Virus record (IMG/VR): IMGVR_UViG_3300020161_000179
Location: 1-37,916 of that record
Strand: one strand, 5' to 3'
From: a virus
Lineage: Duplodnaviria > Caudoviricetes
Length of the DNA stretch: 37,916 nucleotides
The translations under genes were made by a program, and so were the position numbers. This document shows positions 1 through 37,916 of the stretch, in pieces; position 1 is the first letter of the stretch, and each line of letters opens with the position of its first letter. The notes under the pieces are model-generated. The model was not told the origin of the DNA. It saw only the letters and a program-made list of their open reading frames with translations, and did no database searches.

Positions 1-1
1 T

Positions 2-1012
2 GCTAATATAGGCAAGGTTACGCAAAACCGAGGTATAAGTGAGGTCGTCAAGAATTCATCAAGAGTTCCTACACGACCTCAATTACCTATTGCCAAATTA
101 GATAGGGTGCAAACTGGTAACGGAAGAGTTGAAATCACATTCATAGATGATTCCACTGTTAAGGTTACAGAACATTCTAAGCTTGTGATTGACGATTTCG
201 TATATAGTGGCAAGCCATCCACTTCAAGAATGGCTCTCAAGTTTGCAGCCGGAACTGCTAGATTTGCTACGGGGCAGTCTGGTAAAATGAACAAGGGCAA
301 CATCAATCTTAGAACACCCACAGCAACGATTGCTGTTAGAGGTACAGACTTTGCAGCAACAGTAGATGACTTTGGCAAGAGTCTAATAATGTTGCTTCCA
401 GAACCAGATGGCTCAGTAGGAGAAATCACAGTATCAAATGCTGCTGGCTTCGTCATTCTTAATAGAGCATTTCAAGCTACTATCGTATCTACAATGGACA
501 GTAGACCCTCTCGTCCAGTCATTCTAAATCTTACTCTTAATCAAATTGACAATATGTTAATTATATCTCCAGCAGAAGAAGTTAGAACAGAAGAAGAAAT
601 TGCTGAATCTAAAGCTAACATACTAGATTTGTCAGAACTTGATATTGACTATCTTGCCAAAGATGACCTACAGGAAAATCAACTAGCCAGCTCAGAACTT
701 GATATTAATACAATTAACGCAGACTTCTTAGGGGAAGATTTTCTTGATAATGCTGACGGAAGTGATTGTGTAACAAGAGATAACACAAAGCTTTGTGGAA
801 CTACATTTGGTCTTAACAATACTACTCAGATTACTACTATTTTGTCCGGTGACTATTTACGACTTGCTAGAACACTGAGTACTACAGTTGATATTGTCGT
901 AAAGAAAGACTCAAATAAAACAATATTCATAGACAGTAATGGGAAATCATTTCTAATTGAAATAAATGAACCAGCCGGAGGAACTATAATCAATGTTAAA
1001 CAAAGCGAGTAA
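2..1012 (+). CDS. FecR-domain protein (5' end truncated by the window)
   Basis: The frame is open from base 2 (ANIGKVTQNRG...). FecR-like motifs: QTGNGRVEITFIDDSTVKVTEHSKL and LRTPTATIAVRGTDF. Acidic D/L-rich linker. Overlaps the cyclase start. Confidence 0.85.
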   Translation, partial: ANIGKVTQNRGISEVVKNSSRVPTRPQLPIAKLDRVQTGNGRVEITFIDDSTVKVTEHSKLVIDDFVYSGKPSTSRMALKFAAGTARFATGQSGKMNKGNINLRTPTATIAVRGTDFAATVDDFGKSLIMLLPEPDGSVGEITVSNAAGFVILNRAFQATIVSTMDSRPSRPVILNLTLNQIDNMLIISPAEEVRTEEEIAESKANILDLSELDIDYLAKDDLQENQLASSELDINTINADFLGEDFLDNADGSDCVTRDNTKLCGTTFGLNNTTQITTILSGDYLRLARTLSTTVDIVVKKDSNKTIFIDSNGKSFLIEINEPAGGTIINVKQSE

Positions 1013-3044
1013 AGTATTACTTTCACCTTGGCTAGCAGTAGCTACAGTATTGTTATTACTATCAGTGAAGTTGATGAATCCGTTCCTAGTTGATAGTATG
1101 AAATTAAAATACTACGACTATCTGATGCTGGGTGAACCAGTTAAATCAGAACAGATTGTAATTGCAAATATTGGGGAGAAAGCAATTGAAAAATATGGAC
1201 AGTATCCGTTTCCAAGGGAAACATATAGCAAAATTATTAGTGATCTTTATGGGGCAAACGCTGGTCTCGTTGGTAGTACTATCCTTATGCCTGAGCCTGA
1301 TAGGATGGGTACTGACGGAAGTCTTGCTAATACCTTAAAGCAATACCCAGTTGTTCTCAGTCAAACACTAGTTGAAGATTGTGCTAAGGATATTCGTCCC
1401 CCGCGCCGCACAGGTATTGCTGTAGTCGGTGACGGACAACCCACTGATTTTCTTCCGAACTATCCATGTGTTCTTGATAACATTCCAGAACTTCAAGACT
1501 CTGCCGTAGGCGTCGGCATAACATCTTCTCTTCCTGAGACAGACGGGGTAACTCGCCGAGTGCCTTTATTAGGGATTTCAAATGGCGAATATTATCCTGC
1601 GTTTTCTTTAGAACTTTTGAGAGTTGCTGCGGGAGATCCTTCATATCAAGCGAAGATAAATCAGACGGGTGTTGAAGCATTGCGTGTTCCTCAGTTTGGT
1701 ACAATTAATACAGATGAATATGGTAGGGTATTTATAAATCCCAATTACGTATTTCCATCTGTTGAAGTAGGTGGCGATATTCCTCGTCTTGACGGGAAAA
1801 TTGTGATTCTAGGCGTGACTGCGAAAGGGCTTGCAAATCCAATAGCGACCCCGTCCGGTGGTCAAACGCCCCCTCAGGTTCAGGCCAGTCTGCTTGAGAC
1901 TTTGATAAAGGGAGATTCGGTGTCGATTCCGAATTGGGTAGGTCTTGCTGATCTTGCGGCATTTGTTGTCCTTTCATTGTTGATTATCATACTATCAAGA
2001 GTAAGATATTCAATCATATGGATCGGAATATTACTAGTAGGATACGCTTACGCACCGATCTATCTATTTACCCATAATAAAATATTGTTTGATATTTCTT
2101 TCAACATTGTTGCAGCATTGGTGATTTACTTACATATCTATACTGTTAAGTTTATCAGTGAATACTTACAGAAGCAACAGATTAAGAAGCAGTTCGGCAC
2201 ATATCTAAGTCCTGACCTTGTTGCTCAACTACAGCGTCAACCAGAACTACTACAACTTGGTGGCACAGAACAAGAATTGTCAATCATGTTTACTGATGTT
2301 CGTGGTTTCACTACTATCTCAGAACACTATGGTAAAGATGTTCAAGGTCTAACTAAGATTATGAACCGTTATATGACTGCGATGACTAAGGCAATTTTAG
2401 AGAACAGGGGAACTCTAGATAAGTATATAGGAGATGCTCAAATGGCATTTTGGAATGCGCCAGTGGACAATCCGCAACACGCTAAGGATGCAGTCAACAC
2501 AGCGTTTATTATGCTAAAGTCGCTAGAGGAATTCAATGATGAAGTTACAAAAGAAGGCATTCCAGCTTTTGGAATGGGCCTCGGTATTAATACTGACACT
2601 GTGGTTGTTGGTAATATGGGCAGTGATCAGCGTTTCGACTATACTTGTCTTGGTGATGGGGTCAATCTTGCTAGTAGGCTCGAAGGTCAAAGCAAACCTT
2701 ATGGCGTTAAAATCGTCATCGGACCTAAAACTGCGAAGTATGTTTTGGACCAATACCAAGTAGCTGAACTTGATTTACTCGCAGTTAAGGGTAAAACTGA
2801 ACCTGCTAGAATCTTTACGGTGTTCCCTTTCCATGACCCATTGGGTGAAACACAGCATATGAAATTCTTAGAGCTATATCGTCAAGGACATTGGGAAGTT
2901 GCAGCAAAATATGCAAGCGAATTAAAGCAAGCATGGCGCGGAGAAATGAACCAGTATTACGATATGATGATAGAACGAATCAATGAGTATAAAGAGAATC
3001 CTCCCGCTAATTGGGATGGAGTATATCGGGCAACTTCAAAGTAA
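993..3044 (+). CDS. Membrane-bound CHASE2-domain class III adenylate cyclase
   Basis: N-terminal TM helix, CHASE2-like region (GQYPFPR, DGVTRRVPL), 3 TM helices, then cyclase motifs FTDVRGFT, DKYIGDAQM and GNMGSDQRFDYTCLGDGVNLASRLE. The Lys/Thr specificity pair indicates ATP. Confidence 0.93.
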   Translation: MLNKASKVLLSPWLAVATVLLLLSVKLMNPFLVDSMKLKYYDYLMLGEPVKSEQIVIANIGEKAIEKYGQYPFPRETYSKIISDLYGANAGLVGSTILMPEPDRMGTDGSLANTLKQYPVVLSQTLVEDCAKDIRPPRRTGIAVVGDGQPTDFLPNYPCVLDNIPELQDSAVGVGITSSLPETDGVTRRVPLLGISNGEYYPAFSLELLRVAAGDPSYQAKINQTGVEALRVPQFGTINTDEYGRVFINPNYVFPSVEVGGDIPRLDGKIVILGVTAKGLANPIATPSGGQTPPQVQASLLETLIKGDSVSIPNWVGLADLAAFVVLSLLIIILSRVRYSIIWIGILLVGYAYAPIYLFTHNKILFDISFNIVAALVIYLHIYTVKFISEYLQKQQIKKQFGTYLSPDLVAQLQRQPELLQLGGTEQELSIMFTDVRGFTTISEHYGKDVQGLTKIMNRYMTAMTKAILENRGTLDKYIGDAQMAFWNAPVDNPQHAKDAVNTAFIMLKSLEEFNDEVTKEGIPAFGMGLGINTDTVVVGNMGSDQRFDYTCLGDGVNLASRLEGQSKPYGVKIVIGPKTAKYVLDQYQVAELDLLAVKGKTEPARIFTVFPFHDPLGETQHMKFLELYRQGHWEVAAKYASELKQAWRGEMNQYYDMMIERINEYKENPPANWDGVYRATSK

Positions 3045-3058
3045 GTTACCCGATATTT

Positions 3059-3087
3059 TTGACACAGACACAGATATGTTGTATACA
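3059..3087 (+). promoter_or_regulatory. sigma70-type promoter for the OMP gene
   Basis: TTGACA-17bp-TATACA in the intergenic gap. Confidence 0.55.
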
Positions 3088-3141
3088 TAACTTTGACATA
3101 AAAAAATGTCAAGTTTTCAAACTTAAAAGGAAAAACAAAGT

Positions 3142-3615
3142 ATGAAAAAGTTAATCGCATTCGCAGCACTTGCAACCGCTGCTCTTTCAACCCCTGCAAT
3201 GGCATCTGAATTTGCTGGTCCTCGCATTGAGGTAACAGCTGGCGCAGATGAAGTTCGCAACGGTGTTGACCCAACTGACATTGCTTATGGCGCTGCCCTA
3301 GGCTATGACCTTCAGTTCGGTAAGGTAGTTGTTGGTGCAGAAGCTACTGCTGCTAACGTCTTTGACCGTGCTGATCTTGGTGCAGCCGCACGTCTCGGAT
3401 ATACCTTGAACAAGAATGTTCTTGCATATACCCGCGTTGGTTATACTAAGCTTGAGCGTTCTGCTGCTGTTAAGGTCGATGGTCTTACAGTAGGTGGCGG
3501 TCTTGAAGTGAAGCTTATTGGCTCAACTTTTGCTAAGGCTGAGTATCGTTACACTGACTTCGACGGCAATCTCGGTCGTCACGGTGGACTCGTTGGCTTC
3601 GGTCTTCGCTTCTAA
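3142..3615 (+). CDS. Outer-membrane beta-barrel protein (8-stranded OMP/porin-like)
   Basis: Sec signal peptide MKKLIAFAALATAALSTPAMA, amphipathic strands (LGYD, AKAEYRYTDF), C-terminal Phe (GFGLRF), SD AAGGA. Confidence 0.88.
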   Translation: MKKLIAFAALATAALSTPAMASEFAGPRIEVTAGADEVRNGVDPTDIAYGAALGYDLQFGKVVVGAEATAANVFDRADLGAAARLGYTLNKNVLAYTRVGYTKLERSAAVKVDGLTVGGGLEVKLIGSTFAKAEYRYTDFDGNLGRHGGLVGFGLRF

Positions 3616-3634
3616 TTAAAGCGTTAGCTTAATG

Positions 3635-3670
3635 AAATAACGGCGAGAAGTAATTCTCGCCGTTATTTTT
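3635..3670. terminator. Bidirectional intrinsic terminator
   Basis: Perfect 15-bp stem AAATAACGGCGAGAA/TTCTCGCCGTTATTT with a GTAA tetraloop, between convergent genes. Confidence 0.9.
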
Positions 3671-4397
3671 ATGCCTTTTGATAAACGAAGTATAATCTTC
3701 CGTTAGTGTCTTTTTTAAACTCTAGTAATGTCAAGTTGAACTTTTCAGCAAACTCATTTACAATCTCAAACGACCACGGGAAAATTTCAACATATGGCCC
3801 TGTCTTGTGAGGAATACCCGGATTAGCACGAAGGAAGAACCGGCCGCCCTTCGTTAACAAATCTACACAATGTCCAAATCTTGCTTCAATCTCATCTTTT
3901 GAATTGAAGTTGATCGATCCCATAGCTATGATAACATCATGTGATTCTGGCTTAACCTTATACTCTAGAATGTCAACTTGATAGTCAGCTAGGTTATTGT
4001 ATGGGTCAATGCCAATTAAGTTCTGAATTCGTCCTTTAAAAGGGTGATATCCACACCCAACATCAAGTACAGATATTGGATCTAGTTTATTAACTTCTTC
4101 TACAAGCTGCCAACCGGAATGAGTGAACTCATCTGTGCGGGGCTTCCAAATTTCACCAAAGAAACGTAGAATATAGCGTTGGCTAAAGTCCTCAGTAATT
4201 TCTGCTAAAGTACCTGCATAGTCTGAATCCAGACTAAGTTCAGCTTCAACAGCATCCTTAAACTTGCGATATCTAGCCGGTGTCCATGGTAGTCTATCTA
4301 CTACAGTATTTTCATCAAATACTAGTGTAGTGTACTTCGGCAGCTTAAACGCTTCTGCCAAATTTTTCTGTAATAGTCCAAAAATTAACGTGTTCAT
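3669..4397 (-). CDS. Class I SAM-dependent methyltransferase with a small N-terminal helical domain
   Basis: VLDVGCG motif I, GIDP, DVIIAMGSINF, LLTKGGRFF. Confidence 0.8.
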   Translation of the reverse strand: MNTLIFGLLQKNLAEAFKLPKYTTLVFDENTVVDRLPWTPARYRKFKDAVEAELSLDSDYAGTLAEITEDFSQRYILRFFGEIWKPRTDEFTHSGWQLVEEVNKLDPISVLDVGCGYHPFKGRIQNLIGIDPYNNLADYQVDILEYKVKPESHDVIIAMGSINFNSKDEIEARFGHCVDLLTKGGRFFLRANPGIPHKTGPYVEIFPWSFEIVNEFAEKFNLTLLEFKKDTNGRLYFVYQKA

Positions 4398-4416
4398 CCA
4401 AAAAATCCTGTAAAAA

Positions 4417-4464
4417 GATAAATATTCTTGTGATAAGAAACTTTCTTAAATACTTATCACAAGA
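4417..4464 (+). promoter_or_regulatory. Late-promoter box plus 12-bp inverted repeat in a divergent intergenic region
   Basis: GATAAATA (4417-4424); TCTTGTGATAAG (4426-4437) / CTTATCACAAGA (4453-4464). Confidence 0.55.
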
Positions 4465-4488
4465 CATGTCTATAAAAAAGGAAATATC

Positions 4489-5187
4489 ATGACTACATCT
4501 AAAGAATTCGTAGCCAAAATCGTAGCTGAAAACGAAGCACTCTTTGAAGCATCAAAGATGAACGTGAAGGCTTACTTCGAAAGCAACCCATCACAGGAAG
4601 CTCTTGTAGAACACTTCATCGGTCGTATGGTCAACGAGCGTATGAACATGGTTGAGATTGCACAGACTATTGCAAATCTTCCCGCCGACACTGATCCACT
4701 TGAGCTTCAGTTGCTTTCAAAGCAGGCTCATGACGAAGCCGTTCACTTCCGCATGGTTAAGGAAGTAATTGAACACATCACTGGTGAAGAACTTGACGTT
4801 GCTGCTGCAATCGCAGCAGAAGAAGCAAAGCCAACTGCAAAGGGTGCTGGACTTCTTGCTAAGTACGAAGCTGAAACTGATGAAGCTGCTCTTGCCGCTT
4901 ATCAGTTGGTCGCAGAAGGTCGCGCCGAAGCAGTTTGGGATCAGATGGCAGAATGCATTGAAGACGAATTCATCGCTTCACGTTATGCTAAAATCGCTAA
5001 GGACGAAGGTTTCCACAGCAAGATCGGTGGTCGTAAACTTGCACAACTTGCAACTGATGAAACAACTCAGGCTCGTATCGCTACTCTTGTAGCTAATATG
5101 CGTAAGGACTTGTTTGATATCTCATGCAAGAACACTGTTGAAGTTCCTGCTGCTGTAGCACTCGTTAACGAAGCATACGGTTGGTAA
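4489..5187 (+). CDS. Ferritin-like di-iron carboxylate protein
   Basis: E...DEAVH...E(GRA)...DEGFH four-helix di-iron ligand pattern; SD AAGGA. Confidence 0.8.
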   Translation: MTTSKEFVAKIVAENEALFEASKMNVKAYFESNPSQEALVEHFIGRMVNERMNMVEIAQTIANLPADTDPLELQLLSKQAHDEAVHFRMVKEVIEHITGEELDVAAAIAAEEAKPTAKGAGLLAKYEAETDEAALAAYQLVAEGRAEAVWDQMAECIEDEFIASRYAKIAKDEGFHSKIGGRKLAQLATDETTQARIATLVANMRKDLFDISCKNTVEVPAAVALVNEAYGW

Positions 5188-5196
5188 GATAAGAAA

Positions 5197-5247
5197 GGGG
5201 AGCGGTGAACAGGGCCGCGTCTTGAAAACACAGAGGCATCGCTCCCC
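5197..5247 (+). other. GC-rich structured intergenic RNA element
   Basis: 11-bp stem GGGGAGCGGTG/CATCGCTCCCC (one G-U pair) closing a 29-nt interior. Confidence 0.55.
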
Positions 5248-5257
5248 AATTTTACAC

Positions 5258-5893
5258 ATGAAACAGTTACTCATACTCACCGGTCCTCAAGGGGCTGGAA
5301 ATCATCTCTGGTCTAAAATCTTCTCACTTCACCCCGACGTGTATGGCTGGAAATCACTCTTAGAAAATTATTGGGAAGCACATCGCTTCTCCGAACCCTT
5401 CGCAAAACATTGGAAAAATCATGACCTACTCAAGACTTTCGATTGGTCTAACGGAGACCTATATTTTACTAGTATCAGTTGCCCCCTGGGCATATTTCAG
5501 TCTGATGTTAATCCCATTTGGAATCCTGATATACGCAGTTTCGCTGATACCGTTCGTTCCCTCGGTATTAACGTTACGTTCGCAGTTTGCGGACGAGACC
5601 AAACGATCCTCCGCAATCAGCAAACTAGAATTAGAAATGGAACGACGGTACAGTATCTCCTATCACAATTAGGTGATATGGATGATCCGGTATTCTTATC
5701 ATATGAATTACTATATCTCTACAAACAAGACTATCTAAAGAGCTTGAAGCTAAATATTCCTGTTGCGTGGGATGACCCTCGTATTGATGAAATACTAGCT
5801 GAGGATCCCAACGAAAAATACATTCAATATGTAGAGTACAATGAACTTGATAACGGAAACAAGTTCGGAACAACATTCACAGAGAAGCCATGA
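5258..5893 (+). CDS. Sulfotransferase-like P-loop protein (paralog 1)
   Basis: LLILTGPQGAGNHLWSKIFSLHP resembles the PAPS-binding loop; GRD and LSYE motifs. Start moved to ATG 5258. Confidence 0.6.
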   Translation: MKQLLILTGPQGAGNHLWSKIFSLHPDVYGWKSLLENYWEAHRFSEPFAKHWKNHDLLKTFDWSNGDLYFTSISCPLGIFQSDVNPIWNPDIRSFADTVRSLGINVTFAVCGRDQTILRNQQTRIRNGTTVQYLLSQLGDMDDPVFLSYELLYLYKQDYLKSLKLNIPVAWDDPRIDEILAEDPNEKYIQYVEYNELDNGNKFGTTFTEKP

Positions 5894-6537
5894 AGAAACT
5901 GTTAATCATCACTGGCCCGCAGGGTTCAGGCAATCATTTATTCAGTAGATTATTAAGCCTTCATCCAAAGGTAGAAGGATGGGAAGAACTAAAGGATAAC
6001 TACTGGGTACCGAGCGATCAAGAACCGTTTGCTGAATATTGGGTCGAACCTAATAAACTGACAGCAGAACACTTTGAGGGTAAAGACTATCACTTAGCTA
6101 ATGTAAGCTGCCCGTTCTTTTACAATGGCACTCGCTATGTTCCTAAGATTCTTGAAGTGGCAGAACGTGCTAAGTCATTTGGAATTGAAGTAGAGATTGC
6201 TATCATTGTGCGGGATCAGAATATCAATAAGCTACAGCAGATCAGAGTCCGTAAAGAATATACTACTCCTATTGCACAAGACTACTACTATAATACGCTA
6301 TTAACTAGCAGTTTTAATGTGCATTTTCTAGACCATGAGGCATTTTTCTTACACAAAGAACATTATCTTAAGTGGGTAAGTAAGATTCTAGACTTCCCTG
6401 TTAGTGTAGGACCAGAAATACTAACGTTCATAGAACAAGATGCAAATAGTAAATATGTACAGTATGTAGATGAATACTGGCTAGACAAAGTTGTTTTGTC
6501 TGGTTGCGAATCTAATAGGGATGAAAGAATTGGTTAA
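5890..6537 (+). CDS. Sulfotransferase-like P-loop protein (paralog 2)
   Basis: LLIITGPQGSGNHLFSRLLSLHP. Clear paralog of the previous gene (EPFA, SCP, RDQ, KYV/IQYV shared); ATGA overlap. Confidence 0.6.
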   Translation: MKKLLIITGPQGSGNHLFSRLLSLHPKVEGWEELKDNYWVPSDQEPFAEYWVEPNKLTAEHFEGKDYHLANVSCPFFYNGTRYVPKILEVAERAKSFGIEVEIAIIVRDQNINKLQQIRVRKEYTTPIAQDYYYNTLLTSSFNVHFLDHEAFFLHKEHYLKWVSKILDFPVSVGPEILTFIEQDANSKYVQYVDEYWLDKVVLSGCESNRDERIG

Positions 6538-7235
6538 CTTTGATACTGAAAATTTAATTATTGTTTGCTATCCCAAAAATGCAGGCGGCAAGTTTCTAGT
6601 CAACTGTTTGGGACTAAGTGATCAGTCATTGTTTCAGTCTGCTGACCTATCCGTTATGCAACTTAATGGATTGTTTGATTATTCACAAAAAATTAAACTA
6701 TCTGTTAACTAAGTTGGATAAAGTAGATGATAAATGGAATGATCTTGGATTAGGGTGCCATCAATTATTTGGCATAAGTAATTCTTCATATAGATATATA
6801 GTAGCCAACAAGATTCAGCCTCAGGATTTAACATATTCACCATTGATAGGAGAAATCACTAATAGCAACTCTCACTATTTTTATTTAGTTGCTCATAGCT
6901 CGGAGGTTTTAGAGTGCCATCTAAAAGTATGGAAAAATCCAAAAATAATAATGCTTACTAATTTTCATGAATTTATCGGTACGTATAGATCAAATGTATG
7001 GAATGCCGATGCAGAAATTAAATGGATAAATACGATTACTAATGTATGCCAACCGAACATTGTTTGGGATACCAGTAGATACTTAGACAAAGATAGGCTA
7101 TCAGATGGCATCGAAGAATTGTACTCTGTCTTAGGATTTCCTGATTACAATAAAGAGGCAATTTCTACCTACTTTGAATTCTGGATAAATAAGTTGTTAC
7201 AGGTAAAGAATCAACAGTATGAGAATAGGCCTTAG
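6521..7235 (+). pseudogene. Sulfotransferase-like P-loop protein split by a 1-nt frameshift
   Basis: ORF 6521-6712 (IIVCYPKNAGGKFLVNCL) joins ORF 6618-7235 if one A is removed from the A6 run at 6687-6692, giving ...DYSQKLNYLLTKLD.... Confidence 0.65.
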
Positions 7236-7767
7236 TCAGAGAATAATATATAACAAGGGGATAGCTTATGATGCGACTGAACATGGCTGGTATGAACTCC
7301 TACCCGGTCACAATTTATTCTTTGTGCCTAACACACTCAATCAAGACCTTGATGTAGTAGCGGACAATTCTGATTCGTTCATCATCACAGGGGGAGATGA
7401 CAGCGACCTTCGCAGAACCGTTGAACTCAAGCTAGCTGCTAAAATGCTGCAACGAAATAAACCAGTTGTAGGAATATGCCATGGTGCCTTTCTACTAGCT
7501 GAAATGTTAGGCGGAACAATAGAAGAAGTAAAGAATCACCAAGATGTTGACCACCCTATTTTCTATCATAGAGAAGTAAGAGAAGTCAACAGTCATCACA
7601 CTTTGGGAATCACTTCTCTACCTGACTCAGTGGATATCATATGCAGAGATTACTTAGGTAATATCGAAGCATTCACTGATGGATCATTAGCTGGGATAGT
7701 ATGGCACCCTGAGCGGATGAAAGAGCCCTGGATTCCCCCTGAAATTGCATTAATGTTAAGGATTTAA
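7219..7767 (+). CDS. Class I glutamine amidotransferase / gamma-glutamyl hydrolase (peptidase C26-like)
   Basis: ITGGDD, nucleophile elbow GICHG, VNSHH, WHPE (Cys-His-Glu triad). Confidence 0.88.
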   Translation: MRIGLSQRIIYNKGIAYDATEHGWYELLPGHNLFFVPNTLNQDLDVVADNSDSFIITGGDDSDLRRTVELKLAAKMLQRNKPVVGICHGAFLLAEMLGGTIEEVKNHQDVDHPIFYHREVREVNSHHTLGITSLPDSVDIICRDYLGNIEAFTDGSLAGIVWHPERMKEPWIPPEIALMLRI

Positions 7768-7768
7768 A

Positions 7769-8386
7769 ATGAAATATATATTTGTAGCAGGAGCGCCCGG
7801 CTCTAAGTGGAGTAGCATAGTTAAGAATATCTACTACAGCCCGTCTATTGATCAAAGTGATTATAGCGAGGCGCGAACTTACTATCACGATGCTAGTGGC
7901 GAAACACAATTGATGCATTTGGGTGCATACTTCGATCCTGGTATGGAGTTTGGGGACTTTTTTGATAAGCTAAGCGATTACACTAAAGAAGAATGTGAAG
8001 CAGAGTTTGACAAGCCGTTCTCTGGACCAGGTGTTCGTATTATTAAGAGCCATGTCTTCTCACATCATATTGATTTCATCAAAGAGAACTGGCCAGAATG
8101 CCCACTCATTCTCGTGCATAGACCAGATGATGCTTGTTTGGGCTGGTGGGTAAAATGTGGTCATTTTGACATCACCCACCCCACATACGATTCATACTAC
8201 AAGGACCTGCGCACCATGTCAAATATCATTAGTAATCAAAATGCAGACATTGTTGAAGCATGGGGACATGATGGGATTGACGCATTTAACAATGTAAATC
8301 TTGCAGATGCTTGCCGAATTGTTAGACCGTCGGAAGAATATCACCAAGACTATCGTTTAGCAGATGTAAGAGTAAAAGTGTTGTGA
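7769..8386 (+). CDS. Sulfotransferase-like / P-loop protein
   Basis: IFVAGAPGSKWSS N-terminal loop, IIKSH, LILVHRP. Confidence 0.5.
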   Translation: MKYIFVAGAPGSKWSSIVKNIYYSPSIDQSDYSEARTYYHDASGETQLMHLGAYFDPGMEFGDFFDKLSDYTKEECEAEFDKPFSGPGVRIIKSHVFSHHIDFIKENWPECPLILVHRPDDACLGWWVKCGHFDITHPTYDSYYKDLRTMSNIISNQNADIVEAWGHDGIDAFNNVNLADACRIVRPSEEYHQDYRLADVRVKVL

Positions 8387-9030
8387 GAAGCAGTTGGGAA
8401 GAAACGGTAGCGAGTAGCAATTATCATTTCAACCCTAGAATAGTAGAAGATGCTTGGCATATGTTCAAGTATCACGGTAGGCTTACCAACAGTTGGGAAG
8501 ATGATCTACCCGCTATAATTGAGAATAGCAGACCAGCGACATGGGAAACTCGCGGATATAAGGGTGAAGGTATTTCGGGGCCAAGTGAAGATTTGGTGGC
8601 CGAAGAGTATGACATTGCACGGGTAGGGGCAGATCCAAAGATGATTATCACGCATCTGAATTGGAACATACCTGAAAGTCTACACAATATTACTGAGCAG
8701 TTTGGCTTAGCCGATTGCATGGAACGTATTCATGTGCAATGGCCCGGGCAAGTATGGAACCGTCACATTGATAAATTACAGAAGTGGAATCCTGAGGATC
8801 CTAATAAAGTAATGCGTATAATAATCCAGCTTACTGATTGGAAACCGGGGCAATTTTGGGAGTATGGAAATCATCATTGGAATCAGTGGAGAGCCGGCGA
8901 TATTACTAGCTTCGACTGGGCTAATATTCCACACTGCACTGCAAACGCCGGCCATCACCCAAGAGTCACATTCCAACTTACTGGAATTATAACTGAAAAA
9001 ACAGAACAGTTTCTTAATCCATTAAGATAA
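8383..9030 (+). CDS. Fe(II)/2OG cupin dioxygenase (Asp/Asn beta-hydroxylase-like)
   Basis: HID ... PHCTANAG..PRVTFQLTG (HxD...H...R); GTG start overlaps the upstream stop. Confidence 0.75.
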   Translation: MRSSWEETVASSNYHFNPRIVEDAWHMFKYHGRLTNSWEDDLPAIIENSRPATWETRGYKGEGISGPSEDLVAEEYDIARVGADPKMIITHLNWNIPESLHNITEQFGLADCMERIHVQWPGQVWNRHIDKLQKWNPEDPNKVMRIIIQLTDWKPGQFWEYGNHHWNQWRAGDITSFDWANIPHCTANAGHHPRVTFQLTGIITEKTEQFLNPLR

Positions 9031-9033
9031 ATA
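9026..9033 (+). promoter_or_regulatory. T4-type late promoter box
   Basis: GATAAATA 5 nt upstream of ATG 9039; no SD. Confidence 0.6.
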
Positions 9034-9038
9034 TAGTA

Positions 9039-9746
9039 ATGCGAGCCAATGAATTCATAACAGAACGTAAAAAGAAACGCAAGAGTAAAAAGTCGTTGCG
9101 TGGGTATTTTTTCCCCGGATTCTCCTACTATGGATCCGGAGGAAATGATTCGTCCGGTGAGGGCGGAGATGGCGGCGGAGAAAGCATGTACGAATCTGCT
9201 ATATCCGAGTTAGTTAAAGAACTACCTTCGTTGGCTAAACACGACTACACTACCATTGATCAATTAATGCGTAAGGTTGCACAAAAGCATAAAATCACCA
9301 ATCAAGCATTAGAAAAGCTTTTTAGGAATAAATTTAAAAAGACTCCCCATCATTGGGTAGATGGAAAACTTGATGAGAGTGATAATGTTGAATGCAATCT
9401 TGACTCAGAAGTAGAAAAATTCGTAGCTTGGACTGCTAAGAAACTTAATCTTAATACGGTTCCTAAGGTAGAACTAAGTATGGATTCTGACGAAGCACAA
9501 AATAACCATCATACCGGTGGACATATTCCCGGAGACGATAATGTTTGGGTATACGCAAAAAATCGCAATTTAGTAGATATCCTTAGAACAGTATTCCACG
9601 AACTAGTTCATGTCCGTCAACATGAATTAGGTATGATTAAACCTGGTGATAGCTATCCTGGCTCACCCATCGAAGTTATGGCAGATGCCTTAGCCGGTAA
9701 ATACATCAAGATTTACGGCGAAAAAAACCACCACATCTTTCAATAA
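9039..9746 (+). CDS. Putative virion internal protein with a zincin metallopeptidase domain
   Basis: N-terminus MRANEFITE; HELVH (HExxH) plus a downstream Glu (IEVMA). Confidence 0.65.
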   Translation: MRANEFITERKKKRKSKKSLRGYFFPGFSYYGSGGNDSSGEGGDGGGESMYESAISELVKELPSLAKHDYTTIDQLMRKVAQKHKITNQALEKLFRNKFKKTPHHWVDGKLDESDNVECNLDSEVEKFVAWTAKKLNLNTVPKVELSMDSDEAQNNHHTGGHIPGDDNVWVYAKNRNLVDILRTVFHELVHVRQHELGMIKPGDSYPGSPIEVMADALAGKYIKIYGEKNHHIFQ

Positions 9747-9760
9747 GGTTACCAATATAG

Positions 9761-9788
9761 TTGAATTTTCTGCGTAGTCTGTTATACT
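9761..9788 (+). promoter_or_regulatory. sigma70-type promoter (extended -10)
   Basis: TTGAAT-16bp-TATACT with TGn, followed by SD AAGGAG. Confidence 0.55.
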
Positions 9789-9810
9789 AACTAGACTATA
9801 AGGAGAAAAC

Positions 9811-10068
9811 ATGTCACGTACATTTAACGCAGAAGCTAAGGTCAAGTTGACTCAGTTGATTAATGAGGGTATCTCGGTTATTCAAGAAATCGAAACTCTT
9901 AATGAAGGTCTTAACGACACTGTTAAGGCAATTGCAGAAGAACTGGAAGTTAAGCCTTCCGTTCTCAAGAAAGCAATCAAGATCGCTCATAAGCAACGGC
10001 TTAATGAGACAAACGAAGAAAACGAAGAACTCAACAACATCCTGGAGACCGTTGGTCGGACTAGTTAA
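9811..10068 (+). CDS. dsDNA-binding protein, T4 DsbA / GapR-like
   Basis: 85-aa helical protein, EIETLNEGLNDTVKAIAEELEVKPSVLKKAIKI; strong SD; directly upstream of the polymerase. Confidence 0.65.
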   Translation: MSRTFNAEAKVKLTQLINEGISVIQEIETLNEGLNDTVKAIAEELEVKPSVLKKAIKIAHKQRLNETNEENEELNNILETVGRTS

Positions 10069-12776
10069 TGTCATATATTGATGCTGTCTTAGATTCCAAC
10101 GCAGATAAAATCTACGTAGTAGAGCGTACTCCTGAGGGTAAACGAGAGTATAAAGAATTTCCTACTAACTATGTTCTTTATTACGAAGACCTTAAAGGAA
10201 AGCATCGCTCTATCTACGGAGATTCCGTGTCTCGTTTCTCTACTCGTAAAAAAGCCGAGTTTGAGAAGGAGCGTAGGATTCATAGGGGCAAGAAGCTATT
10301 TGAAAGCGATGTTAATGTAGTATTCAGATGCCTATCTGATAACTATCTTAGGACCGAACCTCCCAAATTACACACTTGCTTCTTCGATATTGAAGTTGAC
10401 TTTGACCCAGAAAAAGGTTATAGCCCGACTAGTGATCCGTTCAATTCAGTAACCGCAATCACTTGCTATTTGGATTGGCTTGACCAGCTTGTCACTCTCG
10501 TAATTCCCCCGAAGCATATGAGTGATGAGACTGCACAGGACTTAATTAGTGAATTCCCAAACACTTTTTTGTTCCGCAGCGAAATCGAAATGTTCGAAAC
10601 GTTCTTTGATCTCATCGAAGACGCAGATGTTCTTACTGGTTGGAACTCAGAAGGATACGATATTCCCTATTGCGTGAATCGTGTTAAACGGATCATGACT
10701 AAGGATGATACTCGTAGGTTCTGTCTGCTTGGACAGCTTCCAAAGCCTCGCACGTATGAGCGTTTCGGTAAGGAAGAACAGACTTACGATCTTATCGGTC
10801 GTATTCATATGGACTATCTGCAACTTTATAAGAAGTATAACTACGAATCACGCCACAGTTATTCACTTGACGCAATCGGTGAGTATGAATTGGGTGAGCG
10901 TAAGACTGCTTATGAGGGAAGTCTTGATCAGTTGTACAACAAGGACTTTAAGACGTTCGTACAATACAACCGACAAGATACAATGTTGGTGTTCAAAATT
11001 CACGACAAGCTCAAGTTCCTTGAACTAGCAAATGCGCTAGCTCATGAGAACACTGTACTGCTACCAACAGTTATGGGATCGGTGGCAATGATTGAAATGG
11101 CAATTTATAATGAATCACATGAACGAGGATTCATCGTTCCTGACAAAAAGCGTAAGGATGTATACGGTGATGAACAACAAGCAGCCGGTGCTTACGTTGC
11201 TGTCCCGAAGAAAGGGATTCACGAATGGGTCGGAGCAGTTGATATCAACTCACTATACCCCTCAGCAATTAGAGCCCTTAACATGGCCCCAGAAACAATC
11301 GTCGGACAAGTCAGACAAACACTCACTGACCAGTACATGCACGAAAAAAGCATCGCCCTCGCTAAACAAAAGCGTAAGAAAAAGAATGGTGACGATGCTG
11401 ACGGGGTTACTGGAGCGGTTCTTTGGGAAAATCTTTTCGGGTCTCTAGAATATACTGCTATTATGAATCAGGAGCGTGGAACAACTCTTACTATCGACTA
11501 CGAAGATGGTCGTAGTGTAGAAATGTCTGCTGCTGAAATTTGGAAGATGATTTATGATAATCATCGCCCTTGGATTCTTTCGGCTAACGGTACGATCTTC
11601 ACTTATGAGCAAGAAGGAATCATTCCGGGGCTATTGTCTAGGTGGTATTCAGAGCGTAAAGAAACTCAAAAGCTAGCCAGAGAAGCATATGGTACTGACA
11701 AGTTTGATTATTACGATAAGCGCCAGCTAGTTCGTAAGATTTTGCTAAACTCAGCATATGGAGCACTGTTGAACGAACACTGCCGTTTCTATGATAAGCG
11801 AATCGGTCAGTCAGTTACACTATCCGGGCGCCAGATTGTTAAGCATATGATGAGCCAAATCAATGAAACGATTACAGAAACGTATCAGCATGATGGGGAT
11901 GCGATTGTGTATGGTGATACTGACTCTTGCTATTTCACTGCGTTCCCGCTGCTACAAGATCAAATCACATCCGGTGAACTTGAATGGACAAAGGAAGCCT
12001 GTATTGATTTGTATGATCAAATTGCAGAGTTGACTAACGTTAGCTTCCCTTCGTTTATGGAGAAAGCATTTCATTGCCCTCGTAAGAACGGTGAAGTGAT
12101 TAAAGCTGGCCGTGAACTTATCGGTGATCGTACTCTCTTTATAACGAAGAAGCGTTATGCTATTAACATCTTTGACTTAGAAGGTAAACGTCAAGATAAG
12201 GATGGCAAGACTGGCAAGATTAAGGCTATGGGTCTCGATCTTAAGAGAGCGGATACTCCCAAATATGTTCAGGAGTTTCTAATGGAAGTTCTTGAGTCTG
12301 TTCTTGCTGGTAAGCCGCGTGAGGATATCATCGCAAGGATTCGTGACTTCAAGAAGTGGCTTTCTGAGCAAGATAGTTGGACTAAGGGTTCTCCGAAGTC
12401 TGTCAACAATCTGACTAACCATACTGTCAAGTTTGAGAAGACTGGTAAATGTGCGGTCGGACACGCAAGAGCAGCCATTAACTACAACTATTTACGAAAA
12501 ATGAATGGTGACCAATACAGTCAAAAGATTGTTGATGGTATGAAGGTCATTGTTTGTTCACTGAAGGACAACCCTCTCGGATTAACTAATGTTGCGTATC
12601 CCACAGATGAACTTAGACTTCCGCAATGGTTCCTTGATCTTCCGTTTGATGATCTAGACATGGAACGTAAGCTAGTCGATGAGAAGATTGACAATCTCTT
12701 AGGTGTCCTTAAATGGGACATTAGAAGTGATACCAACACGAACAGTATGTTTGATGAATTATTCAGTTTCGGTTAA
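10068..12776 (+). CDS. Family B DNA polymerase (gp43-like)
   Basis: Exo I FFDIE, Exo II GWNSEGYD, Exo III YNRQD; polymerase motifs DINSLYPS, KILLNSAYG, YGDTDS, KKRY. Confidence 0.97.
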   Translation: MSYIDAVLDSNADKIYVVERTPEGKREYKEFPTNYVLYYEDLKGKHRSIYGDSVSRFSTRKKAEFEKERRIHRGKKLFESDVNVVFRCLSDNYLRTEPPKLHTCFFDIEVDFDPEKGYSPTSDPFNSVTAITCYLDWLDQLVTLVIPPKHMSDETAQDLISEFPNTFLFRSEIEMFETFFDLIEDADVLTGWNSEGYDIPYCVNRVKRIMTKDDTRRFCLLGQLPKPRTYERFGKEEQTYDLIGRIHMDYLQLYKKYNYESRHSYSLDAIGEYELGERKTAYEGSLDQLYNKDFKTFVQYNRQDTMLVFKIHDKLKFLELANALAHENTVLLPTVMGSVAMIEMAIYNESHERGFIVPDKKRKDVYGDEQQAAGAYVAVPKKGIHEWVGAVDINSLYPSAIRALNMAPETIVGQVRQTLTDQYMHEKSIALAKQKRKKKNGDDADGVTGAVLWENLFGSLEYTAIMNQERGTTLTIDYEDGRSVEMSAAEIWKMIYDNHRPWILSANGTIFTYEQEGIIPGLLSRWYSERKETQKLAREAYGTDKFDYYDKRQLVRKILLNSAYGALLNEHCRFYDKRIGQSVTLSGRQIVKHMMSQINETITETYQHDGDAIVYGDTDSCYFTAFPLLQDQITSGELEWTKEACIDLYDQIAELTNVSFPSFMEKAFHCPRKNGEVIKAGRELIGDRTLFITKKRYAINIFDLEGKRQDKDGKTGKIKAMGLDLKRADTPKYVQEFLMEVLESVLAGKPREDIIARIRDFKKWLSEQDSWTKGSPKSVNNLTNHTVKFEKTGKCAVGHARAAINYNYLRKMNGDQYSQKIVDGMKVIVCSLKDNPLGLTNVAYPTDELRLPQWFLDLPFDDLDMERKLVDEKIDNLLGVLKWDIRSDTNTNSMFDELFSFG

Positions 12777-12784
12777 ACAAACCA

Positions 12785-12813
12785 TTGACAAAAGTAAAAT
12801 ATTCCACTATAAT
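12785..12813 (+). promoter_or_regulatory. Consensus sigma70 promoter
   Basis: TTGACA-17bp-TATAAT. Confidence 0.85.
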
Positions 12814-12851
12814 AAACATAATACAAACCTAAATATGATAAAGGAAACACA

Positions 12852-13586
12852 ATGAAAGACTATTTGCTTGATTTAATCCAGCACACTCAGGGTTTGGGTG
12901 TGGTTGACCTCGTAAAGATTGACGGTACTGATGCTGAAACTAAGGTTTCTGCGTATGCTGATGATCGTTCAGTTGTCGTAACTGGCATTCTTAACGCTCC
13001 TATTGCTGAATTCAAGGGCGTCTTTGGTATGCCTAACTTGACTAAGCTTAAGACCATTCTTAGCTTTGATGACTTGTACGATGACAACGCTATCATCAAC
13101 GTTGCTACTAAGGATGATGGCGGAACTCAGATTCCGTCTGCTATTCACTTTGAAACTGCAACAGGCGATTTCGTTAACGACTATCGCTTAATGGCAAAGA
13201 ATATTGTTGAAGATAAGGTTAAGTCTGTTTCGTTCCGCGGTACTAATTGGGATGTTCAGTTTGCTCCAACAGTTGATGGCATTCAGCGTCTTAAGAAGCA
13301 GGCTTCGGCTAACAGTGAAGAACTTACTTTCACTACTAAAACTGACAACGGTGATCTTAAGATTTTCTTTGGTGATCCTTCGACTCACTCTGGTAACTTT
13401 GTCTTCCAGCCGGGCGTCGGCGGCACATTGTCCAAGCCTTGGAACTGGCCTGTTAAGGTCTTCCTTGCAATCATGGATCTCCCTGGTGAGAAGACTGTTC
13501 GCTTTGCTGACGCAGGCGCAGCCGAAATCGTTGTTGACAGCGGTTTTGCCACCTGGACTTACTTGTTGCCCGCACAGGCTAAGTAA
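12852..13586 (+). CDS. Sliding clamp (gp45/PCNA-like)
   Basis: 244 aa, two-domain beta-rich pattern, FGMPNLTKLKTIL, C-terminal TYLLPA, adjacent to the polymerase. Confidence 0.7.
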   Translation: MKDYLLDLIQHTQGLGVVDLVKIDGTDAETKVSAYADDRSVVVTGILNAPIAEFKGVFGMPNLTKLKTILSFDDLYDDNAIINVATKDDGGTQIPSAIHFETATGDFVNDYRLMAKNIVEDKVKSVSFRGTNWDVQFAPTVDGIQRLKKQASANSEELTFTTKTDNGDLKIFFGDPSTHSGNFVFQPGVGGTLSKPWNWPVKVFLAIMDLPGEKTVRFADAGAAEIVVDSGFATWTYLLPAQAK

Positions 13587-13942
13587 TGTTGCGGACGGTC
13601 AGCGGAGCTGGTAGATATGTGATGGTCAACGGCGGAATGCCTGCACACACATATATCAACTCTAGTTCAGGTTATATGAATGTTGGAGATGTTAGATTTA
13701 ACACCCAAATGCAGCGACTTGAAGCGTATGACGGAAATATATGGATTGAAATCAGCACTAGCCATGCTAGTGTTGGTTTAACTCCCGATGCTGAAATGGC
13801 TCTTGATTGGGCCATCAAGAAGAAGCATGAAGAATTAGAACTTGATATACTAGCTGAATCTAATTCGACTATTGCTGACCTAGTTGAGCAGAAGAAAGCT
13901 CTTGACCATAAGATCAAGATGATTCAAACGTTAGTAAAATAG
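13586..13942 (+). CDS. Hypothetical protein
   Basis: TAATG coupling to the clamp gene; C-terminal coiled coil. Confidence 0.7.
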   Translation: MLRTVSGAGRYVMVNGGMPAHTYINSSSGYMNVGDVRFNTQMQRLEAYDGNIWIEISTSHASVGLTPDAEMALDWAIKKKHEELELDILAESNSTIADLVEQKKALDHKIKMIQTLVK

Positions 13943-13951
13943 GACTTAGAA

Positions 13952-14614
13952 TTGGATAACACAGAAGAATCTTATGTTGTATCATTTATGCATGGTACTT
14001 CTGGTTCGTTCATTTCAACCATAGTATGGCGAATTATTAATGAACAGGATGAAGGAGTTTTACTTACTCAAAAAAACTCTGCACATCTAGAAAGTCCTTG
14101 GGAACAATCATGGCATCATCCAGAATACGGGGACTGCAATACACCAAACTTATTCACTGGACTTAGCTTTGATAAAATTGGGCTAGTTAAGACCCATGTA
14201 TATCCGGACTATGATCAGTTGCGCTCTGCCCTACCAAACACTAAACTAGTATTAATCATCATGGATGATGCTGATATACTGGAAGTGGCGTGGAATTGCA
14301 TTAAGAAAAGTGATGACGAAAACGAATCTGTCACTGTAGAAGAAGTGCAGCGCAACCTCACTTACCTATACGAACACCGACTGGGCCCTGCTGAATATGA
14401 ATACTTTTGGAAGTTTTGTGACCCTAGTATTGTCCCAGAAGACTTGAAAAGCCGGGTGTTATTGATTAAGTATAGAGATATCTACAAAGAACAAGGTGAT
14501 TCATTTACTGCATTAGAGCAGATTAAAACATTCACCGGGCGAGAAGCTAGTCTAGCGGTACTTGACAGCTATAGAACATACGTAAATAATCGGAACAAGT
14601 TATGGAACAAATAA
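13952..14614 (+). CDS. Sulfotransferase-like P-loop protein
   Basis: VVSFMHGTSGSFIS loop, VKTH, IKYRDI; overlaps the dpdA start. Confidence 0.5.
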   Translation: MDNTEESYVVSFMHGTSGSFISTIVWRIINEQDEGVLLTQKNSAHLESPWEQSWHHPEYGDCNTPNLFTGLSFDKIGLVKTHVYPDYDQLRSALPNTKLVLIIMDDADILEVAWNCIKKSDDENESVTVEEVQRNLTYLYEHRLGPAEYEYFWKFCDPSIVPEDLKSRVLLIKYRDIYKEQGDSFTALEQIKTFTGREASLAVLDSYRTYVNNRNKLWNK

Positions 14615-16167
14615 ATCTCTCAGCATCGCACAACCCAGATTGGGCGTTGTTTTTGCCAGCAGTCTCGTCTTTCTTCATCGCCGGCTTAGGTAAGCAGCGT
14701 GAAGGTGAACAATATTTTGACCCGGCAAGAATCCCTGCTGCATTCAACGGTGATGTTGAGAAGCTAAACTTTCTTAACGAGAAGGAAGGGTTGTATACTT
14801 ACAAGTGGGGTCTGTATTCTGCTGGTCACGCAAACTTAGACATTACGAAGAATGATCATAATGAATCGATCATTCGTAAACGTGATCGCCAGAATACGTT
14901 TATGTTAGGTGACTCTGGTGGATTCCAGATTCTCAAGTGTCAGTGGCCTGCTGATTGGAAGGACCCTAACTGTCCCCGTGCTATGAAGAAGCGTCAACAA
15001 GTTCTTACTTGGATGGATGAATACATGGACTATGGCATGTGCCTTGATATTCCATCACAGTCATTGACAACTTATCATATTCTTGATAAGAAGACCGGCA
15101 AGTCAGCACATGGTATTAGTACGATTGAAGAAGCAATTACTGCTACTCATATTAATAATGAATATTTCGTTGCTAACCGTGATGGTCGATGTAAGTTTCT
15201 AAACGTATTGCAGGGTCGTAATCATGGTCAATCAGATGCATGGTACGAAGAAATGAAGAAGTATTGCGATACTAATGTGTATGGTGATAAGGCATTTAAC
15301 GGTTGGGCATTCGGTGGTCAAAATAAGATTGACATTCACTTGATGCTTAAGCGTCTTGTGGGTATCATTCACGATGGCTTCTTGGAAGAAGGCAAGCATG
15401 ACCTTATTCACTGTCTTGGTACTTCTATCATGGAGTACGCTGTTCTCTTTACTGACATTCAGAGAGCTATTCGTAAGCACCATAATCCTAAGCTACAGAT
15501 TACTTTTGACTGTGCTAGCCCGTTCTTTGCTGCTGCTAAGGGTCTTGCGTATAACAATAATACGTTTGAGCATAACACTAAGTGGACTTATGCAATGGAA
15601 AAGACTGCTGAAAACAAGAGCTATGCCAATGACAATCGTAAGTTTAGTGACGGTGTACTGGCTGACAATATTCATAAAGTCTTCACTGACAGTCCAGTGA
15701 CTGATATGATGTTAATGAAGGACCTTTGCTATCGTGGTCAGGGTTTCTTGGGACAGCATGGCAAAGAAACTAAGACATCTTGGGATACCCTGTCGTATAC
15801 TCTTTTGCAAGCACACAATGTCTATCAGCATATGTCTGCTGTGCAGGAAGCTAATCGTCGCTATGAGCAGGGTATAAAGCCAAAGATGGTAATGGATCCT
15901 CTCGGTAATCTTAACTTCTCGGACATTGTTGATGAGATTTTTTCACTGAAGGATCGTCAACAAAGTCTAGAGCTAATTGAACAATACAGTAAGTTTTGGA
16001 TGCAAATGAAGGCTGGGCAAGGCTTCTCTGGTAAAAAAACTATCAATGCTCATACTATGTTTGACCAGCTTTTCAGCATGGATGAAACAGTAAACGACGA
16101 TCCCGAAGTTGATGATATCATTGAAGACGGCGATGATCTAATAACGGAACTTCTAATTCTTAATTAA
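14602..16167 (+). CDS. dpdA: DNA-guanine transglycosylase (DpdA, TGT fold)
   Basis: TGT motifs GDSGGFQ, CLDIP, VLQG, WAFGG, HCLG, TFDCASP, HN. Lacks the tRNA-TGT CxCxxC zinc motif. Clustered with folE/queD/queE. Confidence 0.85.
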   Translation: MEQINLSASHNPDWALFLPAVSSFFIAGLGKQREGEQYFDPARIPAAFNGDVEKLNFLNEKEGLYTYKWGLYSAGHANLDITKNDHNESIIRKRDRQNTFMLGDSGGFQILKCQWPADWKDPNCPRAMKKRQQVLTWMDEYMDYGMCLDIPSQSLTTYHILDKKTGKSAHGISTIEEAITATHINNEYFVANRDGRCKFLNVLQGRNHGQSDAWYEEMKKYCDTNVYGDKAFNGWAFGGQNKIDIHLMLKRLVGIIHDGFLEEGKHDLIHCLGTSIMEYAVLFTDIQRAIRKHHNPKLQITFDCASPFFAAAKGLAYNNNTFEHNTKWTYAMEKTAENKSYANDNRKFSDGVLADNIHKVFTDSPVTDMMLMKDLCYRGQGFLGQHGKETKTSWDTLSYTLLQAHNVYQHMSAVQEANRRYEQGIKPKMVMDPLGNLNFSDIVDEIFSLKDRQQSLELIEQYSKFWMQMKAGQGFSGKKTINAHTMFDQLFSMDETVNDDPEVDDIIEDGDDLITELLILN

Positions 16168-16176
16168 CCAAAACAA

Positions 16177-16205
16177 TTGTATTCCGTGCAATATAGTGTT
16201 ATAGT
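16177..16205 (+). promoter_or_regulatory. sigma70-type promoter (extended -10)
   Basis: TTGTAT-17bp-TATAGT with TGn; 9 nt before ATG 16215. Confidence 0.6.
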
Positions 16206-16214
16206 GAGAACATA

Positions 16215-16676
16215 ATGACATCAGAAATAAACATCTTACAAGCTCAGGCTGATAAACGTGAACGAATCAAAGACGTTGCAAAACGTATGATTTGGGTTAC
16301 GTTTCAGCGTGAGGGCATTCACAAATATCCCGGTGCAGACACCGATCCAAAATTGGCAACTAGCGACGAATATGACGTTAGTTTCCTAGGTTTCCCGCAT
16401 CGTCACATCTTTCATTTTACAGTGGCGATTCAGGTAACTCACAATGACCGTGACATTGAGTTTATTCAGTTCAAACGATGGCTTGAAAATAGTTTCAAGT
16501 CTGGAGTGATGCAACTTGATCACAAGTCTTGTGAAATGATTTGCGATGATCTATATGAGTTTATCGCAAGTCGCTATCCCAATCGTGACATTGAAATCAC
16601 TGTATCAGAAGATGGTGAGAACGGTGCTACGATTTATTACAACACAACTAAACCTTATCAATTACTCACCATTTAA
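16215..16676 (+). CDS. dpdL: QueD-like T-fold protein, probable 7-carboxy-7-deazaguanine decarboxylase (DpdL-like)
   Basis: LGFPHRHIF (LxxxHRHxF) replaces QueD CxxxHGH; also SCEMI and VSEDGENGA. A canonical queD exists separately at 22266. Confidence 0.7.
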   Translation: MTSEINILQAQADKRERIKDVAKRMIWVTFQREGIHKYPGADTDPKLATSDEYDVSFLGFPHRHIFHFTVAIQVTHNDRDIEFIQFKRWLENSFKSGVMQLDHKSCEMICDDLYEFIASRYPNRDIEITVSEDGENGATIYYNTTKPYQLLTI

Positions 16677-16685
16677 GGATTAAAA

Positions 16686-16913
16686 ATGGCAAAGAATACT
16701 ATCAAGTCGAATGTCCGCGTCAACATGATTTTTGATGAATTGGACAAGTACCGCATCTTCTGCCGCGATCATGGTTATCGCTTTGATGAAGCAGACCTTT
16801 ATAACGGTAGGAGCTATGTTTACCGACAGTTCCAAAAGTTCATTTCAGGTAAGCCAGTAAAGAATCAATGGGAAGTTGATTTGTCTCGACTCAAAGATCA
16901 GGGTCGTGCCTAA
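16686..16913 (+). CDS. Hypothetical protein
   Basis: SD AAGGA, 75 aa, within the operon. Confidence 0.7.
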   Translation: MAKNTIKSNVRVNMIFDELDKYRIFCRDHGYRFDEADLYNGRSYVYRQFQKFISGKPVKNQWEVDLSRLKDQGRA

Positions 16914-17673
16914 AACGGTTGTCATCGTTACGGGCGGGTTCGATCCGCTGCATAGTGGACATTTAAGTTATATTAAAGCCGCCCGTGAACTTGGCGATAT
17001 TCTTATTGTAGGCGTAAACAGTGATGAGTGGCTGGCCCGTAAAAAGGGCCGGTCATTCATGCCTTTCGAAGATCGGCTTGCAATCATCGATGCATTGCAG
17101 TATGCAGATTACGCTATTCCGTTTGATGACAGAGACGGAAGTGCTAAAGACGCTATAGCTTGGGCTCGTAGAGTATACCCCGAGTACAAGATTATTTTTG
17201 CGAACGGCGGTGATCGCACCCCAAATAATATTCCAGAAATGGACATGCAAGATGATAATCTTGAATTTGTGTTCGGAGTCGGAGGAGAAGATAAAGCTAA
17301 CAGTTCTAGTTGGATTCTTGAAGAATGGAAAGCTCCTAAAACAGAACGTCAATGGGGTTATTATCGCATACTTCATGAGAACGGAAAAGAAGTTAAGGTT
17401 AAAGAACTTACAGTTGAGCCTAAACAATCTTTAAGTATGCAACGACATAATGATCGTTTGGAACTATGGTTTGTTGCAGAAGGCACAGCAACAGTGTATA
17501 CTATCAATAGTAGTTCAGATGAAGAACTAGATGGTGTGTATAATAAATTTAGAAGTATTAATATTGCTGCCAATCAATGGCATCGATTAGCTAACGAAAC
17601 AGATAAGCCGTTAAAGATTATTGAAATACAATACGGCGAAGAATGTATTGAAGAAGATATAGAAAGAAAATAA
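16906..17673 (+). CDS. Cytidylyltransferase fused to a mannose-6-phosphate-isomerase-type cupin
   Basis: TGGFDPLHSGH (HxGH), GVNSD, ANGGDR, SSS; C-terminal ERQWGYY...SLSMQRH...WHRLAN...IEIQYG. GTG start at 16906. Confidence 0.88.
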   Translation: MPKTVVIVTGGFDPLHSGHLSYIKAARELGDILIVGVNSDEWLARKKGRSFMPFEDRLAIIDALQYADYAIPFDDRDGSAKDAIAWARRVYPEYKIIFANGGDRTPNNIPEMDMQDDNLEFVFGVGGEDKANSSSWILEEWKAPKTERQWGYYRILHENGKEVKVKELTVEPKQSLSMQRHNDRLELWFVAEGTATVYTINSSSDEELDGVYNKFRSINIAANQWHRLANETDKPLKIIEIQYGEECIEEDIERK

Positions 17674-17674
17674 T

Positions 17675-18853
17675 ATGCGTAAACTATTTTACATGGGACT
17701 TGAAGCGTACAACGCTCGTTACACACTACAGCTTACTGATTGGAATCGCCGTGTCTTTGAAAAGCGCGGTATTGACGTTGTGTACGTCCCGGGCGAGACA
17801 CTTGATAACAGTCAGAAGATTGTAACTGGTCAGGTTCTTGATGCACATGGTCGTTCATACTTTGGTATGAGTCAGATGATGAACCTCGTCAAGATGATGC
17901 AGCAAGGTGAAGTCACTAGTGAAGACGTTATTTACTTTGAAGATATGTTTCAGCCGGGTATTGAATCATTGCCTTATATCATTGACCAGTGCGATGAGGA
18001 TAACATGCCGCGTATCTTTGTTCGTTGTCTTGCACAATCTATTGACCCTGATGACTTTGTTCATGTCTGGGGCATGGATAAGTGGATGGGACTATATGAG
18101 AAGATGGTCAATGAGTTTGCAGACGGAATTCTTGCAACTAACGAAGAAATGGTTGCACATATGAAGATTGCAGGCTGGGAAGCTCCAATCTACAATATCT
18201 CAGGACTTGCATTCGGTAAGAGTGAGGTTATTGAGCGTGTTGGTGGTAAGATTAAACCTTTCAATGATCGTCGTTTGCGTGTTGTCTTTTCAGCACGATG
18301 GGATCAAGAGAAACAGCCTGACTTCTATATGGACTTGATTGAAGCATGGCACGAACGCTATCCAAGCAAGGATGTTGAGTTTGTTATTTGCAGCGGCGGT
18401 GAACTAAAGAGCAACAACGATAGCTATATGGCTCGTACTCACAAGATGGTTGAAAATCGTAAACTGACTATCTATGACAATCTCCCGAAGAACAAGTATT
18501 ACGAAATCCTTAACGATAGCCGCGTTGTGTTCAACTGTGCATTGCAAGACTGGGTGAGCAACACTGTAAGCGAAGCAGATGCATTGGGATGCAATGTACT
18601 CTATCCTGCGTATCGTAGCTTCCCTGAAACTTTTGCAAACGACCCGGAGCGTCTTTACATTCCATGGTCGATTGATGATGCTGTAGCTAAGTTGGATGTA
18701 CTGTTAAAGAAGGCTCATCCGAACATGGGTAAGATTAGTGACTACACTGATGGAACCATTGATCGTATTTGCGACATTCTTGAGGGTAAGGGCGAGAAGT
18801 ATCGTCGTATTAGCAGCGACTACAGAAAACATACTCGTGAAGCGAAGTACTGA
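17675..18853 (+). CDS. GT-B (GT4-like) glycosyltransferase 1
   Basis: FSARWDQEKQP and QDWVSNTVSEADALG (D/E-x7-E acidic motif). Confidence 0.8.
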   Translation: MRKLFYMGLEAYNARYTLQLTDWNRRVFEKRGIDVVYVPGETLDNSQKIVTGQVLDAHGRSYFGMSQMMNLVKMMQQGEVTSEDVIYFEDMFQPGIESLPYIIDQCDEDNMPRIFVRCLAQSIDPDDFVHVWGMDKWMGLYEKMVNEFADGILATNEEMVAHMKIAGWEAPIYNISGLAFGKSEVIERVGGKIKPFNDRRLRVVFSARWDQEKQPDFYMDLIEAWHERYPSKDVEFVICSGGELKSNNDSYMARTHKMVENRKLTIYDNLPKNKYYEILNDSRVVFNCALQDWVSNTVSEADALGCNVLYPAYRSFPETFANDPERLYIPWSIDDAVAKLDVLLKKAHPNMGKISDYTDGTIDRICDILEGKGEKYRRISSDYRKHTREAKY

Positions 18854-18881
18854 TAAATAAGAATGTAACACAAAGGTTACA
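18852..18881 (+). promoter_or_regulatory. Late promoter box followed by a 5' hairpin (folE leader)
   Basis: GATAAATA, then TGTAAC-ACAAAG-GTTACA, an A/C-rich spacer and SD AAGGAAGG. Confidence 0.55.
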
Positions 18882-18919
18882 AACAACATTAACATATCCG
18901 TGTAAGGAAGGAAACAAAT

Positions 18920-19600
18920 ATGTCTTATAACAAAACTAAAACCGACCCCGAATTGGGTCAAAAGATTCACGAACACCTCGTCAAGATGGGTGTTGAAACT
19001 CCCACTAAAGACAACTCACTAGACCGCAAAGAAAAGATTGAGGTTATTGAAGCACACTTCAATGGCATTATGAGAGCATTGGGTCTTGACCTAGAAGATG
19101 ACAGTCTTATGGATACGCCGAAGCGTGTTGCTAAGATGTATGTCAACGAAATCTTTTGGGGTCTTGACTATGATGCATTCCCTAAGTGTACAACTGTTGC
19201 GAACAAGATGAACTACGATGAAATGGTCGTAGAGCGTAACGTGAACGTACAATCTAACTGTGAACATCACTTTGTTATCATTGATGGTCTTGCTACAGTA
19301 GCGTATGTACCCAATGAAAAGGTGCTTGGTCTTTCAAAGATTAATCGTATCGTTGAATACTTTGCAAAGCGCCCACAAATTCAAGAGCGTCTTACTGAAC
19401 AGGTATTCCATGCTCTTTGCTACATTCTTGAAACTGAAAACGTTGCAGTCATGATTGATGCCCAGCACTATTGCGTTAAGTCACGTGGTGTTGAGGACAC
19501 AGGTTCTTCGACTGTAACTACTAAGCTCGGTGGTGGATTCAAGACTGACCCTGCTGCTCGTGCAGAGTTTCTTAGCATTGCACGAATGGGTAAGTGTTGA
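18920..19600 (+). CDS. folE: GTP cyclohydrolase I
   Basis: TPKRVAKM, CEHH, GLSKINR, QIQERLT, HYCVKSRG. Confidence 0.97.
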   Translation: MSYNKTKTDPELGQKIHEHLVKMGVETPTKDNSLDRKEKIEVIEAHFNGIMRALGLDLEDDSLMDTPKRVAKMYVNEIFWGLDYDAFPKCTTVANKMNYDEMVVERNVNVQSNCEHHFVIIDGLATVAYVPNEKVLGLSKINRIVEYFAKRPQIQERLTEQVFHALCYILETENVAVMIDAQHYCVKSRGVEDTGSSTVTTKLGGGFKTDPAARAEFLSIARMGKC

Positions 19601-19887
19601 ACATACCAGATATAATCAATGGGTGCTTTGAAGCGTTTGGTGCTGTAGCAGCGTTAATTAACATTATCGTACTATACAAGCACAAGACGGTGAAGGGCAC
19701 CTATTGGCCTTCAAGTTTCTTTTGGGCTACGTGGGGTGTTTGGAATGTATATTTCTACTGGCACCTAGAACAATGGGTATCACTGTTCGCCGGTGCTGCA
19801 CTCGCACTGATGACGATGATATGGTTGATTATGGCTATCTATTATTTGAAATTTAAGCCAACTGACAGTGAGGTAATAAGCAAGTGA
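19594..19887 (+). CDS. Small 3-TM membrane protein, PQ-loop/SemiSWEET-like
   Basis: 97 aa, three hydrophobic helices, loop YKHKTVKGTYW; overlaps the folE stop. Confidence 0.5.
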   Translation: MLNIPDIINGCFEAFGAVAALINIIVLYKHKTVKGTYWPSSFFWATWGVWNVYFYWHLEQWVSLFAGAALALMTMIWLIMAIYYLKFKPTDSEVISK

Positions 19888-20072
19888 AGGAAGTTTACGC
19901 TAATGCAATGCCAATGCCGGCATTTCTAGATAATACAGGAAACCTAACAAATCGTGAAAGTTTATTCCCTGGTTCCTATCGTGTAGAAACATACATGGGA
20001 GACGATAACTTTATGCGCTACGTAGTGTATGAATCCGAAGAAGAATATATTTGGAATAAGTTGAAGAAATAA
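19884..20072 (+). CDS. Hypothetical protein
   Basis: GTGA overlap with the upstream gene, TAATG coupling downstream. Confidence 0.55.
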   Translation: MKEVYANAMPMPAFLDNTGNLTNRESLFPGSYRVETYMGDDNFMRYVVYESEEEYIWNKLKK

Positions 20073-20542
20073 TGATATTCAATAAGATTAAGCAACTCAA
20101 AGAGCAAGGGCGAACTATCGGTATTACCTTTAGTACGTTTGATATGCTTCACGCAGGTCACATTGCTATGTTAGCAGAAGCTAAGAACCACTGTGACTAT
20201 TTGATTGCAGGACTACAGACTGACCCAACTATTGATAGACCGGATACAAAGAACAAGCCTATCCAGTCAATCGTAGAGAGACAGATTCAACTTAGTGCCT
20301 GTCGCTTTGTCGATGAAGTAGTTATTTACCAAACTGAACAAGATTTGGTCGATTTACTCTTGACATTACCCCTAGATTGTCGTATACTGGGTATAGAATA
20401 TGAAGATGTAGACTTTACCGGGCGTAAAGAATGTTATGCCCGTGATATCGATATCGTATTCAATGGTAGAGACCACAGCTTTAGTAGTAGCAATCTACGT
20501 AAGCGTGTCGCAGAAGCAGAAAGAAACAAAGATGGAATCTAA
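20072..20542 (+). CDS. Glycerol-3-phosphate cytidylyltransferase-like (TagD family)
   Basis: STFDMLHAGH, CRFVDEV, RDHSFSSS. Confidence 0.88.
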   Translation: MIFNKIKQLKEQGRTIGITFSTFDMLHAGHIAMLAEAKNHCDYLIAGLQTDPTIDRPDTKNKPIQSIVERQIQLSACRFVDEVVIYQTEQDLVDLLLTLPLDCRILGIEYEDVDFTGRKECYARDIDIVFNGRDHSFSSSNLRKRVAEAERNKDGI

Positions 20543-20750
20543 GGACCCTAACAAGAAGTACGAAGATTTGTTGAGGAATATTAACTTCTCATTCACTGTT
20601 CCGGTTAATGCATATAAGTTTCCCGTTTACAAAAAGGAAACTACTGAGGAAATGATTGCTCGGTTAGACGAAGTTGATGAAACAGTTGACGCAATGACTT
20701 CATATCCTCAGGCAAAGAAAATGCTTGACAAATTGTATGGAAAGATGTAA
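20532..20750 (+). CDS. Hypothetical protein
   Basis: Start moved to ATG 20532; overlaps both neighbours. Confidence 0.5.
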   Translation: MESKDPNKKYEDLLRNINFSFTVPVNAYKFPVYKKETTEEMIARLDEVDETVDAMTSYPQAKKMLDKLYGKM

Positions 20751-20955
20751 CTTAGACTTACATGGGGTGAGGCATCAAGATGTTGATGCTCTTGTGGAGA
20801 ACTTTGTTCTGATGAATCAGGACAGTTTTCCACTTACCGTCATTTGTGGTAACAGTGTAAAAATGGTGAAGCTTGCCGAAACAGTACTAAATAGAATTGG
20901 GTGTGAATACTCAATGTATCGGTTCGGTGTACTAACAATAGGAAGATTTAAATGA
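20737..20955 (+). CDS. Stand-alone Smr-domain-like protein
   Basis: LDLHG ... TVICGN. Confidence 0.6.
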   Translation: MERCNLDLHGVRHQDVDALVENFVLMNQDSFPLTVICGNSVKMVKLAETVLNRIGCEYSMYRFGVLTIGRFK

Positions 20956-21686
20956 GCAAGTTAACAATTAATCCATACGATAAAGAAAAATGTAAAGAAA
21001 TAGTTGAACAACACTATCTAACAAAAATTTATGAGGTATCAGGACCTTCTACGTTTTTGTTTTATGATTTTTCTTACCAGCTAGAATCGTCCAAATATGA
21101 CAGCCTGCTGGAGTACTATCTACAGTATTTTAATTTTGCTACCCCTAGACAAAACCTATGCACTAGTATTTTTTCATGTGTTCCTTTTTACTATTTGGAT
21201 ATAGCAACAGCTAAGAACCCAACCAAAATCATGGATATAGGTTGTGGTTTTAATATTTTTAGGAAATTTATGCCTAACATATACGGCATTGATCCCAGCA
21301 CAGCACAGTGTGATGAGAAGGGAGAATTCAACGATGAGTTTGCCGCTGCTCATAATCAAGAATTTGAATGTGCATTTTCAATTAATGCTATCCATTTTGT
21401 TAGCCTTACACAGTTCAAACGTCGGGTTGAGTTGTTTGCAAGCACTATACAATCCGGTGGGAGAGGAATGCTAGCGATGAATGCGGGTCGTATGATTGAA
21501 CATACTACTGATTCCGAAAGACTCGACTTATTTGGAACCACAACTCCTACCCCAAAAGAAATTGAAGAATACATTGATCAGGAACTATCAACAATCGATT
21601 TGAATTTTCTAGTGCTAGAGAATTTCGTTTCTGAGTGCTTAGATGACTGGTTAGATGGCAATATCAGAATGGTGTTTGAGGTTTGA
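20952..21686 (+). CDS. Class I SAM-dependent methyltransferase
   Basis: IMDIGCG, GIDP, AFSINAIHF; same motif layout as 3669-4397. Confidence 0.75.
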   Translation: MSKLTINPYDKEKCKEIVEQHYLTKIYEVSGPSTFLFYDFSYQLESSKYDSLLEYYLQYFNFATPRQNLCTSIFSCVPFYYLDIATAKNPTKIMDIGCGFNIFRKFMPNIYGIDPSTAQCDEKGEFNDEFAAAHNQEFECAFSINAIHFVSLTQFKRRVELFASTIQSGGRGMLAMNAGRMIEHTTDSERLDLFGTTTPTPKEIEEYIDQELSTIDLNFLVLENFVSECLDDWLDGNIRMVFEV

Positions 21687-21692
21687 TTTTAC

Positions 21693-21721
21693 TTGACAAC
21701 GGTGTTTAAATAGTATATAGT
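21693..21721 (+). promoter_or_regulatory. sigma70-type promoter
   Basis: TTGACA-17bp-TATAGT. Confidence 0.8.
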
Positions 21722-21746
21722 AAATTATTAATAGAAAGAGAAACCG

Positions 21747-22202
21747 GTGTTATATCTAAGTTACGGCATGAATACCAACATTGATCAGATGGCTTTACGC
21801 TGTCCTGGTTCCATCAGTATTGGACGAGTTGACATTCCAGACCATCGTCTAGTGTTTCGTGGTGTTGCTGACATTGAAGTAAGTGTCGGTGATACATTAC
21901 AGACTGTTATGTGGGACATTACTGATGATTGTGAAGTGGCTCTTGATATGCTTGAGGGCTTTCCAACTTTCTATGGCAAGAAGTATATTGATGTTCAAAT
22001 CAATAACAAAACGTATAAAGCAATGATTTATCAAATGATCGGCGATAGACTTGACTATGCTTCTCCGAGCAACTATTATCAGTATTTGCTTCAAGAAGGT
22101 TATCAGGACCATGGTCTTGAATTAAATCAAATTTATAATGCTGAAGGCTTTAGTGAAGTTGAGGATACTCTTGACTACATCAATCGCCGCTATGCTTATT
22201 AA
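21747..22202 (+). CDS. Gamma-glutamylcyclotransferase (GGCT/AIG2-like)
   Basis: YLSYGMN, RCP, LDMLEG, PSNYY. Confidence 0.82.
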   Translation: MLYLSYGMNTNIDQMALRCPGSISIGRVDIPDHRLVFRGVADIEVSVGDTLQTVMWDITDDCEVALDMLEGFPTFYGKKYIDVQINNKTYKAMIYQMIGDRLDYASPSNYYQYLLQEGYQDHGLELNQIYNAEGFSEVEDTLDYINRRYAY

Positions 22203-22265
22203 CAGTGGTCTTTGACACTCATCCCCACTATAAACATTCTGCGTGTCATCTAAAGGAGAATAAAG

Positions 22266-22772
22266 ATGACAAAATATGAACCAGTAAGTTACAAGTATAC
22301 AAGTACTAAAGAATATCACGATTCGTTTCCGTGTGCATATCGTCAATGGCGCGCCGACAGTCATTGCAATAACATTCATGGCTATTCATTTACTATCAAG
22401 GTATACTTTGGTGCTGATACACTAGATGCACGAAACTGGTGTGCAGACTATGGTGGTCTAAAGGACTTGAAGGCAATTCTTGAAGACCAGTTCGACCACA
22501 CACTTCTTGTTGCAGAAGATGATCCTGATATGGATGTGTTCAAGCTGCTTCAAGAGCGTAATATGGCAAAGTTGACTATCATTCCTGCAACTGGCTGTGA
22601 AGCACTTGCTGATATGGTATACAAGTTTATCAACGGTGTCTATATCCCCGACCATTGGGGTAAGGGTGAAGCTGAACGACTCTGGTGCTATCGTGTAGAA
22701 ATCCGCGAGACACAGAGCAACATGGCTTTCCGTGAAGGTCATCGTGAATGGAATGAAGATTTGCTAGGATGA
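22266..22772 (+). CDS. queD: 6-carboxy-5,6,7,8-tetrahydropterin synthase
   Basis: HCNNIHGY, DYGGLK, FDHTLL, CEALA, RET; SD AAGGAG. Confidence 0.9.
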   Translation: MTKYEPVSYKYTSTKEYHDSFPCAYRQWRADSHCNNIHGYSFTIKVYFGADTLDARNWCADYGGLKDLKAILEDQFDHTLLVAEDDPDMDVFKLLQERNMAKLTIIPATGCEALADMVYKFINGVYIPDHWGKGEAERLWCYRVEIRETQSNMAFREGHREWNEDLLG

Positions 22773-22939
22773 GTAACTGGTTTGTACTAGATAAAAACGA
22801 CAACATTTTTGCTGATGTTGAAGAAGAAGATGAAGCCCGTGAATTAGCAATTATCTATGTTATTGATCCTTGGACTGAGGATGCAGCACCATTCAAGGTA
22901 ATGAGTTACGATGAATATGCTAAAACGAATCTGGTTTAA
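22769..22939 (+). CDS. Small acidic hypothetical protein (56 aa; not in ORF track)
   Basis: ATGA overlap with queD; MSNWFVLDKNDNIFADVEEE... Confidence 0.55.
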   Translation: MSNWFVLDKNDNIFADVEEEDEARELAIIYVIDPWTEDAAPFKVMSYDEYAKTNLV

Positions 22940-23075
22940 GGCACTAGGCGAGAAGGCTAGTGATTGTGATGCCGAATCTGATAAAGTTGCTTGGATTCGC
23001 ACTTTCCTAGTCTTTCAAGCTGTACTTGCAAATATTTTTCTCATAGTAAACGTTATAAGGCATTGGAATGGTTAA
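22917..23075 (+). CDS. Small membrane protein (52 aa; not in ORF track)
   Basis: MLKRIWFKALGEKASDCDAESDKVAWIRT...VIRHWNG; one TM helix. Confidence 0.65.
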   Translation: MLKRIWFKALGEKASDCDAESDKVAWIRTFLVFQAVLANIFLIVNVIRHWNG

Positions 23076-23099
23076 CAAAGTAGTAATGATAGAGATTAT

Positions 23100-23267
23100 A
23101 TGACTAGTATTTCCCCGCTATTTAGTATGTACACTACTCAAGAGTTACATGATAAGGTTCGTGAATTTCGGATAAGTGATAATAAATCAACCCAATCTCT
23201 CGCAGACTTTATCGAATCAGAGTTGCGTAAAGGTGAAACCGGTTTGATGGAGAGATTATATGATTAA
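23100..23267 (+). CDS. Small hypothetical protein (55 aa; not in ORF track)
   Basis: MTSISPLFSMY...; fills the gap and overlaps the PRTase start. Confidence 0.5.
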   Translation: MTSISPLFSMYTTQELHDKVREFRISDNKSTQSLADFIESELRKGETGLMERLYD

Positions 23268-23817
23268 GAAAGTATATTACACTGACAAACAGATTGATGG
23301 CATGATCCATGATATCATTCGTCAAATGAACAATGATAACTGGATGCCTGATTATGTTGTCGGTCTTACTAGGGGCGGACTTAATCCTGCTCTAAAGATT
23401 AGTCATTATCTCAACATTCCGATGGAGACTCTTAAAGTCAGTTTGCGTGACGGTGGCGAGTGCGAAACTAACTGCTGGATGGCAGAAGATGCATATGGAT
23501 ACATTCAGGCATCTGCATTCCCGCGACCAGAAGGAGAAGCAACTAGCGATCCATCATTGCGTAAGAATATTCTTATCGTAGATGATATTAACGATACCGG
23601 TGCTACTCTCAATTGGATTAAACAAGATTGGGCTTCCGGTTGCCTACCAAATGAGATTGAGGCATGGAATAGTGTTTGGAATGACACTGTTCGTTTTGCT
23701 GTAATAGTAGATAATGATGCAAGTCCATTTCAAGTGAATTATTTTGGAACAAGCATCAACAAAGCAGAAGACCCTCAATGGATTGTGTTCCCTTGGGAAG
23801 AATGGTGGAAAGGATGA
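23260..23817 (+). CDS. Type I purine phosphoribosyltransferase (xanthine/guanine PRTase-like)
   Basis: VGLTRGG, PRPP loop ILIVDDINDTGATL, WIVFPWE. Confidence 0.9.
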   Translation: MIKKVYYTDKQIDGMIHDIIRQMNNDNWMPDYVVGLTRGGLNPALKISHYLNIPMETLKVSLRDGGECETNCWMAEDAYGYIQASAFPRPEGEATSDPSLRKNILIVDDINDTGATLNWIKQDWASGCLPNEIEAWNSVWNDTVRFAVIVDNDASPFQVNYFGTSINKAEDPQWIVFPWEEWWKG

Positions 23818-24893
23818 ATTTTTTACTGCGCCCTGAATCTGCTTATGAAAGGCCAACCTCTTATTTAAAAGATTTTGGGTGCATTAGACCCGGTAAATAT
23901 ATTGAAATTCATGCCACAGGATCAGTATCAATATGCTGTTTTACCTGGCTACCTAAATTTTGCGGCAACATATTGACTGATTCTGTAGAGGAGATATTTA
24001 ACAATATAACTCGAATGTCAATCATAGAAGATATGTCTAAAGGAAAGTTTACGCATTGCAATGATCATTGCCCAATGTTATCAAATTTACTTAGTGGAAA
24101 TGATTATCATCCATTGATAGTTCCTTCTGAAAATTATGAAGCTAGTTTATCTGCATTTCCGTTTAACATTGGGTTTAGCTATGACTCATCTTGCAACTTA
24201 CAATGTCCTAGTTGCCGACCCGGTTTGCAATTCACTAAGATGGGGGAAAACACAACACTTGATAAAATCCACGCTAAAGTTAAGGAATTAGTTTACTATC
24301 TCCTTAATCAAAATGAGCAAGTGTTGTTGCAGATATCAGGTTCATCTGATCCTTTTGCAAGCCCTACTTTTTGGGCATACCTGCAGGAATTGAGTAGTTT
24401 AGGATTTAATGAAAATTTAAAGATTGAATTAATGACTAACGGACTGTTGATGAACGAAGAAGTTTGGGGAAAGATAAAACCTCTTTGGAAAAATATATGT
24501 AGAATTGTAGTCAGCACTGATGCAGTTTCTCAGGAAACATATGCAATAGTCAGAAAAAACGGTCACATTAGTAGACTAAAAGAAAACTTATCTTTGCTTA
24601 ATGAAAAGATTCGTCGGGGTGATTTTCCAAATCTATATAATTGGCAAACAAGTTTTACTGTGCAAAAGGCTAATTACCACGAAATAAAAGAGTACGCCCA
24701 GTGGCAATCGTCATTGGATACTTTAAAAAATATTTCATTTAGTATGATTGCACAGTGGGGTCATTTAAATGACGAAAAATTCTTAGAAATGTCGCTTGAT
24801 GACTCAGATGTTATCTTACTAAAACAAATTTTAAGTGATGATATTTTTTCAAACGATAGCATCGTTTTAGGAAACTTAAGCACATACCGATAA
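23814..24893 (+). CDS. Radical SAM protein with an N-terminal SPASM/twitch-like domain
   Basis: C...GSVSICC...GNI...C.. followed by CNLQCPSC, SSDPF, TNG, VSTDA. ATG 23814. Confidence 0.85.
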   Translation: MNFLLRPESAYERPTSYLKDFGCIRPGKYIEIHATGSVSICCFTWLPKFCGNILTDSVEEIFNNITRMSIIEDMSKGKFTHCNDHCPMLSNLLSGNDYHPLIVPSENYEASLSAFPFNIGFSYDSSCNLQCPSCRPGLQFTKMGENTTLDKIHAKVKELVYYLLNQNEQVLLQISGSSDPFASPTFWAYLQELSSLGFNENLKIELMTNGLLMNEEVWGKIKPLWKNICRIVVSTDAVSQETYAIVRKNGHISRLKENLSLLNEKIRRGDFPNLYNWQTSFTVQKANYHEIKEYAQWQSSLDTLKNISFSMIAQWGHLNDEKFLEMSLDDSDVILLKQILSDDIFSNDSIVLGNLSTYR

Positions 24894-24916
24894 AACGGTA
24901 GAAAGGATGATTGACA

Positions 24917-25099
24917 ATGGACGTAATTAGTGTTATAGCTATAGTTGTATTCTGTGTAGTGGCATCTATGTTTTTATATGGAATGTGGGTACTAGAAGAT
25001 GACAGATATCAATTTAGAAAAAAGCACGGCATTGATCCTAAATATCACGGCTGGATTGTGAAAGACAAAGAAGAAAATGACAAAGATCAAACTAAGTGA
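24917..25099 (+). CDS. Small single-TM protein
   Basis: Hydrophobic N-terminal helix; SD AAGGA upstream. Confidence 0.55.
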   Translation: MDVISVIAIVVFCVVASMFLYGMWVLEDDRYQFRKKHGIDPKYHGWIVKDKEENDKDQTK

Positions 25100-25946
25100 A
25101 TTGTTCTACAGCATCCAGGGTGAAGGTCGGTACATGGGTGTGCCGTCTGTTTTCCTTAGAACATATGGATGCAATTTCAAATGCGCCGGATTCGGCATGC
25201 CAAAAGGTGAATTATCAAGTGAAAGAGAAGCAGTCAATCCAGAAGACTATAAAGAATATGGTACCCTCCCGCTCGTCACTACAGGATGTGATTCCTACGC
25301 ATCCTGGGATCCTCGCTTCAAGCATCTTTCTCCCAGCAGGGATGTTGATACTATTGTCAGCGACATTATGGAACTACTACCGTTTAAAGAATGGCGCGAA
25401 GAACACCTCGTCATCACAGGAGGAGAACCACTCCTCGGATGGCAACGAGCCTACCCAGAACTCCTAAGTCACCCTAAGATGCAGCAGCTTCACGAGATTA
25501 CTTTTGAAACTAATGGTACGCAGCCATTGCATCCTGAACTCTTTGACTATCTTGAACAATGGTGGTGGGATGGCGGCAAGCCGGGCTATGGATCAGCTAA
25601 TCGTGATCGTGAAATTACATTTAGTGTGAGTGCTAAGTTGAGTTGTTCAGGTGAAAAGGCAGAAGATGCCATTAAGCCTCAGGTAGTAGTTGACTACCAA
25701 AGCGTAGGTCACGTATATCTTAAGTTTGTTATCGCAACAGAAGATGATGCTAAAGAAGCATTAGCAGCAGTTGAACAATATCGTGATGCAGGGTTTGTAG
25801 GTAATGTTTATTTCATGCCCGTAGGAGGTGTTGAGAGTGTTTACCATCTTAATAATCGCACTGTCGCTGACCTTGCCATGAAGAACGGTGTTCGTTATAG
25901 TGATCGTCTACAGGTTCCTTTGTTTAAGAATGCCTGGGCGACTTAA
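25077..25946 (+). CDS. queE: 7-carboxy-7-deazaguanine synthase (radical SAM)
   Basis: ELFYSIQGEG, FLRTYGCN, CDS, ITGGEP, ETNGT, SAKL, LKFVI. Confidence 0.93.
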   Translation: MTKIKLSELFYSIQGEGRYMGVPSVFLRTYGCNFKCAGFGMPKGELSSEREAVNPEDYKEYGTLPLVTTGCDSYASWDPRFKHLSPSRDVDTIVSDIMELLPFKEWREEHLVITGGEPLLGWQRAYPELLSHPKMQQLHEITFETNGTQPLHPELFDYLEQWWWDGGKPGYGSANRDREITFSVSAKLSCSGEKAEDAIKPQVVVDYQSVGHVYLKFVIATEDDAKEALAAVEQYRDAGFVGNVYFMPVGGVESVYHLNNRTVADLAMKNGVRYSDRLQVPLFKNAWAT

Positions 25947-25947
25947 C

Positions 25948-26193
25948 ATGGGATTTATGCTGAAAACAGCACAAGACGATATTGACTGGGTAAACGAACC
26001 GATACCCTACGGCATTAATACTACCAAATATAGATTATCATTGTTGCCTCGTAAGTGTAATTCAAGCCATAAAAATATTTGGTTTAAATTTTCTTACCGT
26101 GTTCGTCATACATATCACGAAATGCATGGCAGCTCTATCGAAGACCGCTGGTATAATAAGTACGAATATATTAAGTTAAGGTTACAGGGATGA
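25948..26193 (+). CDS. Hypothetical protein
   Basis: ATG 25948; ATGA overlap with the downstream GT. Confidence 0.55.
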   Translation: MGFMLKTAQDDIDWVNEPIPYGINTTKYRLSLLPRKCNSSHKNIWFKFSYRVRHTYHEMHGSSIEDRWYNKYEYIKLRLQG

Positions 26194-27518
26194 AACGAAT
26201 AGGATTTCTTGTCAGTTCACAGACTTTAATTCCGCATGGTGGTATTGGACAGTTCACAAAAAGCTTTTGTGAACTGATGGATAGTCACGGAATCTATGTG
26301 GATATTATTACTGATAAGAGTCCTCAGGGCGTTGCTGATGAGTTTATTAAAGAACTCAATGCCAATATTATTTATCCATCTGATCCGCAGAGGTATACAG
26401 ATCACAGTGCTATCTTTATGTATGAGGATAGCTATTGCTATGAGCGCATGGCTAACTTTCGTGACGCAACGATTAAAGCACTAACTACTAATATCTATGA
26501 TGCATTTGTTTGTAACACTTATGAGACGGTTCAAGTAATCTCTACCCTAGGATTGTCTGAGTTTATTCAAACTATCGCATACACGCATTTGGAAAGTCAA
26601 ATCTTCAAGGATACTAAGAATCCGTTTCTTGATAGTGTTAACGACATGATGCGGCTACAGTTACGTATGCCCGGTGTCACGATTGGCACACAAAGCATGT
26701 TTAATAAATTGCATTTTGAAAATGCTGTCCATCTTCCCATTCCTCTTCCGGAGAAAGGGCTGCTTCAAGAATATGACAATGACCGTGAAGGCGTTCTGTT
26801 CATTGGACGTTGGGAAGAGGGTAAGAATCCTGAACTTTATCTCGACTTGATTGAACAGACTAAGCTGCCCGCTCGTGTGATGACTAATGCAAACGGGGCT
26901 AAGAAGTTTGAAGAACGATTGAAGAAGATCGGTGTTGACTATAAAATTGCTGTAAGCGTCATTGGCCAAAAGAAGGTAGACTTCATCACAAGCTGCCGAG
27001 TAGCATTCAATCCCAGTACTGTAGAAAGCTACGGTATTGCTTTCTATGAGCAAATGATTCAACTCCCAACATTTGCACTAATTAATCAACGCTGGACGCA
27101 GAACTTCCCAAGCACACAATTCTTTACTACAAGTAAGCGCAATATGGCAGAAGATATTAAAGCTGCATATAATCAATATCCTACTAGCAAATCATGGTAT
27201 GCTGCTTACGATTCAGTAAAACATTTTAATATTCACGAAGAAGCAGTATTCCATAAGTGGAATCACTGCCTTGACGAGTTTGAATCTAAGCAGTCCAATA
27301 CCAATACTGCTAAGATTTGCGATGAGACTACAGTTAAATATGCTGACTTTATTGCTGCTTTGGGGCGGCGCGTCATTTGTATTGACGATATCAGATCGGT
27401 GTTGGCAAACAAACACAAGTTTAGAGTAATATATACTGACAAGGATACTTGGTTGACTAAGGACCCTTCATTTGAACCTAAAGAAGAAGTAACTGGTATG
27501 GGGCTATTTGAGTTTTGA
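26190..27518 (+). CDS. GT-B (GT4-like) glycosyltransferase 2
   Basis: HGGIG, FIGRWEEGKN, PSTVESYGIAFYE (E-x7-E). Confidence 0.87.
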   Translation: MKRIGFLVSSQTLIPHGGIGQFTKSFCELMDSHGIYVDIITDKSPQGVADEFIKELNANIIYPSDPQRYTDHSAIFMYEDSYCYERMANFRDATIKALTTNIYDAFVCNTYETVQVISTLGLSEFIQTIAYTHLESQIFKDTKNPFLDSVNDMMRLQLRMPGVTIGTQSMFNKLHFENAVHLPIPLPEKGLLQEYDNDREGVLFIGRWEEGKNPELYLDLIEQTKLPARVMTNANGAKKFEERLKKIGVDYKIAVSVIGQKKVDFITSCRVAFNPSTVESYGIAFYEQMIQLPTFALINQRWTQNFPSTQFFTTSKRNMAEDIKAAYNQYPTSKSWYAAYDSVKHFNIHEEAVFHKWNHCLDEFESKQSNTNTAKICDETTVKYADFIAALGRRVICIDDIRSVLANKHKFRVIYTDKDTWLTKDPSFEPKEEVTGMGLFEF

Positions 27519-27519
27519 T

Positions 27520-28383
27520 ATGAAAAAGATTTTAATTACTGGTTGTTCAGGCTACATTGGTTCACACCTCTGTAAGTTACTTGAAAATGAATATGAAGTT
27601 CACGGACTAGATGTTCGTGAACCTCGGCATCCTGTTAAAAAGTTTCATCAGATTGACATCAATCGTCAAATTGCACTAGATGAGGAATACGATACAGTAG
27701 TCCATCTAGCTGCTCTTGTCAACGTGGGTGAAAGTGAGCAGATTCCGATTCAGTATTACATTACAAATGTGAATGGCACAATGAATGTAGTCAATCGGAT
27801 CAAGACTGCAAACTTCATCTTTGCTTCTACTGGCGCTGCTGAATTATGTGAGAGTGCATATGGTATTAGTAAGAGGGCAGCAGAGGATGTGGTCAAGGAA
27901 TATTGCACCAAACATCGTGAAACACCATATACAATCTTTAGATTCTACAATGTAATCGGTACCTCGGGTTATGCTCCCACTAATCCAGACGGTCTGATGT
28001 ACAATCTTATGAAGTCAATTGATACTAGAGAGTTTACTATCTTTGGTAATGATTACAATACACCAGACGGCACCTGTGTTCGTGATTATGTACACGTTGA
28101 TGAAATTTGCTATGCACTTAAGGTAGCAATTGAAAAACCAGCAAATCAGATTGAGTGCCTGGGACATGGGGTAGGCCATACTGTTAAGGAAATGGTAGAC
28201 ATCTTTGAGAAGGTGAACGAGAAGATTCTGTATGCTAACAACGAAGATGCAATCGACATCAAGATTGGTCCTCGTCGTACCGGTGATGCGGAACACAGCG
28301 TGTTGGAAGATGTTTCTAACTACCTAGTTAATATGTATTCCATCGAAGACTTATTAAGGCTTGACATTGGTAGTAAAGGGTGA
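27520..28383 (+). CDS. NAD-dependent NDP-sugar epimerase/dehydratase (GalE-like)
   Basis: TGCSGYIG, HLAA, YGISK, RFYN, DGTCVRDYVHV, RRTGD. Confidence 0.9.
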   Translation: MKKILITGCSGYIGSHLCKLLENEYEVHGLDVREPRHPVKKFHQIDINRQIALDEEYDTVVHLAALVNVGESEQIPIQYYITNVNGTMNVVNRIKTANFIFASTGAAELCESAYGISKRAAEDVVKEYCTKHRETPYTIFRFYNVIGTSGYAPTNPDGLMYNLMKSIDTREFTIFGNDYNTPDGTCVRDYVHVDEICYALKVAIEKPANQIECLGHGVGHTVKEMVDIFEKVNEKILYANNEDAIDIKIGPRRTGDAEHSVLEDVSNYLVNMYSIEDLLRLDIGSKG

Positions 28384-28389
28384 TAGTGT
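28361..28389 (+). promoter_or_regulatory. sigma70-type promoter, probably giving a leaderless transcript
   Basis: TTGACA-17bp-TAGTGT, 6 nt before ATG 28396. Confidence 0.55.
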
Positions 28390-28395
28390 GAAAGA

Positions 28396-28986
28396 ATGAA
28401 TATATTCTATGTAGATGATGACCCTCAGGTCGCTGCTCGTAACATGGTTGACCGCCATGTAGTTAAAATGATTCTAGAGACTGCTCAATTGCTTTCTACT
28501 GCCCATCGTGTTATTGACGGTGAGGAGTATGTAGGACAATCACAGTCTGGTCGCAAAGCTAAACGTTGGAGGTTATCAGGTAATGTTGACGCTATTATGT
28601 ATTCTGCTACTCATATTAATCATCCTTCAGCAGTTTGGGTTCGTGAAAACTCTGCTAACTACGATTGGTTGTATGATCATCTTTTGGCTCTTGGTCGTGA
28701 GTATACCCATCGTTATGGTCGTACTCACCTTACTATTGATAAGCTAAAAGACATTCTCAAAGATTCTCCACAGAATATCAAGCAATCTAATGTAATGACT
28801 AAGATGCCATCTTGTATGGATAAGCAGTACATTGTTAGCTTAGACCCAATTACCAACTATCGCAACTATTACAATTACGGAAAGACTGACTTGCTTCGCT
28901 GGTCTAATCGTACTCCCCCGCAGTGGATTGATGGTACGGTCATCATGACTGACGGTAAGAAGCAGATATATACTATACAGAGGTAA
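28396..28986 (+). CDS. Pyrimidine-dimer DNA glycosylase family protein (DenV-like)
   Basis: MNIF...DRHVVKMILETAQLL...HINHPSAVWVR...EYTHRYGRTH. Confidence 0.75.
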   Translation: MNIFYVDDDPQVAARNMVDRHVVKMILETAQLLSTAHRVIDGEEYVGQSQSGRKAKRWRLSGNVDAIMYSATHINHPSAVWVRENSANYDWLYDHLLALGREYTHRYGRTHLTIDKLKDILKDSPQNIKQSNVMTKMPSCMDKQYIVSLDPITNYRNYYNYGKTDLLRWSNRTPPQWIDGTVIMTDGKKQIYTIQR

Positions 28987-28990
28987 AAAC

Positions 28991-29404
28991 ATGTTTGATA
29001 AAATTAAGAAGTGGTTTGCTCCAGAAGAAGTTAAGCCAGAACCCGAAGTCAAGAAGACACCTAGGGCTAAGAAGCCTGAGCTAACTCCTAAAGAGAAGGC
29101 AACATTAGCCGGGGAACCCTATATTTCTATTCTAAGTGTTGAACTCGATCCGGGTGACATTAACAACGGTTCGTTTGAACTTGACTGGAATGATAAGTTT
29201 GTAGCTAACTTGATTAAGCAAGGCTACAAGATTCGTGCTGATGATACAGATGCACAGATTGTTGATCGCTGGTTCCAAACTGTATGCCGCAACATTGCAC
29301 TTGAAGTGTATGAGCAACAGCAGGCTGATCCAGACAATCGTGAATCAGAAATGCGTGTCATTCAGCAGCGTGATTTAGGTAATGGATTTACAGAAGTTAG
29401 CTGA
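28991..29404 (+). CDS. Hypothetical protein
   Basis: SD GAGG; FELDWNDKF. Confidence 0.75.
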   Translation: MFDKIKKWFAPEEVKPEPEVKKTPRAKKPELTPKEKATLAGEPYISILSVELDPGDINNGSFELDWNDKFVANLIKQGYKIRADDTDAQIVDRWFQTVCRNIALEVYEQQQADPDNRESEMRVIQQRDLGNGFTEVS

Positions 29405-29405
29405 C

Positions 29406-30446
29406 ATGAAAAATAAAAAATACCAAATCACTCATTTAGGCAAAACCCTCAATACCGACCATTGGTATGACTTGCCAGAAGATAAGTGCTTGCAATTGAA
29501 GGCTGCGTATTACGAAAAGCCTGATTTTGATTTGGTTAAGAAAAATCTAGAATCAGTATATAATGGCGGTACTGTTATAAGTACCATAAATAGTTACTAC
29601 GTAAAAGACCTCATGGCTAAAGTGAAGCTAGAGTCTCCGCGCTGGTCTATTGAAGAAGTATTTGAATCTATAGACTTGATTAGATACTTTTGGAGTAGGG
29701 TACTTTCTAGCGATAAAGTATATCCGAAGACCGATTCAGATATCAAGAACTTTGAGGCGGCGTTGCGTCTTAGTGGTGGTGGTGTGGCAATGAAGCCGTC
29801 TAATTATCCAATCAAGTCAGTTGACTCTATTCTATCTAGGTATAATATCAACGGTAAATACTATGACTTCTCTTGTGGCTGGGGCGTTAGAATGCTTTCG
29901 TCATTAAGAAACAATGTTGAGTATTACGGCACTGACCCGAATACTATGTTAGTAGAACGCCTCAATCAAATGGCTACTGATTACAACACTGTAAATGGTA
30001 CATCTGCAAAGTATGACATTCGGTGTCATGGTTCTCAAACATTTGTCCCGGAGTGGGAAAACACCATCGGCGTAGCGTTCAGTAGTCCTCCGTACTTCAA
30101 TCTTGAAGATTATAAAATAGGTGACCAGTCGTTTAAGCCTGGCACTACATATCAAGAATGGCTAGATACGTATCTACGACCCACAATAGAAAACATCAAC
30201 AAGTACCTTGTTGATGATGGCAAGATGCTAATCAACATTAAAGATTTTCTAGACTATAAGTTATGTGCTGATACAAGAGCCATTGCAGAAAGTTTAGGCT
30301 TTCATTATGTAGAAACACTCACATTGAAAAACATAACTAGACCAAGTGCTAAAGTTGACTTGAACACAGATGAAGGCATTATGGTATTCTCAAAAAAGCC
30401 TGAGGAGCCTATCCCCTCACCGATGAGTTTATTTACTTTTGGATAA
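29406..30446 (+). CDS. Amino (m4C/m6A) DNA methyltransferase
   Basis: YDFSCGWG (motif I) then SSPPYF (motif IV). Confidence 0.85.
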   Translation: MKNKKYQITHLGKTLNTDHWYDLPEDKCLQLKAAYYEKPDFDLVKKNLESVYNGGTVISTINSYYVKDLMAKVKLESPRWSIEEVFESIDLIRYFWSRVLSSDKVYPKTDSDIKNFEAALRLSGGGVAMKPSNYPIKSVDSILSRYNINGKYYDFSCGWGVRMLSSLRNNVEYYGTDPNTMLVERLNQMATDYNTVNGTSAKYDIRCHGSQTFVPEWENTIGVAFSSPPYFNLEDYKIGDQSFKPGTTYQEWLDTYLRPTIENINKYLVDDGKMLINIKDFLDYKLCADTRAIAESLGFHYVETLTLKNITRPSAKVDLNTDEGIMVFSKKPEEPIPSPMSLFTFG

Positions 30447-30452
30447 AAAAGG

Positions 30453-30495
30453 TTGACAACTGCTACGTTATTGTGTATTATATGTATATATTAAC
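30453..30495 (+). repeat. 43-bp direct repeat copy 1, containing a sigma70 promoter
   Basis: TTGACAACTGCTAC-GTTATT-GTGTATTATATGTATATATTAAC (TTGACA-17-TATTAT). Confidence 0.9.
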
Positions 30496-30513
30496 GAGTA
30501 AGGAACGATTAAC

Positions 30514-31746
30514 ATGACTGATTTCCCGTTTACTTTTCAGTTTGTCCCTGCTACCGGGGAAAAGCCAATTCATGCCCTCAAACGTAAGAAGGGGGAGTTT
30601 GTTAGCGTAACTGCTGCTGAACGTTATGAGGAATTACAAAACCCTAAAAATACAAAATATCATGCTACTATGGCAAAGTGGCAAGAAGATATTGCGTCAG
30701 GTCGTCGTGCAATGCCTGACCGTAAGAATCGAGTTTGCTTTGCAGATGTAAAGGTTAAAAATATTGTCATTGATGATGACATTCAGCGTGAATTGGATCC
30801 TAATTGGGTTGCTACTATTCTTAATCCTAATGAATTTGAAGCAGAATTCATGTCAACAATTTATTGCATGTACGATCCTAAAACTGAAAAGTATATATGT
30901 ATCAATGCCCAGCACACTCTGAATGCTGAAATTTCTTTAGCTGAACGTAAGATGTGGGCTAACAATGAAAATTGGAACGGTGATATTAACGAACTTGAAG
31001 TTCCGGTTACCTACTTTAGGTCTTCGTCAAGGGCCAAATGCCGCAAGGGATTTGAGATTTTCAATGGCAAGCAGAAAACTATTGAACCTTACGTGACTCA
31101 TAGGAATTTGGTTCTTGCATATCGGGTTGACGATGATCGTAGGGATAAAGAAGCATCTAGGGCCCATACGATTCAAAAGATCAACGAAGACGAAGGTTTT
31201 GAGCCTATCAGTAAAGATGACAAGAAAAGCAAGCGTTATAGTTGGGCTATCACTTGTGTTTCTGAAATGAAGAATCACTATGATCGTCCGGATCGTTGGC
31301 GTTTCGTCCTTCGCACCCATAAGCGGTATTGGCCTAACATTCAATTGGAAATTGCAGAAGTCGATTTGTATGGCTTTATGTACGATTATTTCACTGACAT
31401 GGGCTATGACGTATATAGTGATGAATTCAATAAAGCATTTCTTGACCCGTGCATGGCTTTAATTTGGACGTTCTTTACTACTCCTCATGGCTTTGTTAGT
31501 GATAGTAGCAATGTGCAAAAGCGTTTTGGTAGTGAGAAGACCGGGCTTCCGGAAGACAAGGTGAGAATTGATGATAACGGTTCCTGTGTATACTTAATGA
31601 AGTTGTATCGTCATTTTGGCGGAACACATGAGTTGCCACTCTATGTCAATAACTTGACAGAGGCTCGTGTCGGCGATTTGTTGAATTATGTAGATTCGGA
31701 TCGTATCTCTCTAGTTGAGGCTATGAAGCAATATGGCAAGTCGTAA
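30514..31746 (+). CDS. ParB/sulfiredoxin-like (DGQHR-type) domain protein
   Basis: IDDDIQRELD ... INAQHT (degenerate DGQHR) ... FEIFN. Confidence 0.6.
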   Translation: MTDFPFTFQFVPATGEKPIHALKRKKGEFVSVTAAERYEELQNPKNTKYHATMAKWQEDIASGRRAMPDRKNRVCFADVKVKNIVIDDDIQRELDPNWVATILNPNEFEAEFMSTIYCMYDPKTEKYICINAQHTLNAEISLAERKMWANNENWNGDINELEVPVTYFRSSSRAKCRKGFEIFNGKQKTIEPYVTHRNLVLAYRVDDDRRDKEASRAHTIQKINEDEGFEPISKDDKKSKRYSWAITCVSEMKNHYDRPDRWRFVLRTHKRYWPNIQLEIAEVDLYGFMYDYFTDMGYDVYSDEFNKAFLDPCMALIWTFFTTPHGFVSDSSNVQKRFGSEKTGLPEDKVRIDDNGSCVYLMKLYRHFGGTHELPLYVNNLTEARVGDLLNYVDSDRISLVEAMKQYGKS

Positions 31747-32188
31747 GAAAAACTTCTTCTATGTCATTCTTACTAACCATTACTTTAAAGTAGGTGATGA
31801 GTTTAAGAGAAGGCTGGGTTTTGGGGTTACAGGAAATACTGGGCGCCGAATCAGAAGTTACAGCAATACATCTGGTGGTGAGCAAGAATTTTTGAAACTC
31901 TACTTTAGCCCTAATTATGAAGTTATGGAAGTAGAAAAGATTTTGAAGCAGCGACTAGCCGATGACTGTCATACAATCAACGGTGAAGAGGTAGAATGGA
32001 TTAGTCCATACAGCGAGATTGACGCTGATGAACTAATTAAAATGGTTCAGCATATTATTACTGATTTGCGGTTAAACGTAAAATTGATAAAGTCTGACTT
32101 TTTGCCTTATAAAGATGCGGATTGGCAGAAAGAAATTAATGAGGAATCGCTAATTCTTTATCCTGAATCATACCTCGAGGACATTTAA
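31733..32188 (+). CDS. GIY-YIG superfamily nuclease (T5orf172-like)
   Basis: FFYVI...GFGVT...RRIRSY...EVEKILKQ...EW. Confidence 0.6.
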   Translation: MASRKKNFFYVILTNHYFKVGDEFKRRLGFGVTGNTGRRIRSYSNTSGGEQEFLKLYFSPNYEVMEVEKILKQRLADDCHTINGEEVEWISPYSEIDADELIKMVQHIITDLRLNVKLIKSDFLPYKDADWQKEINEESLILYPESYLEDI

Positions 32189-32191
32189 GGC

Positions 32192-32234
32192 TTGACAACT
32201 GCTACTATATAGTGTATTATATGTATATATTAAC
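32192..32234 (+). repeat. 43-bp direct repeat copy 2, containing a sigma70 promoter
   Basis: TTGACAACTGCTAC-TATATA-GTGTATTATATGTATATATTAAC; 40/43 identical to copy 1. Confidence 0.9.
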
Positions 32235-32248
32235 AGAGAAAGTACCAC

Positions 32249-33253
32249 ATGAAATACGCACTGATTGATACAGCTAATACTTTCTTCCGCGCTCGGCATG
32301 TTGCTTCACGCAACGCTGATACCTGGGAGAAAATTGGCATGGCTATGCATCTTACTATGTCGTCCGTCAATCAAACTGTACGTATGTTCGGTGTAGATCA
32401 TGTAGTCTTCATGCTTGAGGGTCGCTCATGGCGCAAGGAATTCTACCCGCGCTACAAGGCTAATCGCAAGGTTGACGATACTTTGCTAACAGAAGCAGAG
32501 ATTGAAGAAAACAAGATGTTTTGGGAGACATATGAAATCTTCACAAACTACCTACGTGAAAAAACTAACTGTTCTGTTTTGCGGCATCCTAATGCAGAAG
32601 CAGATGACCTCATTGCTCGTTTTGTTGATTTGCATCCTGACGATGAACACTATATCATTTCGTCCGATACTGACTTTGTGCAGTTGATTGCAGAGAATGT
32701 GCATCAGTACAACGGGGTTGCAGGTCAGCTTATCAAGCTAGATGGTTATTACAATGACCGCGGTAAGCCTGTCAAGGACAAAAAGACTGGCGAACACAAG
32801 CTGCTTGAGGATCCCGAATATCTACTGTTCAAGAAGATTATTCGCGGTGACGCAACTGACAACGTATTCAGTGCTTATCCCGGTGTGCGTGAGAAGGGTT
32901 CTAAGAACTCGGTAGGCATCAAGGAAGCGTTTGAAGACCGTGAAAAGCAAGGCTTCAAGTGGAATAACATGATGCTGCAACGCTGGACTGATCACGATGG
33001 CATTGAGCATCGGGTGCGTGATGATTATGAATGCAATCGCACTCTAATCGATCTTAGGGCGCAACCTGATCATATCAAAGAGGCGGTTGATGGCATCATC
33101 AAGCAAGATGTTCGCACTACTGTTACTCCGAGTGTAGGTCTTCACTTCATGAAGTTTTGTGGTAAGTATGAACTCACTCGTATTTCTGATCAGGGTGAGT
33201 CTTACGCAAAGTGGCTCAACTCTCCTTATCAGGGAGTCCTGAATGGCAATTGA
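32249..33253 (+). CDS. rnh: RNase H / 5'-3' flap exonuclease (T4 rnh-like)
   Basis: LIDTAN, SWRK...YKANR, EADDLI, SSDTDFVQL, GDATDNV. Confidence 0.92.
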   Translation: MKYALIDTANTFFRARHVASRNADTWEKIGMAMHLTMSSVNQTVRMFGVDHVVFMLEGRSWRKEFYPRYKANRKVDDTLLTEAEIEENKMFWETYEIFTNYLREKTNCSVLRHPNAEADDLIARFVDLHPDDEHYIISSDTDFVQLIAENVHQYNGVAGQLIKLDGYYNDRGKPVKDKKTGEHKLLEDPEYLLFKKIIRGDATDNVFSAYPGVREKGSKNSVGIKEAFEDREKQGFKWNNMMLQRWTDHDGIEHRVRDDYECNRTLIDLRAQPDHIKEAVDGIIKQDVRTTVTPSVGLHFMKFCGKYELTRISDQGESYAKWLNSPYQGVLNGN

Positions 33254-33557
33254 TGAAGTATATCTATGTAAAGATTGCAAATTTAGCAAAATGAGTTTGG
33301 TTAACACTATCACTACGCTCGGCGGTCGTGTGGGAGCCCAAAGTTTCATGTACAGATGTAGCAATGCAATTAAGCCAGCGCACGAAATTATTGATCCGGT
33401 TCACGGAGTTGAGCGGGTTAAAGCTGCGATGCCTTATTGTACTGTTGAGCGGACTAACGATTTTAACAATACTAAGTGCGGACCTATTGCCAAGAACTGG
33501 ACGCCAAAGCATAAGAAAGACCTTTTTAAGGCACTAACAAAGGAATACCATGACTGA
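33243..33557 (+). CDS. Cys-rich hypothetical protein
   Basis: CKDC plus three more Cys; overlaps both neighbours. Confidence 0.65.
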   Translation: MAIDEVYLCKDCKFSKMSLVNTITTLGGRVGAQSFMYRCSNAIKPAHEIIDPVHGVERVKAAMPYCTVERTNDFNNTKCGPIAKNWTPKHKKDLFKALTKEYHD

Positions 33558-34008
33558 ACTAGTCGCAAAACCAATCGTCAAGAATCAATTTTGGATTGTC
33601 ACTGATGGTGAGAAAAAAGTAGGCAATATTGAAGCTAACAATGCGGGTTACGGGGTGCAGATTAACGGCACCTTCCTTCAGTTCAACAACACTGATGAGT
33701 TGAAGAAGAAAACTAGCATCAAGTTCGAACCACTTAAGACTACTAAAACAAAGGCAGCTATGCCTTATCCGGAGTATCCGACTCCCAAACGCACATATAA
33801 CTCTATACTTGACGTTAAGCGCGGACTTCATTTGTTCACTACTAGCACTAAATCTAAGTGTTTACACGCAGCAGGTTGGTTTGTACTCGATCAGAACGGT
33901 ACCAAGGAGGTTGTGTTCTGCCCTAAATACATCTTTATTCAGCGTTATCCGTACTCCGGACCGTACAAAACTGAATCAGATGCTACTGATAAGATAAATA
34001 CAGTGTAA
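33550..34008 (+). CDS. Hypothetical protein
   Basis: SD AAGGA; FCPK..IQRYPYSGPY. Confidence 0.75.
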   Translation: MTELVAKPIVKNQFWIVTDGEKKVGNIEANNAGYGVQINGTFLQFNNTDELKKKTSIKFEPLKTTKTKAAMPYPEYPTPKRTYNSILDVKRGLHLFTTSTKSKCLHAAGWFVLDQNGTKEVVFCPKYIFIQRYPYSGPYKTESDATDKINTV

Positions 34009-34220
34009 TGACTATGCATATTAACCGATTTTTGGATAAGATGGCTGTGATGGAATCCAAGCAAAATAAGGATGTTGTACTGCCCATCTCCGATGCCAGA
34101 GGTCTGCGGGATGATATTACTAGACTTTTATCTGAATTGTTTGAGCTACAGAAACAGAAAGGCTCGGATGACTCGCAAGAAGTTATCCAAGTCGAGATAA
34201 AAGGTGGTACCTTCAAATGA
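34008..34220 (+). CDS. Hypothetical protein
   Basis: Preceded by GATAAATA (33993-34000); ends IKGGTFK. Confidence 0.7.
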   Translation: MTMHINRFLDKMAVMESKQNKDVVLPISDARGLRDDITRLLSELFELQKQKGSDDSQEVIQVEIKGGTFK

Positions 34221-34528
34221 GTAGAACGCAACCCAATGTATTATTAGAATACATTGATAAGAAGACATATAAATGCGATCAGATTGTAGAAGCCGCCGGC
34301 ATTTGGGCAGTGTTCTATGATGATCAACCTATTAATCTCAAGTCATCACATCATCTAACAAACGACATTGCTCCCAAATACAAGAAGACTAGCTTCTCCA
34401 ATCCTGGACATGCTCGTAATCTGTGTCGTAAATTGAATGCACAGTTTAAGACGGATAAGTTTACCGTTGTCTTTATGAACGGCGGGAGAATAGTGTATCC
34501 CGATGATTTATCCCAAGACCAAATCTGA
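34217..34528 (+). CDS. Hypothetical protein
   Basis: ATGA overlap; PKYKKTSFSNPGHA. Confidence 0.75.
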   Translation: MSRTQPNVLLEYIDKKTYKCDQIVEAAGIWAVFYDDQPINLKSSHHLTNDIAPKYKKTSFSNPGHARNLCRKLNAQFKTDKFTVVFMNGGRIVYPDDLSQDQI

Positions 34529-34919
34529 AATCATTAAACTAATACTTGATGAGACTAAGGAGGATCCTGATTTTCCTTGGAAAGGCATACCTGCTGATAA
34601 GATCGTAACTGAATGGTTTATCACAGGTAGAAGTGGTTCTGGGTTGCGCCTCACTGATTCGGGCATGGACGCCCTCAATAAAGCAAATATTGCTCACTAT
34701 GACTTTGAATTCACCCCGCCCAAAACTGCTAGCAATTCAGTTAGCTGGGCAAAGTACACTCTTATTCTTGACAAAAAGGTTAAATGTCCTTATTTTGTAG
34801 GCATAAAACTTCTTGACAAAGGAAAAAAACAACCATATATTAGAATATATGACCACAGAATAGCAATGATGATGACATTATATGGGGACTTTTCTAGCTA
34901 TATTGAGTCTATAAAATAG
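34503..34919 (+). CDS. Hypothetical protein
   Basis: GLRLT..G, CPYF; within the operon. Confidence 0.7.
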   Translation: MIYPKTKSEIIKLILDETKEDPDFPWKGIPADKIVTEWFITGRSGSGLRLTDSGMDALNKANIAHYDFEFTPPKTASNSVSWAKYTLILDKKVKCPYFVGIKLLDKGKKQPYIRIYDHRIAMMMTLYGDFSSYIESIK

Positions 34920-34944
34920 TATAAGTTATTACAGTTTCGTGACA

Positions 34945-34996
34945 ACTAAATACTATCTGTAGCACGATGCTACAACACACAACACACACACAGGAG
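34945..34996 (+). promoter_or_regulatory. Late promoter box + 5' hairpin + CA-rich leader + SD
   Basis: ACTAAATA; TGTAGCA-CGA-TGCTACA; ACACACAACACACACAC; AGGAG. Confidence 0.6.
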
Positions 34997-35003
34997 AAAA
35001 ATT

Positions 35004-35249
35004 ATGAAGAATATCGCAATCAGCCTTTTAGCGGCTCTAACACTCTCGACCCCAGCACTCGCTTGGAAGAACGAATTGTTCACTAAGCTTGACGCAGACA
35101 CTAGCGGGGAAATCACACTTACTGAATTGACTGCCGCAGGTTGCCGCACTCAGCCTAAGTTTTTTAACTATGCTGATAAGGATAGCAGCAAGGGTCTTAG
35201 CAAGGCTGAGTATTTCAACAGCCGAGACCTTCTCGGTCGCTGCAATTAA
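35004..35249 (+). CDS. Secreted EF-hand protein
   Basis: Signal peptide ending PALA; EF-hand loops DADTSGEITLTE and DKDSSKGLSKAE; two Cys. Confidence 0.8.
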   Translation: MKNIAISLLAALTLSTPALAWKNELFTKLDADTSGEITLTELTAAGCRTQPKFFNYADKDSSKGLSKAEYFNSRDLLGRCN

Positions 35250-35261
35250 AGGATATTATTA

Positions 35262-35543
35262 ATGATAAAACTTTTAATGGACAACACCGTTGACTCTATC
35301 CAAGTATCAAAAAAGATGTTTGTTGATACTTTCGTAAAGCACGATGGACTGGCGAAAACGATGCACGAATTCGTAGATGCTCAAACCGAGTATACTAAAA
35401 GAGCAGTTGATGTAGGTTTTACAACCGGCACTACTATGTATAAGACGCTATCAGATAAGTCGTTTTATGCAGATACAATAAAGACTATGCAAGAATCTGC
35501 AAAGGCTATGTTTAACACACAGAAGAAGAAAGAAGAAAAGTAA
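35262..35543 (+). CDS. Small amphipathic helical protein (phasin-like?)
   Basis: All-helical amphipathic pattern; family assignment tentative. Confidence 0.5.
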   Translation: MIKLLMDNTVDSIQVSKKMFVDTFVKHDGLAKTMHEFVDAQTEYTKRAVDVGFTTGTTMYKTLSDKSFYADTIKTMQESAKAMFNTQKKKEEK

Positions 35544-35545
35544 TA

Positions 35546-35644
35546 ATGACTAATAAATCACTATATGCGTCACGCGCCGGGTTTGTGACTGTAACCTCAT
35601 TGATGATGTTTCTAACCTACGCATTTATCGTAACTATTTTGTAA
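35546..35644 (+). CDS. 32-aa single-TM peptide (not in ORF track)
   Basis: MTNKSLYASRAGFVTVTSLMMFLTYAFIVTIL exactly fills the gap. Confidence 0.5.
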   Translation: MTNKSLYASRAGFVTVTSLMMFLTYAFIVTIL

Positions 35645-35657
35645 TAGGAGTTGTAAA

Positions 35658-35924
35658 ATGAGCGACAGTAAAATTCCAGGACTTCCCGAAGTTAAGTTCA
35701 ACAAGAATGGATATGAGATTCGGTCTGATATCTTGGGCCTAGCTGAAAAGCTGGTCATTGAGGAATATAAGGCTAAGTTATTTGGTTGGGAAGTCTCACA
35801 GGCAAAAGACGAAGACGGTAAGATTGTTACCAAAGTTTCTGCGCCAGAATTTCCAGGACTCGAAAAAGTACTTGAAACAGCACAGAAGATGTACGATTTT
35901 GTGAATAACCCCGCAAAAAAGTAA
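35658..35924 (+). CDS. Hypothetical protein
   Basis: SD AGGAG; KNGYEIRSDIL...AQKMYDFV. Confidence 0.75.
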   Translation: MSDSKIPGLPEVKFNKNGYEIRSDILGLAEKLVIEEYKAKLFGWEVSQAKDEDGKIVTKVSAPEFPGLEKVLETAQKMYDFVNNPAKK

Positions 35925-36494
35925 TTACTTACGGTTGAGGTTACCCCAACCGTGTCCTATTATACAATATCGGGTCCCTGAGGTTATTTCTGTCACTGCG
36001 TGTAAGTAGTGAGGTGGAAAAAATATCGCGGACCCGATATTGCGTGTAGCGTGATGCATTTTTACATATAAATCTCCGCCTTCGTAATCTTCGGATTCGC
36101 TTAACTGCACAACAAGATTGAGTTTACGATCTGGGTTTAGGTTAGTGCTTCCATGAGAGTCAGTGTGCATTCCAAAACTGTCACCGGTTCTATATTCCTT
36201 AATTTCATAGTATTCAACAAAATCGAGTGAGTACCCGTGTTCGTCGGTGAATCTTTTCCATACCTTGTCAAGAACATCATAAACAGGGTGTGCTAGATCA
36301 TACAGTAGACAAGTAGTAAACGATGCTTTTGTCACTGCATTTTTGCTGCCGCGGCGGTGAAAACTATCGTCATTGAGTGCAAACTGAATGATGCTGTCAG
36401 CCATGTCTTTGGTGATTACATTATCGTATTCCACGATTGAGTTATCAAGAGACAGGTCAATATTCGGTTTCATTTTGATTGGAAAATGAGTCAT
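35925..36494 (-). CDS. 2OG-Fe(II) oxygenase (prolyl-4-hydroxylase-like)
   Basis: HTD, RKLNLVVQLS, YEGG, FP, LHAVTEITSGTRY. Start moved to ATG 36494, downstream of TATAAATA. Confidence 0.88.
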   Translation of the reverse strand: MTHFPIKMKPNIDLSLDNSIVEYDNVITKDMADSIIQFALNDDSFHRRGSKNAVTKASFTTCLLYDLAHPVYDVLDKVWKRFTDEHGYSLDFVEYYEIKEYRTGDSFGMHTDSHGSTNLNPDRKLNLVVQLSESEDYEGGDLYVKMHHATRNIGSAIFFPPHYLHAVTEITSGTRYCIIGHGWGNLNRK

Positions 36495-36498
36495 GAAA

Positions 36499-36506
36499 TA
36501 TTTATA
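36499..36506 (-). promoter_or_regulatory. T4 consensus late promoter
   Basis: TATAAATA on the minus strand, 4 nt before ATG 36494. Confidence 0.7.
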
Positions 36507-36514
36507 AAAAAAGG

Positions 36515-36543
36515 TTGACATGAGTATGTTTTGGGTATATAGT
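36515..36543 (+). promoter_or_regulatory. sigma70-type promoter
   Basis: TTGACA-17bp-TATAGT, 6 nt before ATG 36550. Confidence 0.8.
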
Positions 36544-36549
36544 GAGAAC

Positions 36550-36702
36550 ATGATGAAGAAAGAAGTGATTCAGTTTAAGGTAGATAAACCGAAGTCAAGA
36601 GCGCATTACGTGCTTTATGGCGATACCCCGTTTCGTCCTAAAAAAGTTGAATCCAAGCTTCTCTACAAGCGAAAAGCAAAACACCCTAAACAGGATTATT
36701 GA
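36550..36702 (+). CDS. Small basic protein, ArfA-like
   Basis: LYGDTPFRPKKVESKLLYKRKAKH. Confidence 0.5.
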   Translation: MMKKEVIQFKVDKPKSRAHYVLYGDTPFRPKKVESKLLYKRKAKHPKQDY

Positions 36703-36703
36703 T

Positions 36704-36913
36704 ATGATGACCCGTGAAGATTTTTATGAGTATGTCCTAGATTTCTACAATGGCGAAACTGGTATCTATAAAGATGTAGATGCTACTCCTGCCGAAGTCG
36801 TGGCAGCTACTCGTAAGCTTGAAAAGATGTATCGCAGTCACGGCGAAGAGCCTGTGTATGACAGCATTGACCGTGAGCGGGTCCGCGATTTTATCATTGC
36901 AGCCCGTACGTAA
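36704..36913 (+). CDS. Hypothetical protein
   Basis: ATG 36704; DSIDRERVRD. Confidence 0.65.
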   Translation: MMTREDFYEYVLDFYNGETGIYKDVDATPAEVVAATRKLEKMYRSHGEEPVYDSIDRERVRDFIIAART

Positions 36914-36925
36914 CTAAATATCACT

Positions 36926-37813
36926 ATGATAGAATGGTACTCCGGATTAAACAATTATAAAAAACATACGCTTGAGTTTAGTACTACCACTAACCGGTTC
37001 ACTACTGAAATCCTAGATGTAGAGTTACAAAATGTTAGCACTGTGCAAGATGCATTTAGGATGCACGTTGCTGGTGCTAACCTGCCAGTGGAAGTATTAT
37101 ATAGCGGGGGATTAGACAGCGAGTGTGTCATAGCTGCGTTACTAGAACAAAAAATTCCAGTAGTAGCAGTGACCCTAAGGTTGTTACTCAATAACGCGCC
37201 GGTAAATTTTTGTGATCTATATTACTCTGAAAAGTTTTGTAGAGAGCATCAAGTAAAACACAACATTGTTGATTTCCATATTGACAAGTTTTACAAAAAC
37301 GGAGATCATCTCCCTTATTTAGAACCATATAAGTTCTGTATAATACCCCCTGCATCATTGCTTTGGTTGATAGAACAATGCAGCACCTTCCCTGTTTTAG
37401 GAGGTGACTATACCTGGCCGCAATCTCACGCTAAAATTTATAGTCCACACCGACATGACTATAACTGCTATGATCATTTCATGCAAACTAAAGGCATTAC
37501 AGGCATAGGGAACATGTTAAGCCATAGCCTAGATTGTAACTCAATTTTTATCCGTGAACATCAAACTATGAACCTCACTGATGTAGTTGACAAAAACATA
37601 TTATTAAACAGACTAGGCTTTAATTTAGAAAATAGACACCGTAGTTGGGGTTGGGAAAACGTAGTTGAACCGTCACGCTGGTTTGATTGGAGGGATTATG
37701 TTCCTTACCTTGAAGATACGTTTGGCCCTACTAGAAGTGTAATCAAATGGAGTCAAACGTTTGGAAATCTCATCGGAGCCAATGCCGGAGAAAACGACAA
37801 TTTTGGCATTTAA
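36926..37813 (+). CDS. PP-loop (adenine nucleotide alpha-hydrolase-like) protein
   Basis: VLYSGGLDSE; preceded by ACTAAATA (36913-36920). Confidence 0.7.
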   Translation: MIEWYSGLNNYKKHTLEFSTTTNRFTTEILDVELQNVSTVQDAFRMHVAGANLPVEVLYSGGLDSECVIAALLEQKIPVVAVTLRLLLNNAPVNFCDLYYSEKFCREHQVKHNIVDFHIDKFYKNGDHLPYLEPYKFCIIPPASLLWLIEQCSTFPVLGGDYTWPQSHAKIYSPHRHDYNCYDHFMQTKGITGIGNMLSHSLDCNSIFIREHQTMNLTDVVDKNILLNRLGFNLENRHRSWGWENVVEPSRWFDWRDYVPYLEDTFGPTRSVIKWSQTFGNLIGANAGENDNFGI

Positions 37814-37817
37814 TCGG

Positions 37818-37846
37818 TTGACAATGGGTACCCATTCTGCTATAGT
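37818..37846 (+). promoter_or_regulatory. sigma70-type promoter with a palindromic spacer
   Basis: TTGACA-17bp-TATAGT; AATGGGTACCCATT palindrome. Confidence 0.75.
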
Positions 37847-37877
37847 CAGACTATAGTTCTAAATAGAGAGATTTAAA

Positions 37878-37916
37878 ATGGAATACATATTCATGTTCTT
37901 GATAGCATTTGTTACA
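37878..37916 (+). CDS. Start of an ORF running off the window
   Basis: ATG after GAGAG; MEYIFMFLIAFVT. Confidence 0.5.
   Translation, partial: MEYIFMFLIAFVT

Follow-up and report, generated by a model that had tools for sequence, protein, structure and literature searches.

Candidate clamp-binding tails on the DNA-modifying enzymes of an uncultured giant phage

Introduction

In phage T4, gp33 is one of the proteins that carry the gp45-binding motif, and the T4 alpha-glucosyltransferase (alpha-GT) reportedly interacts with gp45, as is said to have been observed in vitro by Sommer in 2004. For T4 and RB69, the motif is given as [S/T]LDFLF and assigned to gp43, gp55, and T4 DNA ligase (PMC6212786); NC_000866 gives SLDFLFG and SLDFLYE as the tails of T4 gp43 and gp55. 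One question in phage biology is by what means post-replicative modifiers reach phage DNA and saturate it ahead of attack by host nucleases; the one classic case, that of alpha-GT with gp45, was recently contradicted by negative pull-downs (bioRxiv 10.64898/2025.12.06.692756). C-terminal His tags were considered as the cause of this negative result and set aside, since alpha-GT has no terminal motif. Elsewhere, DNMT1 binds PCNA through a PIP box, and the motif for the bacterial beta clamp has the consensus QL[S/D]LF (both from PMC9690074). As for 7-deazaguanine modification, Cellulophaga phage phiST has a DpdA3/DpdL dDG pathway, which is also predicted for PA5oct, and the phiST genome is reported to be fully substituted; the main text of that paper, in its available sections, makes no mention of a clamp (PMC10516641). 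Outside subscription journals and bioRxiv supplements, we found no literature on clamp-binding tails of DpdA or of phage methyltransferases.

The DNA analyzed here (the window; 37,916 nucleotides, IMG/VR record IMGVR_UViG_3300020161_000179) comes from an uncultured giant phage; all features named here lie on its plus strand. As in T4 and RB69, a short hydrophobic peptide, at or near the C-terminus or in a flexible loop, is shared with the polymerase and accompanied by a PCNA-superfamily clamp. Unlike in those phages, the consensus is [ST]FDxLF[ST]FG, and the candidate clients are base-modifying enzymes rather than polymerase, ligase, and transcription factors. The idea that DNA glycosylation is tied to replication via the clamp is the same as for T4 alpha-GT and gp45, although T4 alpha-GT and beta-GT both lack an LDFLF-type tail, unlike the LF-tailed glycosyltransferase GT2 of the window. 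As with DNMT1 and PCNA, a clamp-binding motif is predicted to bring a DNA methyltransferase to newly replicated DNA; however, DNMT1 performs eukaryotic C5 maintenance methylation and uses Qxx[I/L]xxFF, whereas the enzymes here are an N4/N6-type phage methyltransferase, a transglycosylase, and a glycosyltransferase.

Results

Four gene products of the window carry a peptide with an LF core at or near the C-terminus, and translation of each gene end placed all four exactly where the first-pass annotation had them: SMFDELFSFG followed by the stop codon on the polymerase (positions 12744-12776), TMFDQLFSM on DpdA (16054-16080, with 28 mostly acidic residues after it), GMGLFEF and stop on GT2 (27495-27518), and PMSLFTFG and stop on the methyltransferase (MTase; 30420-30446). 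The notion of one shared peptide holds for this core, while any likeness beyond LF is partial. The DpdA motif corresponds to the front half of that of the polymerase (xFDxLF) and the MTase tail to its back half (LFxFG plus stop); against the polymerase 8-mer of the window, DpdA scored 34, MTase 2, and GT2 -1, and the motifs of the last two are short (2 to 4 residues each). On the whole, we put at roughly three in four the probability that these tails are clamp-binding peptides, which would dock DpdA, GT2, and MTase on the phage's own PCNA-fold clamp and have them act on newly replicated DNA.

The polymerase itself (10068-12776; 902 amino acids [aa]) is a family B enzyme (Pfam PF00136/PF03104, phrog_262), 43 to 47% identical to the polymerases of Phosso, Atu_ph07, and 121Q, and 91 of 92 distinct tails among its orthologues have a terminal [LFM]F; it would likely dock on the phage clamp through the same kind of tail. 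The adjoining gene (12852-13586; 244 aa) had been taken to encode that clamp, an identification upheld by the predicted structure. The AF2 model (pLDDT 96.6, from an alignment of 120 sequences) has a two-domain clamp fold with an interdomain loop, its best Foldseek match is PCNA (E 1.1e-10, TM 0.67), and VIA-align superimposes 218 of its 244 residues on Archaeoglobus fulgidus PCNA (Z 18.5, rmsd 3.2). T4 gp45 is matched with a Z of 16.1, at just 12% identity in the structural alignment, a further difference from T4 and RB69. A sequence search of the clamp against the PDB gave no matches, and neither for the clamp nor for DpdA did Pfam, NCBIfam, or PADLOC return anything informative. An RFC-like clamp-loader ATPase is encoded outside the window, in related genome G001 (phrog_168, E 4e-74), with similar ORFs in relatives G002 to G004. 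By fold, then, the 12852-13586 product is a PCNA/gp45-superfamily clamp subunit, for which a trimer ring and processivity are predicted.

How often such tails occur was counted in 1465 ORFs of at least 70 aa from four related genomes and the window, with patterns written after the tails had been seen. F[DN][DEQSNK]LF within the final 45 residues occurred in 7 ORFs (three polymerases and four DpdAs; about 0.3 expected), LFxF[GE] at the extreme C-terminus in 6 (five polymerases and the window MTase), and LFx[FW] in the last few residues in 9 (five polymerases, three GT2 proteins, and the window MTase). The DpdA and MTase motifs thus exceed chance in these counts. A bare terminal LF is not rare (28/1465), so within the window alone the GT2 motif is not significant, and the case for GT2 rests on conservation. 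Similarly, [LMF]F in the final six residues was not enriched in G001 (11 of 435 ORFs; 9.5 expected). Because a looser FxxLF pattern also matched an epimerase (33/50), QueE (12/56), and one small ORF (7/26), the stricter patterns were adopted. In just three of the 157 families common to at least three of the five genomes did every member have a terminal [LFM]F, namely polymerase, GT2, and a single structural family, and terminal hydrophobic pairs were also kept in a baseplate-hub family (3/3) and in terminase (3/4). Conservation in orthologues, on which the first-pass annotation had staked its proposal beforehand, was found at the protein level for the tails of polymerase, DpdA, and GT2, with all six Leu codons occurring at the motif leucine of these three. 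An Rfam search of the window gave no matches.

DpdA (14602-16167; 521 aa) is a DpdA3-type DNA transglycosylase with a TGT fold and a DSGGFQ motif; all listed Foldseek matches of its model at E values of 0.001 or below are TGTs (best, 4.9e-5). Since a direct BLAST comparison with phiST DpdA3 gave no match, its assignment to the DpdA3 class runs via PA5oct, where it matches (33.6% identity) the protein whose gene lies two positions ahead of dpdL and which DS1 of Cui 2023 classes as DpdA3. Residues 470 to 521 of the model mostly have a pLDDT below 50, with a helix at 483 to 490, and it is in this disordered tail that the motif sits, persisting through tail loss and relocation. Among 158 distinct tails from DpdAs at least 60% identical, 131 had motif and tail, 10 stopped at the motif, 5 had only a relocated terminal copy, 2 had both copies, and 10 missed the strict pattern. 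When ORFs were ranked genome by genome with a profile built solely from polymerase tails, DpdA came 3rd of 404, 2nd of 343, 2nd of 374, 7th of 293, and 2nd of 51, the single-protein scores failing genome-wide correction (expected counts of at least 0.17); GT2 was not in the top eight in G002 to G004.

The DpdA tail also resembles the polymerase tail of the same phage. Polymerase and DpdA read, respectively, HFDSLFGW and SFNSLFD in Paride, NNTDLFDW and NNNDLFGW in Vibrio phage 2.275.O, STLDDFFS and ASLDSFFD in BUCT-ZZ01, SSLESLFG and QSLEELFG in BUDD, PSLDDLFE and TTLDELFE in ACP17, and SSLEDLFG and NSLDDLFG in Mendera. The DpdAs of BUCT-ZZ01 and ACP17 belong to the DpdA2 class. Across 16 phages, the mean tail score was 17.7 for cognate pairs, 13.3 for non-cognate pairs within a clade, and 11.2 between clades (within-clade permutation P = 0.0027, a value that overstates independence because related phages share motifs by descent). 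By the strict motif test, 9 of the 16 DpdAs were clearly positive and 7 failed, four having no tail (nt-1, 1.081.O, Ahp1, and D479) and three a weak one (pf16, Phosso, and L337). Left out of the pairing were RHph_I1_18, whose polymerase tail lacks the pattern, phiST, and BCSR5, in which no PolB was found and whose DpdA has no tail.

One might suppose that the tails bind some other shared partner (SSB, loader, or scaffold, for example) or pack against the very enzyme that bears them, and that they resemble the polymerase through convergence on a generic hydrophobic anchor. Unrelated structural proteins do keep a terminal DFF or PFF, and the motif of most DpdAs comes right behind a conserved stretch, from where it could lie against the core. 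However, in some orthologues it has moved 25 to 40 residues into unrelated sequence, it lies in a low-confidence region of the predicted structure, and within clades it follows the cognate polymerase tail, and we regard this explanation as improbable.

The substrate pathway of DpdA is encoded alongside it. Though a fragment, the window contains FolE (GTP cyclohydrolase I; 18920-19600, PF01227), QueD (22266-22772; PF01242, phrog_2389), QueE (25077-25946; phrog_2076), and DpdL, a proposed CDG decarboxylase without a tail (16215-16676; LxxxHRHxF motif, 34% identity to phiST CGPG_00067). QueC was above the cut-off in none of five relatives, three of them at least 90% complete. This is a QueC-less DpdA3/DpdL-type pathway, with dDG as the predicted product, and in gene content it is like that of phiST. 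Unlike in phiST, DpdA has 521 aa and a tail, compared with 259 aa and no tail, and the pathway genes are interspersed with those of two glycosyltransferases and with sugar-nucleotide genes.

GT2 (26190-27518) is a GT4-like GT-B protein with an additional module of about 65 aa at its C-terminus; PF00534 is a weak match in 51 of 51 aligned members, and the nearest Atlas clusters are viral, followed by GT4. L439 is present in 51 and F440 in 50 of those 51 sequences, with variable flanking positions, and in three overlapping sets of distinct homologue tails the terminal LF was kept in 53/53, 93/94, and 67/67. The other glycosyltransferase, GT1 (17675-18853; GT-B, weak PF00534/PF13524), serves as an internal negative control, none of its 73 distinct tails having a terminal LF. 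In BUCT-ZZ01, a T4-like cyanophage, the GT2 orthologue (42% identity) ends in GSLEDFFND, a full gp43-type motif, and GT1 (65% identical to that of the window) has no tail; no further T4-like GT2 orthologues were found in viral contigs. The BUCT-ZZ01 GT2 and 9 of the 16 DpdAs thus resemble the polymerase motif of their own phage, as the window GT2 and MTase do in part (LFxF).

Might the GT2 and MTase tails be coincidence, or reflect a constraint on the DNA, such as T-rich gene ends or overlap with the ribosome-binding site of the next gene? Terminal LF is genome-wide no more frequent than by chance, the GT2 stop abuts the start of an NAD-dependent sugar epimerase gene (27520-28383; PF01370), and the Phe codon of the motif is TTT in 54 of 56 cases. 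Yet the Leu codons vary synonymously, and LF is retained both in the 45 of 130 loci where the gene downstream is not the epimerase (next in the other 85) and behind a linker of varying length, while MTase extensions and LF motifs arrive together. The codon and linker data already make such an origin unlikely, and we consider it very improbable.

The MTase (29382-30446; PF01555, PADLOC MTase_II) is an N4/N6-type enzyme and an accessory gene, missing from all five large related records. PMSLFTFG sits on a seemingly appended linker of about 18 aa. Among 114 relatives, 79 had no motif, 22 ended in LFxF, 10 in a beta-type QxxLF, and 3 in another LF; those without a motif had a median of 4 residues beyond the last strand, C-terminal extensions and LF motifs co-occurring. 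Judging from these relatives, the tail is an add-on. Ten loci retrieved with P0361 contained no QxxLF tail. The LF core is common to these tails and the bacterial beta motif. As an alternative, DpdA alone could dock on the phage clamp, while GT2 and MTase, whose tails are of a short hydrophobic-[SD]-LF type, bind DnaN, the beta clamp of the host, or else both clamps. The ten QxxLF relatives (Q[LIVMT][STDN][LIM]F) resemble QL[S/D]LF, GT2 and MTase tails frequently read LSLF, MDLF, or ISLF, and Group 2.2 jumbo phages carry genes for a split Pol III alpha as well (PMC7824862). However, the tails of the window's lineage lack the beta-motif Gln; those of the window add x-F-G as the phage polymerase does, the MTase terminus (LFxFG) being exactly that of the polymerase; and the BUCT-ZZ01 GT2 bears a gp43-type motif. 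Docking of GT2 and MTase on the host clamp has, in our view, little probability.

Discussion

Docking on the phage clamp thus remains our preferred reading of the tails. The first-pass annotation had proposed that the modifiers are tethered in this way; sequence comparison gives this good support in the case of DpdA and moderate support in those of GT2 and MTase, while the strict T4 consensus, [S/T]LDFL[F/Y], does not apply to MFDELF, MFDQLF, MGLF, or MSLF. DpdA very probably binds the clamp, the MTase probably does, and for GT2 we expect the same with slightly less assurance. By analogy with T4/RB69 and PCNA, the LF pair would insert into a hydrophobic pocket under the interdomain loop, and clamps left on nascent DNA would concentrate the enzymes locally and prolong their stay. 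There, DpdA would swap G for the 7-deazaguanine produced by FolE, QueD, QueE, and DpdL, N4mC or N6mA would come from the MTase, and GT2 may add a sugar to some DNA base.

That GT2 glycosylates DNA is an inference toward which we lean slightly, no acceptor base being evident. No similarity of GT2 to the alpha- or beta-glucosyltransferase of T4 could be detected (in a small set, its profile gave E values of 4.4 and 1.6), GT-B enzymes diverging strongly. A search for ThyA and C5-MTase genes revealed no source of a hydroxylated base (hmC or hmU): the five relatives each have one canonical ThyA and no C5-MTase.

The first-pass annotation had further suggested that, through tethering, modification is confined to the DNA of the phage. 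This claim is weakened by the existence of tail-less DpdAs, including that of the reportedly fully substituted phiST, and we think it unlikely that tethering is the main reason why host DNA is spared. The tail was also considered as the cause of complete substitution by DpdA3, which was rejected because the phiST, Ahp1, and D479 enzymes have none, and as the cause of failed expression in Escherichia coli, on which the evidence points neither way, expression having failed for the tailed ACP17 enzyme and the tail-less phiST enzyme alike.

More speculatively, in a reading that we hold to be less likely than not, phages may repeatedly graft the clamp peptide of their polymerase onto DNA modifiers, creating a clamp-borne toolbelt; here, DpdA would install 7-deazaguanine and a clamp-riding GT2 would glycosylate DNA. 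The outcome would be a deazaguanine that bears a sugar, a base not described so far, and the clamp would steer this chemistry to phage DNA. With a transferable motif present on DpdA2 and DpdA3 enzymes, on a GT4-like transferase, and on an N4/N6 methyltransferase, coupling to replication becomes open to direct tests, for which the cultured phages Paride/PA5oct, ACP17, BUDD, Mendera, and BUCT-ZZ01 are suited. The motif also suggests adding the cognate clamp where DpdA enzymes fail in E. coli, and it could flag DNA-acting members among the thousands of unassigned phage glycosyltransferases.

Genome setting and the sliding clamp

The 37.9-kb viral record holds a polB-clamp-dpdA block followed downstream by dpdL, folE, queD, queE, two glycosyltransferase genes, sugar-nucleotide genes, and a methyltransferase gene. 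Relatives with 61 to 72% clamp identity are records of 244 to 352 kb. Among phages in culture, Phosso, Vibrio 2.275.O, and the PA5oct/Paride group come nearest, and we take them to belong to jumbo group 2.2. At the start of the window (107-3615), a FecR-domain protein, a CHASE2-adenylate/guanylate cyclase, and a small outer-membrane-beta-barrel-like protein (by eye) are encoded. The gap 5' of queD (22203-22265) shows, by eye, AGTGG/CCACT and GACAC/GTGTC pairings that end beside the ribosome-binding site; Rfam gave no match for them. The T4-like cyanophage BUCT-ZZ01 has a gene 65% identical to that of the first glycosyltransferase, GT1 (17675-18853), an identity well above that of the other shared genes. 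Genes resembling GT1 also adjoin dpdA/dpdL in four phages (Paride, Phosso, BUDD, and BCSR5); this likeness and placement suggest that the module was transferred and that GT1 takes part in the base pathway.

The assignment of 12852-13586 as the clamp was borne out at the level of fold. A PDB sequence search returned no match; the AF2 model (pLDDT, 96.6) matched PCNA by Foldseek (E = 1.1e-10) and was aligned by VIA-align to archaeal PCNA (Z = 18.5) and T4 gp45 (Z = 16.1), every row down to a Z of 8.6 being a clamp. Two cultured homologues already carry a clamp annotation, and an RFC-like loader is encoded in the related genome G001. Columns V41-V43, F128, and Y237-P240, which we equate with the peptide pocket via PCNA topology, are hydrophobic in 82 to 100% of 120 homologues.

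Four tail peptides and their rarity

Translation placed all four peptides where the first-pass annotation had reported them: SMFDELFSFG on the family B polymerase (12744-12776), TMFDQLFSM on DpdA (16054-16080), GMGLFEF on GT2 (ending at 27518), and PMSLFTFG on the methyltransferase (ending at 30446). All four have only the LF pair in common: the DpdA peptide mirrors the leading half of the polymerase tail, the methyltransferase peptide its trailing half. Among 1,465 ORFs of the window and four related genomes, and with patterns picked after the tails had been seen, F[DN][DEQSNK]LF occurs within the last 45 residues of seven (three polymerases and four DpdAs), LFxF[GE] ends six (five polymerases and the methyltransferase), and LFx[FW] lies close to the end of nine (five polymerases, three GT2s, and the methyltransferase). 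A bare terminal LF is found in 28, and it is not enriched in G001 (11 versus 9.5 expected). A motif this short has limited specificity, given that two other members of the 157 shared families, the baseplate hub (3/3) and terminase (3/4), likewise retain hydrophobic pairs at their ends. Constraint at the DNA level is an unlikely cause, because all six leucine codons are used at the motif leucine in polymerase, DpdA, and GT2.

Several other endings were observed. Terminal DFF[G/E/V] is kept in gp26-like baseplate-hub proteins of jumbo and T4-like phages (L163:12096-12926 and L187:9880-10641). Paride (L160:8605-13831; homing endonuclease), L061, and G004 (L254) have a split or interrupted polymerase gene, and those of Paride and G004 retain the tail on the C-terminal piece. 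In the folE-queE interval of Phosso, the 135-aa XYS97386 (L182:12520-12927), without a PHROG match, ends NLNDLFDFG, near the Phosso polymerase tail TFNDLFTF. Between queE and GT2 in G001, a gene (L174:8795-9895) whose product presumably resembles S-adenosylmethionine synthetase ends VDLF.

DpdA and its polymerase

The DpdA model (14602-16167) has a TGT fold, with weak but consistent matches (best E, 4.9e-5), and from residue 470 on it is a low-confidence tail in which a short helix covers the motif. The protein is 33.6% identical to a PA5oct protein that gene order equates with QCG76197, which appears as DpdA3 in the list of Cui et al. (PMC10516641). Because 16215-16676 encodes DpdL and QueC exceeded the cut-off in none of five relatives, the predicted base is 7-deazaguanine.

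The expected conservation among DpdA orthologues was found: of 158 distinct tails (identity of at least 60%; two rows without the anchor removed), 131 have the motif and tail, 10 end at the motif, 5 carry only a relocated terminal copy, and 2 carry both copies; the strict pattern misses 10, most of which hold variants. A profile built from polymerase tails only ranked DpdA 3rd of 404, 2nd of 343, 2nd of 374, 7th of 293, and 2nd of 51 ORFs, with no single score withstanding multiple testing. Most DpdAs have a second conserved element 3' of the motif (16081-16167; consensus IEDSDDxMxEVL; predicted helix 511-519) that is dispensable in some orthologues.

In 9 of 16 phages encoding both proteins, no internal DpdA window matched the polymerase motif of the same phage as well as the tail window did; the match was weak in L337, Phosso, and pf16, and the tail was missing in nt-1, 1.081.O, Ahp1, and D479. 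Cognate pairs scored 17.7 versus 13.3 for within-clade mismatched pairs (P = 0.0027; per clade, 0.019 and 0.038), with the significance overstated because of shared descent. The T4-like cases belong to another subfamily, DpdA2, with T4-type SLxx[LF]F tails, so that the link is seen in two subfamilies of DpdA as well as in two families of clamp. Vibrio phage nt-1 has a tail-less DpdA2, but its ArcS2 (L201:1498-2178) ends NSLANFF, like nt-1 gp43 (TLESFFG), which makes ArcS2 a candidate for action on DNA at the clamp.

GT2 and the methyltransferase

GT2 (26190-27518) is a GT4-like GT-B enzyme of viral clusters, without a match to T4 AGT or BGT. Its motif likewise proved to be kept in orthologues, with terminal [LFM]F in 53/53, 93/94, and 67/67 distinct tails (overlapping sets); in an alignment of 51 sequences, L439 is kept in 51 and F440 in 50, between variable flanks. 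GT1 homologues have the terminal motif in 0 of 73, and a more distant BUDD homologue of GT2 has no tail. The BUCT-ZZ01 orthologue ends GSLEDFFND, resembling the T4-type gp43 ending of the same phage (STLDDFFS). All 64 loci with 7 kb upstream of GT2 have folE and queD there, and an epimerase follows in 85 of 130. As for a base that GT2 might glycosylate, each of the five relatives examined encodes a single canonical ThyA and lacks a C5-methyltransferase.

The methyltransferase (29382-30446) is an accessory N4/N6-type enzyme missing from all five large relatives. Among 114 distinct tails from the best 120 homologues, 22 have an LFxF end after 16 to 18 residues, 10 have QxxLF after 18 to 27, 3 have another LF, and 79 lack the motif, mostly ending some 4 residues past the last strand. 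Since these classes coexist and QxxLF occurs at 0 of 33,577 internal positions, the tail behaves, judging from these alignments, like an appended module, alternating between a motif of the bacterial beta-clamp type (consensus in PMC9690074) and the ending of this phage's polymerase. Two sporadic ORFs after the gene (30514-32188), encoding an unknown protein of 410 aa and one with a MUG113 domain, are possibly a mobile cassette.

Probable clamp tethering of modification enzymes

The tail feature itself is real and well conserved. Short motifs on client proteins of sliding clamps are textbook knowledge. Examples are T4 ligase and gp43 (PMC6212786) and DNMT1 (PMC9690074), and clamps are reported in group 2 jumbo phages (PMC7824862). 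T4 alpha-GT, which lacks this tail motif, was reported to bind gp45, with nothing seen in recent pull-downs (bioRxiv 10.64898/2025.12.06.692756). The main text of Cui et al. (PMC10516641) does not mention a clamp, and the accessible text of the preprint by Pyle et al. mentions gp45 solely as a neighbouring gene; our literature search, with subscription journals and bioRxiv supplements outside its coverage, found clamp-binding tails described for neither DpdA nor phage methyltransferases in listings and the openings of abstracts.

Tethering is not needed for DpdA activity in general, because phiST DpdA3 is tail-less and the phiST genome is reported as fully substituted (PMC10516641). The most likely reading, to which we give a probability of roughly three in four, is that the tail peptides dock in the clamp pocket. 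Docking would put the modifiers on newly replicated DNA; it is plausible that modification would thereby be confined to phage DNA, and such placement would make it faster and more complete.

Follow-up and report, generated by a model that had tools for sequence, protein, structure and literature searches.

A glycosyltransferase that travels with a QueC-less 7-deazaguanine pathway suggests a sugar-bearing purine in phage DNA

We propose that an uncultured freshwater giant (jumbo) phage, represented by IMGVR_UViG_3300020161_000179 (37,916 nucleotides, Caudoviricetes; this whole stretch is the window analysed here), swaps some of the G in its DNA for a sugar-bearing 7-deazaguanine. FolE, QueD, QueE and DpdL would provide the base, a first glycosyltransferase (GT1) the sugar and DpdA the insertion, and a second glycosyltransferase (GT2) may add another sugar. 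We give this reading a probability of roughly 0.6; the genes, folds, motifs and linkage behind it were seen directly, and every chemical step is deduced from them. A sugar-bearing purine in DNA appears likely because GT1 travels with deazaguanine genes across unrelated phages and because GT2 has a polymerase-like tail. In the literature searched, we found neither a sugar-bearing purine in DNA nor a measured modified nucleoside from a GT1-bearing phage.

All the genes that an earlier note had named within 14602–28383 (dpdA, dpdL, folE, queD, queE, two glycosyltransferase genes, two cytidylyltransferase genes and a galE-like gene) were confirmed as intact open reading frames on the + strand with family, motif or fold support. 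Family matches were obtained for the FolE, QueD, QueE, cytidylyltransferase–cupin, TagD/RfaE-like and GalE-like proteins. The features are as follows.

10068..12776, + strand: family B DNA polymerase (context; Pfam PF00136/PF03104, PHROG 262), LF-x-F tail at its end
12852..13586, + strand: likely sliding clamp (context; phrog_12062, unknown function), from position and size
14602..16167, + strand: DpdA, long PA5oct-type DNA-guanine transglycosylase (core), 521 aa
16215..16676, + strand: DpdL, predicted CDG decarboxylase (core), LxxxHRHxF motif
16686..16913, + strand: 75-aa ORF, conserved in the clade
16876..17673, + strand: nucleotidyltransferase (HxGH)–cupin fusion (accessory), PF01467 + PF01050
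17675..18853, + strand: GT1, GT-B retaining-type glycosyltransferase (core), obligate-looking partner of DpdL
18920..19600, + strand: FolE, GTP cyclohydrolase I (core), NCBIfam FolE 326 bits, above cut-off
20072..20542, + strand: TagD/RfaE-like nucleotidyltransferase (accessory), PF01467
22266..22772, + strand: QueD (core), PF01242, phrog_2389, CxxxHGY motif
23260..23817, + strand: purine-type phosphoribosyltransferase (accessory), found too in the Paride and BUCT-ZZ01 clusters
25077..25946, + strand: QueE, CDG synthase (core), phrog_2076 E 1e-52; NCBIfam QueE matches N-terminally, below cut-off
26190..27518, + strand: GT2, second GT-B glycosyltransferase (lineage-limited), polymerase-like C-terminal tail
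27508..28383, + strand: GalE-like NDP-sugar epimerase (optional), TIGR01179 148 bits against a cut-off of 262

The clamp was assigned, without alignment to a known clamp, from a same-size gene that follows the polymerase in phage Phosso and is annotated as sliding clamp. The 75-aa ORF had no family match and no match in the cultured-phage loci. Along with the phosphoribosyltransferase, the span encodes a radical SAM/SPASM protein, a methyltransferase-like protein and a GGCT-like protein. An independent contig (L192) is 99–100% identical to the window from queD through an RNase H-like gene. Insertions are frequent in this region, a hot spot in which we counted 425 other ORFs of 89 families across 151 loci.

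The dpdA product gave no Pfam, PHROG or PDB sequence match and nothing meaningful in NCBIfam. Its closest cultured relative is the PA5oct/Paride protein (33.6% identity), which was equated by gene order with the DpdA listed by Cui et al. and is placed under DpdA3 in the sections of that work covered here (PMC10516641). Alignment to the DpdA2 profile (hhalign 96.4%, E 1.2e-9) and the retention of D104, D149, Q204, H270, G273 and D303 in 24/24 rows assign it, on similarity and invariant acidic and glycine positions, to the TGT-family DNA transglycosylases. A short DpdA3 of the phiST type was rejected, with no phmmer similarity at E 0.05. In 112 of 125 clade sequences, an F-x-x-LF motif lies within the final 60 residues of DpdA.

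DpdL is defined as a QueD paralogue in which LxxxHRHxF replaces CxxxHGH, and its decarboxylase activity is itself a prediction (PMC10516641). The window's protein carries this motif as L58-G-F-P-H-R-H-I-F66 and shares 34% identity with phiST CGPG_00067 and 51% with the ACP17 protein; by our estimate, the motif occurs in about 3600 viral stretches. The family matches of FolE, QueD and QueE fit a route to CDG. The earlier note had recognised no queC, queF or arcS, and this held. A profile search found no queC in the 37.9-kb window, where ORF 36926–37813 matched N-terminally only (15.4 bits, cut-off 22), and no ORF scanned matched the QueF or ArcS families. Beyond the window, queC was absent from the near-complete relatives searched: QueC exceeded its cut-off in 0/14 genomes or contigs with GT1, including two relatives at least 90% complete, and controls were detected in 14/14. 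DpdL therefore stands with DpdA, FolE, QueD and QueE, and without QueC.

We retrieved loci with GT1 alone, which gave 193, of which 48 were below 60% identity and 38 of these had 4 kb on both sides. In 36 of these 38 divergent loci GT1 has dpdL within 4 kb, and in 36 the locus has a DpdA (27 DpdA1-like, 7 PA5oct-type, 1 DpdA2, 1 BCSR5-type); queC was found in none of the 38. Three of five contigs without a nearby dpdL carry it elsewhere. Within the clade, GT1 accompanies dpdL in 134/135 loci; the exception, an 11.5-kb contig (L162), has no GT1 between dpdL and folE. At L158, GT1 is replaced in place by a distant family member (29% identity) and the neighbouring genes are retained (dpdA 75%, dpdL 69%). 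We observed GT1 beside dpdL across many gene orders, in phages of 80 kb to 470 kb, and in a GT1-dpdL-dpdA-queD operon of Magnetospirillum. Among twelve cultured dpdL phages examined whole, six have GT1, and five of the six without it have the short phiST-type DpdA3. A whole-genome search with the GT1 profile found none in the queC phages 2.275.O (which has the window's DpdA type), nt-1 and pf16. GT1 is likewise missing from three DpdA1+dpdL loci in cell genomes and from six Streptomyces dpdL-like loci without DpdA. The correlation of sequence distances between GT1 and DpdL is modest (rho 0.33; GT1–FolE 0.23 and FolE–QueE 0.41; 37 loci). In PhiXhv-15, a distant GT1 homologue (97.6 bits) adjoins Gat-QueC; the genome encodes FolE and a DpdA-like protein and has no DpdL, so the wider GT1 family does not need decarboxylation. 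GT1 is a core member of the module, which is also present in the cultured phages PA5oct/Paride, ACP17 and BUCT-ZZ01.

Both glycosyltransferases were modelled with high confidence as GT-B folds (pLDDT 96.6 for GT1, 92.9 for GT2). The signature of retaining GT-B enzymes comprises R/K phosphate-binding residues and an E/D-x7-E motif; both proteins have these and two Rossmann domains, as expected of GT4-like members. In GT1, the donor-binding positions R208 and K213 are kept in 121/122 rows, D292 in 119 and E/D300 in 122, and in GT2 R207, K212, E279 and E287 are kept in 59/59. Pfam GT1-group matches were below cut-off. The best fold matches are small-molecule or glycan enzymes (MshA, PimA, BshA, WlaC and pterin glucosyltransferases, the last among those of GT2), and profile searches against solved structures returned WlaC and GlgM or nothing. 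The T4 DNA glucosyltransferases were absent from the Foldseek matches listed, and closest kin of the T4 AGT/BGT type were not seen among the listed matches. T4 alpha- and beta-glucosyltransferases and other phage DNA glycosyltransferases use 5hmC as acceptor. Like the window's enzymes, they are GT-B proteins whose genes adjoin those of a base-modification pathway, close to replication genes, but their acceptor is a hydroxymethyl-pyrimidine, for which no pathway was found in the genomes searched.

Over aligned columns, GT2 and GT1 share just 12% identity, and GT2, unlike GT1, is lineage-limited. It follows queE in 58/58 clade loci and was found in 0/38 divergent GT1 loci; Paride, ACP17, BCSR5 and Phosso lack it. 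The earlier expectation that the glycosyltransferases co-occur with dpdA and dpdL thus held strongly for GT1, and for GT2 only within its lineage. In phage X1 GT2 sits 40 kb away, unlinked, and a homologue (22–24%) occurs in an Erwinia jumbo phage whose genome yielded neither FolE nor DpdA; in the unrelated, T4-like BUCT-ZZ01, it lies between folE and dpdA. A polymerase-like tail is present on GT2 and not on GT1. Of 50 window ORFs, an LF-x-F terminus was seen in three: those of GT2, the polymerase and a DNA methylase-like protein. The final 8 residues contain LF or FF in 62/62 clade GT2 proteins and 113/120 GT2 homologues, compared with 0/104 and 4/119 for GT1. Only the strict tail is selective, since a loose LF match is also found near the end of QueE (65/71). 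GT2 and DpdA of BUCT-ZZ01 share matching terminal tails of a different style. Judged from sequence, the GT2 tail likely serves docking to the sliding clamp, and it is one independent hint for the two-step decoration suggested earlier.

The sugar genes had been regarded as one kit, and this did not stand: GT1 is core, GT2 lineage-limited, GalE optional and the cytidylyltransferases dispensable. The GalE-like protein has GxxGxxG and YxxxK motifs and TIGR01179 as its best family match, at a score that does not make it GalE proper; its gene co-occurs with GT2 and the window's GT1 subtype. A supply of CDP-sugar or polyol-phosphate by the cytidylyltransferases was not supported. Either gene lies within 4 kb of GT1 in 0/38 divergent loci (3/60 at the 90% level). 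The cupin fusion occurs in 46/135 clade loci spanning dpdL–folE and the TagD-like gene in 84/122 spanning folE–queD, and the clusters of two relatives (L041, 92% complete, and L257, 95%) have neither. Because both genes are dispensable, the polyol-phosphate idea is unsupported. A TagD glycerol-3-phosphate cytidylyltransferase was rejected (55.7 and 52.1 bits, TIGR01518 cut-off 165.4); RfaE domain II outscores that model, also under cut-off, and the 20072..20542 product falls short of both the TIGR01518 and the TIGR02199 cut-off. A role of the two cytidylyltransferases in host-surface or virion glycosylation is a fair reading.

Among known systems, the dDG system of Cellulophaga phage phiST shares FolE, QueD, QueE, DpdL with its motif, a DpdA and the lack of QueC, but its 259-aa DpdA3 has no detectable similarity to the window's 521-aa DpdA, all G is replaced, GT1 and GT2 are missing, and its DNA contains plain dDG (PMC10516641). 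PA5oct/Paride (Pseudomonas) and ACP17 (Acidovorax), predicted DpdL systems in the covered part of supplement DS1 of the same work, have the same core, with GT1 encoded between dpdA and dpdL; they differ in lacking GT2 and in having a small extra partner protein that is absent from the window's lineage. The term 'glycosyl' has no match in the main text of PMC10516641 and a single one in its supplement, in chemical synthesis. PA5oct, which has homologues of DpdA, GT1 and DpdL, has DNA that resists five restriction enzymes, and its authors infer modified G (PMC12191111). Expression of ACP17 dpdL and dpdA in E. coli gave no dDG (PMC10516641); in ACP17, GT1 is encoded between these two genes, and the proposed glycosylation may explain this result. 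For huimycin, a glycosyltransferase whose gene accompanies those of FolE, QueD and QueE is proposed to glycosylate a 7-deazaguanine at the 2-amino group (HuiG; PMC7439116). Huimycin and dapiramicin are, however, free natural products made from preQ0 via QueC without DNA insertion, and the likeness noted here is one of pathway.

In the proposed mechanism, FolE, QueD and QueE would make CDG, DpdL would decarboxylate it to 7-deazaguanine, GT1 would add a sugar, its donor probably an NDP-hexose from the host or from GalE, and the modified base would be placed at some G by DpdA; in this lineage, clamp-docked GT2 could then add a second sugar on new DNA. Action of GT1 on the free DpdL product before insertion is slightly favoured over action on DNA, since the linkage of GT1 is to DpdL, not to any one DpdA type, and the enzyme has no tail like that of the polymerase, DpdA or GT2. 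That 7-deazaguanine has no hydroxyl handle counts against glycosylation. Our first guess for the attachment site is C7, freed by decarboxylation, and our second the 2-amino group. A bolder version, which we hold rather doubtful, is that DpdL and GT1 form a unit that swaps the CDG carboxyl for a sugar, giving 7-C-glycosyl-7-deazaguanine, which four DpdA subfamilies would insert and clamp-docked GT2 would extend to a disaccharide. We know of no precedent for C-glycosylation by a retaining GT4-type enzyme.

It is conceivable, though somewhat unlikely, that GT1 belongs to the pathway and GT2, with GalE, glycosylates another base or the backbone separately, a view compatible with the GT1 part of our preferred reading. 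The low identity of the two enzymes, the absence of GT2 from all divergent GT1 loci, its unlinked position in X1 and the occurrence of distant homologues in genomes that yielded no dpd genes favour it, but the constant place after queE and the folE-GT2-dpdA arrangement of BUCT-ZZ01 do not. A second thymidylate-synthase-family enzyme could make 5hmC or 5hmU, but no such second gene was found in 10 genomes; a search for TET/JBP found none, with the positive controls also undetected. We think it unlikely that the DNA has plain dDG or dCDG and that GT1 glycosylates a pterin or free deazaguanine for storage, detoxification or hiding, with the sugar never entering DNA. In its favour, the likeness of GT1 is to GT4 enzymes with small-molecule substrates, GT1 does not end in a clamp-like tail, the fold matches of GT2 include pterin glucosyltransferases, and GT1 follows DpdL, itself modelled in the covered part of the supplement of PMC10516641 as binding only the free base. 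However, five phages with short DpdA3 use the same FolE-QueD-QueE-DpdL route without GT1, DpdA is present in nearly all divergent GT1 loci, and the Streptomyces loci that lack DpdA lack GT1 too.

That both cytidylyltransferases make a CDP-sugar or CDP-polyol, which the glycosyltransferases put on the base, is quite improbable: both genes lie inside the span and a second lineage (L373–L402) repeatedly has TagD-like genes next to dpdL, but they are missing near GT1 in the divergent loci and from the L041 and L257 clusters, are patchy in the clade, and both glycosyltransferases are GT4-like, not polyol-phosphate transferases. We regard as very improbable that every sugar gene acts in glycosylation of the host surface (LPS) or the virion and that an insertion hot spot simply brought these genes together. 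Many unrelated insertions have entered the span, and variable clusters of glycosyltransferase, epimerase, cupin isomerase and HIGH nucleotidyltransferase genes in jumbo phages are proposed, in the part of the source covered, to alter surface polysaccharides (PMC7824862). This cannot explain the adjacency of GT1 and dpdL across gene orders, phage sizes and the Magnetospirillum operon, and it leaves the GT2 tail unexplained.

The sugar-modified DNA bases known to us are all pyrimidines (glucosyl-5hmC, base J and kin). If our preferred reading is true, a glycosylated deazaguanine would bring a purine class into this group, and phages would have a new means of protecting sites that contain G against restriction and CRISPR nucleases. 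If the C-glycosyl version is also true, a glycosylated purine would occur in DNA over thousands of viral contigs, made by a new kind of C-glycosylation.

All the genes named in the earlier note between 14602 and 28383 were found to be intact ORFs on the + strand. The module lies immediately downstream of a family B DNA polymerase (10068-12776) and a likely clamp (12852-13586), and the genes discussed here are as follows.

14602-16167, +, dpdA
16215-16676, +, dpdL
16876-17673, +, cytidylyltransferase-cupin fusion
17675-18853, +, glycosyltransferase GT1
18920-19600, +, folE
20072-20542, +, TagD-like cytidylyltransferase
22266-22772, +, queD
25077-25946, +, queE
26190-27518, +, second glycosyltransferase, GT2
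27508-28383, +, GalE-like epimerase

The window is a 37.9-kb fragment and comes from a jumbo phage, since related sequences as long as 333-352 kb occur in the viral collection. Sequencing runs carrying it were from freshwater, four of these being possible sources of the DNA, and one RNA run had a small share of it; none of this was counted as evidence. Family-profile searches of the window ORFs gave clear matches for FolE, QueD and QueE. ORF 16215-16676 is DpdL; it carries the motif LxxxHRHxF, and its identity is 34% with the phiST protein, the defining member of the family, and 51% with that of ACP17. Phages Bakedbeans and MA9V-3 encode DpdL as the C-terminal portion of a larger protein (L088:6221-7372 and L092:6431-7312). 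The DpdA ORF, 14602-16167, had no meaningful match in the family libraries, and its profile had none among the solved structures. It is 33.6% identical to a protein of PA5oct/Paride, identified via gene order as the PA5oct DpdA of Cui et al., who place it under DpdA3 (PMC10516641). The window protein matched the DpdA2 profile with 96.4% probability, showed no detectable similarity to the short phiST DpdA3, and has among its Atlas neighbours a TGT-like cluster (0.93) in which 17% of the members carry Pfam TGT.

The absence of QueC from the window was borne out by a profile search; ORF 36926-37813 was rejected as a candidate, its weak match being N-terminal only and five of the six cultured GT1 phages having no QueC-family match. 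Of 21 genomes or contigs, two had a QueC above the cut-off, and both lack GT1.

Both GT1 and GT2 were predicted with high confidence to adopt GT-B folds. Among the matches listed, the closest structures were retaining GT4/GT5-type enzymes such as MshA, PimA, BshA and WlaC (TM about 0.6, 10-15% identity), and the T4 DNA glucosyltransferases were absent. The donor-binding positions are nearly invariant in each of the two alignments, and therefore both proteins look active as judged from sequence. They are distant paralogues, with 12% identity over aligned columns.

The first search for GT1 homologues returned near-identical proteins only. Linkage was then measured in both directions. Starting from dpdL, the whole genomes of 12 cultured dpdL phages were searched (one per lineage out of 28 records), and GT1 was present in six, namely Paride, ACP17, BUCT-ZZ01, X1, BCSR5 and Phosso, always at most about 3 kb from dpdL. 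Five of the six phages lacking GT1 have the short phiST-type DpdA3; the sixth, Bakedbeans, has dpdL and no identifiable DpdA, and was therefore assigned to no class. Since the long PA5oct protein counts as a DpdA3 in Cui et al., a rule that GT1 accompanies all DpdA types other than DpdA3 was abandoned; it is valid for the short phiST type only.

Starting from GT1, 193 viral loci were retrieved by three divergent GT1 subgroups alone; 48 of them were at <60% identity, and the 38 having 4 kb on both sides were counted, the other 10 being dropped. We observed dpdL within 4 kb of GT1 in 36 of these 38 loci and DpdA in the locus in 36 (27 DpdA1-like, 7 PA5oct-type, 1 DpdA2 and 1 BCSR5-type); queC was absent from all 38. 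At the 90% level, 57/60 loci had dpdL no farther than 4 kb away. Of the five contigs without a nearby dpdL, three carry it elsewhere and the remaining two are about a quarter complete. In the clade of the window, dpdL and folE have GT1 between them in 134/135 loci, and in several of these GT1 has been swapped in place for a member only 25-29% identical, with DpdL still at 57-69%. On this linkage GT1 is a core part of the module.

The same association occurs in Magnetospirillum and related genomes: five loci there have GT1-dpdL-dpdA-queD as an operon, and in a sixth the contig edge cuts GT1 short.

L286:8832-13684, Magnetospirillum aberrantis: GT1-dpdL-dpdA-queD, then an unannotated 288-aa ORF; related loci L285, L287-L289 and L292

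This operon belongs to a cell genome and has a CoiA-like nuclease gene and an integrase-like ORF on its flanks; folE and queE gave no match in the locus. One locus, L516, has two GT1-family genes, one on either side of dpdL. Some DpdA1-type loci hold an extra radical SAM gene within the dpdL-GT1-dpdA block (L326:9334-10137, L327:7060-8001 and L352:9447-10232), hinting at further variants.

The linkage has exceptions. GT1 is missing from its usual place in L162 (an 11.5-kb contig), from three loci with DpdA1 and dpdL, and likewise from six Streptomyces dpdL-like loci without DpdA. The distance-matrix correlation of GT1 with DpdL (rho 0.33) was only slightly greater than that with FolE (0.23). 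Xanthomonas phage PhiXhv-15 has a distant GT1 homologue directly after Gat-QueC and a PIG-L deacetylase.

L189:6735-10821, PhiXhv-15: Gat-QueC, PIG-L deacetylase, distant GT1 homologue, Gfo/Idh/MocA oxidoreductase; several GNAT-like genes before

A DpdA-like gene, FolE and a canonical QueD are located elsewhere in this genome, and no DpdL was found in it. This arrangement keeps the tie of GT1 to deazaguanine and loosens that to decarboxylation; the gene row is a candidate pathway for adding an amino sugar to a QueC-derived base. A PIG-L gene likewise occurs in BCSR5, two ORFs ahead of GT1.

The sugar genes proposed as interleaved with the deazaguanine pathway are indeed present; much of the interleaving is explained by the span being an insertion hot spot, with 425 further ORFs of 89 families in 151 loci (mechanical picking). 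The cytidylyltransferase-cupin fusion was found in 46/135 clade loci and the TagD-like gene in 84/122. In none of the 38 divergent loci did either lie close to GT1, and two relatives with 92% and 95% completeness have neither gene in the cluster. An epimerase is lacking in four of the six cultured phages with GT1. The GalE-like gene was in the locus of 38/56 window-type, 6/28 intermediate and 0/42 distant GT1 (90% dereplication, 6 kb downstream; counts inflated by kinship), and in two other lineages an epimerase immediately follows GT1. It is plausible that GalE supplies the donor for the GT1 subtype of the window.

A purine phosphoribosyltransferase (window 23260-23817) recurs in the clusters, those of Paride and BUCT-ZZ01 included. 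An inserted GMP reductase family gene is present in 45/151 clade loci (e.g. L030:13708-14772). Together the two could recover the guanine that DpdA releases; this pair is also described from tubercidin clusters (bioRxiv 10.64898/2026.04.15.718813). Upstream, 107-3615 and 4489-9030 hold FecR, CHASE2-adenylate cyclase and outer-membrane barrel genes, followed by a series of ORFs without annotation that includes a glutamine amidotransferase, whose best NCBIfam match, gamma-glutamyl-CDP-amidate hydrolase, is below cut-off.

The co-occurrence of the glycosyltransferases with dpdA and dpdL, the test proposed by the earlier note, held strongly for GT1 and, with a limit to certain lineages, for GT2. 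In the clade, GT2 follows queE in 58/58 loci, and GalE follows GT2 in 54/65. Of 15 viral contigs searched from end to end, 9 have GT2, as do 2 of 16 cultured phages, BUCT-ZZ01 (within the cluster) and X1 (distant, 40 kb away); the GT2 profile matched no solved structure. From these sequences GT2 is lineage-limited, and it looks DNA-directed. Among the 50 + strand window ORFs, an LF-x-F ending is shared by three, which encode the polymerase, a DNA methylase-like protein and GT2. Within the last 8 residues, LF or FF occurs in 62/62 clade GT2 proteins (strict form in 23) and 113/120 GT2 homologues, against 0/104 and 4/119 for GT1. In BUCT-ZZ01, GT2 and DpdA share matching tails of a different style, one that resembles the T4 polymerase clamp peptide. 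The GT2 tail has low confidence in the predicted structure, as expected of a free docking peptide, and would be a putative clamp-docking peptide. The DNA methylase-like protein (29382-30446; PF01555 E 9e-6, just below cut-off) has the same LF-x-F-G tail as the polymerase.

An unannotated family of 140-175 aa, starting with W/F-x-G-x-E-x-E and absent from the window, adjoins GT1 or dpdL in 16 of the 38 divergent loci. Its members include:

L155:9492-10004
L082:5384-5782
L084:6024-6455
L085:11638-12105
L505:7550-7993

In a whole-genome search it was present in 6 of 14 genomes having GT1 and dpdL and in 0 of 10 others. It never shared a locus with GT2 among 353 dpdL+GT1 loci, many of them truncated. 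X1 carries the two at positions distant from each other and Phosso has neither one, so that the pair shows near-exclusion. This small partner protein may be an alternative second-step enzyme. Its reading as a QueE remnant was rejected, as only the N-terminal motif aligns (probability 5%), and it had no Atlas neighbour above 0.86.

It is established chemistry that FolE, QueD and QueE make CDG. DpdL is predicted to decarboxylate CDG; this activity is a published prediction, and its reconstitution in E. coli failed (PMC10516641). GT1 would glycosylate the DpdL product, the free base being the slightly more likely acceptor, DpdA would insert the glycosylated base at a subset of G, and GT2 may add a second sugar on the DNA. 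Candidate attachment sites are C7, which fits the link to decarboxylation, and the 2-amino group, for which huimycin offers a precedent (PMC7439116) and which would also fit PhiXhv-15.

The gene content seen by the earlier note is confirmed, and its interpretation is partly supported. Searches of the openly licensed literature, papers and preprints alike, turned up no description of DNA that carries a glycosylated deazaguanine. The proposed glycosylated-deazaguanine module is strongly supported by gene linkage and chemically unproven, and it can be tested directly on cultured phages.
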